Counted from the first letter of the stretch, positions 1 through 64,000 are shown. The stretch: DNA of 64,000 nt from Caecitellus pseudoparvulus (GCA_965644315.1 CBFFRQ010000018.1:124001-188000), one strand, 5' to 3'. Made by a program: numbers and translations. The notes: generated by a model not told the origin, from the letters alone.

Positions 1-3000
1 GGGGCATGGCAACTGTGCCGTACAGGTCAGACAGGCCTCCAGTAGCAGGTGCAGGCTGCTTCGGCGCGTCGGGCTGAGGCTGGCTGGAGGGCGGGAAGCC
101 CGCCCCCCCCACTGGGAAGGAGCTGTCCAGAAAGCTGCTCCTCTCGTCAGCCTGGAAGGAGACCCGTGGCCCGGACACATCCACGCGTGCCCCGGGACCG
201 TCCCAGTGCCGAGGCCGCACCACAGGTCGCCCGTTCATGGCCAAGCGCCACTGGTGCCCTGCGTCCCCCGCTGGGCTGGCTTCCCCGCTGGCGTACACGT
301 CTGACAGCCCGAGCTCGCCTGGGGGCAGCCTGTCCCCAGACCGCACGCTGTGCATGGGGGTGGCGGCAGACAGCAGGCCTTCATCGCTGTGCAGCGCGTC
401 GCCAGGCGACATGGGCTGCGTCAAGGCCACGTCATGCTGGTCTCCAGTGTCAACACTGCCCGCCCCTGTGGACTGAGACACGTTCACAGCTGCAATGTCC
501 CGAGCTCGCTGTGCAGCGTGAGAAGGCTTGCCGCCTGGAGGGGGCACTTCCCCCCTCCAAATGGCCAGCAGGAGACTGCGGCGCAGAGCGCTGTCTTCAC
601 TGGCGGTAGGAATGGAGCGTCGCTGTAGGTATGTGTGCAACACATCCTCCGGCAGGCGTTGGGAGGCCTCCCTCGGTACGCGAGGGGCCAGGGACGGGTC
701 GTGGGCCTGTGTCCGCGTCGGCAACGCCTGAACCCCAGGCCATGCCCGTGCGACAGCATCAGGCAGCGGCAGAGGGGGGGCAGGCGGGGGGCCGTATCGG
801 CTCACATCGTCGGCATCGCGCCGCCTGGCCTCACTCGGTGCAAGGCCAGCCCTGTCCACTGCCGCCTGCTGCGCAGCCAGCATGCGCTTGCGGGGGGCTT
901 GCGCCGCCTCCCTCACCAGCTGCTCCACTGACTTGGCTGGCGGTGGTGGCTGCGAGGTGCTGGGGATGGGTGTGCCGGCAGCCACAGGCGCAGTCTTGGA
1001 CAGCGCCTCCTGTTGTCGCTCCGCTTGCAGCCGTGCCCGCGCCTTGGCCTGGGCTGCTGCGGCTGCGCGCCGCCTGCGCGCCGCTTGGGCCCTGCGCTGA
1101 TTCGGCGTCAACTCCCGTTCCTCCAGCTGCCGCATCTTGTCGCGGGTGGCGGCTTCCTTCAAGAGCTGCGCGCGCGTCGTGCGACCCATGCGGTTGGGCA
1201 GCAGTGCGCCAGGCGCAGTGGCTGGCAGAGGAACTGCTTTCTGTTGCACGCCACCCTGGTCCACAGACGCACGTGAGCCGCGCAGGCCCGCCTGCCCTGC
1301 CCGGCTGTGGTGGGCTGCTGGGTGGTGCACATACGTGTTGGACCAAGAGTCGTCTGCCTCTCGAGAGCCGGCCGCAGTGCGTTGGCGGTCCAGTGTGCTG
1401 GGGCCGACGCCCTCCTGCAGCACACGGGCTGAGCCCGATGGCGAGGAGGGCGGCATGACCCCCTTCAAGGCCGTGCTGTCCGTGTGCTTGAAGGTGACTG
1501 TGCCTGCCAGCTGCACCCTGTCTCCTGACACATGTGCCACTGGCACACGGGTGGCGCCGTGTGCGGTGGTCTGGGCGGCGTCCAGCACACTGCCAGTGGG
1601 CAGGGCGCCCCCACCCACCATGCGCTCCAGGGCGAGAAACGTGCCATCAGTGTCCTGCCCGCCGGCTTGGATGGCGCCTTGGTAGTTCCCACCGCTGCCC
1701 CAGCTCGCACTGGTGCCTGCCCACGCACGGCCGTCTGGGGTGGGGCCGAACCCGAAGCCTGACTTGGGCACATCGTCCAGAGGGAGGGGCCCCTTGTGTG
1801 ACATGTACGGCTGCCCTGCAGGTCCCAGGGGCAGAGACAGCAGCGGGTGCCCTGCCACGTATGCGGTGGGCTTGCTTGTCTTACCCCAGGCAGCCATGGG
1901 CCCCTCACCCTCCCCGTGCACACCTTGCGCCAGAGCGTCGTGGTCCAGGGCGCCGTCCACCGTCCGCGCCACATCCTCGTCCTGGGCAGCATGGCTCAAT
2001 ACGTCTGCGGTGACATCCACCTGGCGCAGTGGGCGTCGGGGCGCCTCCCCACCCGCCGCCGCCGCCTCGAAGCTGTCTTCGTCAGGCTCAATCGTGACGC
2101 TCTGCAGAAGAGCCCCCAGCCGATTGGCAGCCCCCTGCCGGCCCGCTGCCTTGGCGTGCTTGCTCTCCACTGTGGCTTTCACCTTGGCAGCAATGGCCTC
2201 GCGCGTGCTGCCTGCGGGGGGGTCCTGCACTGGCTGGATGCTCGCCCGGGGTGCGGCAGGCGCCTGATCCGGGCTCGCCGTGGGTGAACTGGTCCTCGAA
2301 GGCGAAGGCGAGGCCTCTGTGTGGCTGTGAAAGGCAGCCAGTGTCTCTGCCAGGCGTGGGAGGCGCTTTGTCAAAGCAGCTGCGTCCACCTCCCCTGCAG
2401 CTGTGGCGCCCAGCAGAGACACCAGGAGAGAGTCCAGCAGAGCTGCTGCCGCGTCGTCTGAGCGGCGGGTGACTGTGCCAGTCTCGTGCGCTCGAGATGC
2501 GGTCGGCGTCACGGCCTTGGTCTCTTCTTGCGGTGAGCCGTCCAGTGCAGCTGGCGCTGCGGCAGGCAGTGTCGGCGCTGTTGCAGGTGGCGTCGCCGCC
2601 TGGTTGTCCGGGGTGCGAGCCTGCCTGGCCTGCGCTGGGCAGGGGGTGCTCCACGCTAGGGGCGGCGGGAAGTACATGCCACAGCCCTGGCGGTCAAACG
2701 TCATGCCTCTCACAGGCTTGGCCGCGCCGCCCTGCCGGGGTGGTGGGGGCGGGGCGTGGCTGGAGGCAGGTGCTGGCTGCAGTGTGGGCCTGGGTGGGGC
2801 GTGCCCTGTGGAGGGCTGTGGGGTCACGGGAGGGGTGTGCTGTGCCCCACTGCCAACAGTGTGCGAGCTGCTGTCAGGGTGCTTCATGGGCGCCACCTCC
2901 ACGGCGCCATGGCGCAGCCTAGCGCTCCAGGCAAGCGTCAACGTTGCTTCGGGTCCAGCCAAGGCATCCTTGAGACGCAGCACCTGGCCAACACAGCAGC

Positions 3001-3587
3001 TGCTTGCCAGAGCAGACTGAGCGACGGCCTGCAGTCCTTCACTGTGGCCCTTGGCGAGCTCATCCCCTGTCAGACTTCGCACTATCAGAGTCAACGGGTG
3101 CTCGCTGAGCCAACGGCCCATTTCTAACACGTGCTCCTCCATCTCCAGGCATTCCCCATGCAGAAGAGGGAACTTGGGGTCTGTTCCACTGTCATGTTTT
3201 TGAGACAAAGATCCCCATTGGCATGGGCCTACGCGCAAGAGCTGCAGCTCGCCGACAGAAAGCTCCACCGTCGAGTGCTGTGGACAGGCGAAACGCAGGT
3301 GCGAAACGCCGGACAAGCGGGCGGCAGGCGCTACTCCTCACCCGCATGAGCCTCACGAGGTCGAATCCTTCTGGTGCAGAGACACTGTCCAGCCATATGT
3401 CAAGGCATGCTCCGGGGGTGCTGACACCCTCCATGCCACACCCAGCTCCTGCACTGGCCCTACCGCCTGCCGTCGAGAGGGGCGATGCGTGCAACCACGG
3501 ACTGCTCCGGGAACACGACGGGAACTGCTGCGAAAGACGATGAGATGACTTCGCGAGGTTGAGAGCCGTCCCAGAAGTGTCAGCCAT
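1..3587 (-). CDS. Large hypothetical protein (>1100 aa), 3' end outside the window; Ala/Pro/Ser-rich with a possibly globular (C2-like?) N-terminus
   Basis: The minus frame appears open from 3277 to position 1 (hand-checked at 1-55, ~1454-1513 and 2882-3337; the ORF track lists no closed ORF in this frame). A GT-AG intron at 3341-3278 (GTGAGG...CCACAG) joins ...EGFDLVRLMR in frame to HSTVELSVGELQ. Start ATG at 3587 or 3434. Confidence 0.65.
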
Positions 3588-3786
3588 GCAGCTTTGGCAG
3601 CTGCCCCGCAAGTGACGCAACGCCATGCCAAGAAGAGAGAGGCCAGGACCACGCTGAATCCCCAAAATTGCACACGCCCCCCTTCCCACACACCTATCAC
3701 TCTTGCAGCTGAGTGACGTTAATCTTCGCACCCGCACTCTCGTGCATCGCATCGCCTTGCATGACTGGAGAGACCCATCCACAAGC

Positions 3787-4563
3787 ATGGTGCGCCGAAC
3801 CCCCCGCCTCGCAGCCCGCCTCACGCTGCACTGACCCCCATGAGGCGCACCGCAGAGTGTCACACTCAAGACCTCTTTGGGTGACTTGAAGATTGAGTTG
3901 GAGGTTGGCCTGGCTCCCAAGAATACCGCGGTAGGTGCCGCCACATCCCGGCGGAAATTGGATGCTCGTTGGCAGCACTTGCCTGATCCTGCCGACGCAG
4001 AACTTCCTCGCGTTGTGTGGGACAGACTACTACAATGGCACAATCTTTCACCGCAATGTGGCGGGGTACATGGTCCAGTGCGTGAGCGTCGCCAGTGCTC
4101 CGGGGCATCCCCAAGGACACCCCACCTGCTCCACTCGTCGCAGAGGGGGCGATCCCACTGGGAAGGGCAAAGGGGGGCACAGCATTTACGGGGAGGAGGA
4201 GCCTGTGGAAGATGAATTCTCGCCGCACCTGAAGCACGACCGCCGGGGCGTCGTGTCCATGATCAACAACGGGCCCAACACCAACCGGTCCCAGTTCTTC
4301 ATCACGTACGCTCGCGCTCCAGAGCTGGACGGCAAGTACACTGCCATCGGGCGCGTCATCCACGGGTGGGAGACTCTAGATGCCATGGAGCAAGGTGCGT
4401 GTAGCGTCCAGTGCTCGCCAGCAGGCTCCCTGCCCCCACCCCCTCCCTCCCCTCACTCACCCCAGTGCCGGTCAAGGGCAAGCGGTGTCGGCCCACAACC
4501 CCCATCGTGGTGGAGAGCGCCACCATCCATGCAAACCCCATCGCACAGGGGGCTGCTCAGTGA
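3787..4563 (+). CDS. PPIL3: Cyclophilin-type peptidyl-prolyl cis-trans isomerase, PPIL3/Cyp10 subfamily (5 exons)
   Basis: Exons 3787-3789, 3856-3930, 4001-4077, 4144-4394 and 4466-4563, all with GT-AG introns. They give MSVTLKTSLGDLKIEL...NFLALC...FHRNVAGYMVQGGDPTG...GVVSMINNGPNTNRSQFFITY...TIHANPIAQ, matching PPIL3 signatures including the catalytic FHR. Confidence 0.93.
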
Positions 4564-7500
4564 CGGGCCGCCTTGAGCGGCTTCAGGAGCAGCAGCTCAC
4601 ACCTGTGCAGCAGCAGCACCAGCAGCTTGGCCAGGCGACCCGCCAACGTCTGCTGGCTGGCAGTGGGCCACTGCAGCGCCCCCACTGGCGCCAGCTCCAT
4701 GGGGTGCTCCAAGGCGCCATCCCGGCCGTCGCCTGCCCCGCGCATGCGCTTGCCCTTGCCCTCGGCCTTGCGCATGTACGTGAGCATGCTGCCTTCTGCG
4801 GACTGCTCCAGGGCATCGTCTGAGGGCAGGGGCAGCGTGTCTGCCACGCGGCTGAGGGCCTCCACAAAGTCCACGATGCCCAAGTGTGTGTGGCGCTGCC
4901 AACTGCCAGGGTGCAGCTCGTCCACTGCCATGGGCCGGGACAGGGTGAAGGCCAGGGCTGCCGTGCGCGGGTCCAGCCAGGGAGCGCCCAGCAGTCGCAA
5001 CGCGTGCCACATGCTCATCCACCCCGCCATGGACATGACTGGAGCCGGGCCACTGCTGACATTGGCCACGAAGACGTCCTCCACAGCAGGCCCAGTCGTG
5101 CCACCCGCCAGCAGCAGGGGCCGCGCAAAGGTGCGGTGCAGCAAGGCCACGAACTGGTCGTGCCGCTGCAGCAGCTCAGACACGCGGTTGGTGTACAGGC
5201 GCCGCTGGCGGTATGCGTCGCCGAGGAAGGAATGCACAAAGGCGCTGTGGGGGCCCCAGGACAGCATGGCTGGGCCCTGGGCCCACCTGGCCACCAGACG
5301 CCTCACCGCGTCCCCCACCTGCCCCCCCTTCCACACCAGTGCCGCCATCCGAAGCAACCCCAGCAGGAACTGGTGTCGGAACATGCCTCCCGAGTCTGCA
5401 AGGGCCACGAAGACGCTCTCCATGGCAGTGTGGGAGAGGGGGGCGCCCCCTTCGATGCTCTGGCCCGGCCCCACGCGCAAGTGCCCACACAGCGCTTGCC
5501 ACGCAGGCAGCGCCATGCTGAACGGGTCTCCGTCCACGCCCAGACAGCTGTAGTACCGGTACATGCCGTCGATGATGGGGAAGAGGGCTCTGCACGTGCG
5601 AGCCAGCTCGTCTTCTGGCATGGTGCGGGCGAGGGCGCCCAGGCGTCCGCCCGGCACCGCCTCCGCCCGGTGCCACTCCAGGCGAAAAGCGGCATCCACC
5701 ACCTCGGGCGTGTCCACGAGGGCGCCAGCGTCGCTGGACTCCAGCCGGGGCAGGAAGGCTCGCAAGTGGCGGGCGTCCTCGGGGGACAGGGCGGGTGCCT
5801 GGAACAGGGGGGGGGCGCTGGTGTCCGGCGCCGTGGGCTTGGCCTGACCCGTCACCAGCAGGTCAATGTTCCAGGCCCGCAGCCAGTCCGGCAGGATCCA
5901 CGGCTCGGCGGACATGGTAGAGGCGCCGAGTGCTGGTGCACTCCCTGCCGTCACCTGTCGGGTGGAGGCTGGGCGCAGGCCTGGGTTGGAGGCCAGGCGT
6001 GCAAAGCGGCGCCGAGCGTCCACTGCGCCGGTGGTCTTGGGTGCCGGGCCCTGGGGCAGGGGCCGTGATGGGCGTGGGGTGGGGCTCGGCGGCGCCTGGC
6101 TCCGCGGCGCACTGGCCACAGAGTCCGACACTGCGCTCTGGCTCAGCAGACGGCGCAGCGACTCACCCGGCACACTGGTAGTGTCGCCAGAGACACGCTC
6201 CACGGCCGTCGCCACGGCGTCAGAGCCCCACACCTCTGCAGCCTCCAGCACAGCGCCGCCTTGGGTTGCCCGCAGCCACTGTACCGTGCAGGTGTCCCAC
6301 ACGGGGAGGGGGTTGCCAGCCTCTGCCAGCGCCCCTGCTGCCACCTGCTGCAGGGCGCCTGGGATGTCAAGTCCAGCAGCATCGCTCAGCACGCCATCTT
6401 GAGCTAGGTGCACACAGAGGATGGAGAGCGGTGGCAAGGCGGGCATGTTCGCACCACGGCAGGCCACAGGCACCGTCACCAGCGTCACCGATGCCGAGGC
6501 GGTCGGGGCGGCGGTGGCCAGGTAGTGTGCGTCCATGGGAAGTGGGGCCTTCCCCCCGGGCGGGCAGTGCCACTGAGGCGGGCAGAGTCCAGTCCAGGCT
6601 GGGATGTCCCCAATGCCCTCACCAGGCTGCAGAGGCTTGCCGTGCCTCGTCGTAGCCTGCTCTCGCCAAACAGCCTCTGAAGCCTGGGCTGCTGCCACTG
6701 CTGCCTCCTGTGTCTGGCGGCTCAGCAGTGCTGCACAGGTGAGCGGGGAGGCATCACTCAGCCCCCACTGGGACAGGCGCAGGGGCGTGGCCTGTGCGAC
6801 GCTGCCACTCTGTAGGTCCCTCACGCCAAGCGCCAGGTGGGCAGGGATGGCAGACACGCGCTGAAGAGCTTCCCGCAGAACTTGAGTCTGCTGCTGTGAT
6901 CGGCGGGAGATGCAGCGCTCCACCGCCCGCAGCACGGCATCCAGCGTGCGCCCATGGTGCAGGGCGGGCAGCAGCCAGGAGGGCCTTTCACCTGAGGGTG
7001 GCTCCTCGGCGTGCAGCTGCTTGCCTGTCCCAGACGACAGCACGCCTTGCACAAAAGGACCCAGTCCCAAAGCCCGCATGAGCAAGAACTTTAGTGCGAA
7101 GAGTGTGCGGGCGCCGGCGGCAAAGGCGTCTCGGATCAGCTGCTCCCCCCGAGCCCGATCAGGTGGCAGCACCAGCTTCTCCGAGGGAGGGGTTGTGGGA
7201 GATGCAGGGGAAAGGAGGGGTTGGTGCGCGCCGGTTTGGGGCGCTGAAAAGACAGGCGACACATCCCCACGCACAGTCAGTGGTGCGGGGCGACGTCCGT
7301 GGACCAGCGCCGTCTTCCCAGCGCGTGGTGTGCCTTTGCGACGTGCCTCGGTAGGGGCCTCACCCCTACCTGCCCGTCGCAGCGGCCGCCACCCCAAGAC
7401 GTCCTTCGCACCGGCAGACTGGTACCCTGCGTGCAGTGCCTTCAGTACAGACGCCGTCAAGGCCGCCGCCGCATCCGACAAGACGCCCATGTGCCACTTG

Positions 7501-10500
7501 TGCAGAGAGCGCAGGGAGCGGGGTGCACCCCTGTCCAGCCCAGCCGCGCCCCGACCCGCGCTAGGTGTGGCCAGGTGACCCAGCTTGCTGGCCACGGCGG
7601 CTGCGGAGACGATGTCGGACAGACCCGCACTGGCCAGGGCCAGCCCGCTGCCTTGCACGGTGGCGTTGCCCGAGAACTGCAGGCTGGAGACCATGTCCAC
7701 TGCATGGTGCACACCCGCCTCCTCATCCTTGTTCACCTCCTGCCGCACCGCCAGGGCGCCCCTGGTCAGGATGCCTGCCAGCAGGCCCTGCCGCGTGGAC
7801 GGCGCAGCGTGCAGCGGCACAGGCGCTCGCCGAGGCCCGTCCTCTTGTGCCTTGCCGAGGAACGCTGGCGCCAGCTTTCGAGGAAGGGGGGGTGGCAGGC
7901 CCCACAGGCCAGCCTGGGCGGCCGAGGTGGGCAGGGGGGGTGGCGGCATGAGGGCCAGGTGGGCAGGCTGGAATGGCACCAGCTGCACCGCCTGCAGGCC
8001 AGTCACCCACGGGGCATCCGACGGCTGCCCTGCCGTCCCATGCTCCACACTGCGCTGGTGTGCGCTGGCGGCGACGATGACTGGCACTGGCAGGTGAATG
8101 GCCGCGGCGCGGTGCTCCCACGCCCTCCACCGCCGCCGCCAGGCGTGGTCCTCGTGCACGCTGGCCCGCAGGTGGGCATCCATGGCATCCTCTGACTCTG
8201 CAACTGCCAAGTGGACACCCTGCGTGGGCTGGGGGAGCGAGGCCCATGCGCCCTCACCCTGCAACACGTGCCGGCACCTGCGCCGCGAAGTGCAGCCCAG
8301 GCGCGCTCCTTCTCCCAGGACGGCGCCCACGGCAGCAACTTGGGACAGGATGGCTGGGGAGAGCTGCCCCAAGAGACTTGCCGCACTGTTCAGGGACATG
8401 GCGGGCGGAAGGCCTGCCGCTTGTCGAGAAACAGTGCCGGCCTCGCCGCTGCTCTGCCCGTACGCGCGCATGAGGGGTGCTCGAAGGTGCTGCGATAACT
8501 CTGTGAGGCGCAGCGGGGCCGCTTTTGAGTCTTCCTCCCCTCGCTGGGGCGCCAAGTCTGACAAGTGCTGGGCAAAGCGCAGGGCTGCCAAGCCTGCCTG
8601 CAGCTTGCCGTGCGCCGAGGTGGCGCCACTGCCGGACTCAAAGGCGGGCGCCGCGCCGGCCTCCTCCTCTGCCTCGTCCACTGGACTCGGGCGCTGCCTT
8701 CGGACTGGGGTCCGGACAGGGCGGGCCGGGCTGCCAGCCCGCCCTGTCCGGCGACTTGGGGGACCAGCAGTCCGTGGCCGGCCCAGCACTCGACTGGGGG
8801 ACGCCAAGAGGTCTGGCAGCGACGTGGACGCCAGCGTGGTCACTTGGCCGCGAGTCATGGTGAGGGGGCGCTGGCCCTGCTTGCTGCGCACGAACGCCAG
8901 CAGGCTGCCAGCGGCGTCTGAGCCCCGGACACTGGCGTAGCCAGCCACTGACCGCGGCCGTGTCGGCTCACCGCCGTCACCCTCCCACGCACTCTGCAGC
9001 ACAGCGGCGGAGCCGTCCACTCCCAACAGCGCTGCGAAGTCAGCGCCCGGGTCGGCCTGCCCTGACTTTGGAGCGGCGGCCAAGGACCGCAGGACCTGCA
9101 GGCCAAAGTGCTTCTCGGTGTCCCCCCGCCACCCTTTGCTCTTCGTCCGCAGCTCGGCGGAGTACACGAAGCTGCCCACCGTGGGGTGGTGGGAAATGCT
9201 GCGAATGATGGTGGCGGCCATGCCTGTCAGGCCGGGGTGCAGCCGCGTTCCCACGAATGCAAGCAGCATGCCCACACACTCGTGGGTGATGCGGGGCTGC
9301 TCTTCGTGCACGCCCACCAGCGCCGTCACGGCTCGGAGCAGGTGCAAGGCAACGTCTAGATGGTGTGTCGCGGCCAGAGCAGGCAGCACTGCTCGCAGGC
9401 CGCCTGCCAAGGACAGCCTGTACGCGCCGTGGGGTTCGGTGGCCAGGGCTGCCACCACTGCCGCCACCTGCGCGCCGGCTGTCGGGAGGTCGCTGAGCAT
9501 GTGTGCGTCCATTGGCCGCCGCTCTTTGCTCAGTCGCGGTGAAATGTGCAGGAGGCCCCGTGCGGTGGCGTCGCTTTGTGTCTCCTGAGCACTGGAAAAG
9601 ACAACCCCCCCTTGGGGGGTGCCGAGCACAGCGCGGTGCACAGGCTCCCCGCCTTCACCAAATCGCCCGGTCAAGTGACGTGCGAAGGTGCCAATAGCCT
9701 GCTGCTGCACTTGCTGTGAAGCAGTGGCCTGCGCCGGGTCTCGTGGTGAGCACTGCTGCAGCAGGTGCAGTGCGGCCCAGTGAAGCGCCGCTTCACCACC
9801 CACGATGGCGGCCGGCACACTCTGCCCGAACGTGGCAGGAGCAACTTGCACCGCCGCCGCCAGCTGGCGAGGGACATTCTTCGGCTGGCACGTTTGCAGG
9901 AGGAAGAGGCACCACAGAGCCCGCACTCTCACCGGCAGTGGGACGACAGAGTCAGCCGTGCAAATGCGCAGCAAGTGCACTGGCAGCTTATGCCTCCCCA
10001 TGGAGGCTGCGATGGATCGGCTGGCGCTGCTGTGGGGGAGGAAGGGCTGTGCAGGCTCGCCTGGCGGCGGGGACACGCCTGCCGCGCAGGACACCAGCCC
10101 CTGCCAGTCGGCACCCCGGGCGTTTGCCAGCAGGGCCCAGCACGCGTCCACCACATTGAGCAGCAACACCGACAGTGGCAGTGCCTCCACGCGTGCCTGC
10201 TTCATGGCCTGCCCCACCCTGGTGGTGGGCACCCTGGCACTGGCCACGTTCAGCTCTGCCGTGAGGCTGCGCAGCATAACTTGCAGGTGGGCCACTGCTG
10301 CGGAGGGCACCCGGTGACCCTGTGCGTCCTCCCTAGGCTTCGCGGGCTTGGACTGCAGGTGCTGCAGGCGAGCCGACAACTTCACCAGGTCCCGCAAGCC
10401 AGTCACGTGGGACGATTGCAGCGTGTCCTGCGCCAGGTGGCTGTCCGAGGCATGCAGCCACGCCGGCGCCGCCCTGGCGTCCGATGCCAGGATGGCTCGC

Positions 10501-13500
10501 AGCGCAAAAATGGCCGCCCTGTGCGATGCGAGCGGGGCGCTGAGCCCAGCGACGACAAACTGTGCCAACGGCACGGCTTCGGCAGTGTGCACCCATTCAG
10601 GGCTCGGGGCCTGCGACTCGCCCGATGCACGCTGCATGGCGCCGGTGTCTGCAGGAGCGGGAGGCGCTTGTGGCGGTGCGGCGCCATCGTGCACCATGAG
10701 GTCTGCGAGCAGCTGCACTTGCTCCGGCACACCTCCCTCAGCCTGAATGGAGATGGCCCGGCGCCGGAGCAGGTCACCGCTCCACCGCAGCAACTGGCCG
10801 CCCACGCCACACCGCGCCAAGGTCACTGCCAGCAGGCCGTGCCCTGCGCTCAGACTGCGGGCTGCGCTGATGGACCGCTCCAGGACGCCGGCATCCGGCA
10901 CAGCCAGGCCCACCCGCAGGCACCTGCCCGCACTCAGTGCCATGGCCAGTGCGTCAGGCTGCGAGGCAGTGTCCAGGCACGAAGCGAGGGCCGGTGAGGC
11001 GCCCTCCAAGGCGGCCATGCAGTGCTGCAGGGCCAGGGAGCTGTCCGAGCAGGCACTGATGGCGTGCGTGAGGCACTGCAGGAGGAGGGCCAACTCCTCG
11101 GCAATGCGTGCCAGGTCCACTGTGGCCTGCATGCCTCGGCGAGTTGCGACGACGGGGCACTTGAACGCTGGCGCCGTCGCCCTGGACGGGGGGGCGTCCC
11201 CCATCGCACTGCTGGTGGAGGAGGTCCGTGTGTGAGAGCGCGCCGACATGTGCGCTCCGTACACGCTGAACTCCGTCACGACACTCTCGGCATCCTCTGC
11301 CCCGCCCACGGTGCTCAGCGTGGCACTTCGCGAGGAGGAGCGGCCTGATCCAGACCCCTCCTCGCCGCCGCTGCCGCCGGGCCTGTGGCCAAAGTGGGGG
11401 CGCACAGATGGCCACCCACGCCGCCGTGCCGCCTCGGCATGTGCCATGATGTCCCGTGCCCCGCGAATGGCGCCCGTGACACCGGCGTGGGGCGCCACCC
11501 TAGACAGCTGCCGACCCAGTTCGTCCAGCTCGTTGGGCCCAGGAGAGATGGTGGGCTCCTGCTCAGGGGCTGGTTCGTCCGCACCAGGACCTTCGTCTCC
11601 GCCCAGCTCAGGGGGAGAACCCATGGGGCTAAACGTGGGGCGCTTCACATGCCCTGTCCCCGTAGATGGGGGCTGCTGACGCCCGCCGGGGGAGCTGCGG
11701 CTCGCCTTGGAACCCTCTTCTTCGATGGAAATGCGGAGGCGCCGGTCAGGCTTGCGCACCCTGGGTTTGGGCTTGGGCGGCTGCGATGCCCCCAGCATCT
11801 TGCCAGAGGCATCAGTTGTGACGCCACCTCGCCGGTGTCGGCGCCGGCGACGCCCCTTTGGCGTCGTTCGCCCTCCAAACAACTCGTTCACCTGCTGCTT
11901 GTCCCGCACCCCTTCCTTGCTGACAGTCGACTTCAGCGACGACTGCAGGGGTGAGCCTGGTTCTGTTCGTTTGGTCGGGGCAGCGGTCCGCCGGAAGGCC
12001 TCAGGGCGCACAGCTGACGTGCGCGCCTGCTGTGCTGTGGCCTCTGCGCTGGGCAGCGTGGGCAAGTTTGGCCGCACTGCCGCGACGCGTTCGGAGATGT
12101 GGGGCAGGAGGAAGGACACCAGCGCCTGCGCCGCAGACAGCTGGGTGGACGCCGCCACGACACAGTCTGTCAGCGCCGTCAAGCCGCCGCTTCGCACCCA
12201 TTGAAGTGCTAGGACAGCTCGAGGCGCCGTTGCGCGCCAAGGCCTGTGGCTCGGCCCGCCTTCAGTGTCAGGCACCGACCACGGACGCCAAGCATCATGC
12301 TTCATGGCTGCTGGGTCTGAAGAAGGGTGAAACGTCAGCAACGCAGCGTGTGCCTGGGCCCACTGCAAGCGGTGCCTGGCTGACAGCGCGTCAGCGTTGC
12401 AGCTGAGCAGCAGCAACTGCACATCTGGCAGTGGCACGAACAAGCAACGATGCAGGGTGGAGACACAGACATCCTTCGGGACTTCGTAGCGCGCGGGCCA
12501 CAATGCTGGGACGTGTCGATTCGCGCCTGAGCCTTGGGCGGCGCTGGCCTCTGACCTGCCACCGTCCGAAGCGAGGCTGTGCGTTGGACGCTCGCTGTGA
12601 CTCGTGCCGCTGAGGGAAGAAGACCCAGAGCCCAGGCTGGAAGAAGACACTCCGAGACCAGTCGCAGCCCTCAACAGCCCTGCAGCTGCCGCATGCGGTG
12701 CTGGCCTCAGCAGCGACTGTCCTTGGCCGCGGAGTTGCTCAGCCGTCGCGTCCTGCGGCGGTGACGGAGCGCGCAGCCCAAGGGCCCACACCCAACTACC
12801 GATCAGCCCGGCAGCCCTTGAAACTGAGTTCATGACGCAGCAGGCCCGGGCAAATGAAGTGCCACCCTCCAGCTCAAGGGCGTCCGGTACGCAGCCCGGC
12901 ACCAGCACTTCTGGCACACAAAACGCTCGCGCCAGCGTGACCAGGCGGCTGCGCGTGAGACCCAGCCCGCGAGGCTCGTCCGATCCCTGTGCTGCAGTAC
13001 CAGGAGGCTCTTCGTCGAGTGTACTGGGCGGCGCTGGCAGTCGCCGGGCACTGCCAGGCACCAAATGGGCGGGTGGTGCCACCAGGCACAAAAACGACGC
13101 CTGAGCTCGGCGCACACAGCCCTCGGCGAGGCATGCGATGCGCACCGCCGTGTGCAAATTGCCCTCCAAGATCTGATCCGAACTTTTCACCCCTGTGCTG
13201 AGCCTGGGGGCACTCCCCAATGGCGTTGCCTTGCGTGCGTGTACCGCCAGCACTGTTCGCGCTCGCTCAGCCGCCACACTGCCCGCCACTGTGCCCAGAG
13301 CAAGGGGGCAGTGGCACAGAGCGCTCAAGAGGTGCAGTGGCAGGGACGTGACCCAAGCAACACTGCACCTCGCTTGGGCTGCAAGGGGGTCGGCCCATGT
13401 GGAGCCCAAGAGGGCAACGCTACGACACAGCGCACTGGCAACGGCCGTATACACGGCAGTGCCTCCCAGCAGGACTGGGGACAAAGCAGGCGGTGGGGTT

Positions 13501-16500
13501 GGCTGCAGTGGGTTCGCAGCTGCTACTTCCAAGGCGCTGGACACGCTTGCATGCAGCAGGCAGCGGCGCCAGTGCTCAACCCCTGACGCAGACTTCAACA
13601 ACGGCTGAACGGAGGCCAGCGCCGAGGCAGCAGCCTGAGCTTCCACACGCCACGTTGAGACGGTGGTCAGGGGCACTGGGAAGCCCCACGTGCAGCGCTG
13701 TGTCGCCGTTTTGGCTTGTGCCGCTCCTGTGTGCTGTTCGGGCTGCGGTGCGGGCACTTGCGCAGCAAGTGACGCGGCCAGCTCCACTGCACTCGACAGC
13801 TCCGGCGGCAAGCCTCCCATTCGCAGACATGATGTCCAGCAGTGAGACAGCTCCTGCATGTGATGCCGCAGTGCTGCACTGGAGTGCTGCTCCAGTGCAG
13901 TGCCCTCCTCACCCAGCAAGCCTAGCCAGTGGCAGCTCAAGGATGCAGCATGCCTTGCCGCCCACGCTGCTGTGTGAACTGGAACCAGACCCCACGGAAC
14001 CTTGACGGCGCGAGGGAGGCAAGCTGCTACCTGACACATGCCCCACTCCACCAGCTGCATGACTTGCTCTGGGAAGAGCTCCCTGGCGTGGGGCACTGGG
14101 GGCGGGGCTTGGTTGGCGCCGGAGGCACGCCAAACAGGGGAAGGCAGGGCGTCAGAACCCCACCCAAGCGTGCCGAACCCGTGTGAACTCCACAAGGACG
14201 TGTCACTCATAAACTTGTGCTGCCCAGATGCAGTCCCCGCTCTGGGGCGGTGTTTCGGGCTGCTGAAGGACGACCGACGGCTGTGCGAGGAGCTGCCTGC
14301 GCTCTCGTCACCGAGCGATACCGCCGGTGGCAGGTGCAGGCCTGAGTCGCCCGGGTACTGGACTTGGCACGTATGCAGCAGGCAGGTTAGGGGCTGGGGG
14401 AGCTCGCCTAGGCGTGCATCACCCCTCACAGTGCCCAGACTGTACCTACAAGCTTCTCGCAGCAGCTCGCGCCCGCGGGCACACGCCGTCACGGCGCCCA
14501 GCACCCCGGCCGCTGCCACTTGCTCCTCGGGAAACGCCATGTGGCTCGTGCATGGAATGCATCCAGTTGCCATGCTCCAAGGCAGCAGCTGGTGGCGCGG
14601 GGAGCAGGGCGCTGCACCTCCGAGGGTTTCGCCGCTGGGCGACGCGTCCACATGCAGCACTGAGGGTGGGAGGGGCAGAACCCCGACAGCCACCACCGCG
14701 CCGTACTTTCGAAGTGTTTGGAAGGGCGGCGCTGTGACCAGGTGCGCTTCTGTGCAGTCTGCACCTGTCCCTGTGCCCCACCGCGAGCCGGCAGTGGGTG
14801 AGCGCCCTGTCGACCACGAGCCGCCGCTTCGCACAGACGGCGACACTGACTGGGAGCGCACGGCAGGCGATGCCTGCGCATGACCGCATTGGCCTGCCAC
14901 CGGTTGGTCGTCTTCGGAAGGGAACACGCTCATGTGAGTGTGCGGCGGCTGCACTTCAGCGGCAAGGACAAGCTGGTGGTTGTGCATGGCCAGGACTGAC
15001 ACGGCAGCCGCCAGCGCCGCGCCAGCCAAGCACTTCAAGGTACCTGCGTGGTCCCCCAACACGCAGGTCGCCAGAGCCTGCAGTGCTGCAGCACGTGGGC
15101 TGGGCACCTGGTGGCGGCCGGCCAAGCGGCTGTGAGGCTGGCACGCGACCAGGCGCTGCATGCACCACCTGCGGGCGGATGCTGGGATGCGCTCGCCTGG
15201 TCGGGCGGCAAAAGTGTATGCCGCGGCGCCGCTTGCCTCAATGGCGCCGTGTGGAGTGGCGTCCGCTGCCGCCTGTTCGGCCTCCGACACGACGGCGCCG
15301 CGGAGGGGCGCAGCGCTGAAGGCATGTCGCTCCAGCACGCTGGCAAGCAGGGACATGCCGACGCTGCTGTCGCTGCCTCGCAGCAGCGCAGCCCGCCCTG
15401 CAGATGACAGCGCCAGGCTGCGAAGCTGGGAGGCGATGCAGCCATCAATGCAGACGCACCTCGCCCAAGCAGCCCGCAGGACGTTCAGAGCCGCCAGTGT
15501 CCGCTGAGCCGCAGGGTTCAGAGCGACACTGGGCAGCGGTGTGTCTTCATCCACGATGGCGCAGCGCTCCAGCTGCTGCAGCAGGGTCTGGCGCAGCGCC
15601 AGGCACAGGGGTGGCACCAGTGCGACCAGACCCGCTGCCCGCCGTGCCAACAGCGCAGACATGGCGCCCTCCACGACCTCTGCGTCGGGAAAGCGAGGAA
15701 TGGGGTGCCTCTGCCCCGCCAACCGCGCCCGGGCCTCCCCTGCCAGCGGCCAGTACGGAGGAAGGACCTTCCCCTGGGGAAGCGGCGTCACGGGGGTGGC
15801 CCCGGTGCAGTCCACCAGCGCCAGACAAAGATCGGCGGGGGGGGGACTGCCCTGTGCAGAAGTGCTACCCTCCTCTTCGGTCTGCAGGGTGCGTAAGTGG
15901 GCCGCTTTGGGGCGGCGGGGGGCTTGGGGTACCCGGCTCTTGCGAGGTTGCTGCAACGGCTCCTCCGCGTGAGCCGTGCGCTCCCGCGGACACGGAACAG
16001 GGCAGAACACCATCCGTGCATGTTCTTGCTGCCGACGGGCAGCAGCCTGGCACACGCTCGCGTCAGGGGCACGGCACAGCTCGGCAGCCCAGCCAGGCCC
16101 AAGTGGGAGAAGTACTGGCACATCGGACCCAACAGCGGCAAGGGCGGCGTCCACTGCTCGCCACAGCTCAGCCCCCACCTTCACGTGGAGCGACGCCATA
16201 CTGCCAAGCAGCCGCCCCTCCGCAACGCCCCGCAGAACTTGCTCTCGCTCGATGTCGGCTTCAGGCGGAAGGTGGCTGGAAGCCGCCGGGCGTTGGGGGG
16301 CCGATGGCAGGCCGCCGCTGCCAAGCGTGGCAGCAGCCCCCCGAAACGCGCTCCCAGCACGAATGGGGGACATGAGGGGCGACGCGTGAGCCGGAGACAA
16401 CATGCGGCGGGAGCTGGCTTGGCCCGGCAGAGGCGGGCTGTGCAGAAGGGACAGGGAACCAGTGGAGGTGAAGGGAGCAGAGCTGGACCGGCCGTGTGTG

Positions 16501-18215
16501 GCCTGCCTGGAGGCTGGAACTCCTGCTGAGGCGCCCACAGTGCGTGCCGGCGCGAGAAGAACATCCTGCAGCCGAAGCGCGAAGAAAACGACATCCCAAC
16601 TCAGCGCAACGGGGGCCTCTGGGGCTTCCCGGCCCTCTGCCCGAGCCAAGATGCCGGCAGCTGCAGAGCTGGGCAAGCCACAGAGGCTGCCACCGCTGGA
16701 ATCCAACGGCGGCTGCACACTGGCACGCAGCCCAGCCGTGTGCAGCAGCCGACTGAGGTGCGGCAGCGCCACCTCCCGCACTCGGGCACGCGTCTTGTCT
16801 CCCAGGCAAGCCATGAAACTCAGCTCCTGCAAAAGACACGTCAGCAGGGACCGCAGCTGGCACTGCACGGCGAGACACCCCGCGAAAGAGGCCTGCTCAG
16901 CGGCACCTGCTGCCTGCACGAAGTCAGCCACTTGCAGCAAACTGCCCCCCCCATCACACACGGCGGCAGCGAAGGCAGTGGTGCGGTGAAACGCTGACGC
17001 TCGCTGGGTGCGGCGTGGTGCTGGTGTACCCAGCGCCCGCTGCAGCACCGGTGGCAACGGACATGCTGCAGCAATGTCCCCACTGCCCATGCTTGACCCG
17101 TGCAGCGGCGTCGGCGGTGGCGCCGGCAGCATGCGCTGCGCCTCGGACGCCGCCCCCAACCTGGCCGCCGCACGCACAGCAGCAGACAGCACCCGCACCG
17201 TGCCCCGCAGACGCAGCTCCATGTGCCTGCCCTCCACACACGACGCCACGTGATTCCGCCACAAGTTCCCCAGCGCCGCATCCGACGTCACCAGGCGCGA
17301 GTCCCCAGCCAAGTGCTCGCGGTGCCACACGTGCAGCATGGGCGCCTGCAGCACACGGGACAGCTCATCCGTGATCTGCACGACACGCCCTGGCAGACGA
17401 TTCAATTGGAGGTACGGCGTGTCTGGAGGCGGGTCAGGCGCCAGTCCAGGCGTGCCCTGTGGCGGTGCCAGCAGCCCACCACCCGCCATCACCGCGTACC
17501 GACCAGGCTGCAGCTCACTCAAGTGCACACAGCTGCCAGGCGCACTCACCAGCGGGCGTGCCTCCTTGGGCCCACCGCCCGCCCGGGGCGACCTACTGTC
17601 TGGACTGTGGCCCTGGGGACGAGGGCTCGTCGCCGGGCCGGGACCGCCGGCGCGCAGCAGCTCTGCCTCCAACCCGTGCCGCACAGCCGCGTGCAGCAGC
17701 GAAAAGACGTCGGAGGAGGGCTTTCCGGCTGGCATGCGTGGCGCGTACATGCGATCCTGTGCCGATAGCTCAATGTGGGACTTGCGCCGCCCGCCACCCG
17801 GGCGCCGCTTTGCACCCTCGCTCTGAATGAGGGCACCCAACGCCTGCGTAACAGCGTCCCCTCGCAGCGGACCGCCCTCGGAAGCGGAAGACAGTCGCAG
17901 CAATGGTGACCCCTGGGCCACATACCCCACGTGCACCTGCAGAGGGCGCTGTCGCAGCAGGCCCAGCACACGCTCCCGACCCCACCCATGCCCAGGCACC
18001 CGCCCCTGCGCCTCGCCCGCTGCATGCCCCTTCCCTACCCTGCCCTCCGACCCCTGAAACAGTCCACCATCACCAGCCTGCAGACGCCGCTCCAGACGAC
18101 CCGCGTCAATGCTCACAGAGTACCCATGCAGCTGCTTCAGCAGTGCCTGCGGCGGCTCACGCTCCTTCCCCGCTGCCATGCCCGGGTCGCAGCGACGAGC
18201 GTTGACAGTCGCCAC
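4557..18215 (-). CDS. Giant 4552-aa hypothetical protein; helical/ARM-like segments, disordered S/P/R-rich linkers and a C-terminal EF-hand-like helical domain
   Basis: 13.66 kb stop-free frame with a typical coding-strand shadow pattern on the + strand. The C-terminal ~330 aa look globular (MYRYYSCLG..DPFSM, FRHQFLLGLLRMA, YRQRRLYTNRV, HLGIVDFVEALSRVAD). Function not recognised. Confidence 0.8.
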   Translation of the reverse strand: MATVNARRCDPGMAAGKEREPPQALLKQLHGYSVSIDAGRLERRLQAGDGGLFQGSEGRVGKGHAAGEAQGRVPGHGWGRERVLGLLRQRPLQVHVGYVAQGSPLLRLSSASEGGPLRGDAVTQALGALIQSEGAKRRPGGGRRKSHIELSAQDRMYAPRMPAGKPSSDVFSLLHAAVRHGLEAELLRAGGPGPATSPRPQGHSPDSRSPRAGGGPKEARPLVSAPGSCVHLSELQPGRYAVMAGGGLLAPPQGTPGLAPDPPPDTPYLQLNRLPGRVVQITDELSRVLQAPMLHVWHREHLAGDSRLVTSDAALGNLWRNHVASCVEGRHMELRLRGTVRVLSAAVRAAARLGAASEAQRMLPAPPPTPLHGSSMGSGDIAAACPLPPVLQRALGTPAPRRTQRASAFHRTTAFAAAVCDGGGSLLQVADFVQAAGAAEQASFAGCLAVQCQLRSLLTCLLQELSFMACLGDKTRARVREVALPHLSRLLHTAGLRASVQPPLDSSGGSLCGLPSSAAAGILARAEGREAPEAPVALSWDVVFFALRLQDVLLAPARTVGASAGVPASRQATHGRSSSAPFTSTGSLSLLHSPPLPGQASSRRMLSPAHASPLMSPIRAGSAFRGAAATLGSGGLPSAPQRPAASSHLPPEADIEREQVLRGVAEGRLLGSMASLHVKVGAELWRAVDAALAAVGSDVPVLLPLGPGWAAELCRAPDASVCQAAARRQQEHARMVFCPVPCPRERTAHAEEPLQQPRKSRVPQAPRRPKAAHLRTLQTEEEGSTSAQGSPPPADLCLALVDCTGATPVTPLPQGKVLPPYWPLAGEARARLAGQRHPIPRFPDAEVVEGAMSALLARRAAGLVALVPPLCLALRQTLLQQLERCAIVDEDTPLPSVALNPAAQRTLAALNVLRAAWARCVCIDGCIASQLRSLALSSAGRAALLRGSDSSVGMSLLASVLERHAFSAAPLRGAVVSEAEQAAADATPHGAIEASGAAAYTFAARPGERIPASARRWCMQRLVACQPHSRLAGRHQVPSPRAAALQALATCVLGDHAGTLKCLAGAALAAAVSVLAMHNHQLVLAAEVQPPHTHMSVFPSEDDQPVAGQCGHAQASPAVRSQSVSPSVRSGGSWSTGRSPTAGSRWGTGTGADCTEAHLVTAPPFQTLRKYGAVVAVGVLPLPPSVLHVDASPSGETLGGAAPCSPRHQLLPWSMATGCIPCTSHMAFPEEQVAAAGVLGAVTACARGRELLREACRYSLGTVRGDARLGELPQPLTCLLHTCQVQYPGDSGLHLPPAVSLGDESAGSSSHSRRSSFSSPKHRPRAGTASGQHKFMSDTSLWSSHGFGTLGWGSDALPSPVWRASGANQAPPPVPHARELFPEQVMQLVEWGMCQVAACLPRAVKVPWGLVPVHTAAWAARHAASLSCHWLGLLGEEGTALEQHSSAALRHHMQELSHCWTSCLRMGGLPPELSSAVELAASLAAQVPAPQPEQHTGAAQAKTATQRCTWGFPVPLTTVSTWRVEAQAAASALASVQPLLKSASGVEHWRRCLLHASVSSALEVAAANPLQPTPPPALSPVLLGGTAVYTAVASALCRSVALLGSTWADPLAAQARCSVAWVTSLPLHLLSALCHCPLALGTVAGSVAAERARTVLAVHARKATPLGSAPRLSTGVKSSDQILEGNLHTAVRIACLAEGCVRRAQASFLCLVAPPAHLVPGSARRLPAPPSTLDEEPPGTAAQGSDEPRGLGLTRSRLVTLARAFCVPEVLVPGCVPDALELEGGTSFARACCVMNSVSRAAGLIGSWVWALGLRAPSPPQDATAEQLRGQGQSLLRPAPHAAAAGLLRAATGLGVSSSSLGSGSSSLSGTSHSERPTHSLASDGGRSEASAAQGSGANRHVPALWPARYEVPKDVCVSTLHRCLFVPLPDVQLLLLSCNADALSARHRLQWAQAHAALLTFHPSSDPAAMKHDAWRPWSVPDTEGGPSHRPWRATAPRAVLALQWVRSGGLTALTDCVVAASTQLSAAQALVSFLLPHISERVAAVRPNLPTLPSAEATAQQARTSAVRPEAFRRTAAPTKRTEPGSPLQSSLKSTVSKEGVRDKQQVNELFGGRTTPKGRRRRRHRRGGVTTDASGKMLGASQPPKPKPRVRKPDRRLRISIEEEGSKASRSSPGGRQQPPSTGTGHVKRPTFSPMGSPPELGGDEGPGADEPAPEQEPTISPGPNELDELGRQLSRVAPHAGVTGAIRGARDIMAHAEAARRRGWPSVRPHFGHRPGGSGGEEGSGSGRSSSRSATLSTVGGAEDAESVVTEFSVYGAHMSARSHTRTSSTSSAMGDAPPSRATAPAFKCPVVATRRGMQATVDLARIAEELALLLQCLTHAISACSDSSLALQHCMAALEGASPALASCLDTASQPDALAMALSAGRCLRVGLAVPDAGVLERSISAARSLSAGHGLLAVTLARCGVGGQLLRWSGDLLRRRAISIQAEGGVPEQVQLLADLMVHDGAAPPQAPPAPADTGAMQRASGESQAPSPEWVHTAEAVPLAQFVVAGLSAPLASHRAAIFALRAILASDARAAPAWLHASDSHLAQDTLQSSHVTGLRDLVKLSARLQHLQSKPAKPREDAQGHRVPSAAVAHLQVMLRSLTAELNVASARVPTTRVGQAMKQARVEALPLSVLLLNVVDACWALLANARGADWQGLVSCAAGVSPPPGEPAQPFLPHSSASRSIAASMGRHKLPVHLLRICTADSVVPLPVRVRALWCLFLLQTCQPKNVPRQLAAAVQVAPATFGQSVPAAIVGGEAALHWAALHLLQQCSPRDPAQATASQQVQQQAIGTFARHLTGRFGEGGEPVHRAVLGTPQGGVVFSSAQETQSDATARGLLHISPRLSKERRPMDAHMLSDLPTAGAQVAAVVAALATEPHGAYRLSLAGGLRAVLPALAATHHLDVALHLLRAVTALVGVHEEQPRITHECVGMLLAFVGTRLHPGLTGMAATIIRSISHHPTVGSFVYSAELRTKSKGWRGDTEKHFGLQVLRSLAAAPKSGQADPGADFAALLGVDGSAAVLQSAWEGDGGEPTRPRSVAGYASVRGSDAAGSLLAFVRSKQGQRPLTMTRGQVTTLASTSLPDLLASPSRVLGRPRTAGPPSRRTGRAGSPARPVRTPVRRQRPSPVDEAEEEAGAAPAFESGSGATSAHGKLQAGLAALRFAQHLSDLAPQRGEEDSKAAPLRLTELSQHLRAPLMRAYGQSSGEAGTVSRQAAGLPPAMSLNSAASLLGQLSPAILSQVAAVGAVLGEGARLGCTSRRRCRHVLQGEGAWASLPQPTQGVHLAVAESEDAMDAHLRASVHEDHAWRRRWRAWEHRAAAIHLPVPVIVAASAHQRSVEHGTAGQPSDAPWVTGLQAVQLVPFQPAHLALMPPPPLPTSAAQAGLWGLPPPLPRKLAPAFLGKAQEDGPRRAPVPLHAAPSTRQGLLAGILTRGALAVRQEVNKDEEAGVHHAVDMVSSLQFSGNATVQGSGLALASAGLSDIVSAAAVASKLGHLATPSAGRGAAGLDRGAPRSLRSLHKWHMGVLSDAAAALTASVLKALHAGYQSAGAKDVLGWRPLRRAGRGEAPTEARRKGTPRAGKTALVHGRRPAPLTVRGDVSPVFSAPQTGAHQPLLSPASPTTPPSEKLVLPPDRARGEQLIRDAFAAGARTLFALKFLLMRALGLGPFVQGVLSSGTGKQLHAEEPPSGERPSWLLPALHHGRTLDAVLRAVERCISRRSQQQTQVLREALQRVSAIPAHLALGVRDLQSGSVAQATPLRLSQWGLSDASPLTCAALLSRQTQEAAVAAAQASEAVWREQATTRHGKPLQPGEGIGDIPAWTGLCPPQWHCPPGGKAPLPMDAHYLATAAPTASASVTLVTVPVACRGANMPALPPLSILCVHLAQDGVLSDAAGLDIPGALQQVAAGALAEAGNPLPVWDTCTVQWLRATQGGAVLEAAEVWGSDAVATAVERVSGDTTSVPGESLRRLLSQSAVSDSVASAPRSQAPPSPTPRPSRPLPQGPAPKTTGAVDARRRFARLASNPGLRPASTRQVTAGSAPALGASTMSAEPWILPDWLRAWNIDLLVTGQAKPTAPDTSAPPLFQAPALSPEDARHLRAFLPRLESSDAGALVDTPEVVDAAFRLEWHRAEAVPGGRLGALARTMPEDELARTCRALFPIIDGMYRYYSCLGVDGDPFSMALPAWQALCGHLRVGPGQSIEGGAPLSHTAMESVFVALADSGGMFRHQFLLGLLRMAALVWKGGQVGDAVRRLVARWAQGPAMLSWGPHSAFVHSFLGDAYRQRRLYTNRVSELLQRHDQFVALLHRTFARPLLLAGGTTGPAVEDVFVANVSSGPAPVMSMAGWMSMWHALRLLGAPWLDPRTAALAFTLSRPMAVDELHPGSWQRHTHLGIVDFVEALSRVADTLPLPSDDALEQSAEGSMLTYMRKAEGKGKRMRGAGDGRDGALEHPMELAPVGALQWPTASQQTLAGRLAKLLVLLLHRCELLLLKPLKAARH

Positions 18216-18512
18216 ACACAGGCACCCTCACAGCGTCACCTGCGAGGACCAGCGATCAACTGACGAACCCCAGTACACGTGCACAGTGAAGAAGCCTCCA
18301 ACCTCCCTGCCGTCGCCCCACAGCCCTCCCCTGGCCCCACACCAGTGACTGCCCGCACCGGCTGGCTTTCGCCGAAGTGGCGAGCACTCTGTGCGCGGCC
18401 GGGCTGACCTGCATGTAGTGGGGTGCAGAGCAGCGAAGCGGCATGTGCCACGTGCAGAATGGGTGGGTGTTTGATTTTTAGTGCTTGCAAGGTGCTGGAA
18501 GGAGAGGGGAGG
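18025..18512. repeat. Direct repeat copy 1 (5' end and upstream region of the giant gene)
   Basis: Aligns with 24692-~25180 at offset 6667 with scattered substitutions. Confidence 0.9.
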
Positions 18513-18664
18513 GTCGCTTTCTTGAATGCATTGCTGTGGGTCCTGGGAGGTCAGCGACACAGAGGGGACTTGACTCTGTTTCGGCTGCCGCTCGGGAGAA
18601 CCCCCACTGAAGGAGGTACGAGAGGGTACATGCGACATGCTCACAACGTGCCATCGCCATTTTT

Positions 18665-20965
18665 TCAAGCCGCGCTGCCCTCTGACCGCTTTCTGTGCCA
18701 CCATGACAGCGACCAAGCTCTCACTACCATTTTCTTCAGTGGACCCTCGCTCACCCGCATGATCGGACTAGAGCCGGGAACCATGAGCACGAAAAATGCA
18801 CTCCCCATGCCCCGGGTCAGCTGTGAGTACACAGGCGGCCACGGCGAAAGGTTTGGCTCTGCAGCCGACTTGCCAGTGTGCACTTCCACAACTGGTGTGT
18901 CTGGCTTGCAAAATATCACGTTAATGAGCCCTGCTCCGTGTGGTGCGACGATCAGTGCCGCCATGCGGAACACAATGGCTTGTTGGGCAAGCGGCATTGA
19001 TCCGTACAGCAGTACTTCGGCATCCGGCACCACCTCGTAAATCCACTGAATCACTTCCATCTCATTCTGCACAAGGCGCTTCGCATCTCGGTGAACTACA
19101 AGCACCAGAGGCCGTGAGCGACTTTCCACAACTTGATCGAGATCCCGAACAGCCTCTGTCCGACTCGCATCAGCACCCACTGGGCGACCTTGCACCCACC
19201 CTGCAGGTAAGAGGTCCTCAGGCTGCATCACCCGCAGCTGCTCAGGGATACGCAAGTAGCTCCGATTGTACTCTGTCATGTCTACATCGGGTATGCTCGA
19301 CACAAGTCGCACGCTTGGCATTGCTCCGCGAGGTGGCAGGAAGCGCCTGCCTGGTTCAAATGAAACGGGCTGTGCACCCCGTCGACGCTGATGCATGCAA
19401 TCCACAATCCTTTCCACCGCTACGGCTGATGTCATGTTTGCATCATGCACTAGCTGCATAGTGGCCGTGGCCAACATGAACTCCCCCATTGTGGCCAGCT
19501 CACGCAGCGCTGGGGGCGATGTCGTGCACCCAGAACCCGACGGCACCAACGCCCACTCGGCCGTAAACGGCGCATTCATGACACGCAAACGGCTCGAAGG
19601 CAGGCCCAGCAACCCCATGGCTTCCTTCAAAGACTTTGACACGCTACTGCCTGTTGTGATGATGATGGTGGGGTCACGCAAAAGCAGCGTGCGCGCGATC
19701 CAAATGCGAGGCAACAACTCGGACATGAAGTGATAGTGGTTGGAGTGCCACAGCATGTTGACATGCAGTACCGTCGCATGGATGTGCATGAGATTCTCGC
19801 GCTTGAGCCCTTCCGCCGTCAGCGGCTGCCCCTCGGGCTTTGCCTGCTCCGGCGGCTGAAGTCCAACGATACCAGGACCCTCTTTCTGGAAGTAGGTCCA
19901 TTCCCTACAGCCCCCGCCACCGAGCGTTGCCGTTTTGCTGAAGGTCAAGCCTTCCGGCCATAGCACAGCCTTGCGGAGGACAACGATGCTGGCGTGAGAC
20001 CGGCGTGTGAGTGTCTCGGTGAGTACCTGTCGACGAGGCAGAGACTTCGACTTGAGATACTGTGCCCAGTACGCTCGAGTCATCGCCCAGGTATCCCAAG
20101 GATCAACAGGAGCCCACCAGGGGTCATGTGGGAAATTTATTGCCTGGGCAGGCTCAGCCTGGCCAGAAGGCAGCGTCGTTGACGGGTGCTGTAGCAAAAC
20201 CACGCACAACCCTCGTGCCATCTGGCGGTAAAGCTCGTGTGGCTCACCTGAGAAGAATGCTCCCTGAAAGATGCGCAGGGAACCACCAGCCGGCACGATA
20301 GGAAAGCTTGTCGAGTGCTCTTCTGCTGTCCCTTGACAATACGAAGTCCAGTCAAGCCTGAAACCAGTCGCGCCAGCTTGGCTTGGAACCGAAAACAAAT
20401 CCGCAAGACCTGGTGGGTGCACCACAGACCATGCTCCAATGGCGAAGCGCTTTGGCTGCAAGCCAAGCAATGAAGTTGAAATGGTATCCCAAGACTTTTT
20501 ACTGCCTCTCTGTGAACGCTCCACGGCGCCAGACAGCCATTCTTGTTGCGTGTGCCGGACTTGCTCGGCTCGACTGGCTCGCTCAGCCGCCTCATTGCAA
20601 CAGCGCCCCCTGCCGCGCACAGCACCAGCTAAAGCACTGCGGTATGTGGACCTTGAGTCACGCAAATGCAGCCTCAATCTGGACATGCACTGATCCGACC
20701 TCTGAATCGCTGTTGTCCAGAAGCTATACCTCCCCAACGAGTCCCGCAGGCCGCGCACTCCCCCACTGACAAACACGGACACGGCAAGCCACATGAAGAG
20801 CACCAGGATGCTGCACATGATGCACCACCTGATTATCTCTGATGGGAAGCTTCCTGTGGCTTCCTGACGTCCAGAGCCTGGCTTGAGCTCGGTTGCCAGC
20901 CCGTCCTCATTCCGGAGCCCTGGCCCACCATGGATGGTGCCTGGAGGAGCACGCCTCGGGCGCAT
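18665..20965 (-). CDS. GT61/DUF563-like glycosyltransferase, type II membrane protein, copy 1
   Basis: N-terminal TM helix (CIMCSILVLFMWLAVSVFV), NHYHFMSELLPRI motif and the C-terminal GT61-type IVAPHGAGLINVIFCKPDTPVVEV motif. Confidence 0.85.
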   Translation of the reverse strand: MRPRRAPPGTIHGGPGLRNEDGLATELKPGSGRQEATGSFPSEIIRWCIMCSILVLFMWLAVSVFVSGGVRGLRDSLGRYSFWTTAIQRSDQCMSRLRLHLRDSRSTYRSALAGAVRGRGRCCNEAAERASRAEQVRHTQQEWLSGAVERSQRGSKKSWDTISTSLLGLQPKRFAIGAWSVVHPPGLADLFSVPSQAGATGFRLDWTSYCQGTAEEHSTSFPIVPAGGSLRIFQGAFFSGEPHELYRQMARGLCVVLLQHPSTTLPSGQAEPAQAINFPHDPWWAPVDPWDTWAMTRAYWAQYLKSKSLPRRQVLTETLTRRSHASIVVLRKAVLWPEGLTFSKTATLGGGGCREWTYFQKEGPGIVGLQPPEQAKPEGQPLTAEGLKRENLMHIHATVLHVNMLWHSNHYHFMSELLPRIWIARTLLLRDPTIIITTGSSVSKSLKEAMGLLGLPSSRLRVMNAPFTAEWALVPSGSGCTTSPPALRELATMGEFMLATATMQLVHDANMTSAVAVERIVDCMHQRRRGAQPVSFEPGRRFLPPRGAMPSVRLVSSIPDVDMTEYNRSYLRIPEQLRVMQPEDLLPAGWVQGRPVGADASRTEAVRDLDQVVESRSRPLVLVVHRDAKRLVQNEMEVIQWIYEVVPDAEVLLYGSMPLAQQAIVFRMAALIVAPHGAGLINVIFCKPDTPVVEVHTGKSAAEPNLSPWPPVYSQLTRGMGSAFFVLMVPGSSPIMRVSEGPLKKMVVRAWSLSWWHRKRSEGSAA

Positions 20966-21786
20966 CGGGACGGCACGAAGTTGATCTTGAACTGATGCAG
21001 AACAAGTGACTCAGACATTGCATGCGTTCGTCATGCAGCTCATACACCGGCCTGGAAATTGATGATATGTCCCGTACGGGAAACGCCGAGGGAGACCGAT
21101 ACAGGCAAACTGCAAAAGGTGAGCCATGCTCCATCAGGATCCTGGCCCCCAAGCATACGAGCTTCAAGACTCAGCTTCACGTGCAAATGCAACACGGGAT
21201 GGGGCAAAAGGAAGCACAAGCGCGAGCATTGTTGTCGCCGCCAGAAGGCGAGGTTTTGCGTGACAGCTGTCAGCTTTCGATAGCATGAGCACTTGACTGC
21301 TCATGGTCCCCTGAACCAACTGCCTCCCCACTTGGAGAGTGTGATGTAGCTTTCATAAACGCATGTTCGTTTTCCTTGTTGGTCTGCAGGGCAACTCTGT
21401 GGTGGCCGGTGCAAGAGAAGCAGCAAAAACGCTGCCCGGGCCGAGGAAAAAGGTCTCAGTGGCGGACCCTGCAATGAAGTGGCCACATATTGCACCATCA
21501 CGAGAGCAGTCAGCATAAGTGATACAACGCTTCATCGACTGCATCTGGCCGTCGGGTTTCTCCCAATACTAAAGCAAGTCGGCGCCATTGTGAAAGTTGC
21601 ACATGCTCGTACGTTTCGCGGAAATGGCTGTTGAACTTGCACCGCTCAGAGCCGCACGCAACGCCCATGAGGAGAGGAGCGACAGAAGAAGTATGAGGGA
21701 GGGCTCAACAGTGCCACAACGCCATGATCACAGTGTAAAGCTCGGGCAGTGGTGGGAGAACCACGTGAAAGACAGAGCGTGACGAA
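20772..21786. repeat. Leader/promoter cassette P1 (N-terminal tail and TM coding sequence plus ~0.8 kb upstream); lies between divergent GT61 and STELLO genes
   Basis: Homologous to 38589-39609, 41332-42352 and 60584-61603. Confidence 0.85.
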
Positions 21787-21947
21787 GCAAGCTTAGGTTT
21801 GGTGGGGCGAGGGGGGGGCCTCATGGCGTGCGCCAGCGGTCTCCACATTGTGCCGTCCATGTGCCCTCAACTTGCGATAAACTGTTCTCAAACACGAAAT
21901 TCAATGGTGCGTGATGCACCATAGCAGCGCTGCTTCATGCTCTTGCA

Positions 21948-24551
21948 ATGCGTGAGCTCTTGAGCCAAGAAGCTGAGCGGCCGGCAGTGGCAGCTTCCAG
22001 CTGCCTGTGCCAAGGTGCCGAGCGTCCGCACGAAAGGGCATCTACACCCCACGAACCACAAGCAATGAAGGGATCAAAAGCTTCGTGTCGCATCTTCCAG
22101 TCGCGGGCATGCACAATGATTGCAGGCTTGCTCGTGTTGAGTGCAGCGGTAGCTGTGCTCCCCTGGCGTGCGTTGGGCTCGGCATTGTCTGGAAGGCCTC
22201 CACTGCTCAAGAGGGGCCACCAGCGCACACCATTCGCTAAACGTAATGCAGATTCGATTGAAGCTGCTGCTATTGCAGTTTTTGAAGCTAGGGACACGCG
22301 CTTTGCACCTGGCTCCGGAAGCGCAACGTCTGGCCGCAGGTTCACTGGTGCACCTGTTCGAGGCCTGCCGAACGGCACGTCCGTAGACACCTTGATCAGC
22401 CGAGCCCTCGGTTGCACCTACAATTACTCGTGTGACTCCCTGGCTGGCCTTCAAGGGTGCAGTGCGGAGCGGCCCTTCGCAGCTGTTGTGACGACCATCG
22501 CCTCCGCCCCTACAGAAGCTGTGACGGAGCTGGCCTCAGCAAGGCCAGACGTGGACATATTCGTCGTGGCAGACCGCAAAGGGCCAAACTCATGGCCCAA
22601 GGCAACTCCGGCCAACATCCACTACCTCACAGTGCCATATCAGGAGCAACACGAGTTCCAGGCTTTCTCACCTCCTTGGAATCACTTCGGCCGCAAGAAC
22701 TACGGCTACCTAGCCGCTCTGGCGTCAGGCGCATGCTTCATTTGGGACTTTGACGACGACAACGTACTGCTTGATGCAAAGAACGGTGTGTTGAAAACTG
22801 CCCACCTTTCCAGCTGGGCTGCAACCACGCTGCAGCTCAGCCGAGCGCCAAGCAGCGGGGCCAGCTCACCCTGGATCAACCACCTGCCATTCATGGGCGC
22901 AACGTCCTTCATCTGGCCCCGCGGGACGCCCCTGGAGCAGGTGCAAGACAGCACGACCTTCTTACCCACCGTCTCTGGCGCACAGGCGTGCAAGCAGGAT
23001 GCAGCTCGCCCGGGCTGCATCCGCCTGGGGCCCACCTGCTCCTGCCTGGGTATTCTCAGCAGCCTGGCACAAGGGAACCCAGACCTTGACGCTGTGCAGC
23101 GGCTGACTGGCCCTGCGCCTGTGGACTTCAAGCGGGAGCTGGGTGTCATGGGCGTTCTGGGCCCCGGCACGACAGTCTCCCACAACGCCCAGGCCACCCT
23201 GCTGAGCCGCGATGTGGTGCTGTTCGCCATGCTGCCGATGACAGTTCACGGTCGCGTGTCTGATATCTGGCGGGCCCTTATTGCCAACCGCATCGCAGAG
23301 GTTGCAGGGCTGGCGGTGGCGGTGACGTCTGGCGCCGTGGTGCACCACCGCAACCCACACAACTACCTCGCCGACCTGGACGCTGAGCAGCCGCTTTATG
23401 CACAAGCGGGCGTGTTGGGCCAGCTGCTGCAAGCGTGGAAGCCTAACTCCAACAGCATCGCAGGTGCCACTGTGGAAGTATATGTGCACCTGTACGAGAG
23501 GGGCGTGCTGGAGTGGCCCGACGTTACCTGGGCCGTGGAGTGGGTGCGGGCAGTGACGGGCCTCGTTGGAGATGCCCCAGTCAAGAAACAGGCAGCGCTG
23601 CCTTCCCCGCCAGCGCCTGTCCCGCGCCTGGCTGGGGTGACAGCCGTCGTGCACATCAACTTCGACCACACAGAGGTAATCGCGCCCTGGTTGGCGATAT
23701 GGGGGCGCGTATACGACAGCGTGGTGTTCTACGTTCCTGGCCGCGAGAAGTGTGAGGCGTCTGGGCTGCCACGCGGCATAGATGTCAGGATGGTGTGCCA
23801 TGTGCCCTCCGACACCCGCCCACGGGGTGGAGCTCCGGGCCTTAGGGGCGTTGCTGGCCGCAATTCCCAGCCCTGGAAGGAGCTCTTCAGCGGATACTTT
23901 GCGTATGAGTCCCTTCTGCATGCCCTGCTCAATACTCCAGTGCCTGACAAGGGCTACATGTTCATGCACGACGACGCAATCGTGAACGTGCCGCTCATGG
24001 CCCAGAAGCTGCGAACACTGAAACCAGGAGTTGGCCTGCCGTGCGACAAGGCCATCACGCGTCTGGCGTACAACGCGGGCGACAAGACAGTGTCTAGGAT
24101 GCCGAAACATAGCGAATGGATGTGGTCCACACATGACATTGGCATTCGGGCGCTGCAGGCAGCTGCACAGGAGAACCCTGCCATCCACAGCGCCCTGGCT
24201 TTTTGCCAGGAGAAAATTGGCGGCATCCCTGCAGATTCCTGTGACTCCTACTTCTGGCCGGCTGCGAGACGGAAGGAAAGCGTCGCCTTCCTCCAGACCA
24301 TGCTGAAACACAGGGTGTTCCTGGAGATCGCCATGCCGATAGCGGCGCACTGTGGACCGGTGCGCAGCGGCAGCCCTGGCGCGGGAGCCCCGATTGTGAA
24401 GGGGGATCGCACGACACCATACAACTCCTGGAGGGATTTCGATCCCAAGCAACACATATACGTGCATCCAGTGAAGCTTGGTTTGCGGCATGGACCGTTC
24501 GTCCATGCGATGGTGCGAGATGGCAAGGTGAAGCAAGAGAGGCCAAAGTAA
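21948..24551 (+). CDS. STELLO/DUF288-like glycosyltransferase, copy 1
   Basis: N-terminal hydrophobic anchor (IAGLLVLSAAVAVL). Motifs VVTTI, VVADRKGP, WNHFGRKNYGYL-A---GA-FIWDFDDDN, PDLDAVQRLT, PMTVHGRVSDIWR and HHRNPHNYLAD-DAE are typical of STELLO/DUF288. Confidence 0.88.
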   Translation: MRELLSQEAERPAVAASSCLCQGAERPHERASTPHEPQAMKGSKASCRIFQSRACTMIAGLLVLSAAVAVLPWRALGSALSGRPPLLKRGHQRTPFAKRNADSIEAAAIAVFEARDTRFAPGSGSATSGRRFTGAPVRGLPNGTSVDTLISRALGCTYNYSCDSLAGLQGCSAERPFAAVVTTIASAPTEAVTELASARPDVDIFVVADRKGPNSWPKATPANIHYLTVPYQEQHEFQAFSPPWNHFGRKNYGYLAALASGACFIWDFDDDNVLLDAKNGVLKTAHLSSWAATTLQLSRAPSSGASSPWINHLPFMGATSFIWPRGTPLEQVQDSTTFLPTVSGAQACKQDAARPGCIRLGPTCSCLGILSSLAQGNPDLDAVQRLTGPAPVDFKRELGVMGVLGPGTTVSHNAQATLLSRDVVLFAMLPMTVHGRVSDIWRALIANRIAEVAGLAVAVTSGAVVHHRNPHNYLADLDAEQPLYAQAGVLGQLLQAWKPNSNSIAGATVEVYVHLYERGVLEWPDVTWAVEWVRAVTGLVGDAPVKKQAALPSPPAPVPRLAGVTAVVHINFDHTEVIAPWLAIWGRVYDSVVFYVPGREKCEASGLPRGIDVRMVCHVPSDTRPRGGAPGLRGVAGRNSQPWKELFSGYFAYESLLHALLNTPVPDKGYMFMHDDAIVNVPLMAQKLRTLKPGVGLPCDKAITRLAYNAGDKTVSRMPKHSEWMWSTHDIGIRALQAAAQENPAIHSALAFCQEKIGGIPADSCDSYFWPAARRKESVAFLQTMLKHRVFLEIAMPIAAHCGPVRSGSPGAGAPIVKGDRTTPYNSWRDFDPKQHIYVHPVKLGLRHGPFVHAMVRDGKVKQERPK

Positions 24552-24675
24552 AACCCCGATGAATCCCACTGTGTGAATACACACAGTTAATAACGTCGCT
24601 CTTCATGCACAGATGCACTTGGTCTTGTCATACGCATTTCGCCCCATGGTTCGGCAAGGCAGATTAGTGGACTCT

Positions 24676-25180
24676 TCACAGGACCCGCACCTGCCCATTC
24701 CCTACCCCGCCCTCCGACCCCTGAAACAGTCCACCATCACCAGCCTGCAGACGCCGCTCCAGACGAGCCGCATCAATGCTCACAGAGTACCCATGCAGCT
24801 GCCTCAGCAGTGCCTGCGGCGGCTCGCGCTCCTTCTCCGATGCCATGCCTGCGTCGCTGCGACATGCGTTGCCGGCCGCCACACACAGGCACCCTCACAG
24901 CGTCACCTGCGAAGACCAGCGATCAACTGACGAACCCCAGTACACGTGCACAGTGAAGAAGCCTCCTACCTCCCTGCCGTCGCCCCACAGCCCTCCCCTG
25001 GCCCCACACCAGTGACTGCCCGCACCGGCTGGCTCTCGCCGAAGTGGCGAGCACACAGTGCGCAGCCAAGCTGACCTGCACGTAGTAGGGTGCAGAGCAG
25101 CGAAGCGGCATGTGCCACGTGCAGATAAGGTGCACGGTTGCGTTTTTGTGTTTGCGGGGTGCTGGAAGGTGGGAGGGGGT
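24676..25180 (-). pseudogene. Truncated paralogous fragment of the giant gene's 5' end and upstream region (direct repeat copy 2)
   Basis: ORF 24676-24882 (EKEREPPQALLRQLHGYSVSIDAARLERRLQAGDGGLFQGSEG) matches the N-terminus of the 4552-aa protein and stops after 68 aa. Confidence 0.85.
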
Positions 25181-25253
25181 GAAGCTCGCAACACGCCGTG
25201 TAGATTTTGATTGACTCTGCCACTTGCACAGCCCACGCACTAGGAACGGCGCT

Positions 25254-27665
25254 CTATGCTGCTCCCCGCAGGCCAAGATCGAGGGCTTTGGAAGTTGGCC
25301 GCGAAAATAAGTGGGGGGCGTGCTTGACTAGCACTCCAAGTGATCCACCTTCCTGCCCCGCCCAAGACGCCTTGCAGCTGACAAACTTGTCCTGTGGCAC
25401 GCTGCTGCAGTCTTTGGCATGCCAGGTGTGCTGCAGGTCATGGTCACACATGCGCAGCACAGCCAGACCATGGGCCTGGACTCTCTTGTAGAAGGCGACA
25501 TCTTCACCCCCCCACCCCTTGAAGGAAGTGTCGAAGCCCCCAACCCTGTCAAAGTCAGACTTGTACATGACCACCATACCATAGCCATACTCTCTCCAAT
25601 TGCCATTATGGGGAGACAGGTCGTAAAATGGGTGGCCGAACCAGTCCTCCACCGCCTGCACCGCTTCAGGGTTGTACTTAGACCACACCACTGGAAAGTA
25701 CGCCGTGCCTCCCCGACGGACCAGTGCCACCGCCCGCAACAGGAACCCCACCTTCACGTGCATGTCTACATCCAGCACCAACAACAGAGCATCACTGGGC
25801 GCAGACGCTGCCGCAGCATTGATGTTGGCGGAGCGGGCCATTGGCTCATGCACTTGCACGATGGCCACCTGCATATCGCCAGTTCTGTACAGCTCTTGGA
25901 TGCTCTCCCGTTGGGCATTGTCGGCGGCGGTGTCGCGTTCATCGCACACTGACCAACCAATGTACACGGAGCCAGTGAAGCCCCCTAAGGTAAAAGCTTC
26001 CTTCATGTTTTCCAGCAGGCGGTGCAGCATGTCATAGCGGCACGAGAAGGGAACGACTGCATGCAGAGTCATGCCGCTTGTGTCACGGCTGTGCACAGCA
26101 AGCAAGGGGGGGTCCGACGCCAAAGACACCTGCACCTCCAGCACTTGGTTGGCTGGTGCAGGCAGGGAGGCAATCACCGTAGTCGTGACACACTCCCGGC
26201 ACCACACGATGGCAACCGAGGCTAGTGCCAAGCTGGGTTGTTCAGCTTTGATTAGGCCTCGTACCTCCGTCAGCAATCTGGAAGCGGGAAGCCCCACCGT
26301 GGTGACAGTCGAAAAGCATTGCTTGATGTTGTTCCCGTCCACATTGGCAAACCACACGTCCTTTGGGCTGGGGCGCTGTGTGTGGCCAGCCTGTGGCAAG
26401 GCATGCAGCCACTCCAGCTTCACGCGGCGCCGCAAGTGCGAGCGCTGGCGCTGCATGGCGACCTGCAAGTCCCACTCTGCCACCAAAAGACCGGCAACAT
26501 CATCTGACAGGCCTGGTACTACTGCAGCGGCGAGCAGGGGACTGCTTTCCTCCCAGGCCGTAGAAGCCAGCAGCTCTTCCTCCAGTGCAGGCGTGGGCAC
26601 TTGCAGCGCACGCTGCACGTGGTGGCGCAGGGATTCAGGGGCCCCTGCAGGAAAGGGAGGTGGTGCTGCGTCACGGGGCTGGGCAGTCTGCACCAAGTTG
26701 CGCAGAATGCCAAGCCAAGGCTGGTTGCTTCCGCGGATGGGCGGCATGGTGCTGGGCAGATGCACTCGCGCCAGCATGCTCATCGGGACAAAGAGGGGGG
26801 TGCGCGCATCAAGCATGCCCTCTTCTGTCTGCCTGCTGACCATACCTGGCACCGAATGCACTTGCAGATCCACCATGAGGTTGTGCACACGTCCTGCATG
26901 TGCCACCATGGAGTCATCGAAGAAGCCAGCCCAAGCAATCTTCGTGCTGCCGCTGTCACGAGCTGCTTGGGATGCCCAAGCAAGCGTATGGAATGCGAGT
27001 TGAAGGGGAGACATGTCATGGTTTGGGAGAGGACCCCATGTGATGCCCACGACCTGCCTCGCGGAGCTGGGCAGTGCCTTGACCGTTGCAGGCGATGCCA
27101 GAATAACAGGCTGCAAGCCTGCGCCGGCAGCTTGAGCGGACCACTCCGCGACTTCTGTGAAGCGCTCAGCTCTGCGCAACACCCAGACAGCCACTAGAAG
27201 TGCAGGGGTTTCCGGTGAGGGGGGAATGACCAAGGAAAACTGGGATGAGCGTTCAAGAAGCTGCCAAAGCGGAACTGCCTGGTTGAAGGCAGCCACACAA
27301 GCATCAGCTCCTTTGCCACTTTGGCCGGCTGTGCTGCCCAGAAGGCCCTGGAACTGAAACATCAAGTAGAAAATCAGAATGACAAGAATGCTGACAGCAA
27401 CGAGCCAAATGAGGCGGACAAGATGTCTGTGCCGCTTGTCGCATTGGCGGCGTTTCAGCATGTCGGCATCCACACAAACTGACAGGATGCCGCCTGTGAG
27501 GAAGGCGCTGGGGCACCCCGAGCACGGGAGGCACCGAGTTTTCGTCATGATCTGCACCTTCCTGTAACAAGTTCGTTTCGGATTTTGGATTAGTTCTGCT
27601 GGCGGGTTCGTTTTCCGGTTGTGAACATGTTGCGCTTGAGGAATTTGTGAGTGCAGGACAACCAT
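25254..27665 (-). CDS. Chondroitin synthase / chondroitin GalNAc-transferase (CHGN, GT7-like) glycosyltransferase; probable start 27461
   Basis: TM anchor (LIWLVAVSILVILIFYLMF). C-terminal DVD motif, YFPVVWSKYNP, WREYGYGMVVMYKSDFDRVGGFDTSFKGWGGEDV and H-WH, characteristic of CHGN/GT7. Confidence 0.85.
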   Translation of the reverse strand: MVVLHSQIPQAQHVHNRKTNPPAELIQNPKRTCYRKVQIMTKTRCLPCSGCPSAFLTGGILSVCVDADMLKRRQCDKRHRHLVRLIWLVAVSILVILIFYLMFQFQGLLGSTAGQSGKGADACVAAFNQAVPLWQLLERSSQFSLVIPPSPETPALLVAVWVLRRAERFTEVAEWSAQAAGAGLQPVILASPATVKALPSSARQVVGITWGPLPNHDMSPLQLAFHTLAWASQAARDSGSTKIAWAGFFDDSMVAHAGRVHNLMVDLQVHSVPGMVSRQTEEGMLDARTPLFVPMSMLARVHLPSTMPPIRGSNQPWLGILRNLVQTAQPRDAAPPPFPAGAPESLRHHVQRALQVPTPALEEELLASTAWEESSPLLAAAVVPGLSDDVAGLLVAEWDLQVAMQRQRSHLRRRVKLEWLHALPQAGHTQRPSPKDVWFANVDGNNIKQCFSTVTTVGLPASRLLTEVRGLIKAEQPSLALASVAIVWCRECVTTTVIASLPAPANQVLEVQVSLASDPPLLAVHSRDTSGMTLHAVVPFSCRYDMLHRLLENMKEAFTLGGFTGSVYIGWSVCDERDTAADNAQRESIQELYRTGDMQVAIVQVHEPMARSANINAAAASAPSDALLLVLDVDMHVKVGFLLRAVALVRRGGTAYFPVVWSKYNPEAVQAVEDWFGHPFYDLSPHNGNWREYGYGMVVMYKSDFDRVGGFDTSFKGWGGEDVAFYKRVQAHGLAVLRMCDHDLQHTWHAKDCSSVPQDKFVSCKASWAGQEGGSLGVLVKHAPHLFSRPTSKALDLGLRGAA

Positions 27666-27896
27666 CGCTCGATCTGGGCCCTGAAAACCCCTCTACGCAC
27701 AGCTCACACAACAAACAGAATCATACTACTCCTTTTCTTTCCAACCAGAAGTCCACACTTGTGCAGCATCGCCACCATCTCTTTCAGCCGTCGCAGCAGG
27801 TTGAGGAGTCAACGTGGACTAATGTGCCAATCCCGAGTCAATCAATTGGAGCGACACCAGAGACTGACCTAATCCCATAGTTTAGAGACAGAGTGC

Positions 27897-29720
27897 TTGT
27901 TAATTGGCAAATTTGTGTTTCCGCTCCGGCTTGGCATGTGTACAGCCGATCCTTGGCTGCATTGCTTGGGCGAAAAGCTGTGCAGCTTGCGAATGCTACA
28001 AGGACTGCTCGTACAACGGGTGCTGCGAAAAAAGCACAGAGAAGAATCCCTCCTCCCTGTTCAGAGCATGCTGTGCCTCTGTATGCACCTTGAAATGTAT
28101 CCATGTCCGACAGCGAGCTTGCTCTACGACTGGAACAGGCCGAACGTACGAGCCGTGCAATCAGCATCGATGGCATCCCAGCGTGTTTGCACGGCAACCC
28201 GCGCGGAAATGCCACCTAGATGTGCTCGTCTGTCGTCAAAGGTGTCAAGTCAAAGGTTGGTCTATTGGATGGTGTTTCTTGCGACCCTGTTTCCTGGCGT
28301 GGTGGGCGGCATCCCAGCATGCTGTGTGGTGGAAGGCAACGCACTGCAGTTCTGTAGCTGCTGCACAAGCTCGAGCTTGAGCATCACACACAGTAGCATC
28401 ACGGACATCAATGCCAGTGCATTCAACAGCCTCATCAGTCTAAAATACCTCTATCTCAACTACAACGATGCCCTGACCAGTCTGCCTGCGGGCGTGTTTG
28501 ACAACCTCAACAGCCTCACATACTTGTCCCTGCACAACAACGCCCTGACCAGCCTGCCTGCGGGCGTGTTTGACAACCTCACCAGCCTCACAGACCTGGA
28601 CCTGAGCTGGAACAGGGCCCTGGTCAGCCTGCCTGTCGGCATGTTTGACAGCCTCACAAGCCTCACATCCTTGTACCTGAGCTACACCGACCTGACCAGC
28701 CTGCCTGTCGGCGTGTTTGGCAGCCTCACAAGCCTCACAGACTTGGACCTGAGGGGTAACGACCTGACCAGCCTGCCTGTCGGCGTGTTTGACAGCCTCA
28801 CAAGCCTCACATACTTGGACCTGAGGGGTAACGACCTGACCAGCCTGCCTGTGGGCGTGTTTGGCAGCCTCACGTACCTCACATACTTGGACCTTTCCGG
28901 GAATGACCTGACCAGCCTGCCTGTGGGCGTGTTTGGCAGCCTCACGTACCTCACATACTTGGACCTTTTCGGGAACGACCTGACCAGCCTGCCTGTGGGC
29001 GTGTTTGACAGCCTCACTCGCCTTACAGACCTGGACCTGAGCTGGAACCGGGCCCTGGCCAGCCTGCCTGTGGGCGTGTTTGACAGCCTCACAAGCCTCA
29101 CACGCCTTAACCTGAGGGGCAATGATGCCATGTCTTGCCTGCCTGTGGGCGTGTTTGACAGTCTCATCAGTCTGGTCAGCCTCTCCACGTCAGGATCACC
29201 CTTTGCGCGATCTTGCCCGCCACCTTCACCTTCACATTTTAGCTGCTCCATGCAAGATGTTCAAATACCCTCAAAATCTCAGCTCTGCGTGTGTCAGCGC
29301 TGCCCCGTTCTTCCGTTCAAGTCCAACAACACCATGAATTGCCATGCACCACATAGCTGTTCTGCCGCATCAGGAAACAATCCTTTCATCCTACATGAGG
29401 GTGCTGATGTAATTTGCTCTGGCAGTGCCTCTTGCACAAACGCCGTCATGTTTTGTACCCGCCCATCCACGCCTGGCTACTGCACCATTTCATGCACAGG
29501 AGCAGGTTCATGCGTAGGAAGCACGTTGTACGGCGCTTGGAGCTGCAGCCCAGGAATGTGCCCACCTGTAGTGGACGTTGTGTCCCTGTCTGGCCAGAGT
29601 CTGGCCTTGACTACGCCCACACCAAGTCCTTCTCCAAGCATGACTTCGCCACCCAACAAAACACCTTCTCAGATGCCGAGTAGATCACAGTCAGCGATCC
29701 AACACCATCAGCATGTGTGA
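27897..29720 (+). CDS. Secreted/surface leucine-rich-repeat protein with a Cys-rich region and S/T/P-rich stalk; true start probably downstream of 27897 and C-terminus possibly frameshifted
   Basis: Hydrophobic segment LVYWMVFLATLFPGVVGG, a Cys cap, ~11 LRRs of 24-25 aa (LTSLPVGVFDSLTSLTYLDLRGND), then Cys-rich and TPTPSPSPS segments. Confidence 0.85.
   Translation: MLIGKFVFPLRLGMCTADPWLHCLGEKLCSLRMLQGLLVQRVLRKKHREESLLPVQSMLCLCMHLEMYPCPTASLLYDWNRPNVRAVQSASMASQRVCTATRAEMPPRCARLSSKVSSQRLVYWMVFLATLFPGVVGGIPACCVVEGNALQFCSCCTSSSLSITHSSITDINASAFNSLISLKYLYLNYNDALTSLPAGVFDNLNSLTYLSLHNNALTSLPAGVFDNLTSLTDLDLSWNRALVSLPVGMFDSLTSLTSLYLSYTDLTSLPVGVFGSLTSLTDLDLRGNDLTSLPVGVFDSLTSLTYLDLRGNDLTSLPVGVFGSLTYLTYLDLSGNDLTSLPVGVFGSLTYLTYLDLFGNDLTSLPVGVFDSLTRLTDLDLSWNRALASLPVGVFDSLTSLTRLNLRGNDAMSCLPVGVFDSLISLVSLSTSGSPFARSCPPPSPSHFSCSMQDVQIPSKSQLCVCQRCPVLPFKSNNTMNCHAPHSCSAASGNNPFILHEGADVICSGSASCTNAVMFCTRPSTPGYCTISCTGAGSCVGSTLYGAWSCSPGMCPPVVDVVSLSGQSLALTTPTPSPSPSMTSPPNKTPSQMPSRSQSAIQHHQHV
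28393..29190 (+). repeat. Coding tandem repeat, ~11 units of 72-75 bp (LRR modules)
   Basis: Recurring ctgaccagcctgcctgt(c/g)ggcgtgtttg(a/g)cagcctcac at a 72/75-bp period. Confidence 0.92.
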
Positions 29721-31361
29721 CTCTCACTGGTACGCCGACTCACTGCGCTAGTGCCAAGGCGACGTACACTGAACAAGGGGGACCATCTCAAGATTGCTAG
29801 GGTCGCGGCCAGCTTCACTGTGACGGGAACAGCATCCAATAGCGCCAGTTCCCCGGCCGCATTCACTGCGAGTGTTTTACCTCGAATCCCATCCCTGACA
29901 CACCACCCCTACACCGCTCAGTGTGTGCCCAAACACCCTCGTCACACAACTCCTCGCCCCACCTCCACACTACCCATGCTTTTCAGCTCAGCTCGCATGT
30001 GCCGACCACTGCTCCTCCTCACAGGCCTTCGCCCTCCCTTGCCCCCGAGTAGGTTCATGCCTCTCCTACATTGACGTGCACCGCCTCATAATCAACCTGC
30101 ACACCGCGGCCTCGCATGCCAAGCCTGTGCCGATGGCTGGGCTGCTTCCTCACCCTGTACCACATGCCGCCAGTGACCCTACGGTGGCGTGGCGCCAGAT
30201 GTCGTCAAGGTGGGTTCCACAGCCGCACAGATGGGGCTGGGACTGGCCATGTCTCGATTCGCAATGCACGGGTATTGCGCGTGCTCCAGGATGTGTCGCG
30301 AGGGGCCTGTTCAGCAGCGGCCCGCGCCTGGCCATGTGGTACATCGGCATGGTGGGGCAGGTGGTGCTTCTGGTTTCCAACACGCCAGGTACACTGCAGG
30401 CGACAACCCACACTCTGGTCCACTGAGCTGATGTGTGTGGCATGGCCCAGCCGTGGCGAGCTGGCCAGCATCAGACCCTGCCACCCAACGGCACCATGTA
30501 CGCCAGTCAGCCTGAGCGTGCCCAAGGCGTGGATGTGCTGGGTATCATGCAGAGATAGCAAAAGTGTCCGGCTTCGCACGCTCTGGGTGTCTGGCTAGAG
30601 GGGTCTTCGCCGAGACACCCGGTGTCCGGGAATTGGCGTTCGGCCAGTTCTTGTCCCCCCCGTCACGGACCTCAGCAAAGGACATCGAGTAGTCCCTCGA
30701 AGCGCTCTGTGGCAAGAAACTGTCTCATTTTGTCATCCTCTGCGAATCTGTACACACCTGAAAAGGTTCAAGAGCATGATTCTGACGTTTCCCGTATTGC
30801 GTATTCCAATTGAATCTGTGTTTGACTGTTTTGGGGGCGACTGCAGAAGTTTTACACCTTGCCGGGCAATCCTATTCCACTTCACACGATACCAGCCTCC
30901 AGTGGTTAAAATCTGTGCGCTACTCCTTGCACGGCATCGCCTGTGATGGCATGGTGGCCTGGGGTGATGTGTCGCTTGCCTTTATGCCCAGAGCAGGGAT
31001 CTCAGGGGTGTCCGGGAAGCTATTTCCGCACCTTTTGCTGAGATGCCGGACACCCCAACCGTAGGGGGGTTGCCCCCCCCCTTGTGACCCCCCCCCCTCG
31101 TCGCCCGTGTCCAAGGCGCTGGAGGAGCAAGTGTGAGGTGAGTGTGGTGAAAACAAGAGGTTGCAATGCATTGAACTTCCTAACCCTAAGGCTGAAAAGG
31201 TCACCTTTACCACATGTCAAAGCTCAAGCTGTACTCTGACGTAGCTTGCATGGAGGCAACTTGCAATGTAAAGGGTGGCTATCCTTGGTTGAGGGGTTTG
31301 TGTCGCAAATAGTGAAGTCGACGAATCTCGTTTCGCTGATGTGCGAAGGTTGAAGTGGAGG

Positions 31362-34300
31362 CTACACCAGTTCCTGTCTGCAAGCTGTGGCGAACAGAGT
31401 GCCGAGTTCGCTGTTTGCACCAGAGTCTGTGATTGAATAACCTGGAGCTTCCACTAGTCGCTCTGGGAGCCTGCACACCTTTCTCCCTGAAGCAAACATG
31501 CGAGCTGCAAGGGAACAGATACCCCAACCATGGTTGAAAAGCATGTCGGAAAACCCCCCAACACCAAGGAACGCTGAGCGGTCTACAAGGACAACATCCT
31601 CACGCCGCACTGTGCCAGATAGAATGCTGGCACGCCACCCCCATGCTGGTGCCAAAAGCTCCGTGACACCGTCGCCTGCTGTGCTGTGCGAGCTGGCGTG
31701 GCGCAACGTCCAGGGAGTGAGAAAGTCCGCGGCATTCTTGGCATGTGCCTGAAGTAGCACTTGCAGGGCACCCGGGAATAGCTTGGCGCCATTCAGCAAG
31801 AACAGGAGGTTCTTCGTCGTTGCCTTGCTGGCTGCATGGTTCAGAGCTTGTGCCTTGCCTTCAAGCGGCAACTGGAGAACGTCTCCATGCCCGGCTGCCT
31901 GGAGGTTCACGTTCAAGTCCTCCCACACTGTCTGCACAGAGCCTCGAGGATTCAAATCAATAACAACTACTTTCAAGGTTGAGATGGCCTCATCAAGCAC
32001 TGACCGCACGGTTGCTTCAGTGATTGCGGGATCTGTCACGGCAAGCACCACAACGGTGACCGATCGAGCAGGTCTGGACAAGGTCTCAGCAGCTCTGATC
32101 CCACGTCTGGTGATACTAAAACGAACCCATGACTCAAGCTCGGTCGTGGTCAAAGCGTGCTGGGGTGGCGGTGCAAACGCGCCGCGGGCACCCAAGCAAC
32201 TCCCAGGGAGACAGCTCTGTAACACCCCCACGAAGCCATTAACTCCCAATCTGTCTGAATAAAAGCACCCACACGACACCGCAGCCCTATCGGGTAGCCA
32301 CGTTTGATAGTGAGAAGGTGCAATAACTCGCACACCTTGCCGGGCGGCTGCCAGAACCAGGGGGCCCTGGCTGCGCGAGGAAGGGAGAAGCACGAGACGG
32401 CCTGATTCTGGAACGAAACTGGGGTCGGTCAACAACACAGTGAAAGCATCATGCTTGAATGTCTCATATGCGCCACTTGCCGGGGCATAGGCACATCCAG
32501 CCTTCAGAAGCAGCTCAACGAGGAGTGGCCTTTGTGGGTGTACCCTATCCATCATAACGAGCCAAGTCTGGCCCCCTGCCAGAGAAGATAGCGTGATAGC
32601 ATCAATCAACTGATGAAGCTGCAATTCAGAAATACGGGTGGTTTGCCAGACGACCAAGACATCATGGGGCAGCTCAGCGTTGGCTCTGGCAATAAGCTCA
32701 GCGCGGCTCGACACAGAAAGCACAAGTGGCACACAAGAGTGATGGTCAGAGGCAAATGGACCTAAGCTTTGGCGTATATCATACTGGCTTTGGAACGCAA
32801 CTACATCGGCAAGCTTCGCCAACTCCACTGCCGGAGGGAGCAGCGAGAGAGTGGCTCCGTGGAAGTTGGGAGCGATTAAATCATCAGCTGGGATCCAGTG
32901 TGCGATGAAAGTGACTCCAGCGAAGCTGGTTTGCATCCGCTTCTTGTGCAAAGCAACAGATACCCATGGAAACCCAGCATCAAAATGGATGATGTCAAAG
33001 GCGGTGCTTTCAAGCCAGTCTGCAAGCGCGACTGCAGTTGGCGAAAACCCATCGTCCGGCTCAATGCTGTCCACGCCCCTAACTCCGTGTCGCACTATTG
33101 CTTCCAGGGAGTGTAAGCTGAGGGAATCAGGCAGGGTTGGCGCGCTGATAAGTGGAGTGGCTGCCGACCGGCTTGAGTCCCCTGAAAGAACTACGGCCAC
33201 ATGGCTGGTGTCAGCTGCATCGATGGCAGCATTCAGAACAGGATCCAATGCTGACACGTGCCCCCACGAGCTCAAGAACACACTCCCCTGTGCAGCCTTG
33301 AAGAATTCCTTGGGCTGGGCGATCCAATCAAGACTCTTCACTTCCACCGTCACAGCAGTGCCCCCCGCACACCGCAACTTGAACGCCAGCATGGCCTGCG
33401 CACCGTGCGGGAAACGAAGCAGGCCACGATCAGAAGAATCCCGGATAAAGGTCACTGCAAACCACCTTAGGCCATCTTCTGTTACAAGCATTTCCAATGC
33501 CCTCTCTTCCCTGCAGCCGCTCCACTGAATGCGCACGGCCTGCACGAGGCGCAGGTGAAGCAGGTCCAGCCCAATCCAATCCGTTGCTGATAAAGGCCGG
33601 TGCATGTGCCACGCAGTCGCATCGTTGCCATCCACAGCACGGATGAAATGAAACGATCCATGCTCAGGCGCCCAGCCTTTTGCAAAGGGACTGGCCCGCA
33701 CAGCTGTAATGCACCAGTTGTCCGAGACAGGGTCGACGCTTGACATGAAGACAGCAGAGTCGTCGTGGCTAATCGCTTTATGGACCCCGCTTAAACTCTT
33801 ACGTGACTTAAATTCTCGTTGGATGGGGCAATCAGCAGTGCCAAGGCACTGTTCCACCATGCGCAGCGCCCGCAGCTGGTGCTCTGTGTTCTTCGCACGG
33901 TTGTCCGTGCACGTGCTGCATGAGAACGCGCCGCTCGTATCCAGGCCCTCTTGGTCAAGCGACTGCTGCACGACAGTGGGCAGCTCGTTCAGGAGGAGGC
34001 TGAAGTATAAGTCTGCGAAGCGCTTCTGCTCATCTGTGAAAGCTAGAGCTTCCTGCAGCTCCAGGAACTTCAACGCTAGGTGTCGTGGCACGAAGGCGCC
34101 CGTGCCCAGCCACGTGAAGCCTGTGTGCAGGTCCGCTGCGATGTCCAGGAAGGACCACTTGCGGGACAGGACCCAGGAGCTGGCATCTGTGCCGACAGTG
34201 ATGAGGTGTGGGTTGGCAGCTGCCAAGGCGTGCAGGGAGTTAAGGTTGGAGGGAAGGAAGTCGTCGTCGATGATGAAGCAGAGGTCGTTGTGGGCTGCTT

Positions 34301-36017
34301 GACAGCCGACGTACTTGGCCTGCGTAAAGATGTTCTCGCGTTGGGCCAGAACCGTGACCCTGCCTTCCAGCAATACACCACATTCTGCTTCCTGCAAGGC
34401 CTTCGAAATGCCCGCCTCAAGGCTGTTCTGCACCACGATGAACTCTGTGAGAAAAGGGTAGTTTGCTGCTGCCTGGCAGACGACTTTCACCACGTTGTTA
34501 AATCGCTTCCATGCAGTGATGACCAGCGACGCTGGTTGGCTCTCGTGTTGGCTTGCTGCAGCCGCCAACAAGCGCGTGCGCAGCTCGCGCGAAGGCCAAT
34601 CCTGAGGCTGAACTGGCACATCTTGCCCATCTGTCTTCAGGACACGGTAGTCCTGGCCGGGCGCAGCAATGGAGAGCTTGGTCCACCTGAGAGGAAGCGT
34701 TCCGTTGAAAGCACGACCAGGCAGCTCTGAAAGACACTTGTCCCGCATGTTCATCCAGCCGCCCTGCTCTGACAGGCCGATGTGCCGTGTGATATCCTTG
34801 ACTGACACCACCTCCCCCTGCACGTGCACCGGCGGCAGGCCCGACAGACTGGACGCCAGCATGTTCAGGCCGATGTCATCACAGTTGAAGACTTCGTCCA
34901 CGTATGCCTGCAGCTGCGTGTTCGCGGCGTACGCCTCCATGAGGTCCCTGTGGAACACACTGGCGCCCACCAGCACCATGGAGTAGTGCCCGGAGGGCAG
35001 CGGGAAGTACGAGTAGGTAACTGAAACGCCACCATCATTTTCATAGACTGTGTGAGACCTTGGCAGGAAGCCAACAATTTGACGGGGGTGGTCCCTCCAC
35101 GCCCACGTTGCTCTGGACAAAGCCGACTGCTCGATGCGCAGGTCGTCATCCACCAACACCACCGCATCCGTGTCGATGTGGCGGCGCACCAGGAAACGAT
35201 TATTCATACTGTTGCGGCGCATGCGAATGACACGCACCGGCACCGTGGCCTCGATCTCGCTGGGATGCGGGGGGGTGACTTGCAGGTTGTTCCACACCAC
35301 CACGAGCCCGACACACCCAGCGTCCCGGGCAGCGTCGCCTGCATACCGCGATGCGAAGTCCCGCAGCTGCCAGAGCTTGTGGCGGCCGTAAACTTGAGTG
35401 ACAACAGTGTACGGTGTCTCGGAGAAAGAGCCATCGGGGTCTGCCTCTTGCACATCTGAAATGCGTCGATTGAGCCCAGCCTGACAGTCCACAGGCCTTC
35501 GCTCCACAGTCGTTTCACTCCAAGTGTAGCCTATAAAGGAGCCACTGAGTCCTTTCGACCTGTCTAAAATATAGTAATTCCCCATTGCGATCGAAATCAT
35601 CGCCCACACTGCAGCAATGCAAGCAACACCTGACAAAGTCACTACACAGCGGAATTTGCCTAGCGGTATGTGCCTTGCACTTGTCAATGCCCGACTCCAC
35701 GAACGAAAAGGGCCCAGGCAGCAACGCCAGCGACTCATCGAGTTCTTCATACTCGGTGGCAAGATATGTGGCAGCCTGTCTTGGCGATTCAAACTCCGTC
35801 GCTTGGTTTGGCGGCCCGCAGTTGGATGGTGAGCTGCGCTGAGCTGGGCCTTTGTATCCATGGAGCCCCTAAAGCGAGCAGCACCAGCCCTACAGTCCCA
35901 CGCATGAGTCAGAATACATTTTTCGTGAACATTGATTTGTACAATCTGCAGTCTGGTTCCCTTCGTCCCCACGTGTGTCAGTTGGACACACAATGGCCTC
36001 CGGCCATCGGTGGCCAA
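31362..36017 (-). CDS. Multidomain glycosyltransferase: TM + GT64 (EXTL-like) + second GT-A-like domain + discoidin/F5/8-like domain + further GT-like regions ending in a degenerate GT2
   Basis: GT64 motifs VVVWNN, NSMNNRF, TDAVVLVDDD, IVGFLPRSH, YSMVL and FNCDDIGLN. Second domain has CFIIDDDF and WLGTGAF. AVDGNDATAW...WIGLDL is discoidin-like. The C-terminus (GKAQALNHAA...LLFLLNG...FLGVGGF) is GT2-like. The ORF starts at TTG, so the real ATG is likely ~35750. Confidence 0.85.
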   Translation of the reverse strand: MATDGRRPLCVQLTHVGTKGTRLQIVQINVHEKCILTHAWDCRAGAARFRGSMDTKAQLSAAHHPTAGRQTKRRSLNRQDRLPHILPPSMKNSMSRWRCCLGPFRSWSRALTSARHIPLGKFRCVVTLSGVACIAAVWAMISIAMGNYYILDRSKGLSGSFIGYTWSETTVERRPVDCQAGLNRRISDVQEADPDGSFSETPYTVVTQVYGRHKLWQLRDFASRYAGDAARDAGCVGLVVVWNNLQVTPPHPSEIEATVPVRVIRMRRNSMNNRFLVRRHIDTDAVVLVDDDLRIEQSALSRATWAWRDHPRQIVGFLPRSHTVYENDGGVSVTYSYFPLPSGHYSMVLVGASVFHRDLMEAYAANTQLQAYVDEVFNCDDIGLNMLASSLSGLPPVHVQGEVVSVKDITRHIGLSEQGGWMNMRDKCLSELPGRAFNGTLPLRWTKLSIAAPGQDYRVLKTDGQDVPVQPQDWPSRELRTRLLAAAASQHESQPASLVITAWKRFNNVVKVVCQAAANYPFLTEFIVVQNSLEAGISKALQEAECGVLLEGRVTVLAQRENIFTQAKYVGCQAAHNDLCFIIDDDFLPSNLNSLHALAAANPHLITVGTDASSWVLSRKWSFLDIAADLHTGFTWLGTGAFVPRHLALKFLELQEALAFTDEQKRFADLYFSLLLNELPTVVQQSLDQEGLDTSGAFSCSTCTDNRAKNTEHQLRALRMVEQCLGTADCPIQREFKSRKSLSGVHKAISHDDSAVFMSSVDPVSDNWCITAVRASPFAKGWAPEHGSFHFIRAVDGNDATAWHMHRPLSATDWIGLDLLHLRLVQAVRIQWSGCREERALEMLVTEDGLRWFAVTFIRDSSDRGLLRFPHGAQAMLAFKLRCAGGTAVTVEVKSLDWIAQPKEFFKAAQGSVFLSSWGHVSALDPVLNAAIDAADTSHVAVVLSGDSSRSAATPLISAPTLPDSLSLHSLEAIVRHGVRGVDSIEPDDGFSPTAVALADWLESTAFDIIHFDAGFPWVSVALHKKRMQTSFAGVTFIAHWIPADDLIAPNFHGATLSLLPPAVELAKLADVVAFQSQYDIRQSLGPFASDHHSCVPLVLSVSSRAELIARANAELPHDVLVVWQTTRISELQLHQLIDAITLSSLAGGQTWLVMMDRVHPQRPLLVELLLKAGCAYAPASGAYETFKHDAFTVLLTDPSFVPESGRLVLLPSSRSQGPLVLAAARQGVRVIAPSHYQTWLPDRAAVSCGCFYSDRLGVNGFVGVLQSCLPGSCLGARGAFAPPPQHALTTTELESWVRFSITRRGIRAAETLSRPARSVTVVVLAVTDPAITEATVRSVLDEAISTLKVVVIDLNPRGSVQTVWEDLNVNLQAAGHGDVLQLPLEGKAQALNHAASKATTKNLLFLLNGAKLFPGALQVLLQAHAKNAADFLTPWTLRHASSHSTAGDGVTELLAPAWGWRASILSGTVRREDVVLVDRSAFLGVGGFSDMLFNHGWGICSLAARMFASGRKVCRLPERLVEAPGYSITDSGANSELGTLFATACRQELV

Positions 36018-36481
36018 ACTCCCAAGGTTTCCCCCCCTTCCTATGTGCCCCCCCGCGTGGGCCAGTTCTTGTCCCGAAATTTCATCCTGGTTTCTCGTTC
36101 TGCCGCTCCGATCTTTCAGTATGCAGCTTTTGATGCTTTCATGTGAACCCTAGTACTGCACAACACGCCAACCACGTGAGCTTGATGACTGCCGTACCCA
36201 CAGCAGGCATTTCCGCATGGAGCTGTGCAACAAATGCACTGTACCGCAAATTAAGGGCATCCTGGTCCACAACCAAAGGGTCCCCAGATGCCCGCGCATG
36301 AGGGTACCCGCGTTGATTGCCGTGTTGATTTCAACACGCATGTGCATTGCTGGGTTTCCTGTGAGGCCAGCGACCCCCAAGGCGACCTGGCTCTGGCTCG
36401 TCTGCCGCACAGCGGTACCATCACTGAATGAGGCGGAAGAAAGCGCGCATGACATGCCCGCTTCGTGCCATCGCCAAGTTT

Positions 36482-38794
36482 TCAAGCTGCGCCACCCGCT
36501 GACCTCACTTTGTGCCACCAAGACAGTGCCCAGGCTCTCGTTACCATTCTCTTGAGGGGGCCCTCGCTCACCCGCATAATCGGATTAGAACCGGGAACCA
36601 TGAGCACAAAAAAAGCACTCCCCATCCCCCGGGTCAGCTGAGAGTACACAGGCGGCCACGGCGAAAGGTTTGGCTCTGCAGCCGACTTGCCAGTGTGCAC
36701 TTCCACAACTGGTGTGTCTGGCTTGCAAAATATCACGTTTATAAGCCCTGCCCCATGTGGTGCAACAATCATTGCTGCCATGCGGAACACAATGGCCTGT
36801 TGGGCAAGCGGCATTGATCCGTACAGCAGTACTTCGGCATCCGGCACCACTTCGTAAATCCACTGTACCACTTCCATCTCATTCTGCACAAGGCGCTTCG
36901 CATCTCGGTGAACTACAAGCACCAGAGGCCGTGAGCGACTTTCCACAACTTGATCGAGATCCCGAACAGCCTCTGTCCGACTCGCATCAGCACCCACTGG
37001 GCGACCTTGCACCCACCCTGCAGGTAGAAGGTCCTCAGGCTGCATCACCCGCAGCTGCTCAGGGATACGCAAGTAGCTCCGATTGTACTCTGTCATGTCT
37101 ACATCGGGTATGCTCGACACAAGTCGCACGCTTGGCATTGCTCCGCGAGGTGGCAGGAAGCGCCTGCCTGGTTCAAATGAAACGGGCTGTGCACCCCGTC
37201 GACGCTGATGCATGCAATCCACAATCCTTTCCACCGCTACGGCTGATGTCATGTTTGCATCATGCACTAGCTGCATAGTGGCCGTGGCCAACATGAACTC
37301 CCCCATTGTGGCCAGCTCACGCAGCGCTGGGGGCGATGTCGTGCACCCAGAACCCGACGGCACCAACGCCCACTCGGCCGTAAACGGCGCATTCATGACA
37401 CGCAAACGGCTCGAAGGCAGGCCCAGCAACCCCATGGCTTCCTTCAAAGACTTTGACACGCTACTGCCTGTTGTGATGATGATGGTGGGGTCACGCAAAA
37501 GCAGCGTGCGCGCGATCCAAATGCGAGGCAACAACTCGGACATGAAGTGATAGTGGTTGGAGTGCCACAGCATGTTGACATGCAGTACCGTCGCATGGAT
37601 GTGCATGAGATTCTCGCGCTTGAGCCCTTCCGCCGTCAGCGGCTGCCCCTCGGGCTTTGCCTGCTCCGGCGGCTGAAGTCCAACGATACCAGGACCCTCT
37701 TTCTGGAAGTAGGTCCATTCCCTACAGCCCCCGCCACCGAGCGTTGCCGTTTTGCTGAAGGTCAAGCCTTCCGGCCATAGCACAGCCTTGCGGAGGACAA
37801 CGATGCTGGCGTGAGACCGGCGTGTGAGTGTCTCGGTGAGTACCTGTCGACGAGGCAGAGACTTCGACTTGAGATACTGTGCCCAGTACGCTCGAGTCAT
37901 CGCCCAGGTATCCCAAGGATCAACAGGAGCCCACCAGGGGTCATGTGGGAAATTTATTGCCTGGGCAGGCTCAGCCTGGCCAGAAGGCAGCGTCGTTGAC
38001 GGGTGCTGTAGCAAAACCACGCACAACCCTCGTGCCAGGTGGCGGTAAAGCTCGTGTGGCTCACCTGAGAAGAATGCTCCCTGAAAGATGCGCAGGGAAC
38101 CACCAGCCGGCACGATAGGAAAGCTTGTCGAGTGCTCTTCTGCTGTCCCTTGACAATACGAAGTCCAGTCAAGCCTGAAACCAGTCGCGCCAGCTTGGCT
38201 TGGAACCGAAAACAAATCCGCAAGACCTGGTGGGTGCACCACAGACCATGCTCCAATGGCGAAGCGCTTTGGCTGCAAGCCAAGCAATGAAGTTGAAATG
38301 GTATCCCAAGACTTTTTACTGCCTCTCTGTGAACGCTCCACGGCGCCAGACAGCCATTCTTGTTGCGTGTGCCGGACTTGCTCGGCTCGACTGGCTCGCT
38401 CAGCCGCCTCATTGCAACAGCGCCCCCTGCCGCGCACAGCACCAGCTAAAGCACTGCGGTATGTGGACCTTGAGTCAAGCAAATGCAGCCTCAATCTGGA
38501 CATGCACTGATCCGACCTCTGAATCGCTGTTGTCCAGAAGCTATACCTCCCCAACGAGTCCCGCAGGCCGCGCACTCCCCCACTGACAAACACGGACACA
38601 GCAAGCCACATGAAGAGCACCAGGATGCTGCACATGATGCACCACCTGATTATCTCTGATGGGAAGCTTCCTGTGGCTTCCTGACGTCCAGAGCCTGGCT
38701 TGAGCTCGGTTGCCAGCCCGTCCTCATTCCGGAGCCCTGGCCCACCATGGATGCAGCCTGGAGGAGCACGTCTCGGGCGCATTTGGGGCGGCAC
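36482..38794 (-). CDS. GT61/DUF563-like glycosyltransferase, copy 2
   Basis: Near-identical to 18665-20965 (offset 17817), with an intact frame. Confidence 0.85.
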   Translation of the reverse strand: MPPQMRPRRAPPGCIHGGPGLRNEDGLATELKPGSGRQEATGSFPSEIIRWCIMCSILVLFMWLAVSVFVSGGVRGLRDSLGRYSFWTTAIQRSDQCMSRLRLHLLDSRSTYRSALAGAVRGRGRCCNEAAERASRAEQVRHTQQEWLSGAVERSQRGSKKSWDTISTSLLGLQPKRFAIGAWSVVHPPGLADLFSVPSQAGATGFRLDWTSYCQGTAEEHSTSFPIVPAGGSLRIFQGAFFSGEPHELYRHLARGLCVVLLQHPSTTLPSGQAEPAQAINFPHDPWWAPVDPWDTWAMTRAYWAQYLKSKSLPRRQVLTETLTRRSHASIVVLRKAVLWPEGLTFSKTATLGGGGCREWTYFQKEGPGIVGLQPPEQAKPEGQPLTAEGLKRENLMHIHATVLHVNMLWHSNHYHFMSELLPRIWIARTLLLRDPTIIITTGSSVSKSLKEAMGLLGLPSSRLRVMNAPFTAEWALVPSGSGCTTSPPALRELATMGEFMLATATMQLVHDANMTSAVAVERIVDCMHQRRRGAQPVSFEPGRRFLPPRGAMPSVRLVSSIPDVDMTEYNRSYLRIPEQLRVMQPEDLLPAGWVQGRPVGADASRTEAVRDLDQVVESRSRPLVLVVHRDAKRLVQNEMEVVQWIYEVVPDAEVLLYGSMPLAQQAIVFRMAAMIVAPHGAGLINVIFCKPDTPVVEVHTGKSAAEPNLSPWPPVYSQLTRGMGSAFFVLMVPGSNPIMRVSEGPLKRMVTRAWALSWWHKVRSAGGAA

Positions 38795-39609
38795 GAAGTT
38801 GGCCTTGATCTGGTGCGCACAAAGCGATTTAGACCTTACAGGCGTCCGTCATGCAGCTGACGAGCTGGCATGGAAATTGATGATATGGCCCGCGAGGGAA
38901 ACGCCGAGGGAGACCGATAACGACAAGCCGCCACGAGAAGCTATCCAGGCTCTGTGAGGACCCTGGCCCCCAGACTAACGATCTTCAAGACTCAGCTTCA
39001 TGTGCAAAAGCAAAAGTGAGGGGGCAGAAGGGAACACATGCTCGAGCAGTATTGTCGCTGCCAGAAAGTGGGGCTTCGCGTGTCAGTCAACAGCTTTCAA
39101 AAGCATGAGCACTTGACTGCTCATGATCCCCTGACGCACTTGCCTCCCCACCTGGAGTGTGTGATGTACTTTTCATCAATGTATGTCCGTTTTCCTTTGC
39201 AGGTCTGCAGGGTATACTCTGTTGGTGGTCGGTGCAAGAGAAACAGCGAAAACGCTGCCCGGCCGAGAAAAGAACGTCGCTGCGCCGATTCCTGCAATGA
39301 GGTGGTCACGTACTGCACCATCACATGAGCAGGCAAAATGAGTGATAGAACGCTTCATCGACTGCATCTGGTCGTCAGTCTTCTCGCCACACTACAGCAA
39401 GTCGACGCCATCGAGAAAGTTGCACGTGCTTGAACATTTCGCGGAAGTGGCCGTTGAATTTGCACCGCTCAGAGCCGCACGCAACGCCCATGAGGAGAGG
39501 AGCGACAGAAGAAGTCTGAGGGAGGACTCAACAGTGCCACTCCGCAATGATCACAGTATGAGGCTCGGGCAGAGGTGGGAGAATCACGTGAAAGACGGGG
39601 CGTGATGAA
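38589..39609. repeat. Leader/promoter cassette P2
   Basis: Nearly identical to 41332-42352 (offset 2743). Confidence 0.88.
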
Positions 39610-39611
39610 TC

Positions 39612-41537
39612 TCACTTGCTAGAGGAAAGAGGTGAGGAGGCATCATCGCGTGAGGCATGAGAATCATCCAATGGGGCTGCAGAGAAACACTCTCCATGCA
39701 CAGGTAGCCTCAAGAATTCTCTGCGGAGCTGCTCAAATTGTTGCCCGGCTCGAGGCAGGGCTGCACCATGCAGGCTCCACATGCCGTGCTGGGCGAGGCA
39801 CCGGACTTTGCCCTCATTTCCCCCGGCCCAGCTCGCGTGCACAAGCCGCGCTTTTGGGAGCGGTCCATTGAGTGAACACGCCCATATGCCAGTGCTCCAC
39901 TTCTTTCCACTCGGGATTGAACAGATGACCTTTTCGCCTGTTTCTCTGATGCTGTACCTGCATGGGTGCCTCATCGGGCGGTGTTTTGTGTCCTGCTCAG
40001 CGAGTGATACCATCGGAAGACCACGCTCAACGCGGGCAGCACGATCCAGCAGTTGTATCGTGGACCATCGCGGCCGTGCTATGAACAACCCAGTGCCCCA
40101 ACCCCTCCAGGGCATGTCCAGCAGGATGGCATCAGTCAGAAATGCTAGAGCGCAGCGACGACCGCGGACCCACTCCTCAATCTCATCAACAACTCCTCGC
40201 CCAGCATACGCGGTACCCACATCATGGAAGAATACCGTAAATCCTTGTATCAAGAATGAACGCACAATGTTGTGTTTCACACGATTCAGTACAGTGGTTC
40301 GCTTGGCACTTGACATGTCTTCCGCTGCTCTTGCAATGTCTGAGTTCGCAAGATCGGCACCCCGCGAGTCAAGCCAATCAGGACGAGCCAAAAGTGTTGG
40401 AATACCATGCGCGTAAAGATCCTCGTGGGCTCCGATGTCCAATGCGATGATCAAGAAGCGCTCTGCTCCAGTCCGTATGAGTGAGCGAGCTAAGTTTACC
40501 GCCATGGCCACTGTGCCAGCGCTAGCGACAGAGAGAAGTATTGTGCCCCCCATTGGCCTCACTGCTGCTTTGACGATGCAATTTTCAACTGATGTAAGTC
40601 CAGGAAGTTCCTGGGGCCCACGTAGTTCATGTACGCCTTGCTGACTGAGCGAGGTGATGAGCTGCGGAGGGTCACCCCATGCCGCCTTCTGCGCGTTCGA
40701 AGCGGGAAGAGCGTGTGCACGTCAATGTTCCCATGAGGAAAGAACGAGGATGCTATTGTCGTCTGTGACCTAATCTTGTCCTCAAAGTAGCTCTCAGGAG
40801 CTGTTTCGCATATCTCTTGCTGAGCAGCCAACACACCATCTACGCATACACGGCCGTCCTGCCCACAGACAGCAGCCTCACGAATCAGGTACAGGGACTG
40901 GATTTCTGCGTGAACGTACCATTCTGGATAGTGAGGGTTGAATCGCCCACGCGCGGCTGTCACTAATGCAGCTACATCGCCCTGTACCATCTTGGACTTG
41001 CCTCAACAAGTGCAACGCTGAGCCAGAAGGATTCAACCCCGTGATCATGAGGAGCGGGAGCAAACTGACGAGTACATGGAAAATTAGAAGTCCTGAGCAA
41101 TACATGCGTGCAGTGAGTGGGCTCCAGTGGCAACAAGGTCTGCTGGGGAAGCCCAAGTCTGACAGTCAGCTGTCGGAAAATGAGGAACGTCAACAGCAGG
41201 TAAAGTTTGGATCGCGCACAACGTGCGTCACCCCGCGTGATCTTACTCGAAGTGGGGATTCATTTGTTTTGACTTCAACGAGCTATACATGTCAGGGGCC
41301 CCCCTCCAAGCTGCCCACGACCGTGAGGCTGAACACGGACACAGCAAGCCACATGAAGAGCACCAGGATGCTGTACATGATGCACCACCTGATTATCTCT
41401 GATGGGAAGCTTCCTGTGGCTTCCTGACGTCCAGAGCCTGGCTTGAGCTCGGTTGCCAGCCCGTCCTCATTCCGGAGCCCTGGCCCACCATGGATGCAGC
41501 CTGGAGGAGCACGTCTCGGGCGCATTTGGGGCGGCAC
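39612..41537 (-). pseudogene. GT77-like (nucleotide-diphospho-sugar transferase) gene fused to the GT61-type leader, broken into several frames (or cryptically spliced)
   Basis: 39612-40562 carries GT77-like motifs (ILLSVAS-G--MAVNL--SL-R-G--FLIIALD, VFFHDVG, GTGLFIAR, LVHASW-GG--GKV--L---GMW). Upstream pieces 40559-40990 and 41292-41537 lie in other frames with stops. The DxD appears as DVG. Confidence 0.7.
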
Positions 41538-42352
41538 GAAGTTGGCCTTGATCTGGTGCGCACAAAGCGATTTAGACCTTACAGGCGTCCGTCATGCAGC
41601 TGACGAGCTGGCATGGAAATTGATGATATGGCCCGCGAGGGAAACGCCGAGGGAGACCGATAACGACAAGCCGCCACGAGAAGCTATCCAGGCTCTGTGA
41701 GGACCCTGGCCCCCAGACTAACGATCTTCAAGACTCAGCTTCATGTGCAAAAGCAAAAGTGAGGGGGCAGAAGGGAACACATGCTCGAGCAGTATTGTCG
41801 CTGCCAGAAAGTGAGGCTTCGCGTGTCAGTCAACAGCTTTCAAAAGCATGAGCACTTGACTGCTCATGATCCCCTGACGCACTTGCCTCCCCACCTGGAG
41901 TGTGTGATGTACTTTTCATCAATGTATGTCCGTTTTCCTTTGCAGGTCTGCAGGGTATACTCTGTTGGTGGTCGGTGCAAGAGAAACAGCGAAAACGCTG
42001 CCCGGCCGAGAAAAGAACGTCGCTGCGCCGATTCCTGCAATGAGGTGGTCACGTACTGCACCATCACATGAGCAGGCAAAATGAGTGATAGAACGCTTCA
42101 TCGACTGCATCTGGTCGTCAGTCTTCTCGCCACACTACAGCAAGTCGACGCCATCGAGAAAGTTGCACGTGCTTGAACATTTCGCGGAAGTGGCCGTTGA
42201 ATTTGCACCGCTCAGAGCCGCACGCAACGCCCATGAGGAGAGGAGCGACAGAAGAAGTCTGAGGGAGGACTCAACAGTGCCACTCCGCAATGATCACAGT
42301 ATGAGGCTCGGGCAGAGGTGGGAGAATCACGTGAAAGACGGGGCGTGATGAA
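41332..42352. repeat. Leader/promoter cassette P3 (part of the 2743-bp tandem duplication)
   Basis: Copy of P2; identical shadow ORFs at offset 2743. Confidence 0.88.
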
Positions 42353-43672
42353 TCTCACTTGCTAGAGGAAAGAGGTGAGGAGGCATCATCGCGTGAGGCA
42401 TGAGAATCATCCAATGGGGCTGCAGAGAAACACTCTCCATGCACAGGTAGCCTCAAGAATTCTCTGCGGAGCTGCTCAAATTGTTGCCCGGCTCGAGGCA
42501 GGGCTGCACCATGCAGGCTCCACATGCCGTGCTGGGCGAGGCACCGGACTTTGCCCTCATTTCCCCCGGCCCAGCTCGCGTGCACAAGCCGCGCTTTTGG
42601 GAGCGGTCCATTGAGTGAACACGCCCATATGCCAGTGCTCCACTTCTTTCCACTCGGGATTGAACAGATGACCTTTTCGCCTGTTTCTCTGATGCTGTAC
42701 CTGCATGGGTGCCTCATCGGGCGGTGTTTTGTGTCCTGCTCAGCGAGTGATACCATCGGAAGACCACGCTCAACGCGGGCAGCACGATCCAGCAGTTGTA
42801 TCGTGGACCATCGCGGCCGTGCTATGAACAACCCAGTGCCCCAACCCCTCCAGGGCATGTCCAGCAGGATGGCATCAGTCAGAAATGCTAGAGCGCAGCG
42901 ACGACCGCGGACCCACTCCTCAATCTCATCAACAACTCCTCGCCCAGCATACGCGGTACCCACATCATGGAAGAATACCGTAAATCCTTGTATCAAGAAT
43001 GAACGCACAATGTTGTGTTTCACACGATTCAGTACAGTGGTTCGCTTGGCACTTGACATGTCTTCCGCTGCTCTTGCAATGTCTGAGTTCGCAACAGTCA
43101 AGAGATTTTCTGTCCCCCCCGTACACCCCTCCAACACCACTTCGTTCCCGTGTGCGGGGGGGGTGGGCACACCTTCCCGGGCGCGTCAGAAGTTGGAAAA
43201 AGTCAAAATGACACTATTTCATGTGTACATTGTGTCAAACTCGTTTCACGCTGCGGGAGCCGCGGCGGGCCGCGCAATGGGAAGGGGTGGATTGGCGTGG
43301 TGGCGACGGAGGGCAGGGTCGGGGGCCGAGGGAGGCAGACTGATCAAATTTTCTGGTCATTCTGGCGAAAGTCACAGAGGGGGCTAAGTTTCATGCTTAG
43401 ATTCAGATTATTGCACTCACGCGTGATGGTTCGCCTTGCATAGCGCAGGAGAACGCCGCAAAGTGGGCCATTTTGGGCGCCAATTTCCGCCTCCACAGCC
43501 GGGCGGCAAACTGCCTGCGCCAACTCCCTTGCACCGCAGCGCTGGCGCGTATGAAGGCGATTTACCGCCTTTGCATTGCATTTTAAGCGCCATGCACGAT
43601 TCATTTGTCCGATGCAGCCCCCCCCCTTGACGGGCTGTCTTGGGCTGCCTTGGGCTGAGTGGCGAAGCCGTC

Positions 43673-46600
43673 TCACGTGTCCTCGCTGGCGCTGCGCTGC
43701 TTGCCGACGGGGCCCTGCAGCGCCCAGTGGAAGCGGTAAGAAGCTTCCCCTGGCTTGCCCTTCGCGATCCAAGGCGCTTCGTGCACAACGGCCGGGCCAG
43801 CTACCACACCCCCCGTCACGAGCACCCACGGTTGCGCCTCGTCCTCCGGCGAGTGGTTTACCCGTGCCCACCCCTGCACCTCAGAAGGGCCCAGTTTCAG
43901 GTGACGACACAAGAGGAGGGTCTCATCGGGCAGGTAACTGCGTGCATCGTCCCTCAGCGGCGCCAGGGCCACGGCTACGTCCACCAGTGTCCGCTCCATG
44001 AACCGCTTGCCGTCCCAGTGGATGATGCACATGACGTCGGCTGGCCCCGGCAATGGCAGCCAGTTGGTGTTGCCAGAGGGGTACCGCAGCCTCACGCCTG
44101 TGCAGAGCGTGAGGGGGGGGCGGTGTCCCGCTTCCTGTCCATCCACGACGTCGTCAGGCTTTAGTTGCACCCTGTACAACCTGCCCGAATGCCCCACCCG
44201 CCGCTCCCTCAACCACGCCAGGGCGCTCGCCCCTGCGACGAAGGACTGCGGGAAGGTCAGTGGCTCATCAGCGCTCCTGAATCGCGTCACGATCGGCCGC
44301 ATGGCCGTGCCCACCAAGTTCAGTGGCACCTCAGCGCCTGGGTCAGCAGCAGCCCCGGCACAGTCGCCGGCGACCAGGGAGCGAGAATGCAATAGGTTGT
44401 ACCAGGTCTCGGGGGAGGGAGTGTAGCCTGGCGGTTGACAGTACGGCGCGCAGCTCATGGCCTGCACGAGGCACACTCTCTCCGCCAGCTTGTAGAGGAC
44501 ACCCTGCTTCCCGCGGTGCACTGTACGTAGCACACGGTTGATTCGAGTGTGCATGGTCTCGCCGTGGTCGGTATCCACCGCCTCCAGGCTACCGTACCAA
44601 TGCATGTCCAGCGCCAGCTGCAGCGCAATGTGCAGCTTGGGGTACGTGAGGGGTAGAGCCTTCCGGCCAAGGGAGCGCAGCTCGTTGCTGACGAGCTGGA
44701 ACACGGTGGCCACACGGGCCATCCACTGGGCCAGACGGCACGCGTCACCCCGCCCAGCCACTGCCCTGCCGTACGTGAAGCGCAGGACCACGCCCACGGC
44801 CCCATGCAGTGCGTTCAGCAGTTGGCGGACCTTGGGCGGCCCCACGACGGCGTCGTCCGTGCCCATCATCAGCGTCTGCCACCGAGTGAGCCCCAGCTTG
44901 TCCTCTGCTGTGACGGCGTTGCCGGCCGACAGCTTGACCGCCGTCTCCCGCCCCGCGCCGACAACCTGTACGCCGTCGATGCGGCGCGGACGCGGCTGCT
45001 GCATGCGGTGCATGAAGGTCGCTTGGCGATCGTCCTGCGCCCCGAGGCCAGGCGCGAGCATCCCCTGCTCCAAAGCACCCCATGTCCGGTCCCCCACCAC
45101 CCCGCTCCCCAGCACATGCAGCCTGTCTGCAGGGCAGGCCTCGTAGCCATTGCCCCCCACAAACAGCGTCGCATGGCGCTCAATGTCGCAGATATCCTCG
45201 ACGTCCTTCCACCTGATCGTGGCAAGGTCGGCCTCCGCCCGCGCCTTCACGACCGGATCGGCAGACGCCACGTCACGCAGCGCGTCGGCGTGGAAGGACG
45301 CCGAGCGCCGCGTGCAAGTCCCCAGCGCTGCCACGGTCTCGGCCATGTCGAGGGGCACGGCGTCGGCCAGCTCTTGCTGGCCTTTGCTGCGCCACGCCAG
45401 CGCGCACGAGCACCGTGGAGGCCTGCCGTGAACCGCATTGAGTAGCATCCATCTCTCAGCCGTGTCGGCGCAGATGGCGCCGATGAGCGGCCACACACGG
45501 GCAACGAACGAAGGCCCATCGACCCCCGCCCCCGGCTCAAGGACATCGACGCCAAGGTCCCGCAGAGCGCCGACTTGGTCGGCTGCTACCGGGATCCACA
45601 GGCCACCCTGAGCGTGGATCTCAGCAAGAGGCTCCAGCAGCACAGCGCGGAGCTGGGCCTGGTGTGCCTTGTACTTGGCGCGCTTCGCCTCCTCCGCGGT
45701 CCCTTTGAAGTCCATGTCTTTCAGCGGCATGAAGGCAAGGACTGCCGCTGACCCCAGGCTTCGGGCCTCTCGGGCACTAACTTGCATGGGCCGGACGCTC
45801 AGGGGCGTGATGGCCGTCTTCGGTTGGCGGAAAGGGTGGGCCTCGTCCATGAAGACGTTGATGACAAACGGCAGGGCGCGGTGTTGCAGAGCTGTCTGTG
45901 ACGCCGCATGAGCACACGGGCTTTCAGCGAAGCACGACACGGTGCCGTCTTGGGGTTCCTGGGCGCCTGCCATCGTGTGTGCCTGAAAGCGGCCATGCTT
46001 CGTGAACGGAGCGGCCAAGGCGGGGGTTTCGTCGTCGCTCAACCCAGGCCGGTGCCTTTGGAATGCTGCACGCGCAACCGCGTCGCAGTCTGCGAAGGCG
46101 GCCTCGAGCTTGCTCGCCAGCGCAGTCCCCATGGGCGTGTCAATTCCCGACGTGTGCATGGGGTCTGGGACGCCCCTTGTGGCCCGACGGGCGGGCAAGC
46201 ACTCAACAGGTATCCGAGCCAGCGAGTGGACAAGCCAATCCTTCAGCTTCACGCCGTGGATGGGCCAGGTGGCACGTGGCACTCCACGCCGGTCGCACAC
46301 GCCGGCGGGCATCTTGGCGTGCACCACCCCCGGCATGCAGATGCCAGGCAACCCCTTGAGTGTCTCGACCAAGCGCTTCATCTTCCTCTGGGGCTGCATC
46401 GGCTTCCGTGCTCGAACCTTCGCCTGACAAGTGCTGCAGCTGGCTGTGTCTGCCATGCACTTCGACCAGAGATCGTGCTGCACTTTGAACACCGAGGCGG
46501 CACTCGCATCGGTGGTCAGTATCGCCTCCAGCTCAGAGTTCCTCTTCCTCAGTGTCTCCAGCTCTTCCGAGAGCAAGCCCACGCGTGCCCGCAGCACCTC

Positions 46601-47152
46601 AGTGGCTGAGTGAGTGTCGGCTGGTAGAGCAGCCGGCTCGCCTGCCTCTCCCGCTGCCTCTCCCGCCTGAGCGTCTCCCCCGCTGGCCGCAAGCCCAGCA
46701 GGCAGGGTCTCCGTGGCGTCGGCCCCGAACTCGTCCGCCCCATCACTCTCGCTTTCCTCGGTCTCATAGTACTCGCTGTCTGCGTCCTCCTGGACAGGTG
46801 CTTGCGCAGCCCCAGCGTCCCCACGCGGGTGCTTCCGATGTGAAGCAAGTGTATGCTCGTAGACATCCTCCCAGATGCCGGGCGCAGGGCTGCCCCCGTC
46901 CTCAGAGTGCTTCGCAAACTTGGCCTCAAATTCGCGCCTACGCTTTCTCCTTCTGGCGTGGGTCACCTGTTGGCACTGCCTCTGAAAGTGACGGGTCAAG
47001 CCTGATTGGGTTGAGAACGTCCGCTTGCACACAGTGCACGTGAACATCGTGGGTGTGGGATGCTGCTTGGCAGGGCCTGGTCCGGAGGGAGAGCTCGAGT
47101 TGCGTTTCAGTATCTGAAACGTGCCTAGGGGGCACACCAATCCGGACTTCAC
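43673..47152 (-). CDS. Plavaka-like DDE transposase with an N-terminal C2H2-like zinc finger (likely ATG at 47047)
   Basis: MFTCTVCKRTFSTQSGLTRHFQRQC finger, basic NLS-like RRRKRRR and a coiled coil. Catalytic-type motifs PFVINVFMDEA (D), PLIGAICADTAE (D), PADRLHVLGSGV (DxxH) and PKLH...WYGSLEAVDTDHGETMH (E) follow the Plavaka/CMC pattern. Confidence 0.85.
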   Translation of the reverse strand: MKSGLVCPLGTFQILKRNSSSPSGPGPAKQHPTPTMFTCTVCKRTFSTQSGLTRHFQRQCQQVTHARRRKRRREFEAKFAKHSEDGGSPAPGIWEDVYEHTLASHRKHPRGDAGAAQAPVQEDADSEYYETEESESDGADEFGADATETLPAGLAASGGDAQAGEAAGEAGEPAALPADTHSATEVLRARVGLLSEELETLRKRNSELEAILTTDASAASVFKVQHDLWSKCMADTASCSTCQAKVRARKPMQPQRKMKRLVETLKGLPGICMPGVVHAKMPAGVCDRRGVPRATWPIHGVKLKDWLVHSLARIPVECLPARRATRGVPDPMHTSGIDTPMGTALASKLEAAFADCDAVARAAFQRHRPGLSDDETPALAAPFTKHGRFQAHTMAGAQEPQDGTVSCFAESPCAHAASQTALQHRALPFVINVFMDEAHPFRQPKTAITPLSVRPMQVSAREARSLGSAAVLAFMPLKDMDFKGTAEEAKRAKYKAHQAQLRAVLLEPLAEIHAQGGLWIPVAADQVGALRDLGVDVLEPGAGVDGPSFVARVWPLIGAICADTAERWMLLNAVHGRPPRCSCALAWRSKGQQELADAVPLDMAETVAALGTCTRRSASFHADALRDVASADPVVKARAEADLATIRWKDVEDICDIERHATLFVGGNGYEACPADRLHVLGSGVVGDRTWGALEQGMLAPGLGAQDDRQATFMHRMQQPRPRRIDGVQVVGAGRETAVKLSAGNAVTAEDKLGLTRWQTLMMGTDDAVVGPPKVRQLLNALHGAVGVVLRFTYGRAVAGRGDACRLAQWMARVATVFQLVSNELRSLGRKALPLTYPKLHIALQLALDMHWYGSLEAVDTDHGETMHTRINRVLRTVHRGKQGVLYKLAERVCLVQAMSCAPYCQPPGYTPSPETWYNLLHSRSLVAGDCAGAAADPGAEVPLNLVGTAMRPIVTRFRSADEPLTFPQSFVAGASALAWLRERRVGHSGRLYRVQLKPDDVVDGQEAGHRPPLTLCTGVRLRYPSGNTNWLPLPGPADVMCIIHWDGKRFMERTLVDVAVALAPLRDDARSYLPDETLLLCRHLKLGPSEVQGWARVNHSPEDEAQPWVLVTGGVVAGPAVVHEAPWIAKGKPGEASYRFHWALQGPVGKQRSASEDT

Positions 47153-47457
47153 AACGCAACCAACACCACCGCGGCGGCAAGAAGCACACCTGCGCTAGTG
47201 GTTGATGTGCATTCGATCCCTAGCGTTTGTGAAAAGTCCCCCTGTAAGCCTGGAACGCGAGGGATACAAGGAAGCTTGCTGCGTTTTCCCTTGAGAGGGG
47301 GGTGCCGGGGGGGGTGCAAGGGGGAGGGGGGGTGCCTCACGCTGCTCTGTAAGCCAGCAAGGCGCAAAGGCACATTCCAGTCCCCCCCCCTCTGTTAGTC
47401 ACTTGCTCTTCTCGGCCACCTTCAGCTCTCAAGCACCCGTCTCCCCACCCAGACACC

Positions 47458-49531
47458 ATGGCTCAGCAACGCAGCGAAGTCAGCACGAGCTCAGTGCCTC
47501 AAGCCACCGCCGCCGAGCATGACTCTGCAAAGCGAGCGTTCCAGGGCGTGCATGCGCATCTTCAAAGGATTGCCTTTGAAAAGGGCAAGCCCTTGCCCAT
47601 CCCGGAGCGCAAGGTTTGGTTGGCGGGCGCCAGCAACGCAAATGGTGTGCTGCGCTGTGAAACGCTTCCCCACCACGCGCGCACAAAAGCACCAGTGCTT
47701 ACCGCCCAGTCCTTGCCCGCGCCGCAGAAGAGTTCCTTCGCGCAGAAGTGCTGGGCCAGCTTGCTAAGCCGCCGCATGAATTGGACATGCCCGGTGGTGG
47801 TGGTGCGTGACATACCAACGCGAGACTAGGATGGCGTTCCCACCAGCCTTTGCCCGTGTCGAGGCGTGCGGCTTCAACGCAACACCGCCTGAGTTTACAC
47901 GCGATCTGTGCCCCCTTTCCGCAGCAGACCACTCCAGTGGAGAGGCCAGGAGCTTCCTTGCCGCGGCCGTCCTGCCCCGCGTTCCCAACGCGGCAGCCCT
48001 CGAGGCTCCAAGCCTGACCGACAGGGTGATAGCGGCACAGGCGAGCTTGGCGTTGGATCGGGCGCTGATCTACCAACTGTACGTGTTGTACCTGTACAGT
48101 GTGAAGGAGAGGGCCCAGATGCAAGCTCAGATCAGGGAGCTGCAGGGCGCACTTGACAAGAACGGCAAGTCCAGTCGGAATTCTCCGAGTGTCCAGTACA
48201 GCCGTCTGTCCATGTCCAATCACATGGACGCCATCGGCAGGCAGAGGCTCCCTGGACAGGGTTCGTGGACGTTTGCACAATTAAAGGCAGGGTCGGGGTG
48301 GGGGGTGCCGCCGACTACTCTCACACTCATGTGCACCAACGCAGCCCTCCGGGTACCGGAAGGGCCACTTGGCTCCCCTGACGATGTCTACGAAACGCTG
48401 ATAGCGGACGCCGACCTTGAAACGCCGGAGCTAGACTTCCCTCTGGCCTTCATGCACGGCATGCCCAACGCACTGGAACAGGCGCTGTCAATCCAGCTGG
48501 CAGATGGCGCTGATCCCTGGGACGACGCCAAAGACCTGATGCGACAGGCAGACCCCGGGCAGGTGCGCGAGGCGTGCAAGAAGCTGCGCGATGCAGTGTC
48601 GCGGCTCTTCCAACCCAGCGCACTGTCCAAGGACGAAGCCTTTATGGAGGCGGTGTCTGTGCTCTGCCCCGCCAGGGAGGCGGAGGTCCTGGTCTGCACG
48701 CGACACAGAAAGCAGCCGGCCCACGACGCATTCCTTGACATCAGCTCGCGCTTGGACGGCACGGGGCAAGCTGCCCAGGATGCTCTGCGCTACCTGACTT
48801 GGGCGGATCGAGGGCGCAACGTGCTCTCGATGGAGGAAGTGCGCCGCAGGCAAACTGCGCGCTTTGCTGCGGTGCGCGACTTTGCCACACCGGACGCCCC
48901 GTTTGACTGCGCCACGCTCGTGGCAGTCTCCTTGGAGCAGGAGTTGCGCAGGGGGCTCGCCAAGGACGCGGGTGTGTCCGTGAGGCGCCAGGACGTCGTC
49001 ACAGCGGCGGCACTGGGGGCGCTGTATGAAGCTGCGGTGCATCTGGTGGACACGGTGCGCAACCAAGCGTACAGCTTTGTACGCAGCACACCGCCGTTCC
49101 CTCACACGTGCGAGTGGCACAAGCTCTCCGCCGCCCAGCTGTACACTATCGGCGCCGTGCTCGGGCCATTGTGGACCTTCTTGCGCGGGGAGGAGGCCAG
49201 CGCCTCCACATGGGGCTTCGTCACCCGGGCCTTCCGCGCTACACTTGTGAGGGATGCCCGTGAGCGTTCGAAGCTGGCCCAAGCATGTGCCAAGGAAGCG
49301 CTTGCGCAGCACCCCGTGGTCAGCACTGACGGCAGTGCCGAGCTGGGCCCCTGCCCGGGCCAGGGATCGGATTCAGGCTCGGGTTCAGGTTCCGAGTCTG
49401 AGCATGAGCCTGGTGCCGAAGCTTCCGGTGTGCTCGGAGACGGCGGGGCGGTGCTGGGATGCGGAAGGTCCCGCGGCACAAAGCGCCCGCGCGGCGACGC
49501 AACGCCCCCGAGAAACATGTCGTTGGAATGA
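47458..49531 (+). CDS. Transposon ORF2: uncharacterised helical protein (123-aa ORF 47458-47829 plus overlapping 574-aa ORF 47807-49531; joined by splicing/frameshift, or two genes)
   Basis: Long frame conserved in both element copies and divergent from the transposase, with a coiled-coil segment (KERAQMQAQIRELQ) and a G/S/E-rich tail. No recognisable domain. Confidence 0.65.
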
Positions 49532-51195
49532 TGATAAGTACCCTCGGTACAGGGCATCCATATCGTGTGCGTATGCCTGCTCTGAGGCTGGTGACACCGC
49601 AACACCACCCATATCCCCACCGCACGCCCGTCAGCGCAATGCAAGCTCTTCCGGCGTGCCAGCGTTCGCTTGCGTGCAACACCCCCAGCTTGGCGCTGAG
49701 GAACAGCTGCACCCCTGTGGCCCATGCAACCACCACACCACTGGAAGCGCACCCCGCCTGGCCCTTTGCCCGTGTGACAAGGAAGCAGCGGACCAGCATC
49801 AGAAGAACCCACCCCCCCCCCCTCCCCCCCCGTCCGCATAGGGACACTTTCTAATCCCAGCGCAAATCTGAACGGTGCAAGTCAAGTCCCCATGGTAGCG
49901 TACGTTTGCACATGGCCTTAGCCTCGGCCTGCCTGTCGCTGCACGAGTACACAGAAGTGAGCGGCGCACAGCTTGCGTGCCGGGCGTTTCGCCTGCAACG
50001 GCATGGGACATGTCACCTCCTCCGCTCCCGCCTGTCGCCCTCTCCTGCGCAGTGAGCCGGATAGTGTCGTGAAGAGCTGTACACCTCATGGCCTGCAGAC
50101 GCCATCGCAGGCTGCAGGTTCGTGCAGGGGCCTAGCACGCGGGTTCAGCATTGGCGTTGCAAAGCCGAGTCACACACAGACCCCTCTGCGTGCAGGCGCC
50201 CCCCCACCCGAGCTCCCCCTGCCAGAGCATGCCCTTTCGAGAAACTTGACCTTGTTGCATCGCGGACTGTGCTCCATGGATGGCTTCAGCGGTGCGTTGG
50301 GACAGGGGTAGCACCCGCCTATGCGCGGCGTTTGCGCGAAACGCCGTGTCATGTTCCAAGGCACCCCCGCACACTCGTGCCAGCCCCAGCGCCGCAGAAA
50401 AGACACCATTGATATGATGTTTGTCGGTACCTATTGAAAGCGCGGCAGTTTCTTGTGAGGGTGGGTGGGACTGCATGCGCCGGGCGCTGGTGCTGCCTGC
50501 CTCCAACGCCACCCCTCTGCGCAGGCGAACTCCCTCACCCGCGACGCACACACACCACCCCTCTGGCCATTCGCAGGGCCCACTTGGATGATCCAAGTAT
50601 CTCCCTGAATGCCGCATACTGTACTGGGATGGCCTGAGCGGTGCGTGGCCGTCATGCGCTCGTCCCCATGCCTGGCGTTGCAGCCGGTGCCTGGCACTCC
50701 CACACCATCACCCGAGCCACTGCCGCCCCTTCACAGGAATGGAAGACCCGGCAACCTGATCATGAGGGGCAAGTCCCACCACGGTGCCAGCCAAAATGGG
50801 GTGAGTGCGAGGGGCTGCTGCGCTGGTGCCTTGTGCAGGGAGCGGCTACGTCGTGACTGCTGGTGTCAAGGTACAGAGCCACGCGAGCCTCCTCCCCCCA
50901 CCTGCGCAGGCCTTCCGGTACGCGATGCTGCAGAATAACTGGTGTACCACCCTGAATGACTTGGAGAGGCTCCCCACAGTGCTTGGCGGACTGAGAGGTG
51001 CGCGGCGGCAGAGGCGGGCGGCGGCAAAGGCGCGTGGCCTGAGGCGTGAGTGCTCCGAGGCGGGTGCCGTGGACGCAGGGCATGCATTGCAGTGCGCGAC
51101 ACCGCCTGGTGACAGTTTGATGGCCAGCGCGAGCTGCAAGGTGCCGTAGACCCCCCCCTGCCTGCAATGCACAGCCTGCTACCAGTTCGCCTGGG

Positions 51196-51344
51196 TACCC
51201 CCAAAGTGGGTGTTTGCACCACCCCCCCCCCAAAGTGGGTGTCTGCCCCACCCCCACAAAAAGGAGTTTGCCCCACCCCCCTATACCCCTTCGAGGGCAA
51301 CCCCCCAAAGGCATGTCGCCCCCCCCCCGAAAATCTCACGACGG
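51196..51344. repeat. Subterminal repeats and right TIR of transposon copy 1
   Basis: CCCCAAAGTGGGTGT(T/C)TGC(A/C)CCACCCCC x2 plus a degenerate third unit (AAAAAGGAGTTTGCCCCACCCCC); TIR at 51329-51344. Confidence 0.75.
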
Positions 51345-52392
51345 AAGATCGGCACCCCGCGAGTCAAGCCAATCAGGACGAGCCAAAAGTGTTGGAATAC
51401 CATGCGCGTAAAGATCCTCGTGGGCTCCGATGTCCAATGCGATGATCAAGAAGCGCTCTGCTCCAGTCCGTATGAGTGAGCGAGCTAAGTTTACCGCCAT
51501 GGCCACTGTGCCAGCGCTAGCGACAGAGAGAAGTATTGTGCCCCCCATTGGCCTCACTACTGCTTTGACGATGCAATTTTCAACTGATGTAAGTCCAGGA
51601 AGTTCCTGGGGCCCACGTAGTTCATGTACGCCTTGCTGACTGAGCGAGGTGATGAGCTGCGGAGGGTCACCCCATGCCGCCTTCTGCGCGTTCGAAGCGG
51701 GAAGAGCGTGTGCACGTCAATGTTCCCATGAGGAAAGAACGAGGATGCTATTGTCGTCTGTGACCTAATCTTGTCCTCAAAGTAGCTCTCAGGAGCTGTT
51801 TCACATATCTCTTGCAGTCAAGAGATTTTCTGTCCCCCCCGTACACCCCTCCAACACCACTTCGTTCCCGTGTGCGGGGGGGGTGGGCACACCTTCCCGG
51901 GCGCGTCAGAAGTTGGAAAAAGTCAAAATGACACTATTTCATGTGTACATTGTGTCAAACTCGTTTCACGCTGCGGGAGCCGCGGCGGGCCGCGCAATGG
52001 GAAGGGGTGGATTGGCGTGGTGGCGACGGAGGGCAGGGTCGGGGGCCGAGGGAGGCAGACTGATCAAATTTTCTGGTCATTCTGGCGAAAGTCACAGAGG
52101 GGGCTAAGTTTCATGCTTAGATTCAGATTATTGCACTCACGCGTGATGGTTCGCCTTGCATAGCGCAGGAGAACGCCGCAAAGTGGGCCATTTTGGGCGC
52201 CAATTTCCGCCTCCACAGCCGGGCGGCAAACTGCCTGCGCCAACTCCCTTGCACCGCAGCGCTGGCGCGTATGAAGGCGATTTACCGCCTTTGCATTGCA
52301 TTTTAAGCGCCATGCACGATTCATTTGTCCGATGCAGCCCCCCCCCTTGACGGGCTGTCTTGGGCTGCCTTGGGCTGAGTGGCGAAGCCGTC

Positions 52393-55300
52393 TCACGTGT
52401 CCTCGCTGGCGCTGCGCTGCTTGCCGACGGGGCCCTGCAGCGCCCAGTGGAAGCGGTAAGAAGCTTCCCCTGGCTTGCCCTTCGCGATCCAAGGCGCTTC
52501 GTGCACAACGGCCGGGCCAGCTACCACACCCCCCGTCACGAGCACCCACGGTTGCGCCTCGTCCTCCGGCGAGTGGTTTACCCGTGCCCACCCCTGCACC
52601 TCAGAAGGGCCCAGTTTCAGGTGACGACACAAGAGGAGGGTCTCATCGGGCAGGTAACTGCGTGCATCGTCCCTCAGCGGCGCCAGGGCCACGGCTACGT
52701 CCACCAGTGTCCGCTCCATGAACCGCTTGCCGTCCCAGTGGATGATGCACATGACGTCGGCTGGCCCCGGCAATGGCAGCCAGTTGGTGTTGCCAGAGGG
52801 GTACCGCAGCCTCACGCCTGTGCAGAGCGTGAGGGGGGGGCGGTGTCCCGCTTCCTGTCCATCCACGACGTCGTCAGGCTTTAGTTGCACCCTGTACAAC
52901 CTGCCCGAATGCCCCACCCGCCGCTCCCTCAACCACGCCAGGGCGCTCGCCCCTGCGACGAAGGACTGCGGGAAGGTCAGTGGCTCATCAGCGCTCCTGA
53001 ATCGCGTCACGATCGGCCGCATGGCCGTGCCCACCAAGTTCAGTGGCACCTCAGCGCCTGGGTCAGCAGCAGCCCCGGCACAGTCGCCGGCGACCAGGGA
53101 GCGAGAATGCAATAGGTTGTACCAGGTCTCGGGGGAGGGAGTGTAGCCTGGCGGTTGACAGTACGGCGCGCAGCTCATGGCCTGCACGAGGCACACTCTC
53201 TCCGCCAGCTTGTAGAGGACACCCTGCTTCCCGCGGTGCACTGTACGTAGCACACGGTTGATTCGAGTGTGCATGGTCTCGCCGTGGTCGGTATCCACCG
53301 CCTCCAGGCTACCGTACCAATGCATGTCCAGCGCCAGCTGCAGCGCAATGTGCAGCTTGGGGTACGTGAGGGGTAGAGCCTTCCGGCCAAGGGAGCGCAG
53401 CTCGTTGCTGACGAGCTGGAACACGGTGGCCACACGGGCCATCCACTGGGCCAGACGGCACGCGTCACCCCGCCCAGCCACTGCCCTGCCGTACGTGAAG
53501 CGCAGGACCACGCCCACGGCCCCATGCAGTGCGTTCAGCAGTTGGCGGACCTTGGGCGGCCCCACGACGGCGTCGTCCGTGCCCATCATCAGCGTCTGCC
53601 ACCGAGTGAGCCCCAGCTTGTCCTCTGCTGTGACGGCGTTGCCGGCCGACAGCTTGACCGCCGTCTCCCGCCCCGCGCCGACAACCTGTACGCCGTCGAT
53701 GCGGCGCGGACGCGGCTGCTGCATGCGGTGCATGAAGGTCGCTTGGCGATCGTCCTGCGCCCCGAGGCCAGGCGCGAGCATCCCCTGCTCCAAAGCACCC
53801 CATGTCCGGTCCCCCACCACCCCGCTCCCCAGCACATGCAGCCTGTCTGCAGGGCAGGCCTCGTAGCCATTGCCCCCCACAAACAGCGTCGCATGGCGCT
53901 CAATGTCGCAGATATCCTCGACGTCCTTCCACCTGATCGTGGCAAGGTCGGCCTCCGCCCGCGCCTTCACGACCGGATCGGCAGACGCCACGTCACGCAG
54001 CGCGTCGGCGTGGAAGGACGCCGAGCGCCGCGTGCAAGTCCCCAGCGCTGCCACGGTCTCGGCCATGTCGAGGGGCACGGCGTCGGCCAGCTCTTGCTGG
54101 CCTTTGCTGCGCCACGCCAGCGCGCACGAGCACCGTGGAGGCCTGCCGTGAACCGCATTGAGTAGCATCCATCTCTCAGCCGTGTCGGCGCAGATGGCGC
54201 CGATGAGCGGCCACACACGGGCAACGAACGAAGGCCCATCGACCCCCGCCCCCGGCTCAAGGACATCGACGCCAAGGTCCCGCAGAGCGCCGACTTGGTC
54301 GGCTGCTACCGGGATCCACAGGCCACCCTGAGCGTGGATCTCAGCAAGAGGCTCCAGCAGCACAGCGCGGAGCTGGGCCTGGTGTGCCTTGTACTTGGCG
54401 CGCTTCGCCTCCTCCGCGGTCCCTTTGAAGTCCATGTCTTTCAGCGGCATGAAGGCAAGGACTGCCGCTGACCCCAGGCTTCGGGCCTCTCGGGCACTAA
54501 CTTGCATGGGCCGGACGCTCAGGGGCGTGATGGCCGTCTTCGGTTGGCGGAAAGGGTGGGCCTCGTCCATGAAGACGTTGATGACAAACGGCAGGGCGCG
54601 GTGTTGCAGAGCTGTCTGTGACGCCGCATGAGCACACGGGCTTTCAGCGAAGCACGACACGGTGCCGTCTTGGGGTTCCTGGGCGCCTGCCATCGTGTGT
54701 GCCTGAAAGCGGCCATGCTTCGTGAACGGAGCGGCCAAGGCGGGGGTTTCGTCGTCGCTCAACCCAGGCCGGTGCCTTTGGAATGCTGCACGCGCAACCG
54801 CGTCGCAGTCTGCGAAGGCGGCCTCGAGCTTGCTCGCCAGCGCAGTCCCCATGGGCGTGTCAATTCCCGACGTGTGCATGGGGTCTGGGACGCCCCTTGT
54901 GGCCCGACGGGCGGGCAAGCACTCAACAGGTATCCGAGCCAGCGAGTGGACAAGCCAATCCTTCAGCTTCACGCCGTGGATGGGCCAGGTGGCACGTGGC
55001 ACTCCACGCCGGTCGCACACGCCGGCGGGCATCTTGGCGTGCACCACCCCCGGCATGCAGATGCCAGGCAACCCCTTGAGTGTCTCGACCAAGCGCTTCA
55101 TCTTCCTCTGGGGCTGCATCGGCTTCCGTGCTCGAACCTTCGCCTGACAAGTGCTGCAGCTGGCTGTGTCTGCCATGCACTTCGACCAGAGATCGTGCTG
55201 CACTTTGAACACCGAGGCGGCACTCGCATCGGTGGTCAGTATCGCCTCCAGCTCAGAGTTCCTCTTCCTCAGTGTCTCCAGCTCTTCCGAGAGCAAGCCC

Positions 55301-55872
55301 ACGCGTGCCCGCAGCACCTCAGTGGCTGAGTGAGTGTCGGCTGGTAGAGCAGCCGGCTCGCCTGCCTCTCCCGCTGCCTCTCCCGCCTGAGCGTCTCCCC
55401 CGCTGGCCGCAAGCCCAGCAGGCAGGGTCTCCGTGGCGTCGGCCCCGAACTCGTCCGCCCCATCACTCTCGCTTTCCTCGGTCTCATAGTACTCGCTGTC
55501 TGCGTCCTCCTGGACAGGTGCTTGCGCAGCCCCAGCGTCCCCACGCGGGTGCTTCCGATGTGAAGCAAGTGTATGCTCGTAGACATCCTCCCAGATGCCG
55601 GGCGCAGGGCTGCCCCCGTCCTCAGAGTGCTTCGCAAACTTGGCCTCAAATTCGCGCCTACGCTTTCTCCTTCTGGCGTGGGTCACCTGTTGGCACTGCC
55701 TCTGAAAGTGACGGGTCAAGCCTGATTGGGTTGAGAACGTCCGCTTGCACACAGTGCACGTGAACATCGTGGGTGTGGGATGCTGCTTGGCAGGGCCTGG
55801 TCCGGAGGGAGAGCTCGAGTTGCGTTTCAGTATCTGAAACGTGCCTAGGGGGCACACCAATCCGGACTTCAC
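52393..55872 (-). CDS. Plavaka-like DDE transposase, copy 2 (likely ATG at 55767)
   Basis: Same 1159-aa translation as 43673-47152. Confidence 0.85.
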   Translation of the reverse strand: MKSGLVCPLGTFQILKRNSSSPSGPGPAKQHPTPTMFTCTVCKRTFSTQSGLTRHFQRQCQQVTHARRRKRRREFEAKFAKHSEDGGSPAPGIWEDVYEHTLASHRKHPRGDAGAAQAPVQEDADSEYYETEESESDGADEFGADATETLPAGLAASGGDAQAGEAAGEAGEPAALPADTHSATEVLRARVGLLSEELETLRKRNSELEAILTTDASAASVFKVQHDLWSKCMADTASCSTCQAKVRARKPMQPQRKMKRLVETLKGLPGICMPGVVHAKMPAGVCDRRGVPRATWPIHGVKLKDWLVHSLARIPVECLPARRATRGVPDPMHTSGIDTPMGTALASKLEAAFADCDAVARAAFQRHRPGLSDDETPALAAPFTKHGRFQAHTMAGAQEPQDGTVSCFAESPCAHAASQTALQHRALPFVINVFMDEAHPFRQPKTAITPLSVRPMQVSAREARSLGSAAVLAFMPLKDMDFKGTAEEAKRAKYKAHQAQLRAVLLEPLAEIHAQGGLWIPVAADQVGALRDLGVDVLEPGAGVDGPSFVARVWPLIGAICADTAERWMLLNAVHGRPPRCSCALAWRSKGQQELADAVPLDMAETVAALGTCTRRSASFHADALRDVASADPVVKARAEADLATIRWKDVEDICDIERHATLFVGGNGYEACPADRLHVLGSGVVGDRTWGALEQGMLAPGLGAQDDRQATFMHRMQQPRPRRIDGVQVVGAGRETAVKLSAGNAVTAEDKLGLTRWQTLMMGTDDAVVGPPKVRQLLNALHGAVGVVLRFTYGRAVAGRGDACRLAQWMARVATVFQLVSNELRSLGRKALPLTYPKLHIALQLALDMHWYGSLEAVDTDHGETMHTRINRVLRTVHRGKQGVLYKLAERVCLVQAMSCAPYCQPPGYTPSPETWYNLLHSRSLVAGDCAGAAADPGAEVPLNLVGTAMRPIVTRFRSADEPLTFPQSFVAGASALAWLRERRVGHSGRLYRVQLKPDDVVDGQEAGHRPPLTLCTGVRLRYPSGNTNWLPLPGPADVMCIIHWDGKRFMERTLVDVAVALAPLRDDARSYLPDETLLLCRHLKLGPSEVQGWARVNHSPEDEAQPWVLVTGGVVAGPAVVHEAPWIAKGKPGEASYRFHWALQGPVGKQRSASEDT

Positions 55873-56178
55873 AACGCAACCAACACCACCGCGGCGGCAA
55901 GAAGCACACCTGCGCTAGTGGTTGATGTGCATTCGATCCCTAGCGTTTGTGAAAAGTCCCCCTGTAAGCCTGGAACGCGAGGGATACAAGGAAGCTTGCT
56001 GCGTTTTCCCTTGAGAGGGGGGTGCAGGGGGGTGCAAGGGGGGAGGGGGGGTGCCTCACGCTGCTCTGTAAGCCAGCAAGGCGCAAAGGCACATTCCAGT
56101 CCCCCCCCCCCTCTGTTAGTCACTTGCTCTTCTCGGCCACCTTCAGCTCTCAAGCACCCGTCTCCCCACCCAGACACC

Positions 56179-58252
56179 ATGGCTCAGCAACGCAGCGAAG
56201 TCAGCACGAGCTCAGTGCCTCAAGCCACCGCCGCCGAGCATGACTCTGCAAAGCGAGCGTTCCAGGGCGTGCATGCGCATCTTCAAAGGATTGCCTTTGA
56301 AAAGGGCAAGCCCTTGCCCATCCCGGAGCGCAAGGTTTGGTTGGCGGGCGCCAGCAACGCAAATGGTGTGCTGCGCTGTGAAACGCTTCCCCACCACGCG
56401 CGCACAAAAGCACCAGTGCTTACCGCCCAGTCCTTGCCCGCGCCGCAGAAGAGTTCCTTCGCGCAGAAGTGCTGGGCCAGCTTGCTAAGCCGCCGCATGA
56501 ATTGGACATGCCCGGTGGTGGTGGTGCGTGACATACCAACGCGAGACTAGGATGGCGTTCCCACCAGCCTTTGCCCGTGTCGAGGCGTGCGGCTTCAACG
56601 CAACACCGCCTGAGTTTACACGCGATCTGTGCCCCCTTTCCGCAGCAGACCACTCCAGTGGAGAGGCCAGGAGCTTCCTTGCCGCGGCCGTCCTGCCCCG
56701 CGTTCCCAACGCGGCAGCCCTCGAGGCTCCAAGCCTGACCGACAGGGTGATAGCGGCACAGGCGAGCTTGGCGTTGGATCGGGCGCTGATCTACCAACTG
56801 TACGTGTTGTACCTGTACAGTGTGAAGGAGAGGGCCCAGATGCAAGCTCAGATCAGGGAGCTGCAGGGCGCACTTGACAAGAACGGCAAGTCCAGTCGGA
56901 ATTCTCCGAGTGTCCAGTACAGCCGTCTGTCCATGTCCAATCACATGGACGCCATCGGCAGGCAGAGGCTCCCTGGACAGGGTTCGTGGACGTTTGCACA
57001 ATTAAAGGCAGGGTCGGGGTGGGGGGTGCCGCCGACTACTCTCACACTCATGTGCACCAACGCAGCCCTCCGGGTACCGGAAGGGCCACTTGGCTCCCCT
57101 GACGATGTCTACGAAACGCTGATAGCGGACGCCGACCTTGAAACGCCGGAGCTAGACTTCCCTCTGGCCTTCATGCACGGCATGCCCAACGCACTGGAAC
57201 AGGCGCTGTCAATCCAGCTGGCAGATGGCGCTGATCCCTGGGACGACGCCAAAGACCTGATGCGACAGGCAGACCCCGGGCAGGTGCGCGAGGCGTGCAA
57301 GAAGCTGCGCGATGCAGTGTCGCGGCTCTTCCAACCCAGCGCACTGTCCAAGGACGAAGCCTTTATGGAGGCGGTGTCTGTGCTCTGCCCCGCCAGGGAG
57401 GCGGAGGTCCTGGTCTGCACGCGACACAGAAAGCAGCCGGCCCACGACGCATTCCTTGACATCAGCTCGCGCTTGGACGGCACGGGGCAAGCTGCCCAGG
57501 ATGCTCTGCGCTACCTGACTTGGGCGGATCGAGGGCGCAACGTGCTCTCGATGGAGGAAGTGCGCCGCAGGCAAACTGCGCGCTTTGCTGCGGTGCGCGA
57601 CTTTGCCACACCGGACGCCCCGTTTGACTGCGCCACGCTCGTGGCAGTCTCCTTGGAGCAGGAGTTGCGCAGGGGGCTCGCCAAGGACGCGGGTGTGTCC
57701 GTGAGGCGCCAGGACGTCGTCACAGCGGCGGCACTGGGGGCGCTGTATGAAGCTGCGGTGCATCTGGTGGACACGGTGCGCAACCAAGCGTACAGCTTTG
57801 TACGCAGCACACCGCCGTTCCCTCACACGTGCGAGTGGCACAAGCTCTCCGCCGCCCAGCTGTACACTATCGGCGCCGTGCTCGGGCCATTGTGGACCTT
57901 CTTGCGCGGGGAGGAGGCCAGCGCCTCCACATGGGGCTTCGTCACCCGGGCCTTCCGCGCTACACTTGTGAGGGATGCCCGTGAGCGTTCGAAGCTGGCC
58001 CAAGCATGTGCCAAGGAAGCGCTTGCGCAGCACCCCGTGGTCAGCACTGACGGCAGTGCCGAGCTGGGCCCCTGCCCGGGCCAGGGATCGGATTCAGGCT
58101 CGGGTTCAGGTTCCGAGTCTGAGCATGAGCCTGGTGCCGAAGCTTCCGGTGTGCTCGGAGACGGCGGGGCGGTGCTGGGATGCGGAAGGTCCCGCGGCAC
58201 AAAGCGCCCGCGCGGCGACGCAACGCCCCCGAGAAACATGTCGTTGGAATGA
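56179..58252 (+). CDS. Transposon ORF2, copy 2 (56179-56550 plus 56528-58252)
   Basis: Same translation as 47458-49531. Confidence 0.65.
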
Positions 58253-60583
58253 TGATAAGTACCCTCGGTACAGGGCATCCATATCGTGTGCGTATGCCTG
58301 CTCTGAGGCTGGTGACACCGCAACACCACCCATATCCCCACCGCACGCCCGTCAGCGCAATGCAAGCTCTTCCGGCGTGCCAGCGTTCGCTTGCGTGCAA
58401 CACCCCCAGCTTGGCGCTGAGGAACAGCTGCACCCCTGTGGCCCATGCAACCACCACACCACTGGAAGCGCACCCCGCCTGGCCCTTTGCCCGTGTGACA
58501 AGGAAGCAGCGGACCAGCATCAGAAGAACCCACCCCCCCCCCCCCCTCCCCCCGTCCGCATAGGGACACTTTCTAATCCCAGCGCAAATCTGAACGGTGC
58601 AAGTCAAGTCCCCATGGTAGCGTACGTTTGCACATGGCCTTAGCCTCGGCCTGCCTGTCGCTGCACGAGTACACAGAAGTGAGCGGCGCACAGCTTGCGT
58701 GCCGGGCGTTTCGCCTGCAACGGCATGGGACATGTCACCTCCTCCGCTCCCGCCTGTCGCCCTCTCCTGCGCAGTGAGCCGGATAGTGTCGTGAAGAGCT
58801 GTACACCTCATGGCCTGCAGACGCCATCGCAGGCTGCAGGTTCGTGCAGGGGCCTAGCACGCGGGTTCAGCATTGGCGTTGCAAAGCCGAGTCACACACA
58901 GACCCCTCTGCGTGCAGGCGCCCCCCCACCCGAGCTCCCCCTGCCAGAGCATGCCCTTTCGAGAAACTTGACCTTGTTGCATCGCGGACTGTGCTCCATG
59001 GATGGCTTCAGCGGTGCGTTGGGACAGGGGTAGCACCCGCCTATGCGCGGCGTTTGCGCGAAACGCCGTGTCATGTTCCAAGGCACCCCCGCACACTCGT
59101 GCCAGCCCCAGCGCCGCAGAAAAGACACCATTGATATGATGTTTGTCGGTACCTATTGAAAGCGCGGCAGTTTCTTGTGAGGGTGGGTGGGACTGCATGC
59201 GCCGGGCGCTGGTGCTGCCTGCCTCCAACGCCACCCCTCTGCGCAGGCGAACTCCCTCACCCGCGACGCACACACACCACCCCTCTGGCCATTCGCAGGG
59301 CCCACTTGGATGATCCAAGTATCTCCCTGAATGCCGCATACTGTACTGGGATGGCCTGAGCGGTGCGTGGCCGTCATGCGCTCGTCCCCATGCCTGGCGT
59401 TGCAGCCGGTGCCTGGCACTCCCACACCATCACCCGAGCCACTGCCGCCCCTTCACAGGAATGGAAGACCCGGCAACCTGATCATGAGGGGCAAGTCCCA
59501 CCACGGTGCCAGCCAAAATGGGGTGAGTGCGAGGGGCTGCTGCGCTGGTGCCTTGTGCAGGGAGCGGCTACGTCGTGACTGCTGGTGTCAAGGTACAGAG
59601 CCACGCGAGCCTCCTCCCCCCACCTGCGCAGGCCTTCCGGTACGCGATGCTGCAGAATAACTGGTGTACCACCCTGAATGACTTGGAGAGGCTCCCCACA
59701 GTGCTTGGCGGACTGAGAGGTGCGCGGCGGCAGAGGCGGGCGGCGGCAAAGGCGCGTGGCCTGAGGCGTGAGTGCTCCGAGGCGGGTGCCGTGGACGCAG
59801 GGCATGCATTGCAGTGCGCGACACCGCCTGGTGACAGTTTGATGGCCAGCGCGAGCTGCAAGGTGCCGTAGACCCCCCCCCCTGCCTGCAATGCACAGCC
59901 TGCTACCAGTTCGCCTGGGTACCCCCAAAGTGGGTGTTTGCACCACCCCCCCCCCCAAAGTGGGTGTCTGCCCCACCCCCACAAAAAGGAGTTTGCCCCA
60001 CCCCCCTATACCCCTTCGAGGGCACCCCCCCCCAGGCATGTCGCCCCCCCCCCGAAAATCTCACGACGGTGCTGAGCAGCCAACACACCATCTACGCATA
60101 CACGGCCGTCCTGCCCACAGACAGCAGCCTCACGAATCAGGTACAGGGACTGGATTTCTGCGTGAACGTACCATTCTGGATAGTGAGGGTTGAATCGCCC
60201 ACGCGCGGCTGTCACTAATGCAGCTACATCGCCCTGTACCATCTTGGACTTGCCTCAACAAGTGCAACGCTGAGCCAGAAGGATTCAACCCCGTGATCAT
60301 GAGGAGCGGGAGCAAACTGACGAGTACATGGAAAATTAGAAGTCCTGAGCAATACATGCGTGCAGTGAGTGGGCTCCAGTGGCAACAAGGTCTGCTGGGG
60401 AAGCCCAAGTCTGACAGTCAGCTGTCGGAAAATGAGGAACGTCAACAGCAGGTAAAGTTTGGATCGCGCACAACGTGCGTCACCCCGCGTGATCTTACTC
60501 GAAGTGGGGATTCATTTGTTTTGACTTCAACGAGCTATACATGTCAGGGGCCCCCCTCCAAGCTGCCCACGACCGTGAGGCTG

Positions 60584-61603
60584 AACACGGACACAGCAAG
60601 CCACATGAAGAGCACCAGGATGCTGTACATGATGCACCACCTGATTATCTCTGATGGGAAGCTTCCTGTGGCTTCCTGACGTCCAGAGCCTGGCTTGAGC
60701 TCGGTTGCCAGCCCGTCCTCATTCCGGAGCCCTGGCCCACCATGGATGCAGCCTGGAGGAGCACGCCTCGGGCGCATCGGGACGGCACGAAGTTGGCCTT
60801 GATCTGGTGCAGAACAAGTGACTCAGACCTTACAGGCGTCCGTCATGCAGCTGACGAGCTGGCATGGAAATTGATGATATGGCCCGCGAGGGAAACGCCG
60901 AGGGAGACCGATAACGACAAGCCGCCACGAGAAGCTATCCAGGCTCTGTGAGGACCCTGGCCCCCAGACTAACGATCTTCAAGACTCAGCTTCATGTGCA
61001 AAAGCAAAAGTGAGGGGGCAGAAGGGAACACATGCTCGAGCAGTATTGTCGCTGCCAGAAAGTGAGGCTTCGCGTGTCAGTCAACAGCTTTCAAAAGCAT
61101 GAGCACTTGACTGCTCATGATCCCCTGACGCACTTGCCTCCCCACCTGGAGTGTGTGATGTACTTTTCATCAATGCATGTCCGTTTTCCTTTGCAGGTCT
61201 GCAGGGTATACTCTGTTGGTGGTCGGTGCAAGAGAAACAGCGAAAACGCTGCCCGGCCGAGAAAAGAACGTCGCTGCGCCGATTCCTGCAATGAGGTGGT
61301 CACGTACTGCACCATCACATGAGCAGGCAAAATGAGTGATAGAACGCTTCATCGACTGCATCTGGTCGTCAGTCTTCTCGCCACACTACAGCAAGTCGAC
61401 GCCATCGAGAAAGTTGCACGTGCTTGAACATTTCGCGGAAGTGGCCGTTGAATTTGCACCGCTCAGAGCCGCACGCAACGCCCATGAGGAGAGGAGCGAC
61501 AGAAGAAGTCTGAGGGAGGACTCAACAGTGCCACTCCGCAATGATCACAGTATGAGGCTCGGGCAGTGGTGGGAGAACCACGTGAAAGACAGAGCGTGAC
61601 GAA
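60584..61603. repeat. Leader/promoter cassette P4 (mosaic of P1-type and P2/P3-type sequence)
   Basis: Homologous to P1-P3; followed by STELLO copy 2 exactly as P1 is followed by copy 1. Confidence 0.85.
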
Positions 61604-61764
61604 GCAACTTTGGGTTTGGAGGGGCGAGGGGGGGGCCTCATGTCGTGCGCCAGCGGTCTCCACATTGTGCTGTCCATGTGTCCTCAACTTGCGGTAGGCC
61701 ATTCTCAAACACGAAAATCAATGGTGCATGGTGCACCATTGCAGCATTGCTTCATGCTCTTGCA

Positions 61765-64000
61765 ATGCGTGAGCTCTTGAGCCAAGAAGCTGAGCGGCCG
61801 GCAGTGGCAGCTTCCAGCTGCCTTTGCCAAGGTGCCAAGCGTCCGCACGAAAGGGCATCTACACCCCACGAACCACAAGCAATGAAGGGATCAAAAGCTT
61901 CGTGTCGCATCTTCCAGTCGCGGGCATGCACAATGATTGCAGGCTTGCTCGTGTTGAGTGCAGCGGTAGCTGTGCTCCCCTGGCGTGCGTTGGGCTCGGC
62001 ATTGTCTGGAAGGCCTCCACTGCTCAAGAGGGGCCACCAGCGCACACCATTCGCTAAACGTAATGCAGATTCGATTGAAGCTGCTGCTATTGCAGTTTTT
62101 GAAGCTAGGGACACGCGCTTTGCACCTGGCTCCGGAAGCGCAACGTCTGGCCGCAGGTTCACTGGTGCACCTGTTCGAGGCCTGCCGAACGGCACGTCCG
62201 TAGACACCTTGATCAGCCGAGCCCTCGGTTGCACCTACAATTACTCGTGTGACTCCCTGGCTGGCCTTCAAGGGTGCAGTGCGGAGCGGCCCTTCGCAGC
62301 TGTTGTGACGACCATCGCCTCCGCCCCTACAGAAGCTGTGACGGAGCTGGCCTCAGCAAGGCCAGACGTGGACATATTCGTCGTGGCAGACCGCAAAGGG
62401 CCAAACTCATGGCCCAAGGCAACTCCGGCCAACATCCACTACCTCACAGTGCCATATCAGGAGCAACACGAGTTCCAGGCTTTCTCACCTCCTTGGAATC
62501 ACTTCGGCCGCAAGAACTACGGCTACCTAGCCGCTCTGGCGTCAGGCGCATGCTTCATTTGGGACTTTGATGACGACAACGTACTGCTTGATGCAAAGAA
62601 CGGTGTGTTGAACACTGCCCACCTTTCCAGCTGGGCTGCAACCACGCTGCAGCTCAGCCGAGCGCCACGCACCGACACCAGCTCACCCTGGATCAACCAC
62701 CTGCCATTCATGGGCGCAACGTCCTTCATCTGGCCCCGCGGGACGCCCCTGGAGCAGGTGCAAGACAGCACGACCTTCTTACCCACCGTCTCTGGCGCAC
62801 AGGCGTGCAAGCAGGATGCAGCTCGCCCGGGCTGCATCCGCCTGGGGCCCACCTGCTCCTGCCTGGGTATTCTCAGCAGCCTGGCACAAGGGAACCCAGA
62901 CCTTGACGCTGTGCAGCGGCTGACTGGCCCTGCGCCTGTGGACTTCAAGCGGGAGCTGGGTGTCATGGGCGTTCTGGGCCCCGGCACGACAGTCTCCCAC
63001 AACGCCCAGGCCACCCTGCTGAGCCGCGATGTGGTGCTGTTCGCCATGCTGCCGATGACAGTTCACGGTCGCGTGTCTGATATCTGGCGGGCCCTTATTG
63101 CCAACCGCATCGCAGAGGTTGCAGGGCTGGCGGTGGCGGTGACGTCTGGCGCCGTGGTGCACCACCGCAACCCACACAACTACCTCGCCGACCTGGACGC
63201 TGAGCAGCCGCTTTATGCACAAGCGGGCGTGTTGGGCCAGCTGCTGCAAGCGTGGAAGCCTAACTCCAACAGCATCGCAGGTGCCACTGTGGAAGTATAT
63301 GTGCACCTGTACGAGAGGGGCGTGCTGGAGTGGCCCGACGTTACCTGGGCCGTGGAGTGGGTGCGGGCAGTGACGGGCCTCGTTGGAGATGCCCCAGTCA
63401 AGAAACAGGCAGCGCTGCCTTCCCCGCCAGCGCCTGTCCCGCGCCTGGCTGGGGTGACAGCCGTCGTGCACATCAACTTCGACCACACAGAGGTAATCGC
63501 GCCCTGGTTGGCGATATGGGGGCGCGTATACGACAGCGTGGTGTTCTACGTTCCTGGCCGCGAGAAGTGTGAGGCGTCTGGGCTGCCACGCGGCATAGAT
63601 GTCAGGATGGTGTGCCATGTGCCCTCCGACACCCGCCCACGGGGTGGAGCTCCGGGCCTTAGGGGCGTTGCTGGCCGCAATTCCCAGCCCTGGAAGGAGC
63701 TCTTCAGCGGATACTTTGCGTATGAGTCCCTTCTGCATGCCCTGCTCAATACTCCAGTGCCTGACAAGGGCTACATGTTCATGCACGACGATGCGATCGT
63801 GAATGTGCCGCTCATGGCCCAGAAGCTGCGAACACTGAAACCAGGAGTTGGCCTGCCGTGCGACAAGGCCATCACGCGTCTGGCGTACAACGCGGGCGAC
63901 AAGACAGTGTCTAGGATGCCGAAACATAGCGAATGGATGTGGTCCACACATGACATTGGCATTCGGGCGCTGCAGGCAGCTGCACAGGAGAACCCTGCCA
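61765..64000 (+). CDS. STELLO/DUF288-like glycosyltransferase, copy 2 (runs off the right edge)
   Basis: ATG at 61765; near-identical to 21948 onward (offset 39817), with no stop seen before the window end. Confidence 0.88.
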   Translation, partial: MRELLSQEAERPAVAASSCLCQGAKRPHERASTPHEPQAMKGSKASCRIFQSRACTMIAGLLVLSAAVAVLPWRALGSALSGRPPLLKRGHQRTPFAKRNADSIEAAAIAVFEARDTRFAPGSGSATSGRRFTGAPVRGLPNGTSVDTLISRALGCTYNYSCDSLAGLQGCSAERPFAAVVTTIASAPTEAVTELASARPDVDIFVVADRKGPNSWPKATPANIHYLTVPYQEQHEFQAFSPPWNHFGRKNYGYLAALASGACFIWDFDDDNVLLDAKNGVLNTAHLSSWAATTLQLSRAPRTDTSSPWINHLPFMGATSFIWPRGTPLEQVQDSTTFLPTVSGAQACKQDAARPGCIRLGPTCSCLGILSSLAQGNPDLDAVQRLTGPAPVDFKRELGVMGVLGPGTTVSHNAQATLLSRDVVLFAMLPMTVHGRVSDIWRALIANRIAEVAGLAVAVTSGAVVHHRNPHNYLADLDAEQPLYAQAGVLGQLLQAWKPNSNSIAGATVEVYVHLYERGVLEWPDVTWAVEWVRAVTGLVGDAPVKKQAALPSPPAPVPRLAGVTAVVHINFDHTEVIAPWLAIWGRVYDSVVFYVPGREKCEASGLPRGIDVRMVCHVPSDTRPRGGAPGLRGVAGRNSQPWKELFSGYFAYESLLHALLNTPVPDKGYMFMHDDAIVNVPLMAQKLRTLKPGVGLPCDKAITRLAYNAGDKTVSRMPKHSEWMWSTHDIGIRALQAAAQENPA

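Follow-up and report, generated by a model that had tools for sequence, protein, structure and literature searches.

The window analysed here is the whole stretch of 64,000 nucleotides, of which the part from 18.0 to 64.0 kb is occupied by a glycosyltransferase (GT) island of ~47 kb whose right end lies ~1 kb beyond the window. Within the 30.6-Mb genome, the island is found at 142-189 kb of a 1.35-Mb contig, C18, measured from the telomere-capped contig end. It carries eight GT genes (two GT61, two STELLO, one CHGN/GT7, one GT64 multi-domain fusion and two GT77-like genes, one of them disrupted), together with a single LRR gene and an 8.25-kb Plavaka-like transposon in two copies. The five families had been proposed in an earlier note made from the sequence alone and were recovered by Pfam search. 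The accompanying description of membrane-anchored, single-ORF genes holds as well: each intact GT is a single ORF with one N-terminal hydrophobic anchor of the Golgi type (type II), that of GT77a being weak and confined to residues 1-22. Orientations across the island run -,+,-,+,-,-,-,+, and two head-to-head pairs, GT61/STELLO and CHGN/LRR, have short common upstream regions. The right flank consists of ordinary genes (S10 peptidase, ADH, DSP and a Na/H exchanger), and the left flank of giant ORFs without a Pfam match and two GT10 genes. A 621-aa ORF directly beyond the window, which carries a type-II anchor, was considered as a ninth GT and left out of the count, because its GT11 match is faint (E=0.016) and searches of PDB and NCBIfam returned no match.

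The left boundary of the island is repeat R (18025-18576), which is the 5' end and promoter of a neighbouring 4540-aa gene. Beside it lies GT61a (18665-20965, minus strand), encoding a type-II GT61-like protein of 766 aa (Pfam PF04577, E=1e-13; TM 40-73), head to head with STELLOa (21948-24551, plus strand), which encodes a type-II STELLO/DUF288-like protein of 867 aa (PF03385, E=8e-13, the match covering the N-terminal part of the profile only; TM 52-80). Their common upstream region is spacer X' copy 1 (20772-21786). STELLOa is followed by the left part of a further R copy, R' (24692-25169), apparently split by an 11.2-kb CHGN-LRR-GT64f segment. The leftmost gene of this segment is a CHGN-like GT7 gene (25254-27665, minus strand), whose type-II product of 803 aa matches Pfam CHGN (E=4.5e-42) and Glyco_transf_7C, has a TM at 79-112, and finds its nearest solved structure in the C-terminal domain of CHSY3 (E=1e-27). 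The ATG of the adjoining LRR_8 gene (27936-29720, plus strand; Pfam LRR_8, E=7e-97; 72-nt tandem repeats) is 271 bp from that of the CHGN gene, and its product is probably secreted or at the cell surface. The third gene, GT64f (31362-35861, minus strand), encodes a fusion protein of 1499 aa with Pfam matches to GT64, GT2, F5/8C and GT2_3.

To the right of the segment, the right-hand 50 bp of R (36343-36392) run on into the unit of GT61b (36482-38782, minus strand), the duplicate of GT61a. Spacer X' copy 2 (38589-39609, located by self-BLAST) is followed by GT77a (39612-40553, minus strand), an intact GT77-like (Nucleotid_trans) gene of 313 aa. Its own match to PF03407, spanning profile positions 3-206 of 208, is borderline at 22.6 bits for a threshold of 22, and paralogues 53-56% identical to it match the same profile at E=2e-14 and 3e-13; PF03407 is also carried by the homologue P0276, and a 100% identical protein occurs in metagenomes. 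The 2743-bp GT77 unit is present a second time, represented by X' copy 3 and the 3' 246 codons of GT77b (41332-43094, minus strand; the codons at 42355-43094). GT77b is interrupted there by the transposon copy T1 (43095-51344, minus strand; transposase at 43673-47047, minus strand), flanked by the 2-bp target duplication AA. The orphaned 5' fragment of GT77b (51342-51815, minus strand), which is 99.4% identical to 40347-40820 and has one in-frame TGA, lies between T1 and T2 (51815-60069, minus strand), a further copy of the transposon that was inserted independently, at a distance of 474 bp from T1, and has the target duplication TG. Z1 and X' copy 4 (60070-61603) precede STELLOb (61765-64000, plus strand, and on to 64368 past the window), the duplicate of STELLOa, which is followed by R''.

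The most elaborate of these proteins is GT64f, in which a TM anchor is followed by GT64, uncatalogued GT-A and discoidin/F5-8C domains and by a GT2 domain at the C-terminus; the AF2 model has a pLDDT of 88.6, and domain folds were compared by Foldseek. In the GT64 domain (Pfam E=8e-47; EXTL2 matched at E=2.6e-23 and EXT at ~1e-20) the DDD motif at 238-240 is conserved in alignment, and in the middle GT-A domain, with DDD at 532-534, D532 and D533 are invariant and D534 nearly so, while no DXD motif is left in the C-terminal GT2 domain. Neither the CHGN nor the GT64f protein was found on record by exact look-up. Relatives of GT64f were missed by a word search, and an exhaustive HMMER search of the libraries gave only distant ones, at 34-36% identity or less, with no sequence above ~40% identity in the libraries searched. 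The best outside relatives are eukaryotic, from Sphaeroforma and Corallochytrium, and the architecture of GT64, uncatalogued GT-A and discoidin domains is also found in unicellular relatives of animals. A first alignment of the middle domain was too diverse for a metagenome scan, and a scan with a trimmed version found two loci, one already known. As a group, the island enzymes look functional, judging from the retention of DXD motifs, a dN/dS of 0.19 between the GT61 duplicates and three deep paralogues of GT64f.

The DNA of the island had been described in the earlier note as less GC-rich than that at 1-18 kb, and this was borne out, also when 258 kb of the same contig served as background. 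GC content is 57.5% for the island without the transposon and 64.7% for the remainder of the 258 kb; by region, values are 55-60% in the island and 65-69.5% at 1-18 kb, all 5-kb windows of the island fall below the 5th percentile of the flanks, and median GC3 is 0.64 against 0.74 (Mann-Whitney p=6e-4). Other patches of 57-63% GC exist within the same subtelomeric 258 kb, so the low GC of the island is real and not unique to it. GT enrichment, for which the note had proposed a comparison with the genome, is likewise evident against the genome-wide positions of family hits: 6 of 39 hits to the five GT families fall inside 45.5 kb, or 0.15% of the genome (Poisson 5e-11), and the probability of four independent families in one window of such size is 1.2e-5 after multiplying by 672 windows.

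A block of low GC and GC3, bracketed at both boundaries by 552-bp direct repeats (18025-18576 and 64509-65060, just beyond the window, 96% identical) and composed of intronless genes in a genome whose UDP-glucose dehydrogenase gene has introns, might suggest acquisition by horizontal transfer, for instance from a giant virus or another eukaryote. Such an origin is nevertheless very unlikely. The bracketing repeats stem from the 5' end of a host gene, the native genes adjoining the island are also single long ORFs, and every family has deep paralogues (39-75% identical) across other contigs. Moreover, the viral contigs searched gave no match, viral hallmark genes were not found among the scanned ORFs, and the closest outside relatives of GT64f are the eukaryotic ones named above. 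The paralogous GT loci on C89, C161, C43 and C54, described on the basis of hit tables and of some loci of 4-5 kb, show that the island has company. GT64 paralogues and a broken STELLO copy are found in the first 90 kb of C89, which also carries a separate EXT-like GT47+GT64 ORF; C161/C210 has a CHGN+STELLO cluster, and C54 a GT64f paralogue along with separate GT77-like genes. Overall, identities of GT paralogues on other contigs range from 39 to 86%.

Self-BLAST of the region exposes a layered architecture. At the core of the island, two [R-GT61-spacer-STELLO] modules stand in tandem, and three copies of the 0.5-kb repeat R bracket them, R' and R'' each being placed after a STELLO gene. The left R copy and R' (18025-18502 against 24692-25169) are 91.8% identical, copies 2-4 of X' match copy 1 at 85% identity, and 41332-43094 is 99.9% identical to 38589-40351. 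Four further steps can be read from these repeats: the 11.2-kb CHGN-LRR-GT64f segment is nested inside the middle R copy, a GT77 unit was inserted in the spacer of the second module, this unit was copied in tandem, and a recently active Plavaka-like transposon entered and broke the second GT77 copy on two separate occasions. The spacers of the older duplicates have diverged by 5-15%, and the genes they accompany are near-identical: GT61a and GT61b differ by 46 nucleotides and 14 of 766 residues (dN/dS as given above), and STELLOa and STELLOb by 12 nucleotides and 6 of 867 residues. The GT61 and STELLO duplicates are under purifying selection. Thus, of the earlier proposal that the product's structure is being remodelled by duplication and gene knockout, the duplications and the transposon knockout of one GT gene stand, but the duplicates have barely diverged, which speaks for copy number and not diversification, and remodelling of structure is overstated for them. 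The near-identity of the duplicated genes gives no direct sign of a differing glycan.

T1 and T2 are 99.83% identical, and each carries a Plavaka-family transposase of 1124 aa, for which 14 Plavaka clusters were returned by Atlas at 0.92-0.94 and the match to Pfam PF18759 is weak (E=0.008). The ends are imperfect terminal inverted repeats (TIRs) of ~16 bp, and the 2-bp target site duplications (TSDs) could be verified with the intact GT77 copy as the empty site. At least six near-identical copies exist genome-wide, and the full-length copies on C18, C161 and C43 are within or at most 8 kb from GT genes. The transposase, TIRs, 2-bp target duplications and multiple near-identical copies are shared with Plavaka and Kyakuja-Dileera-Zisupton-type transposons (PF18759), whereas the 8.25-kb element described here has extra ORFs of unknown function.

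Copies that are 99.8-99.9% identical, in an assembly where some contigs resemble alternative copies of each other (e.g. C161/C210 and C149/C199), raise the concern that the duplications and the tandem transposon pair were created by haplotype stitching or repeat expansion during assembly. This is extremely improbable, as T1 and T2 each have their own clean 2-bp target duplication at different GT77b sites, and two runs of the organism gave contig sets, independent of each other, that both contain the Y->T joint. Per-contig depths of ~125 for X' (3 copies) and ~86 for GT77/Z1 (2 copies) match a 3 : 2 ratio, and the older duplicates have spacers that differ by 5-15%. The Y->T joint is apparently missing from metagenome run X5, and coverage is patchy in organism B, both being contig sets of a kind that cannot show absence.

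Nor is the locus invariant among natural strains, as seen in a metagenome scaffold, L045, that is ~98% identical to the island and lacks a 19,252-bp segment (41332-60583) comprising GT77b and both transposons. This scaffold has no Ns and is colinear with STELLOb-X'-Z1-GT77-X'-GT61b-GT64f, its two X' copies being told apart by 9 mismatches. Variation between natural strains was thus observed, with moderate support, since the comparison involves a single short-read metagenome scaffold.

The earlier note envisaged an operon-like cluster for a GAG-like cell-coat polymer, and neither term finds support. Orientations are mixed, and no genes for sugar-nucleotide synthesis, transporters, glucuronyl-transferases or sulfotransferases are found within the island. 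No GT47, GT43 or GT31 glucuronyl-transferase domain was detected in any island protein, GT47 hits being located on other contigs, and Sulfotransfer_1 and Sulfotransfer_2 have zero hits genome-wide; Sulfotransfer_3 has three hits, none of them near the island. The more general proposition, that selection, acting on co-inheritance or co-regulation, maintains a dedicated biosynthetic cluster whose GTs act sequentially on one, possibly GAG-like, cell-coat polymer, with GT64f as polymerase and the CHGN, GT61 and GT77 enzymes adding backbone or side-chain sugars, is unlikely in our estimation. It draws on the affinity of the GT64 domain to EXTL2/EXT and of the CHGN domain to CHSY3, on the two intact GT-A domains and discoidin module of GT64f, on the common upstream regions of the two head-to-head pairs, and on a genomic source of UDP-glucuronic acid, a UDP-glucose dehydrogenase gene on C17. 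However, the missing pathway and sulfation genes and the mixed orientations already mentioned count against it, as does a gene content built by recent nested insertions and differing between strains.

Some functional linkage is also suggested by gene order at other loci. The old paralogous locus on C161/C210 repeats the convergent STELLO/CHGN pair, with identities no higher than 56% and 40%, and GT64f homologues in other organisms adjoin GT10, DegT aminotransferase, epimerase/dehydratase and TPT transporter genes or else sulfotransferases; one of them is situated inside a true sugar-pathway cluster. This recurrence of GT64f clustering across organisms covers three contexts. The STELLO/CHGN pair was rejected as proof of functional linkage, because the R copy between STELLOa and CHGN suggests that their adjacency in the island is secondary.

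Homology of the GT64 and CHGN domains is to GAG enzymes, and it does not specify the product made. GT64f resembles animal EXT1/EXT2/EXTL (GT47+GT64) in being a multi-GT fusion with a DDD-bearing GT64 domain, but this domain is paired with uncatalogued GT-A, discoidin and dead GT2 domains, not with GT47. Similarly, the CHGN-like protein matches the GT7 domain of CHSY3, as in animal CHSY/CHPF (GT31+GT7), but has no detectable GT31 half, and unlike the animal GAG polymerases, the island has no linked sulfotransferases. From its domain content, GT64f, with two intact GT-A domains and a carbohydrate-binding module, would be the most likely chain-building enzyme of the island, and, more speculatively, it could represent a novel type of repeat-polymer synthase tied to EXT enzyme ancestry. 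In any case, it is an unstudied multi-domain GT, and the GT-A family of its middle domain is barely recognised by Pfam.

We consider it probable that the locus is a dynamic accessory island of ~47 kb in which genes for Golgi type-II GTs are gained, duplicated and lost. The enzymes would add sugars to Golgi-made glycoconjugates that are secreted or displayed at the cell surface, and their clustering would be chiefly a result of local duplication and accretion within a change-tolerant region, not of selection for one co-regulated pathway. GT gene content, and hence presumably the glycan coat, would then differ between strains. Given the nested duplications, transposon insertions and strain differences, the island looks like a fast-changing sugar-coat toolbox, not a single fixed pathway, and because its history can be read stepwise from the repeats, it is a tractable place to ask how a protist sugar coat evolves.

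GT gene clusters are the rule in bacteria, and rare and little studied in eukaryotes. Among protists, kinetoplastids have (sub)telomeric GT families, such as the SCG/SCA side-chain galactosyl- and arabinosyl-transferases of Leishmania major, that set strain-specific LPG structure. The likeness to the island lies in expanded GT paralogues near chromosome ends and in copy-number or content differences thought to underlie surface-glycan polymorphism. Unlike these single-family arrays, the island mixes five unrelated families and a transposon, at 142-189 kb from the telomere.

The island finds its nearest counterpart in the small outlier chromosome (SOC) of the Mamiellales, e.g. chromosome 19 of Ostreococcus tauri, the "viral immunity chromosome" (PMC5082852; Bathycoccus genome, PMC3491373). 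Lower GC, GT enrichment, transposon-related genes, large repeats and rearrangements, and strain differences are common to both, as is the idea of surface-glycan genes held in a plastic compartment. Conversely, the island is 47 kb of a telomere-capped 1.35-Mb contig and one of several, not a separate small chromosome; its GTs belong to eukaryotic Golgi type-II families (GT61, STELLO, GT7/CHGN, GT64 and GT77), whereas those of the SOC are largely prokaryote-like and stand alongside methyltransferases, epimerases and sugar transporters (PMC5082852; PMC3491373). Nothing points to the host being a Mamiellales alga either; among named sequences, the nearest, a 99% match, is filed under Symbiodinium sp. 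KB8, where it probably derives from a contaminant or an associate of the culture. More speculatively, the island and its paralogues could form a distributed, transposon-driven system of surface-glycan variation that would play, in an unrelated protist, the functional part of the viral immunity chromosome. In that event, glycan epitopes would be switched between strains by changes in copy number and by on/off knockout of single Golgi GTs, of which the GT77 copy that a locally hopping Plavaka-like element has hit twice, and that the wild strain lacks, would be an example; the susceptibility of a strain to viruses, grazers or symbiotic partners would follow from this. The Mamiellales outlier chromosome is one well-known protist case tying such a compartment to virus resistance, and here the same ingredients appear in another lineage and another format, as several islands in ordinary chromosomes equipped with eukaryotic Golgi GT families.

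The contig that holds the window (C18) is 1.35 Mb long, in a genome of 30.6 Mb and 215 contigs, and because it begins with CCCTAA telomere repeats, the glycosyltransferase (GT) island, which runs for about 47 kb from about 18.0 kb of the window to about 1 kb past its end, is 142-189 kb away from the end of the chromosome. Pfam found each of the five GT families that the earlier note had named: GT61a and GT61b (18665-20965 and 36482-38782, both on the minus strand; Glyco_transf_61), STELLOa and STELLOb (21948-24551 and 61765->64368, plus strand; STELLO), a CHGN-like gene (25254-27665, minus; CHGN and Glyco_transf_7C, E=4.5e-42), the 1499-aa fusion GT64f (31362-35861, minus; GT64, GT2, F5/8C and GT2_3), and GT77a (39612-40553, minus; a borderline Nucleotid_trans match), alongside a leucine-rich repeat (LRR) gene (27936-29720, plus; LRR_8). 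The weak GT77a assignment is backed by paralogues (53-56% identity) that match the GT77 family at E ~1e-13, and by PF03407 in a metagenomic homologue. Every intact GT is a single membrane-anchored ORF, as first read, with one N-terminal hydrophobic segment (in GT77a, residues 1-22 only), which is the membrane topology of type-II Golgi enzymes. The window contains neither tRNAs nor Rfam RNAs. The CHGN-like and LRR genes are head-to-head, their first ATGs separated by just 271 bp (27665-27936), and one bidirectional promoter may serve both; on the other contigs read, paralogues of CHGN are not accompanied by a homologue of the LRR gene.

Self-comparison and junction alignments give the structure of the island. 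A 0.5-kb repeat, R (18025-18576), formed by the promoter and 5' end of the adjoining 4540-aa gene, recurs behind each STELLO gene, at 24692-25169 (91.8% identical) and at 64509-65060 (96%). The core thus consists of two R-GT61-X'-STELLO modules in tandem with a third R at the end, X' being the spacer of about 1 kb that separates GT61 from STELLO, which lie head-to-head. The middle R breaks off at the equivalent of ~18502 and its final 50 bp resume at 36343-36392; 11.2 kb with the CHGN-like gene, the LRR gene and GT64f thus sit inside it. The second module's spacer holds a 2743-bp unit (X'-GT77-Z1, where Z1 is its third part), present twice in tandem at 99.9% identity, and GT77b is disrupted by two copies of an 8.25-kb transposon, T, in the same orientation, 474 bp apart and 99.83% identical. 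GT61a and GT61b differ by 46 nt and 14 aa (dS 0.053, dN/dS 0.19), and STELLOa and STELLOb by 12 nt and 6 aa; the GT61/STELLO spacers are only 85-93% identical. Judged from these comparisons, the duplicate coding regions are conserved or homogenised and not diversifying, and duplication changes copy number without creating new specificities.

That the duplications are artefacts of assembly is unlikely, because the joint of Y, the GT77 5' fragment, to T (40819->43095) occurs in contig sets from two runs of the organism, though these may be the assembly's own source; because per-contig depth is ~125 for the three-copy X' against 81-87 for the two-copy GT77 and Z1 parts; and because the spacers of the older duplicates differ by 5-15%. 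Public metagenome assemblies also contain a protein with 100% identity to GT77a. One 7.8-kb scaffold (ENA ERZ23499096), ~98% identical to the window, is colinear with STELLOb(5')-X'-Z1-GT77-X'-GT61b-GT64f(5') and is without 41332-60583, a stretch of 19,252 bp that comprises the second GT77 unit and both T copies. This scaffold is free of Ns, and between its two copies of X' there are 9 mismatches in 1021 positions, enough for the assembler to separate them. The 19,252-bp segment is absent from a natural strain, with moderate confidence from a single short-read scaffold, and the locus is to that extent not invariant among strains. With its nested duplications, transposon insertions and natural structural variant, the locus bears out the earlier description of a rearranging island.

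Compared with the intact GT77 copy as empty site, the two T insertions show separate 2-bp target duplications, AA for one and TG for the other. T ends in imperfect inverted repeats of ~16 bp and encodes an 1124-aa protein that clusters with transposases of the Plavaka family and has a weak Pfam match. At least six near-identical copies occur in the genome, the further ones including C161:5599-13849, C43:241519-249760, C12:1-8238 and C40:146220-153362. Those of full length, on the three contigs C18, C161 and C43, lie inside or at most 8 kb from GT genes: on C161 the distance to two CHGN genes is 1.2 kb, and on C43 that to a CHGN-like gene is 8 kb, which suggests that T either prefers GT islands for insertion or is tolerated there.

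The lower GC noticed relative to 1-18 kb is real (55-60% against 65-69.5%). It persists without the transposon (57.5% versus 64.7% in the other 210 kb of C18 that were read), every 5-kb island window falls under the flanks' 5th percentile, and median GC3, with the same contig as background, is 0.64 in island genes versus 0.74 in 49 other long ORFs (p=6e-4). It is not unique, however, since other lower-GC patches occur in the same subtelomeric 258 kb. Genome-wide six-frame searches returned 13 GT61, 5 STELLO, 7 CHGN, 8 GT64 and 6 GT77 matches, and 6 of these 39 fall in the island's 45.5 kb (Poisson 5e-11). Calculated as the chance of four independent families in one such window, multiplied by 672 windows, which discounts tandem copies and post-hoc choice, the enrichment for the island's families stands at 1.2e-5.

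GT64f, numbered from its ATG, comprises a TM anchor (67-99), a GT64 domain (151-395, DDD at 238-240) to which, among solved structures, EXTL2 and the GT64 halves of EXT1/2/EXTL3 are closest, a middle domain (445-700), a discoidin domain, and a C-terminal GT2 that has lost its DXD (LNGAK versus DDDD in homologues). The middle domain (alignment region 33657-34556, minus strand, residues 436-735) looks like an uncatalogued GT-A family, since Pfam hardly detects it (weak GT2 matches in 4 of 39 members and weak GT64 matches in 3). The signatures D-D-(D), C...C and W-G-G are conserved over the 39 aligned homologues; in the motif CFIIDDDF, D532 and D533 are invariant and D534 nearly so. Its AlphaFold model (pLDDT 88.6) has a GT-A fold, with EXTL2/EXT as best Foldseek matches at modest TM-scores of 0.46-0.57, and among the best 150 HMMER matches dozens are the middle domain alone, in shorter proteins without the GT64 part. 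Three paralogues in the genome share the whole architecture (100, 75 and 46% identity), and the best matches among 1.84 billion representatives, Sphaeroforma arctica SARC_11299 and a Corallochytrium protein included, reach just 34-36%. For the CHGN-like protein, the match is to CHSY3 in its GT7 half (E=1e-27); nothing matched the 440 aa at the N-terminus of the CHGN-like protein.

On the left the island is flanked by three large ORFs (4540, 1797 and 1098 aa) with zero Pfam matches. Six uninterrupted ORFs of 2100-6100 aa, the 4540-aa one among them, lie within the first 258 kb of C18 (window 4557-18179, minus strand; C18:22877-31951, 36371-53515, 61881-78422, 82284-88604 and 210486-228788). Two type-II GT10 fucosyltransferase-like genes of 1038 and 1126 aa (C18:104189-107305 and 114806-118186, both plus), 17-37 kb left of the island, make up two of the genome's three GT10 matches; a GT10 gene also directly adjoins a GT64f homologue on a metagenome contig (L040). 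Right behind the last R lies a 621-aa ORF (C18:189190-191055, minus; 1190-3055 of locus L016) that is anchored at its N-terminus and faintly matches GT11 (E=0.016); it may be one further GT at the edge of the island. The right flank consists of ordinary genes (S10 peptidase, ADH, dual-specificity phosphatase, Na/H exchanger). Its serine carboxypeptidase (L016:3791-5161, plus) is 99% identical to a Logan/ENA metagenome protein (P0154) whose 90% cluster includes an NCBI protein filed under Symbiodinium sp. KB8, an assembly that probably contains the present protist as culture associate or contaminant. Elsewhere, a UDP-glucose dehydrogenase (UGDH) match in three pieces (C17:152794-153650, minus) seems to reflect introns, which the genome does use, in contrast to the single-ORF island genes and their giant neighbours.

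The earlier proposal that these GTs form one operon-like cluster for a glycosaminoglycan-like polymer is not supported. Findings elsewhere do favour a pathway: a metagenomic GT64-LamG-discoidin-GT2 homologue of GT64f, from an organism of ~51% GC, has as its neighbours GT10, a DegT aminotransferase, three epimerase/dehydratase ORFs and two TPT-type transporters (L040, JGI Ga0315906_10008499; L041, ENA ERZ27247979; and a 31.6-kb JGI contig encoding P0151), and this compact cluster is a genuine sugar-pathway cluster. Another GT64f homologue adjoins two sulfotransferases, and the convergent STELLO/CHGN pair is found again on C161/C210 (56% and 40% identity). The island itself, however, has mixed gene orientations and no precursor, transporter, glucuronyl-transferase or sulfotransferase genes; in the whole genome Sulfotransfer_1 and _2 have no detectable match, and the three Sulfotransfer_3 matches are all away from it. 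Its genes were brought together by recent insertions, its content is polymorphic, and the STELLOa/CHGN adjacency looks secondary because a copy of R lies between the two. An unsulfated, heparosan-like product may be made, since UGDH and an EXT-like GT47+GT64 ORF are present elsewhere in the genome, but nothing at the island points specifically that way. A toolbox of GTs is the more economical reading, given further GT loci. The first 90 kb of C89 carry, at 25-83 kb, several GT paralogues: one of GT64f (75% identical), a transposon fragment, a 1068-aa GT64 ORF, a 1592-aa EXT-like ORF (GT47 and weak GT64), and a STELLO paralogue, 81-86% identical, whose break into two frames makes it probably a pseudogene. 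C161/C210 hold a CHGN and STELLO cluster, and on C54 a paralogue of GT64f lies 75-190 kb from GT77-like genes.

A foreign origin of the island is unlikely, because the bracketing repeats come from a host gene, all island GT families have deep paralogues in the genome, the nearest outside relatives are eukaryotic, and a search of viral contigs gave zero matches. The closest known analogue is the outlier chromosome of Mamiellales (PMC5082852), from which the island differs in format, in GT families and in the evidence for function.
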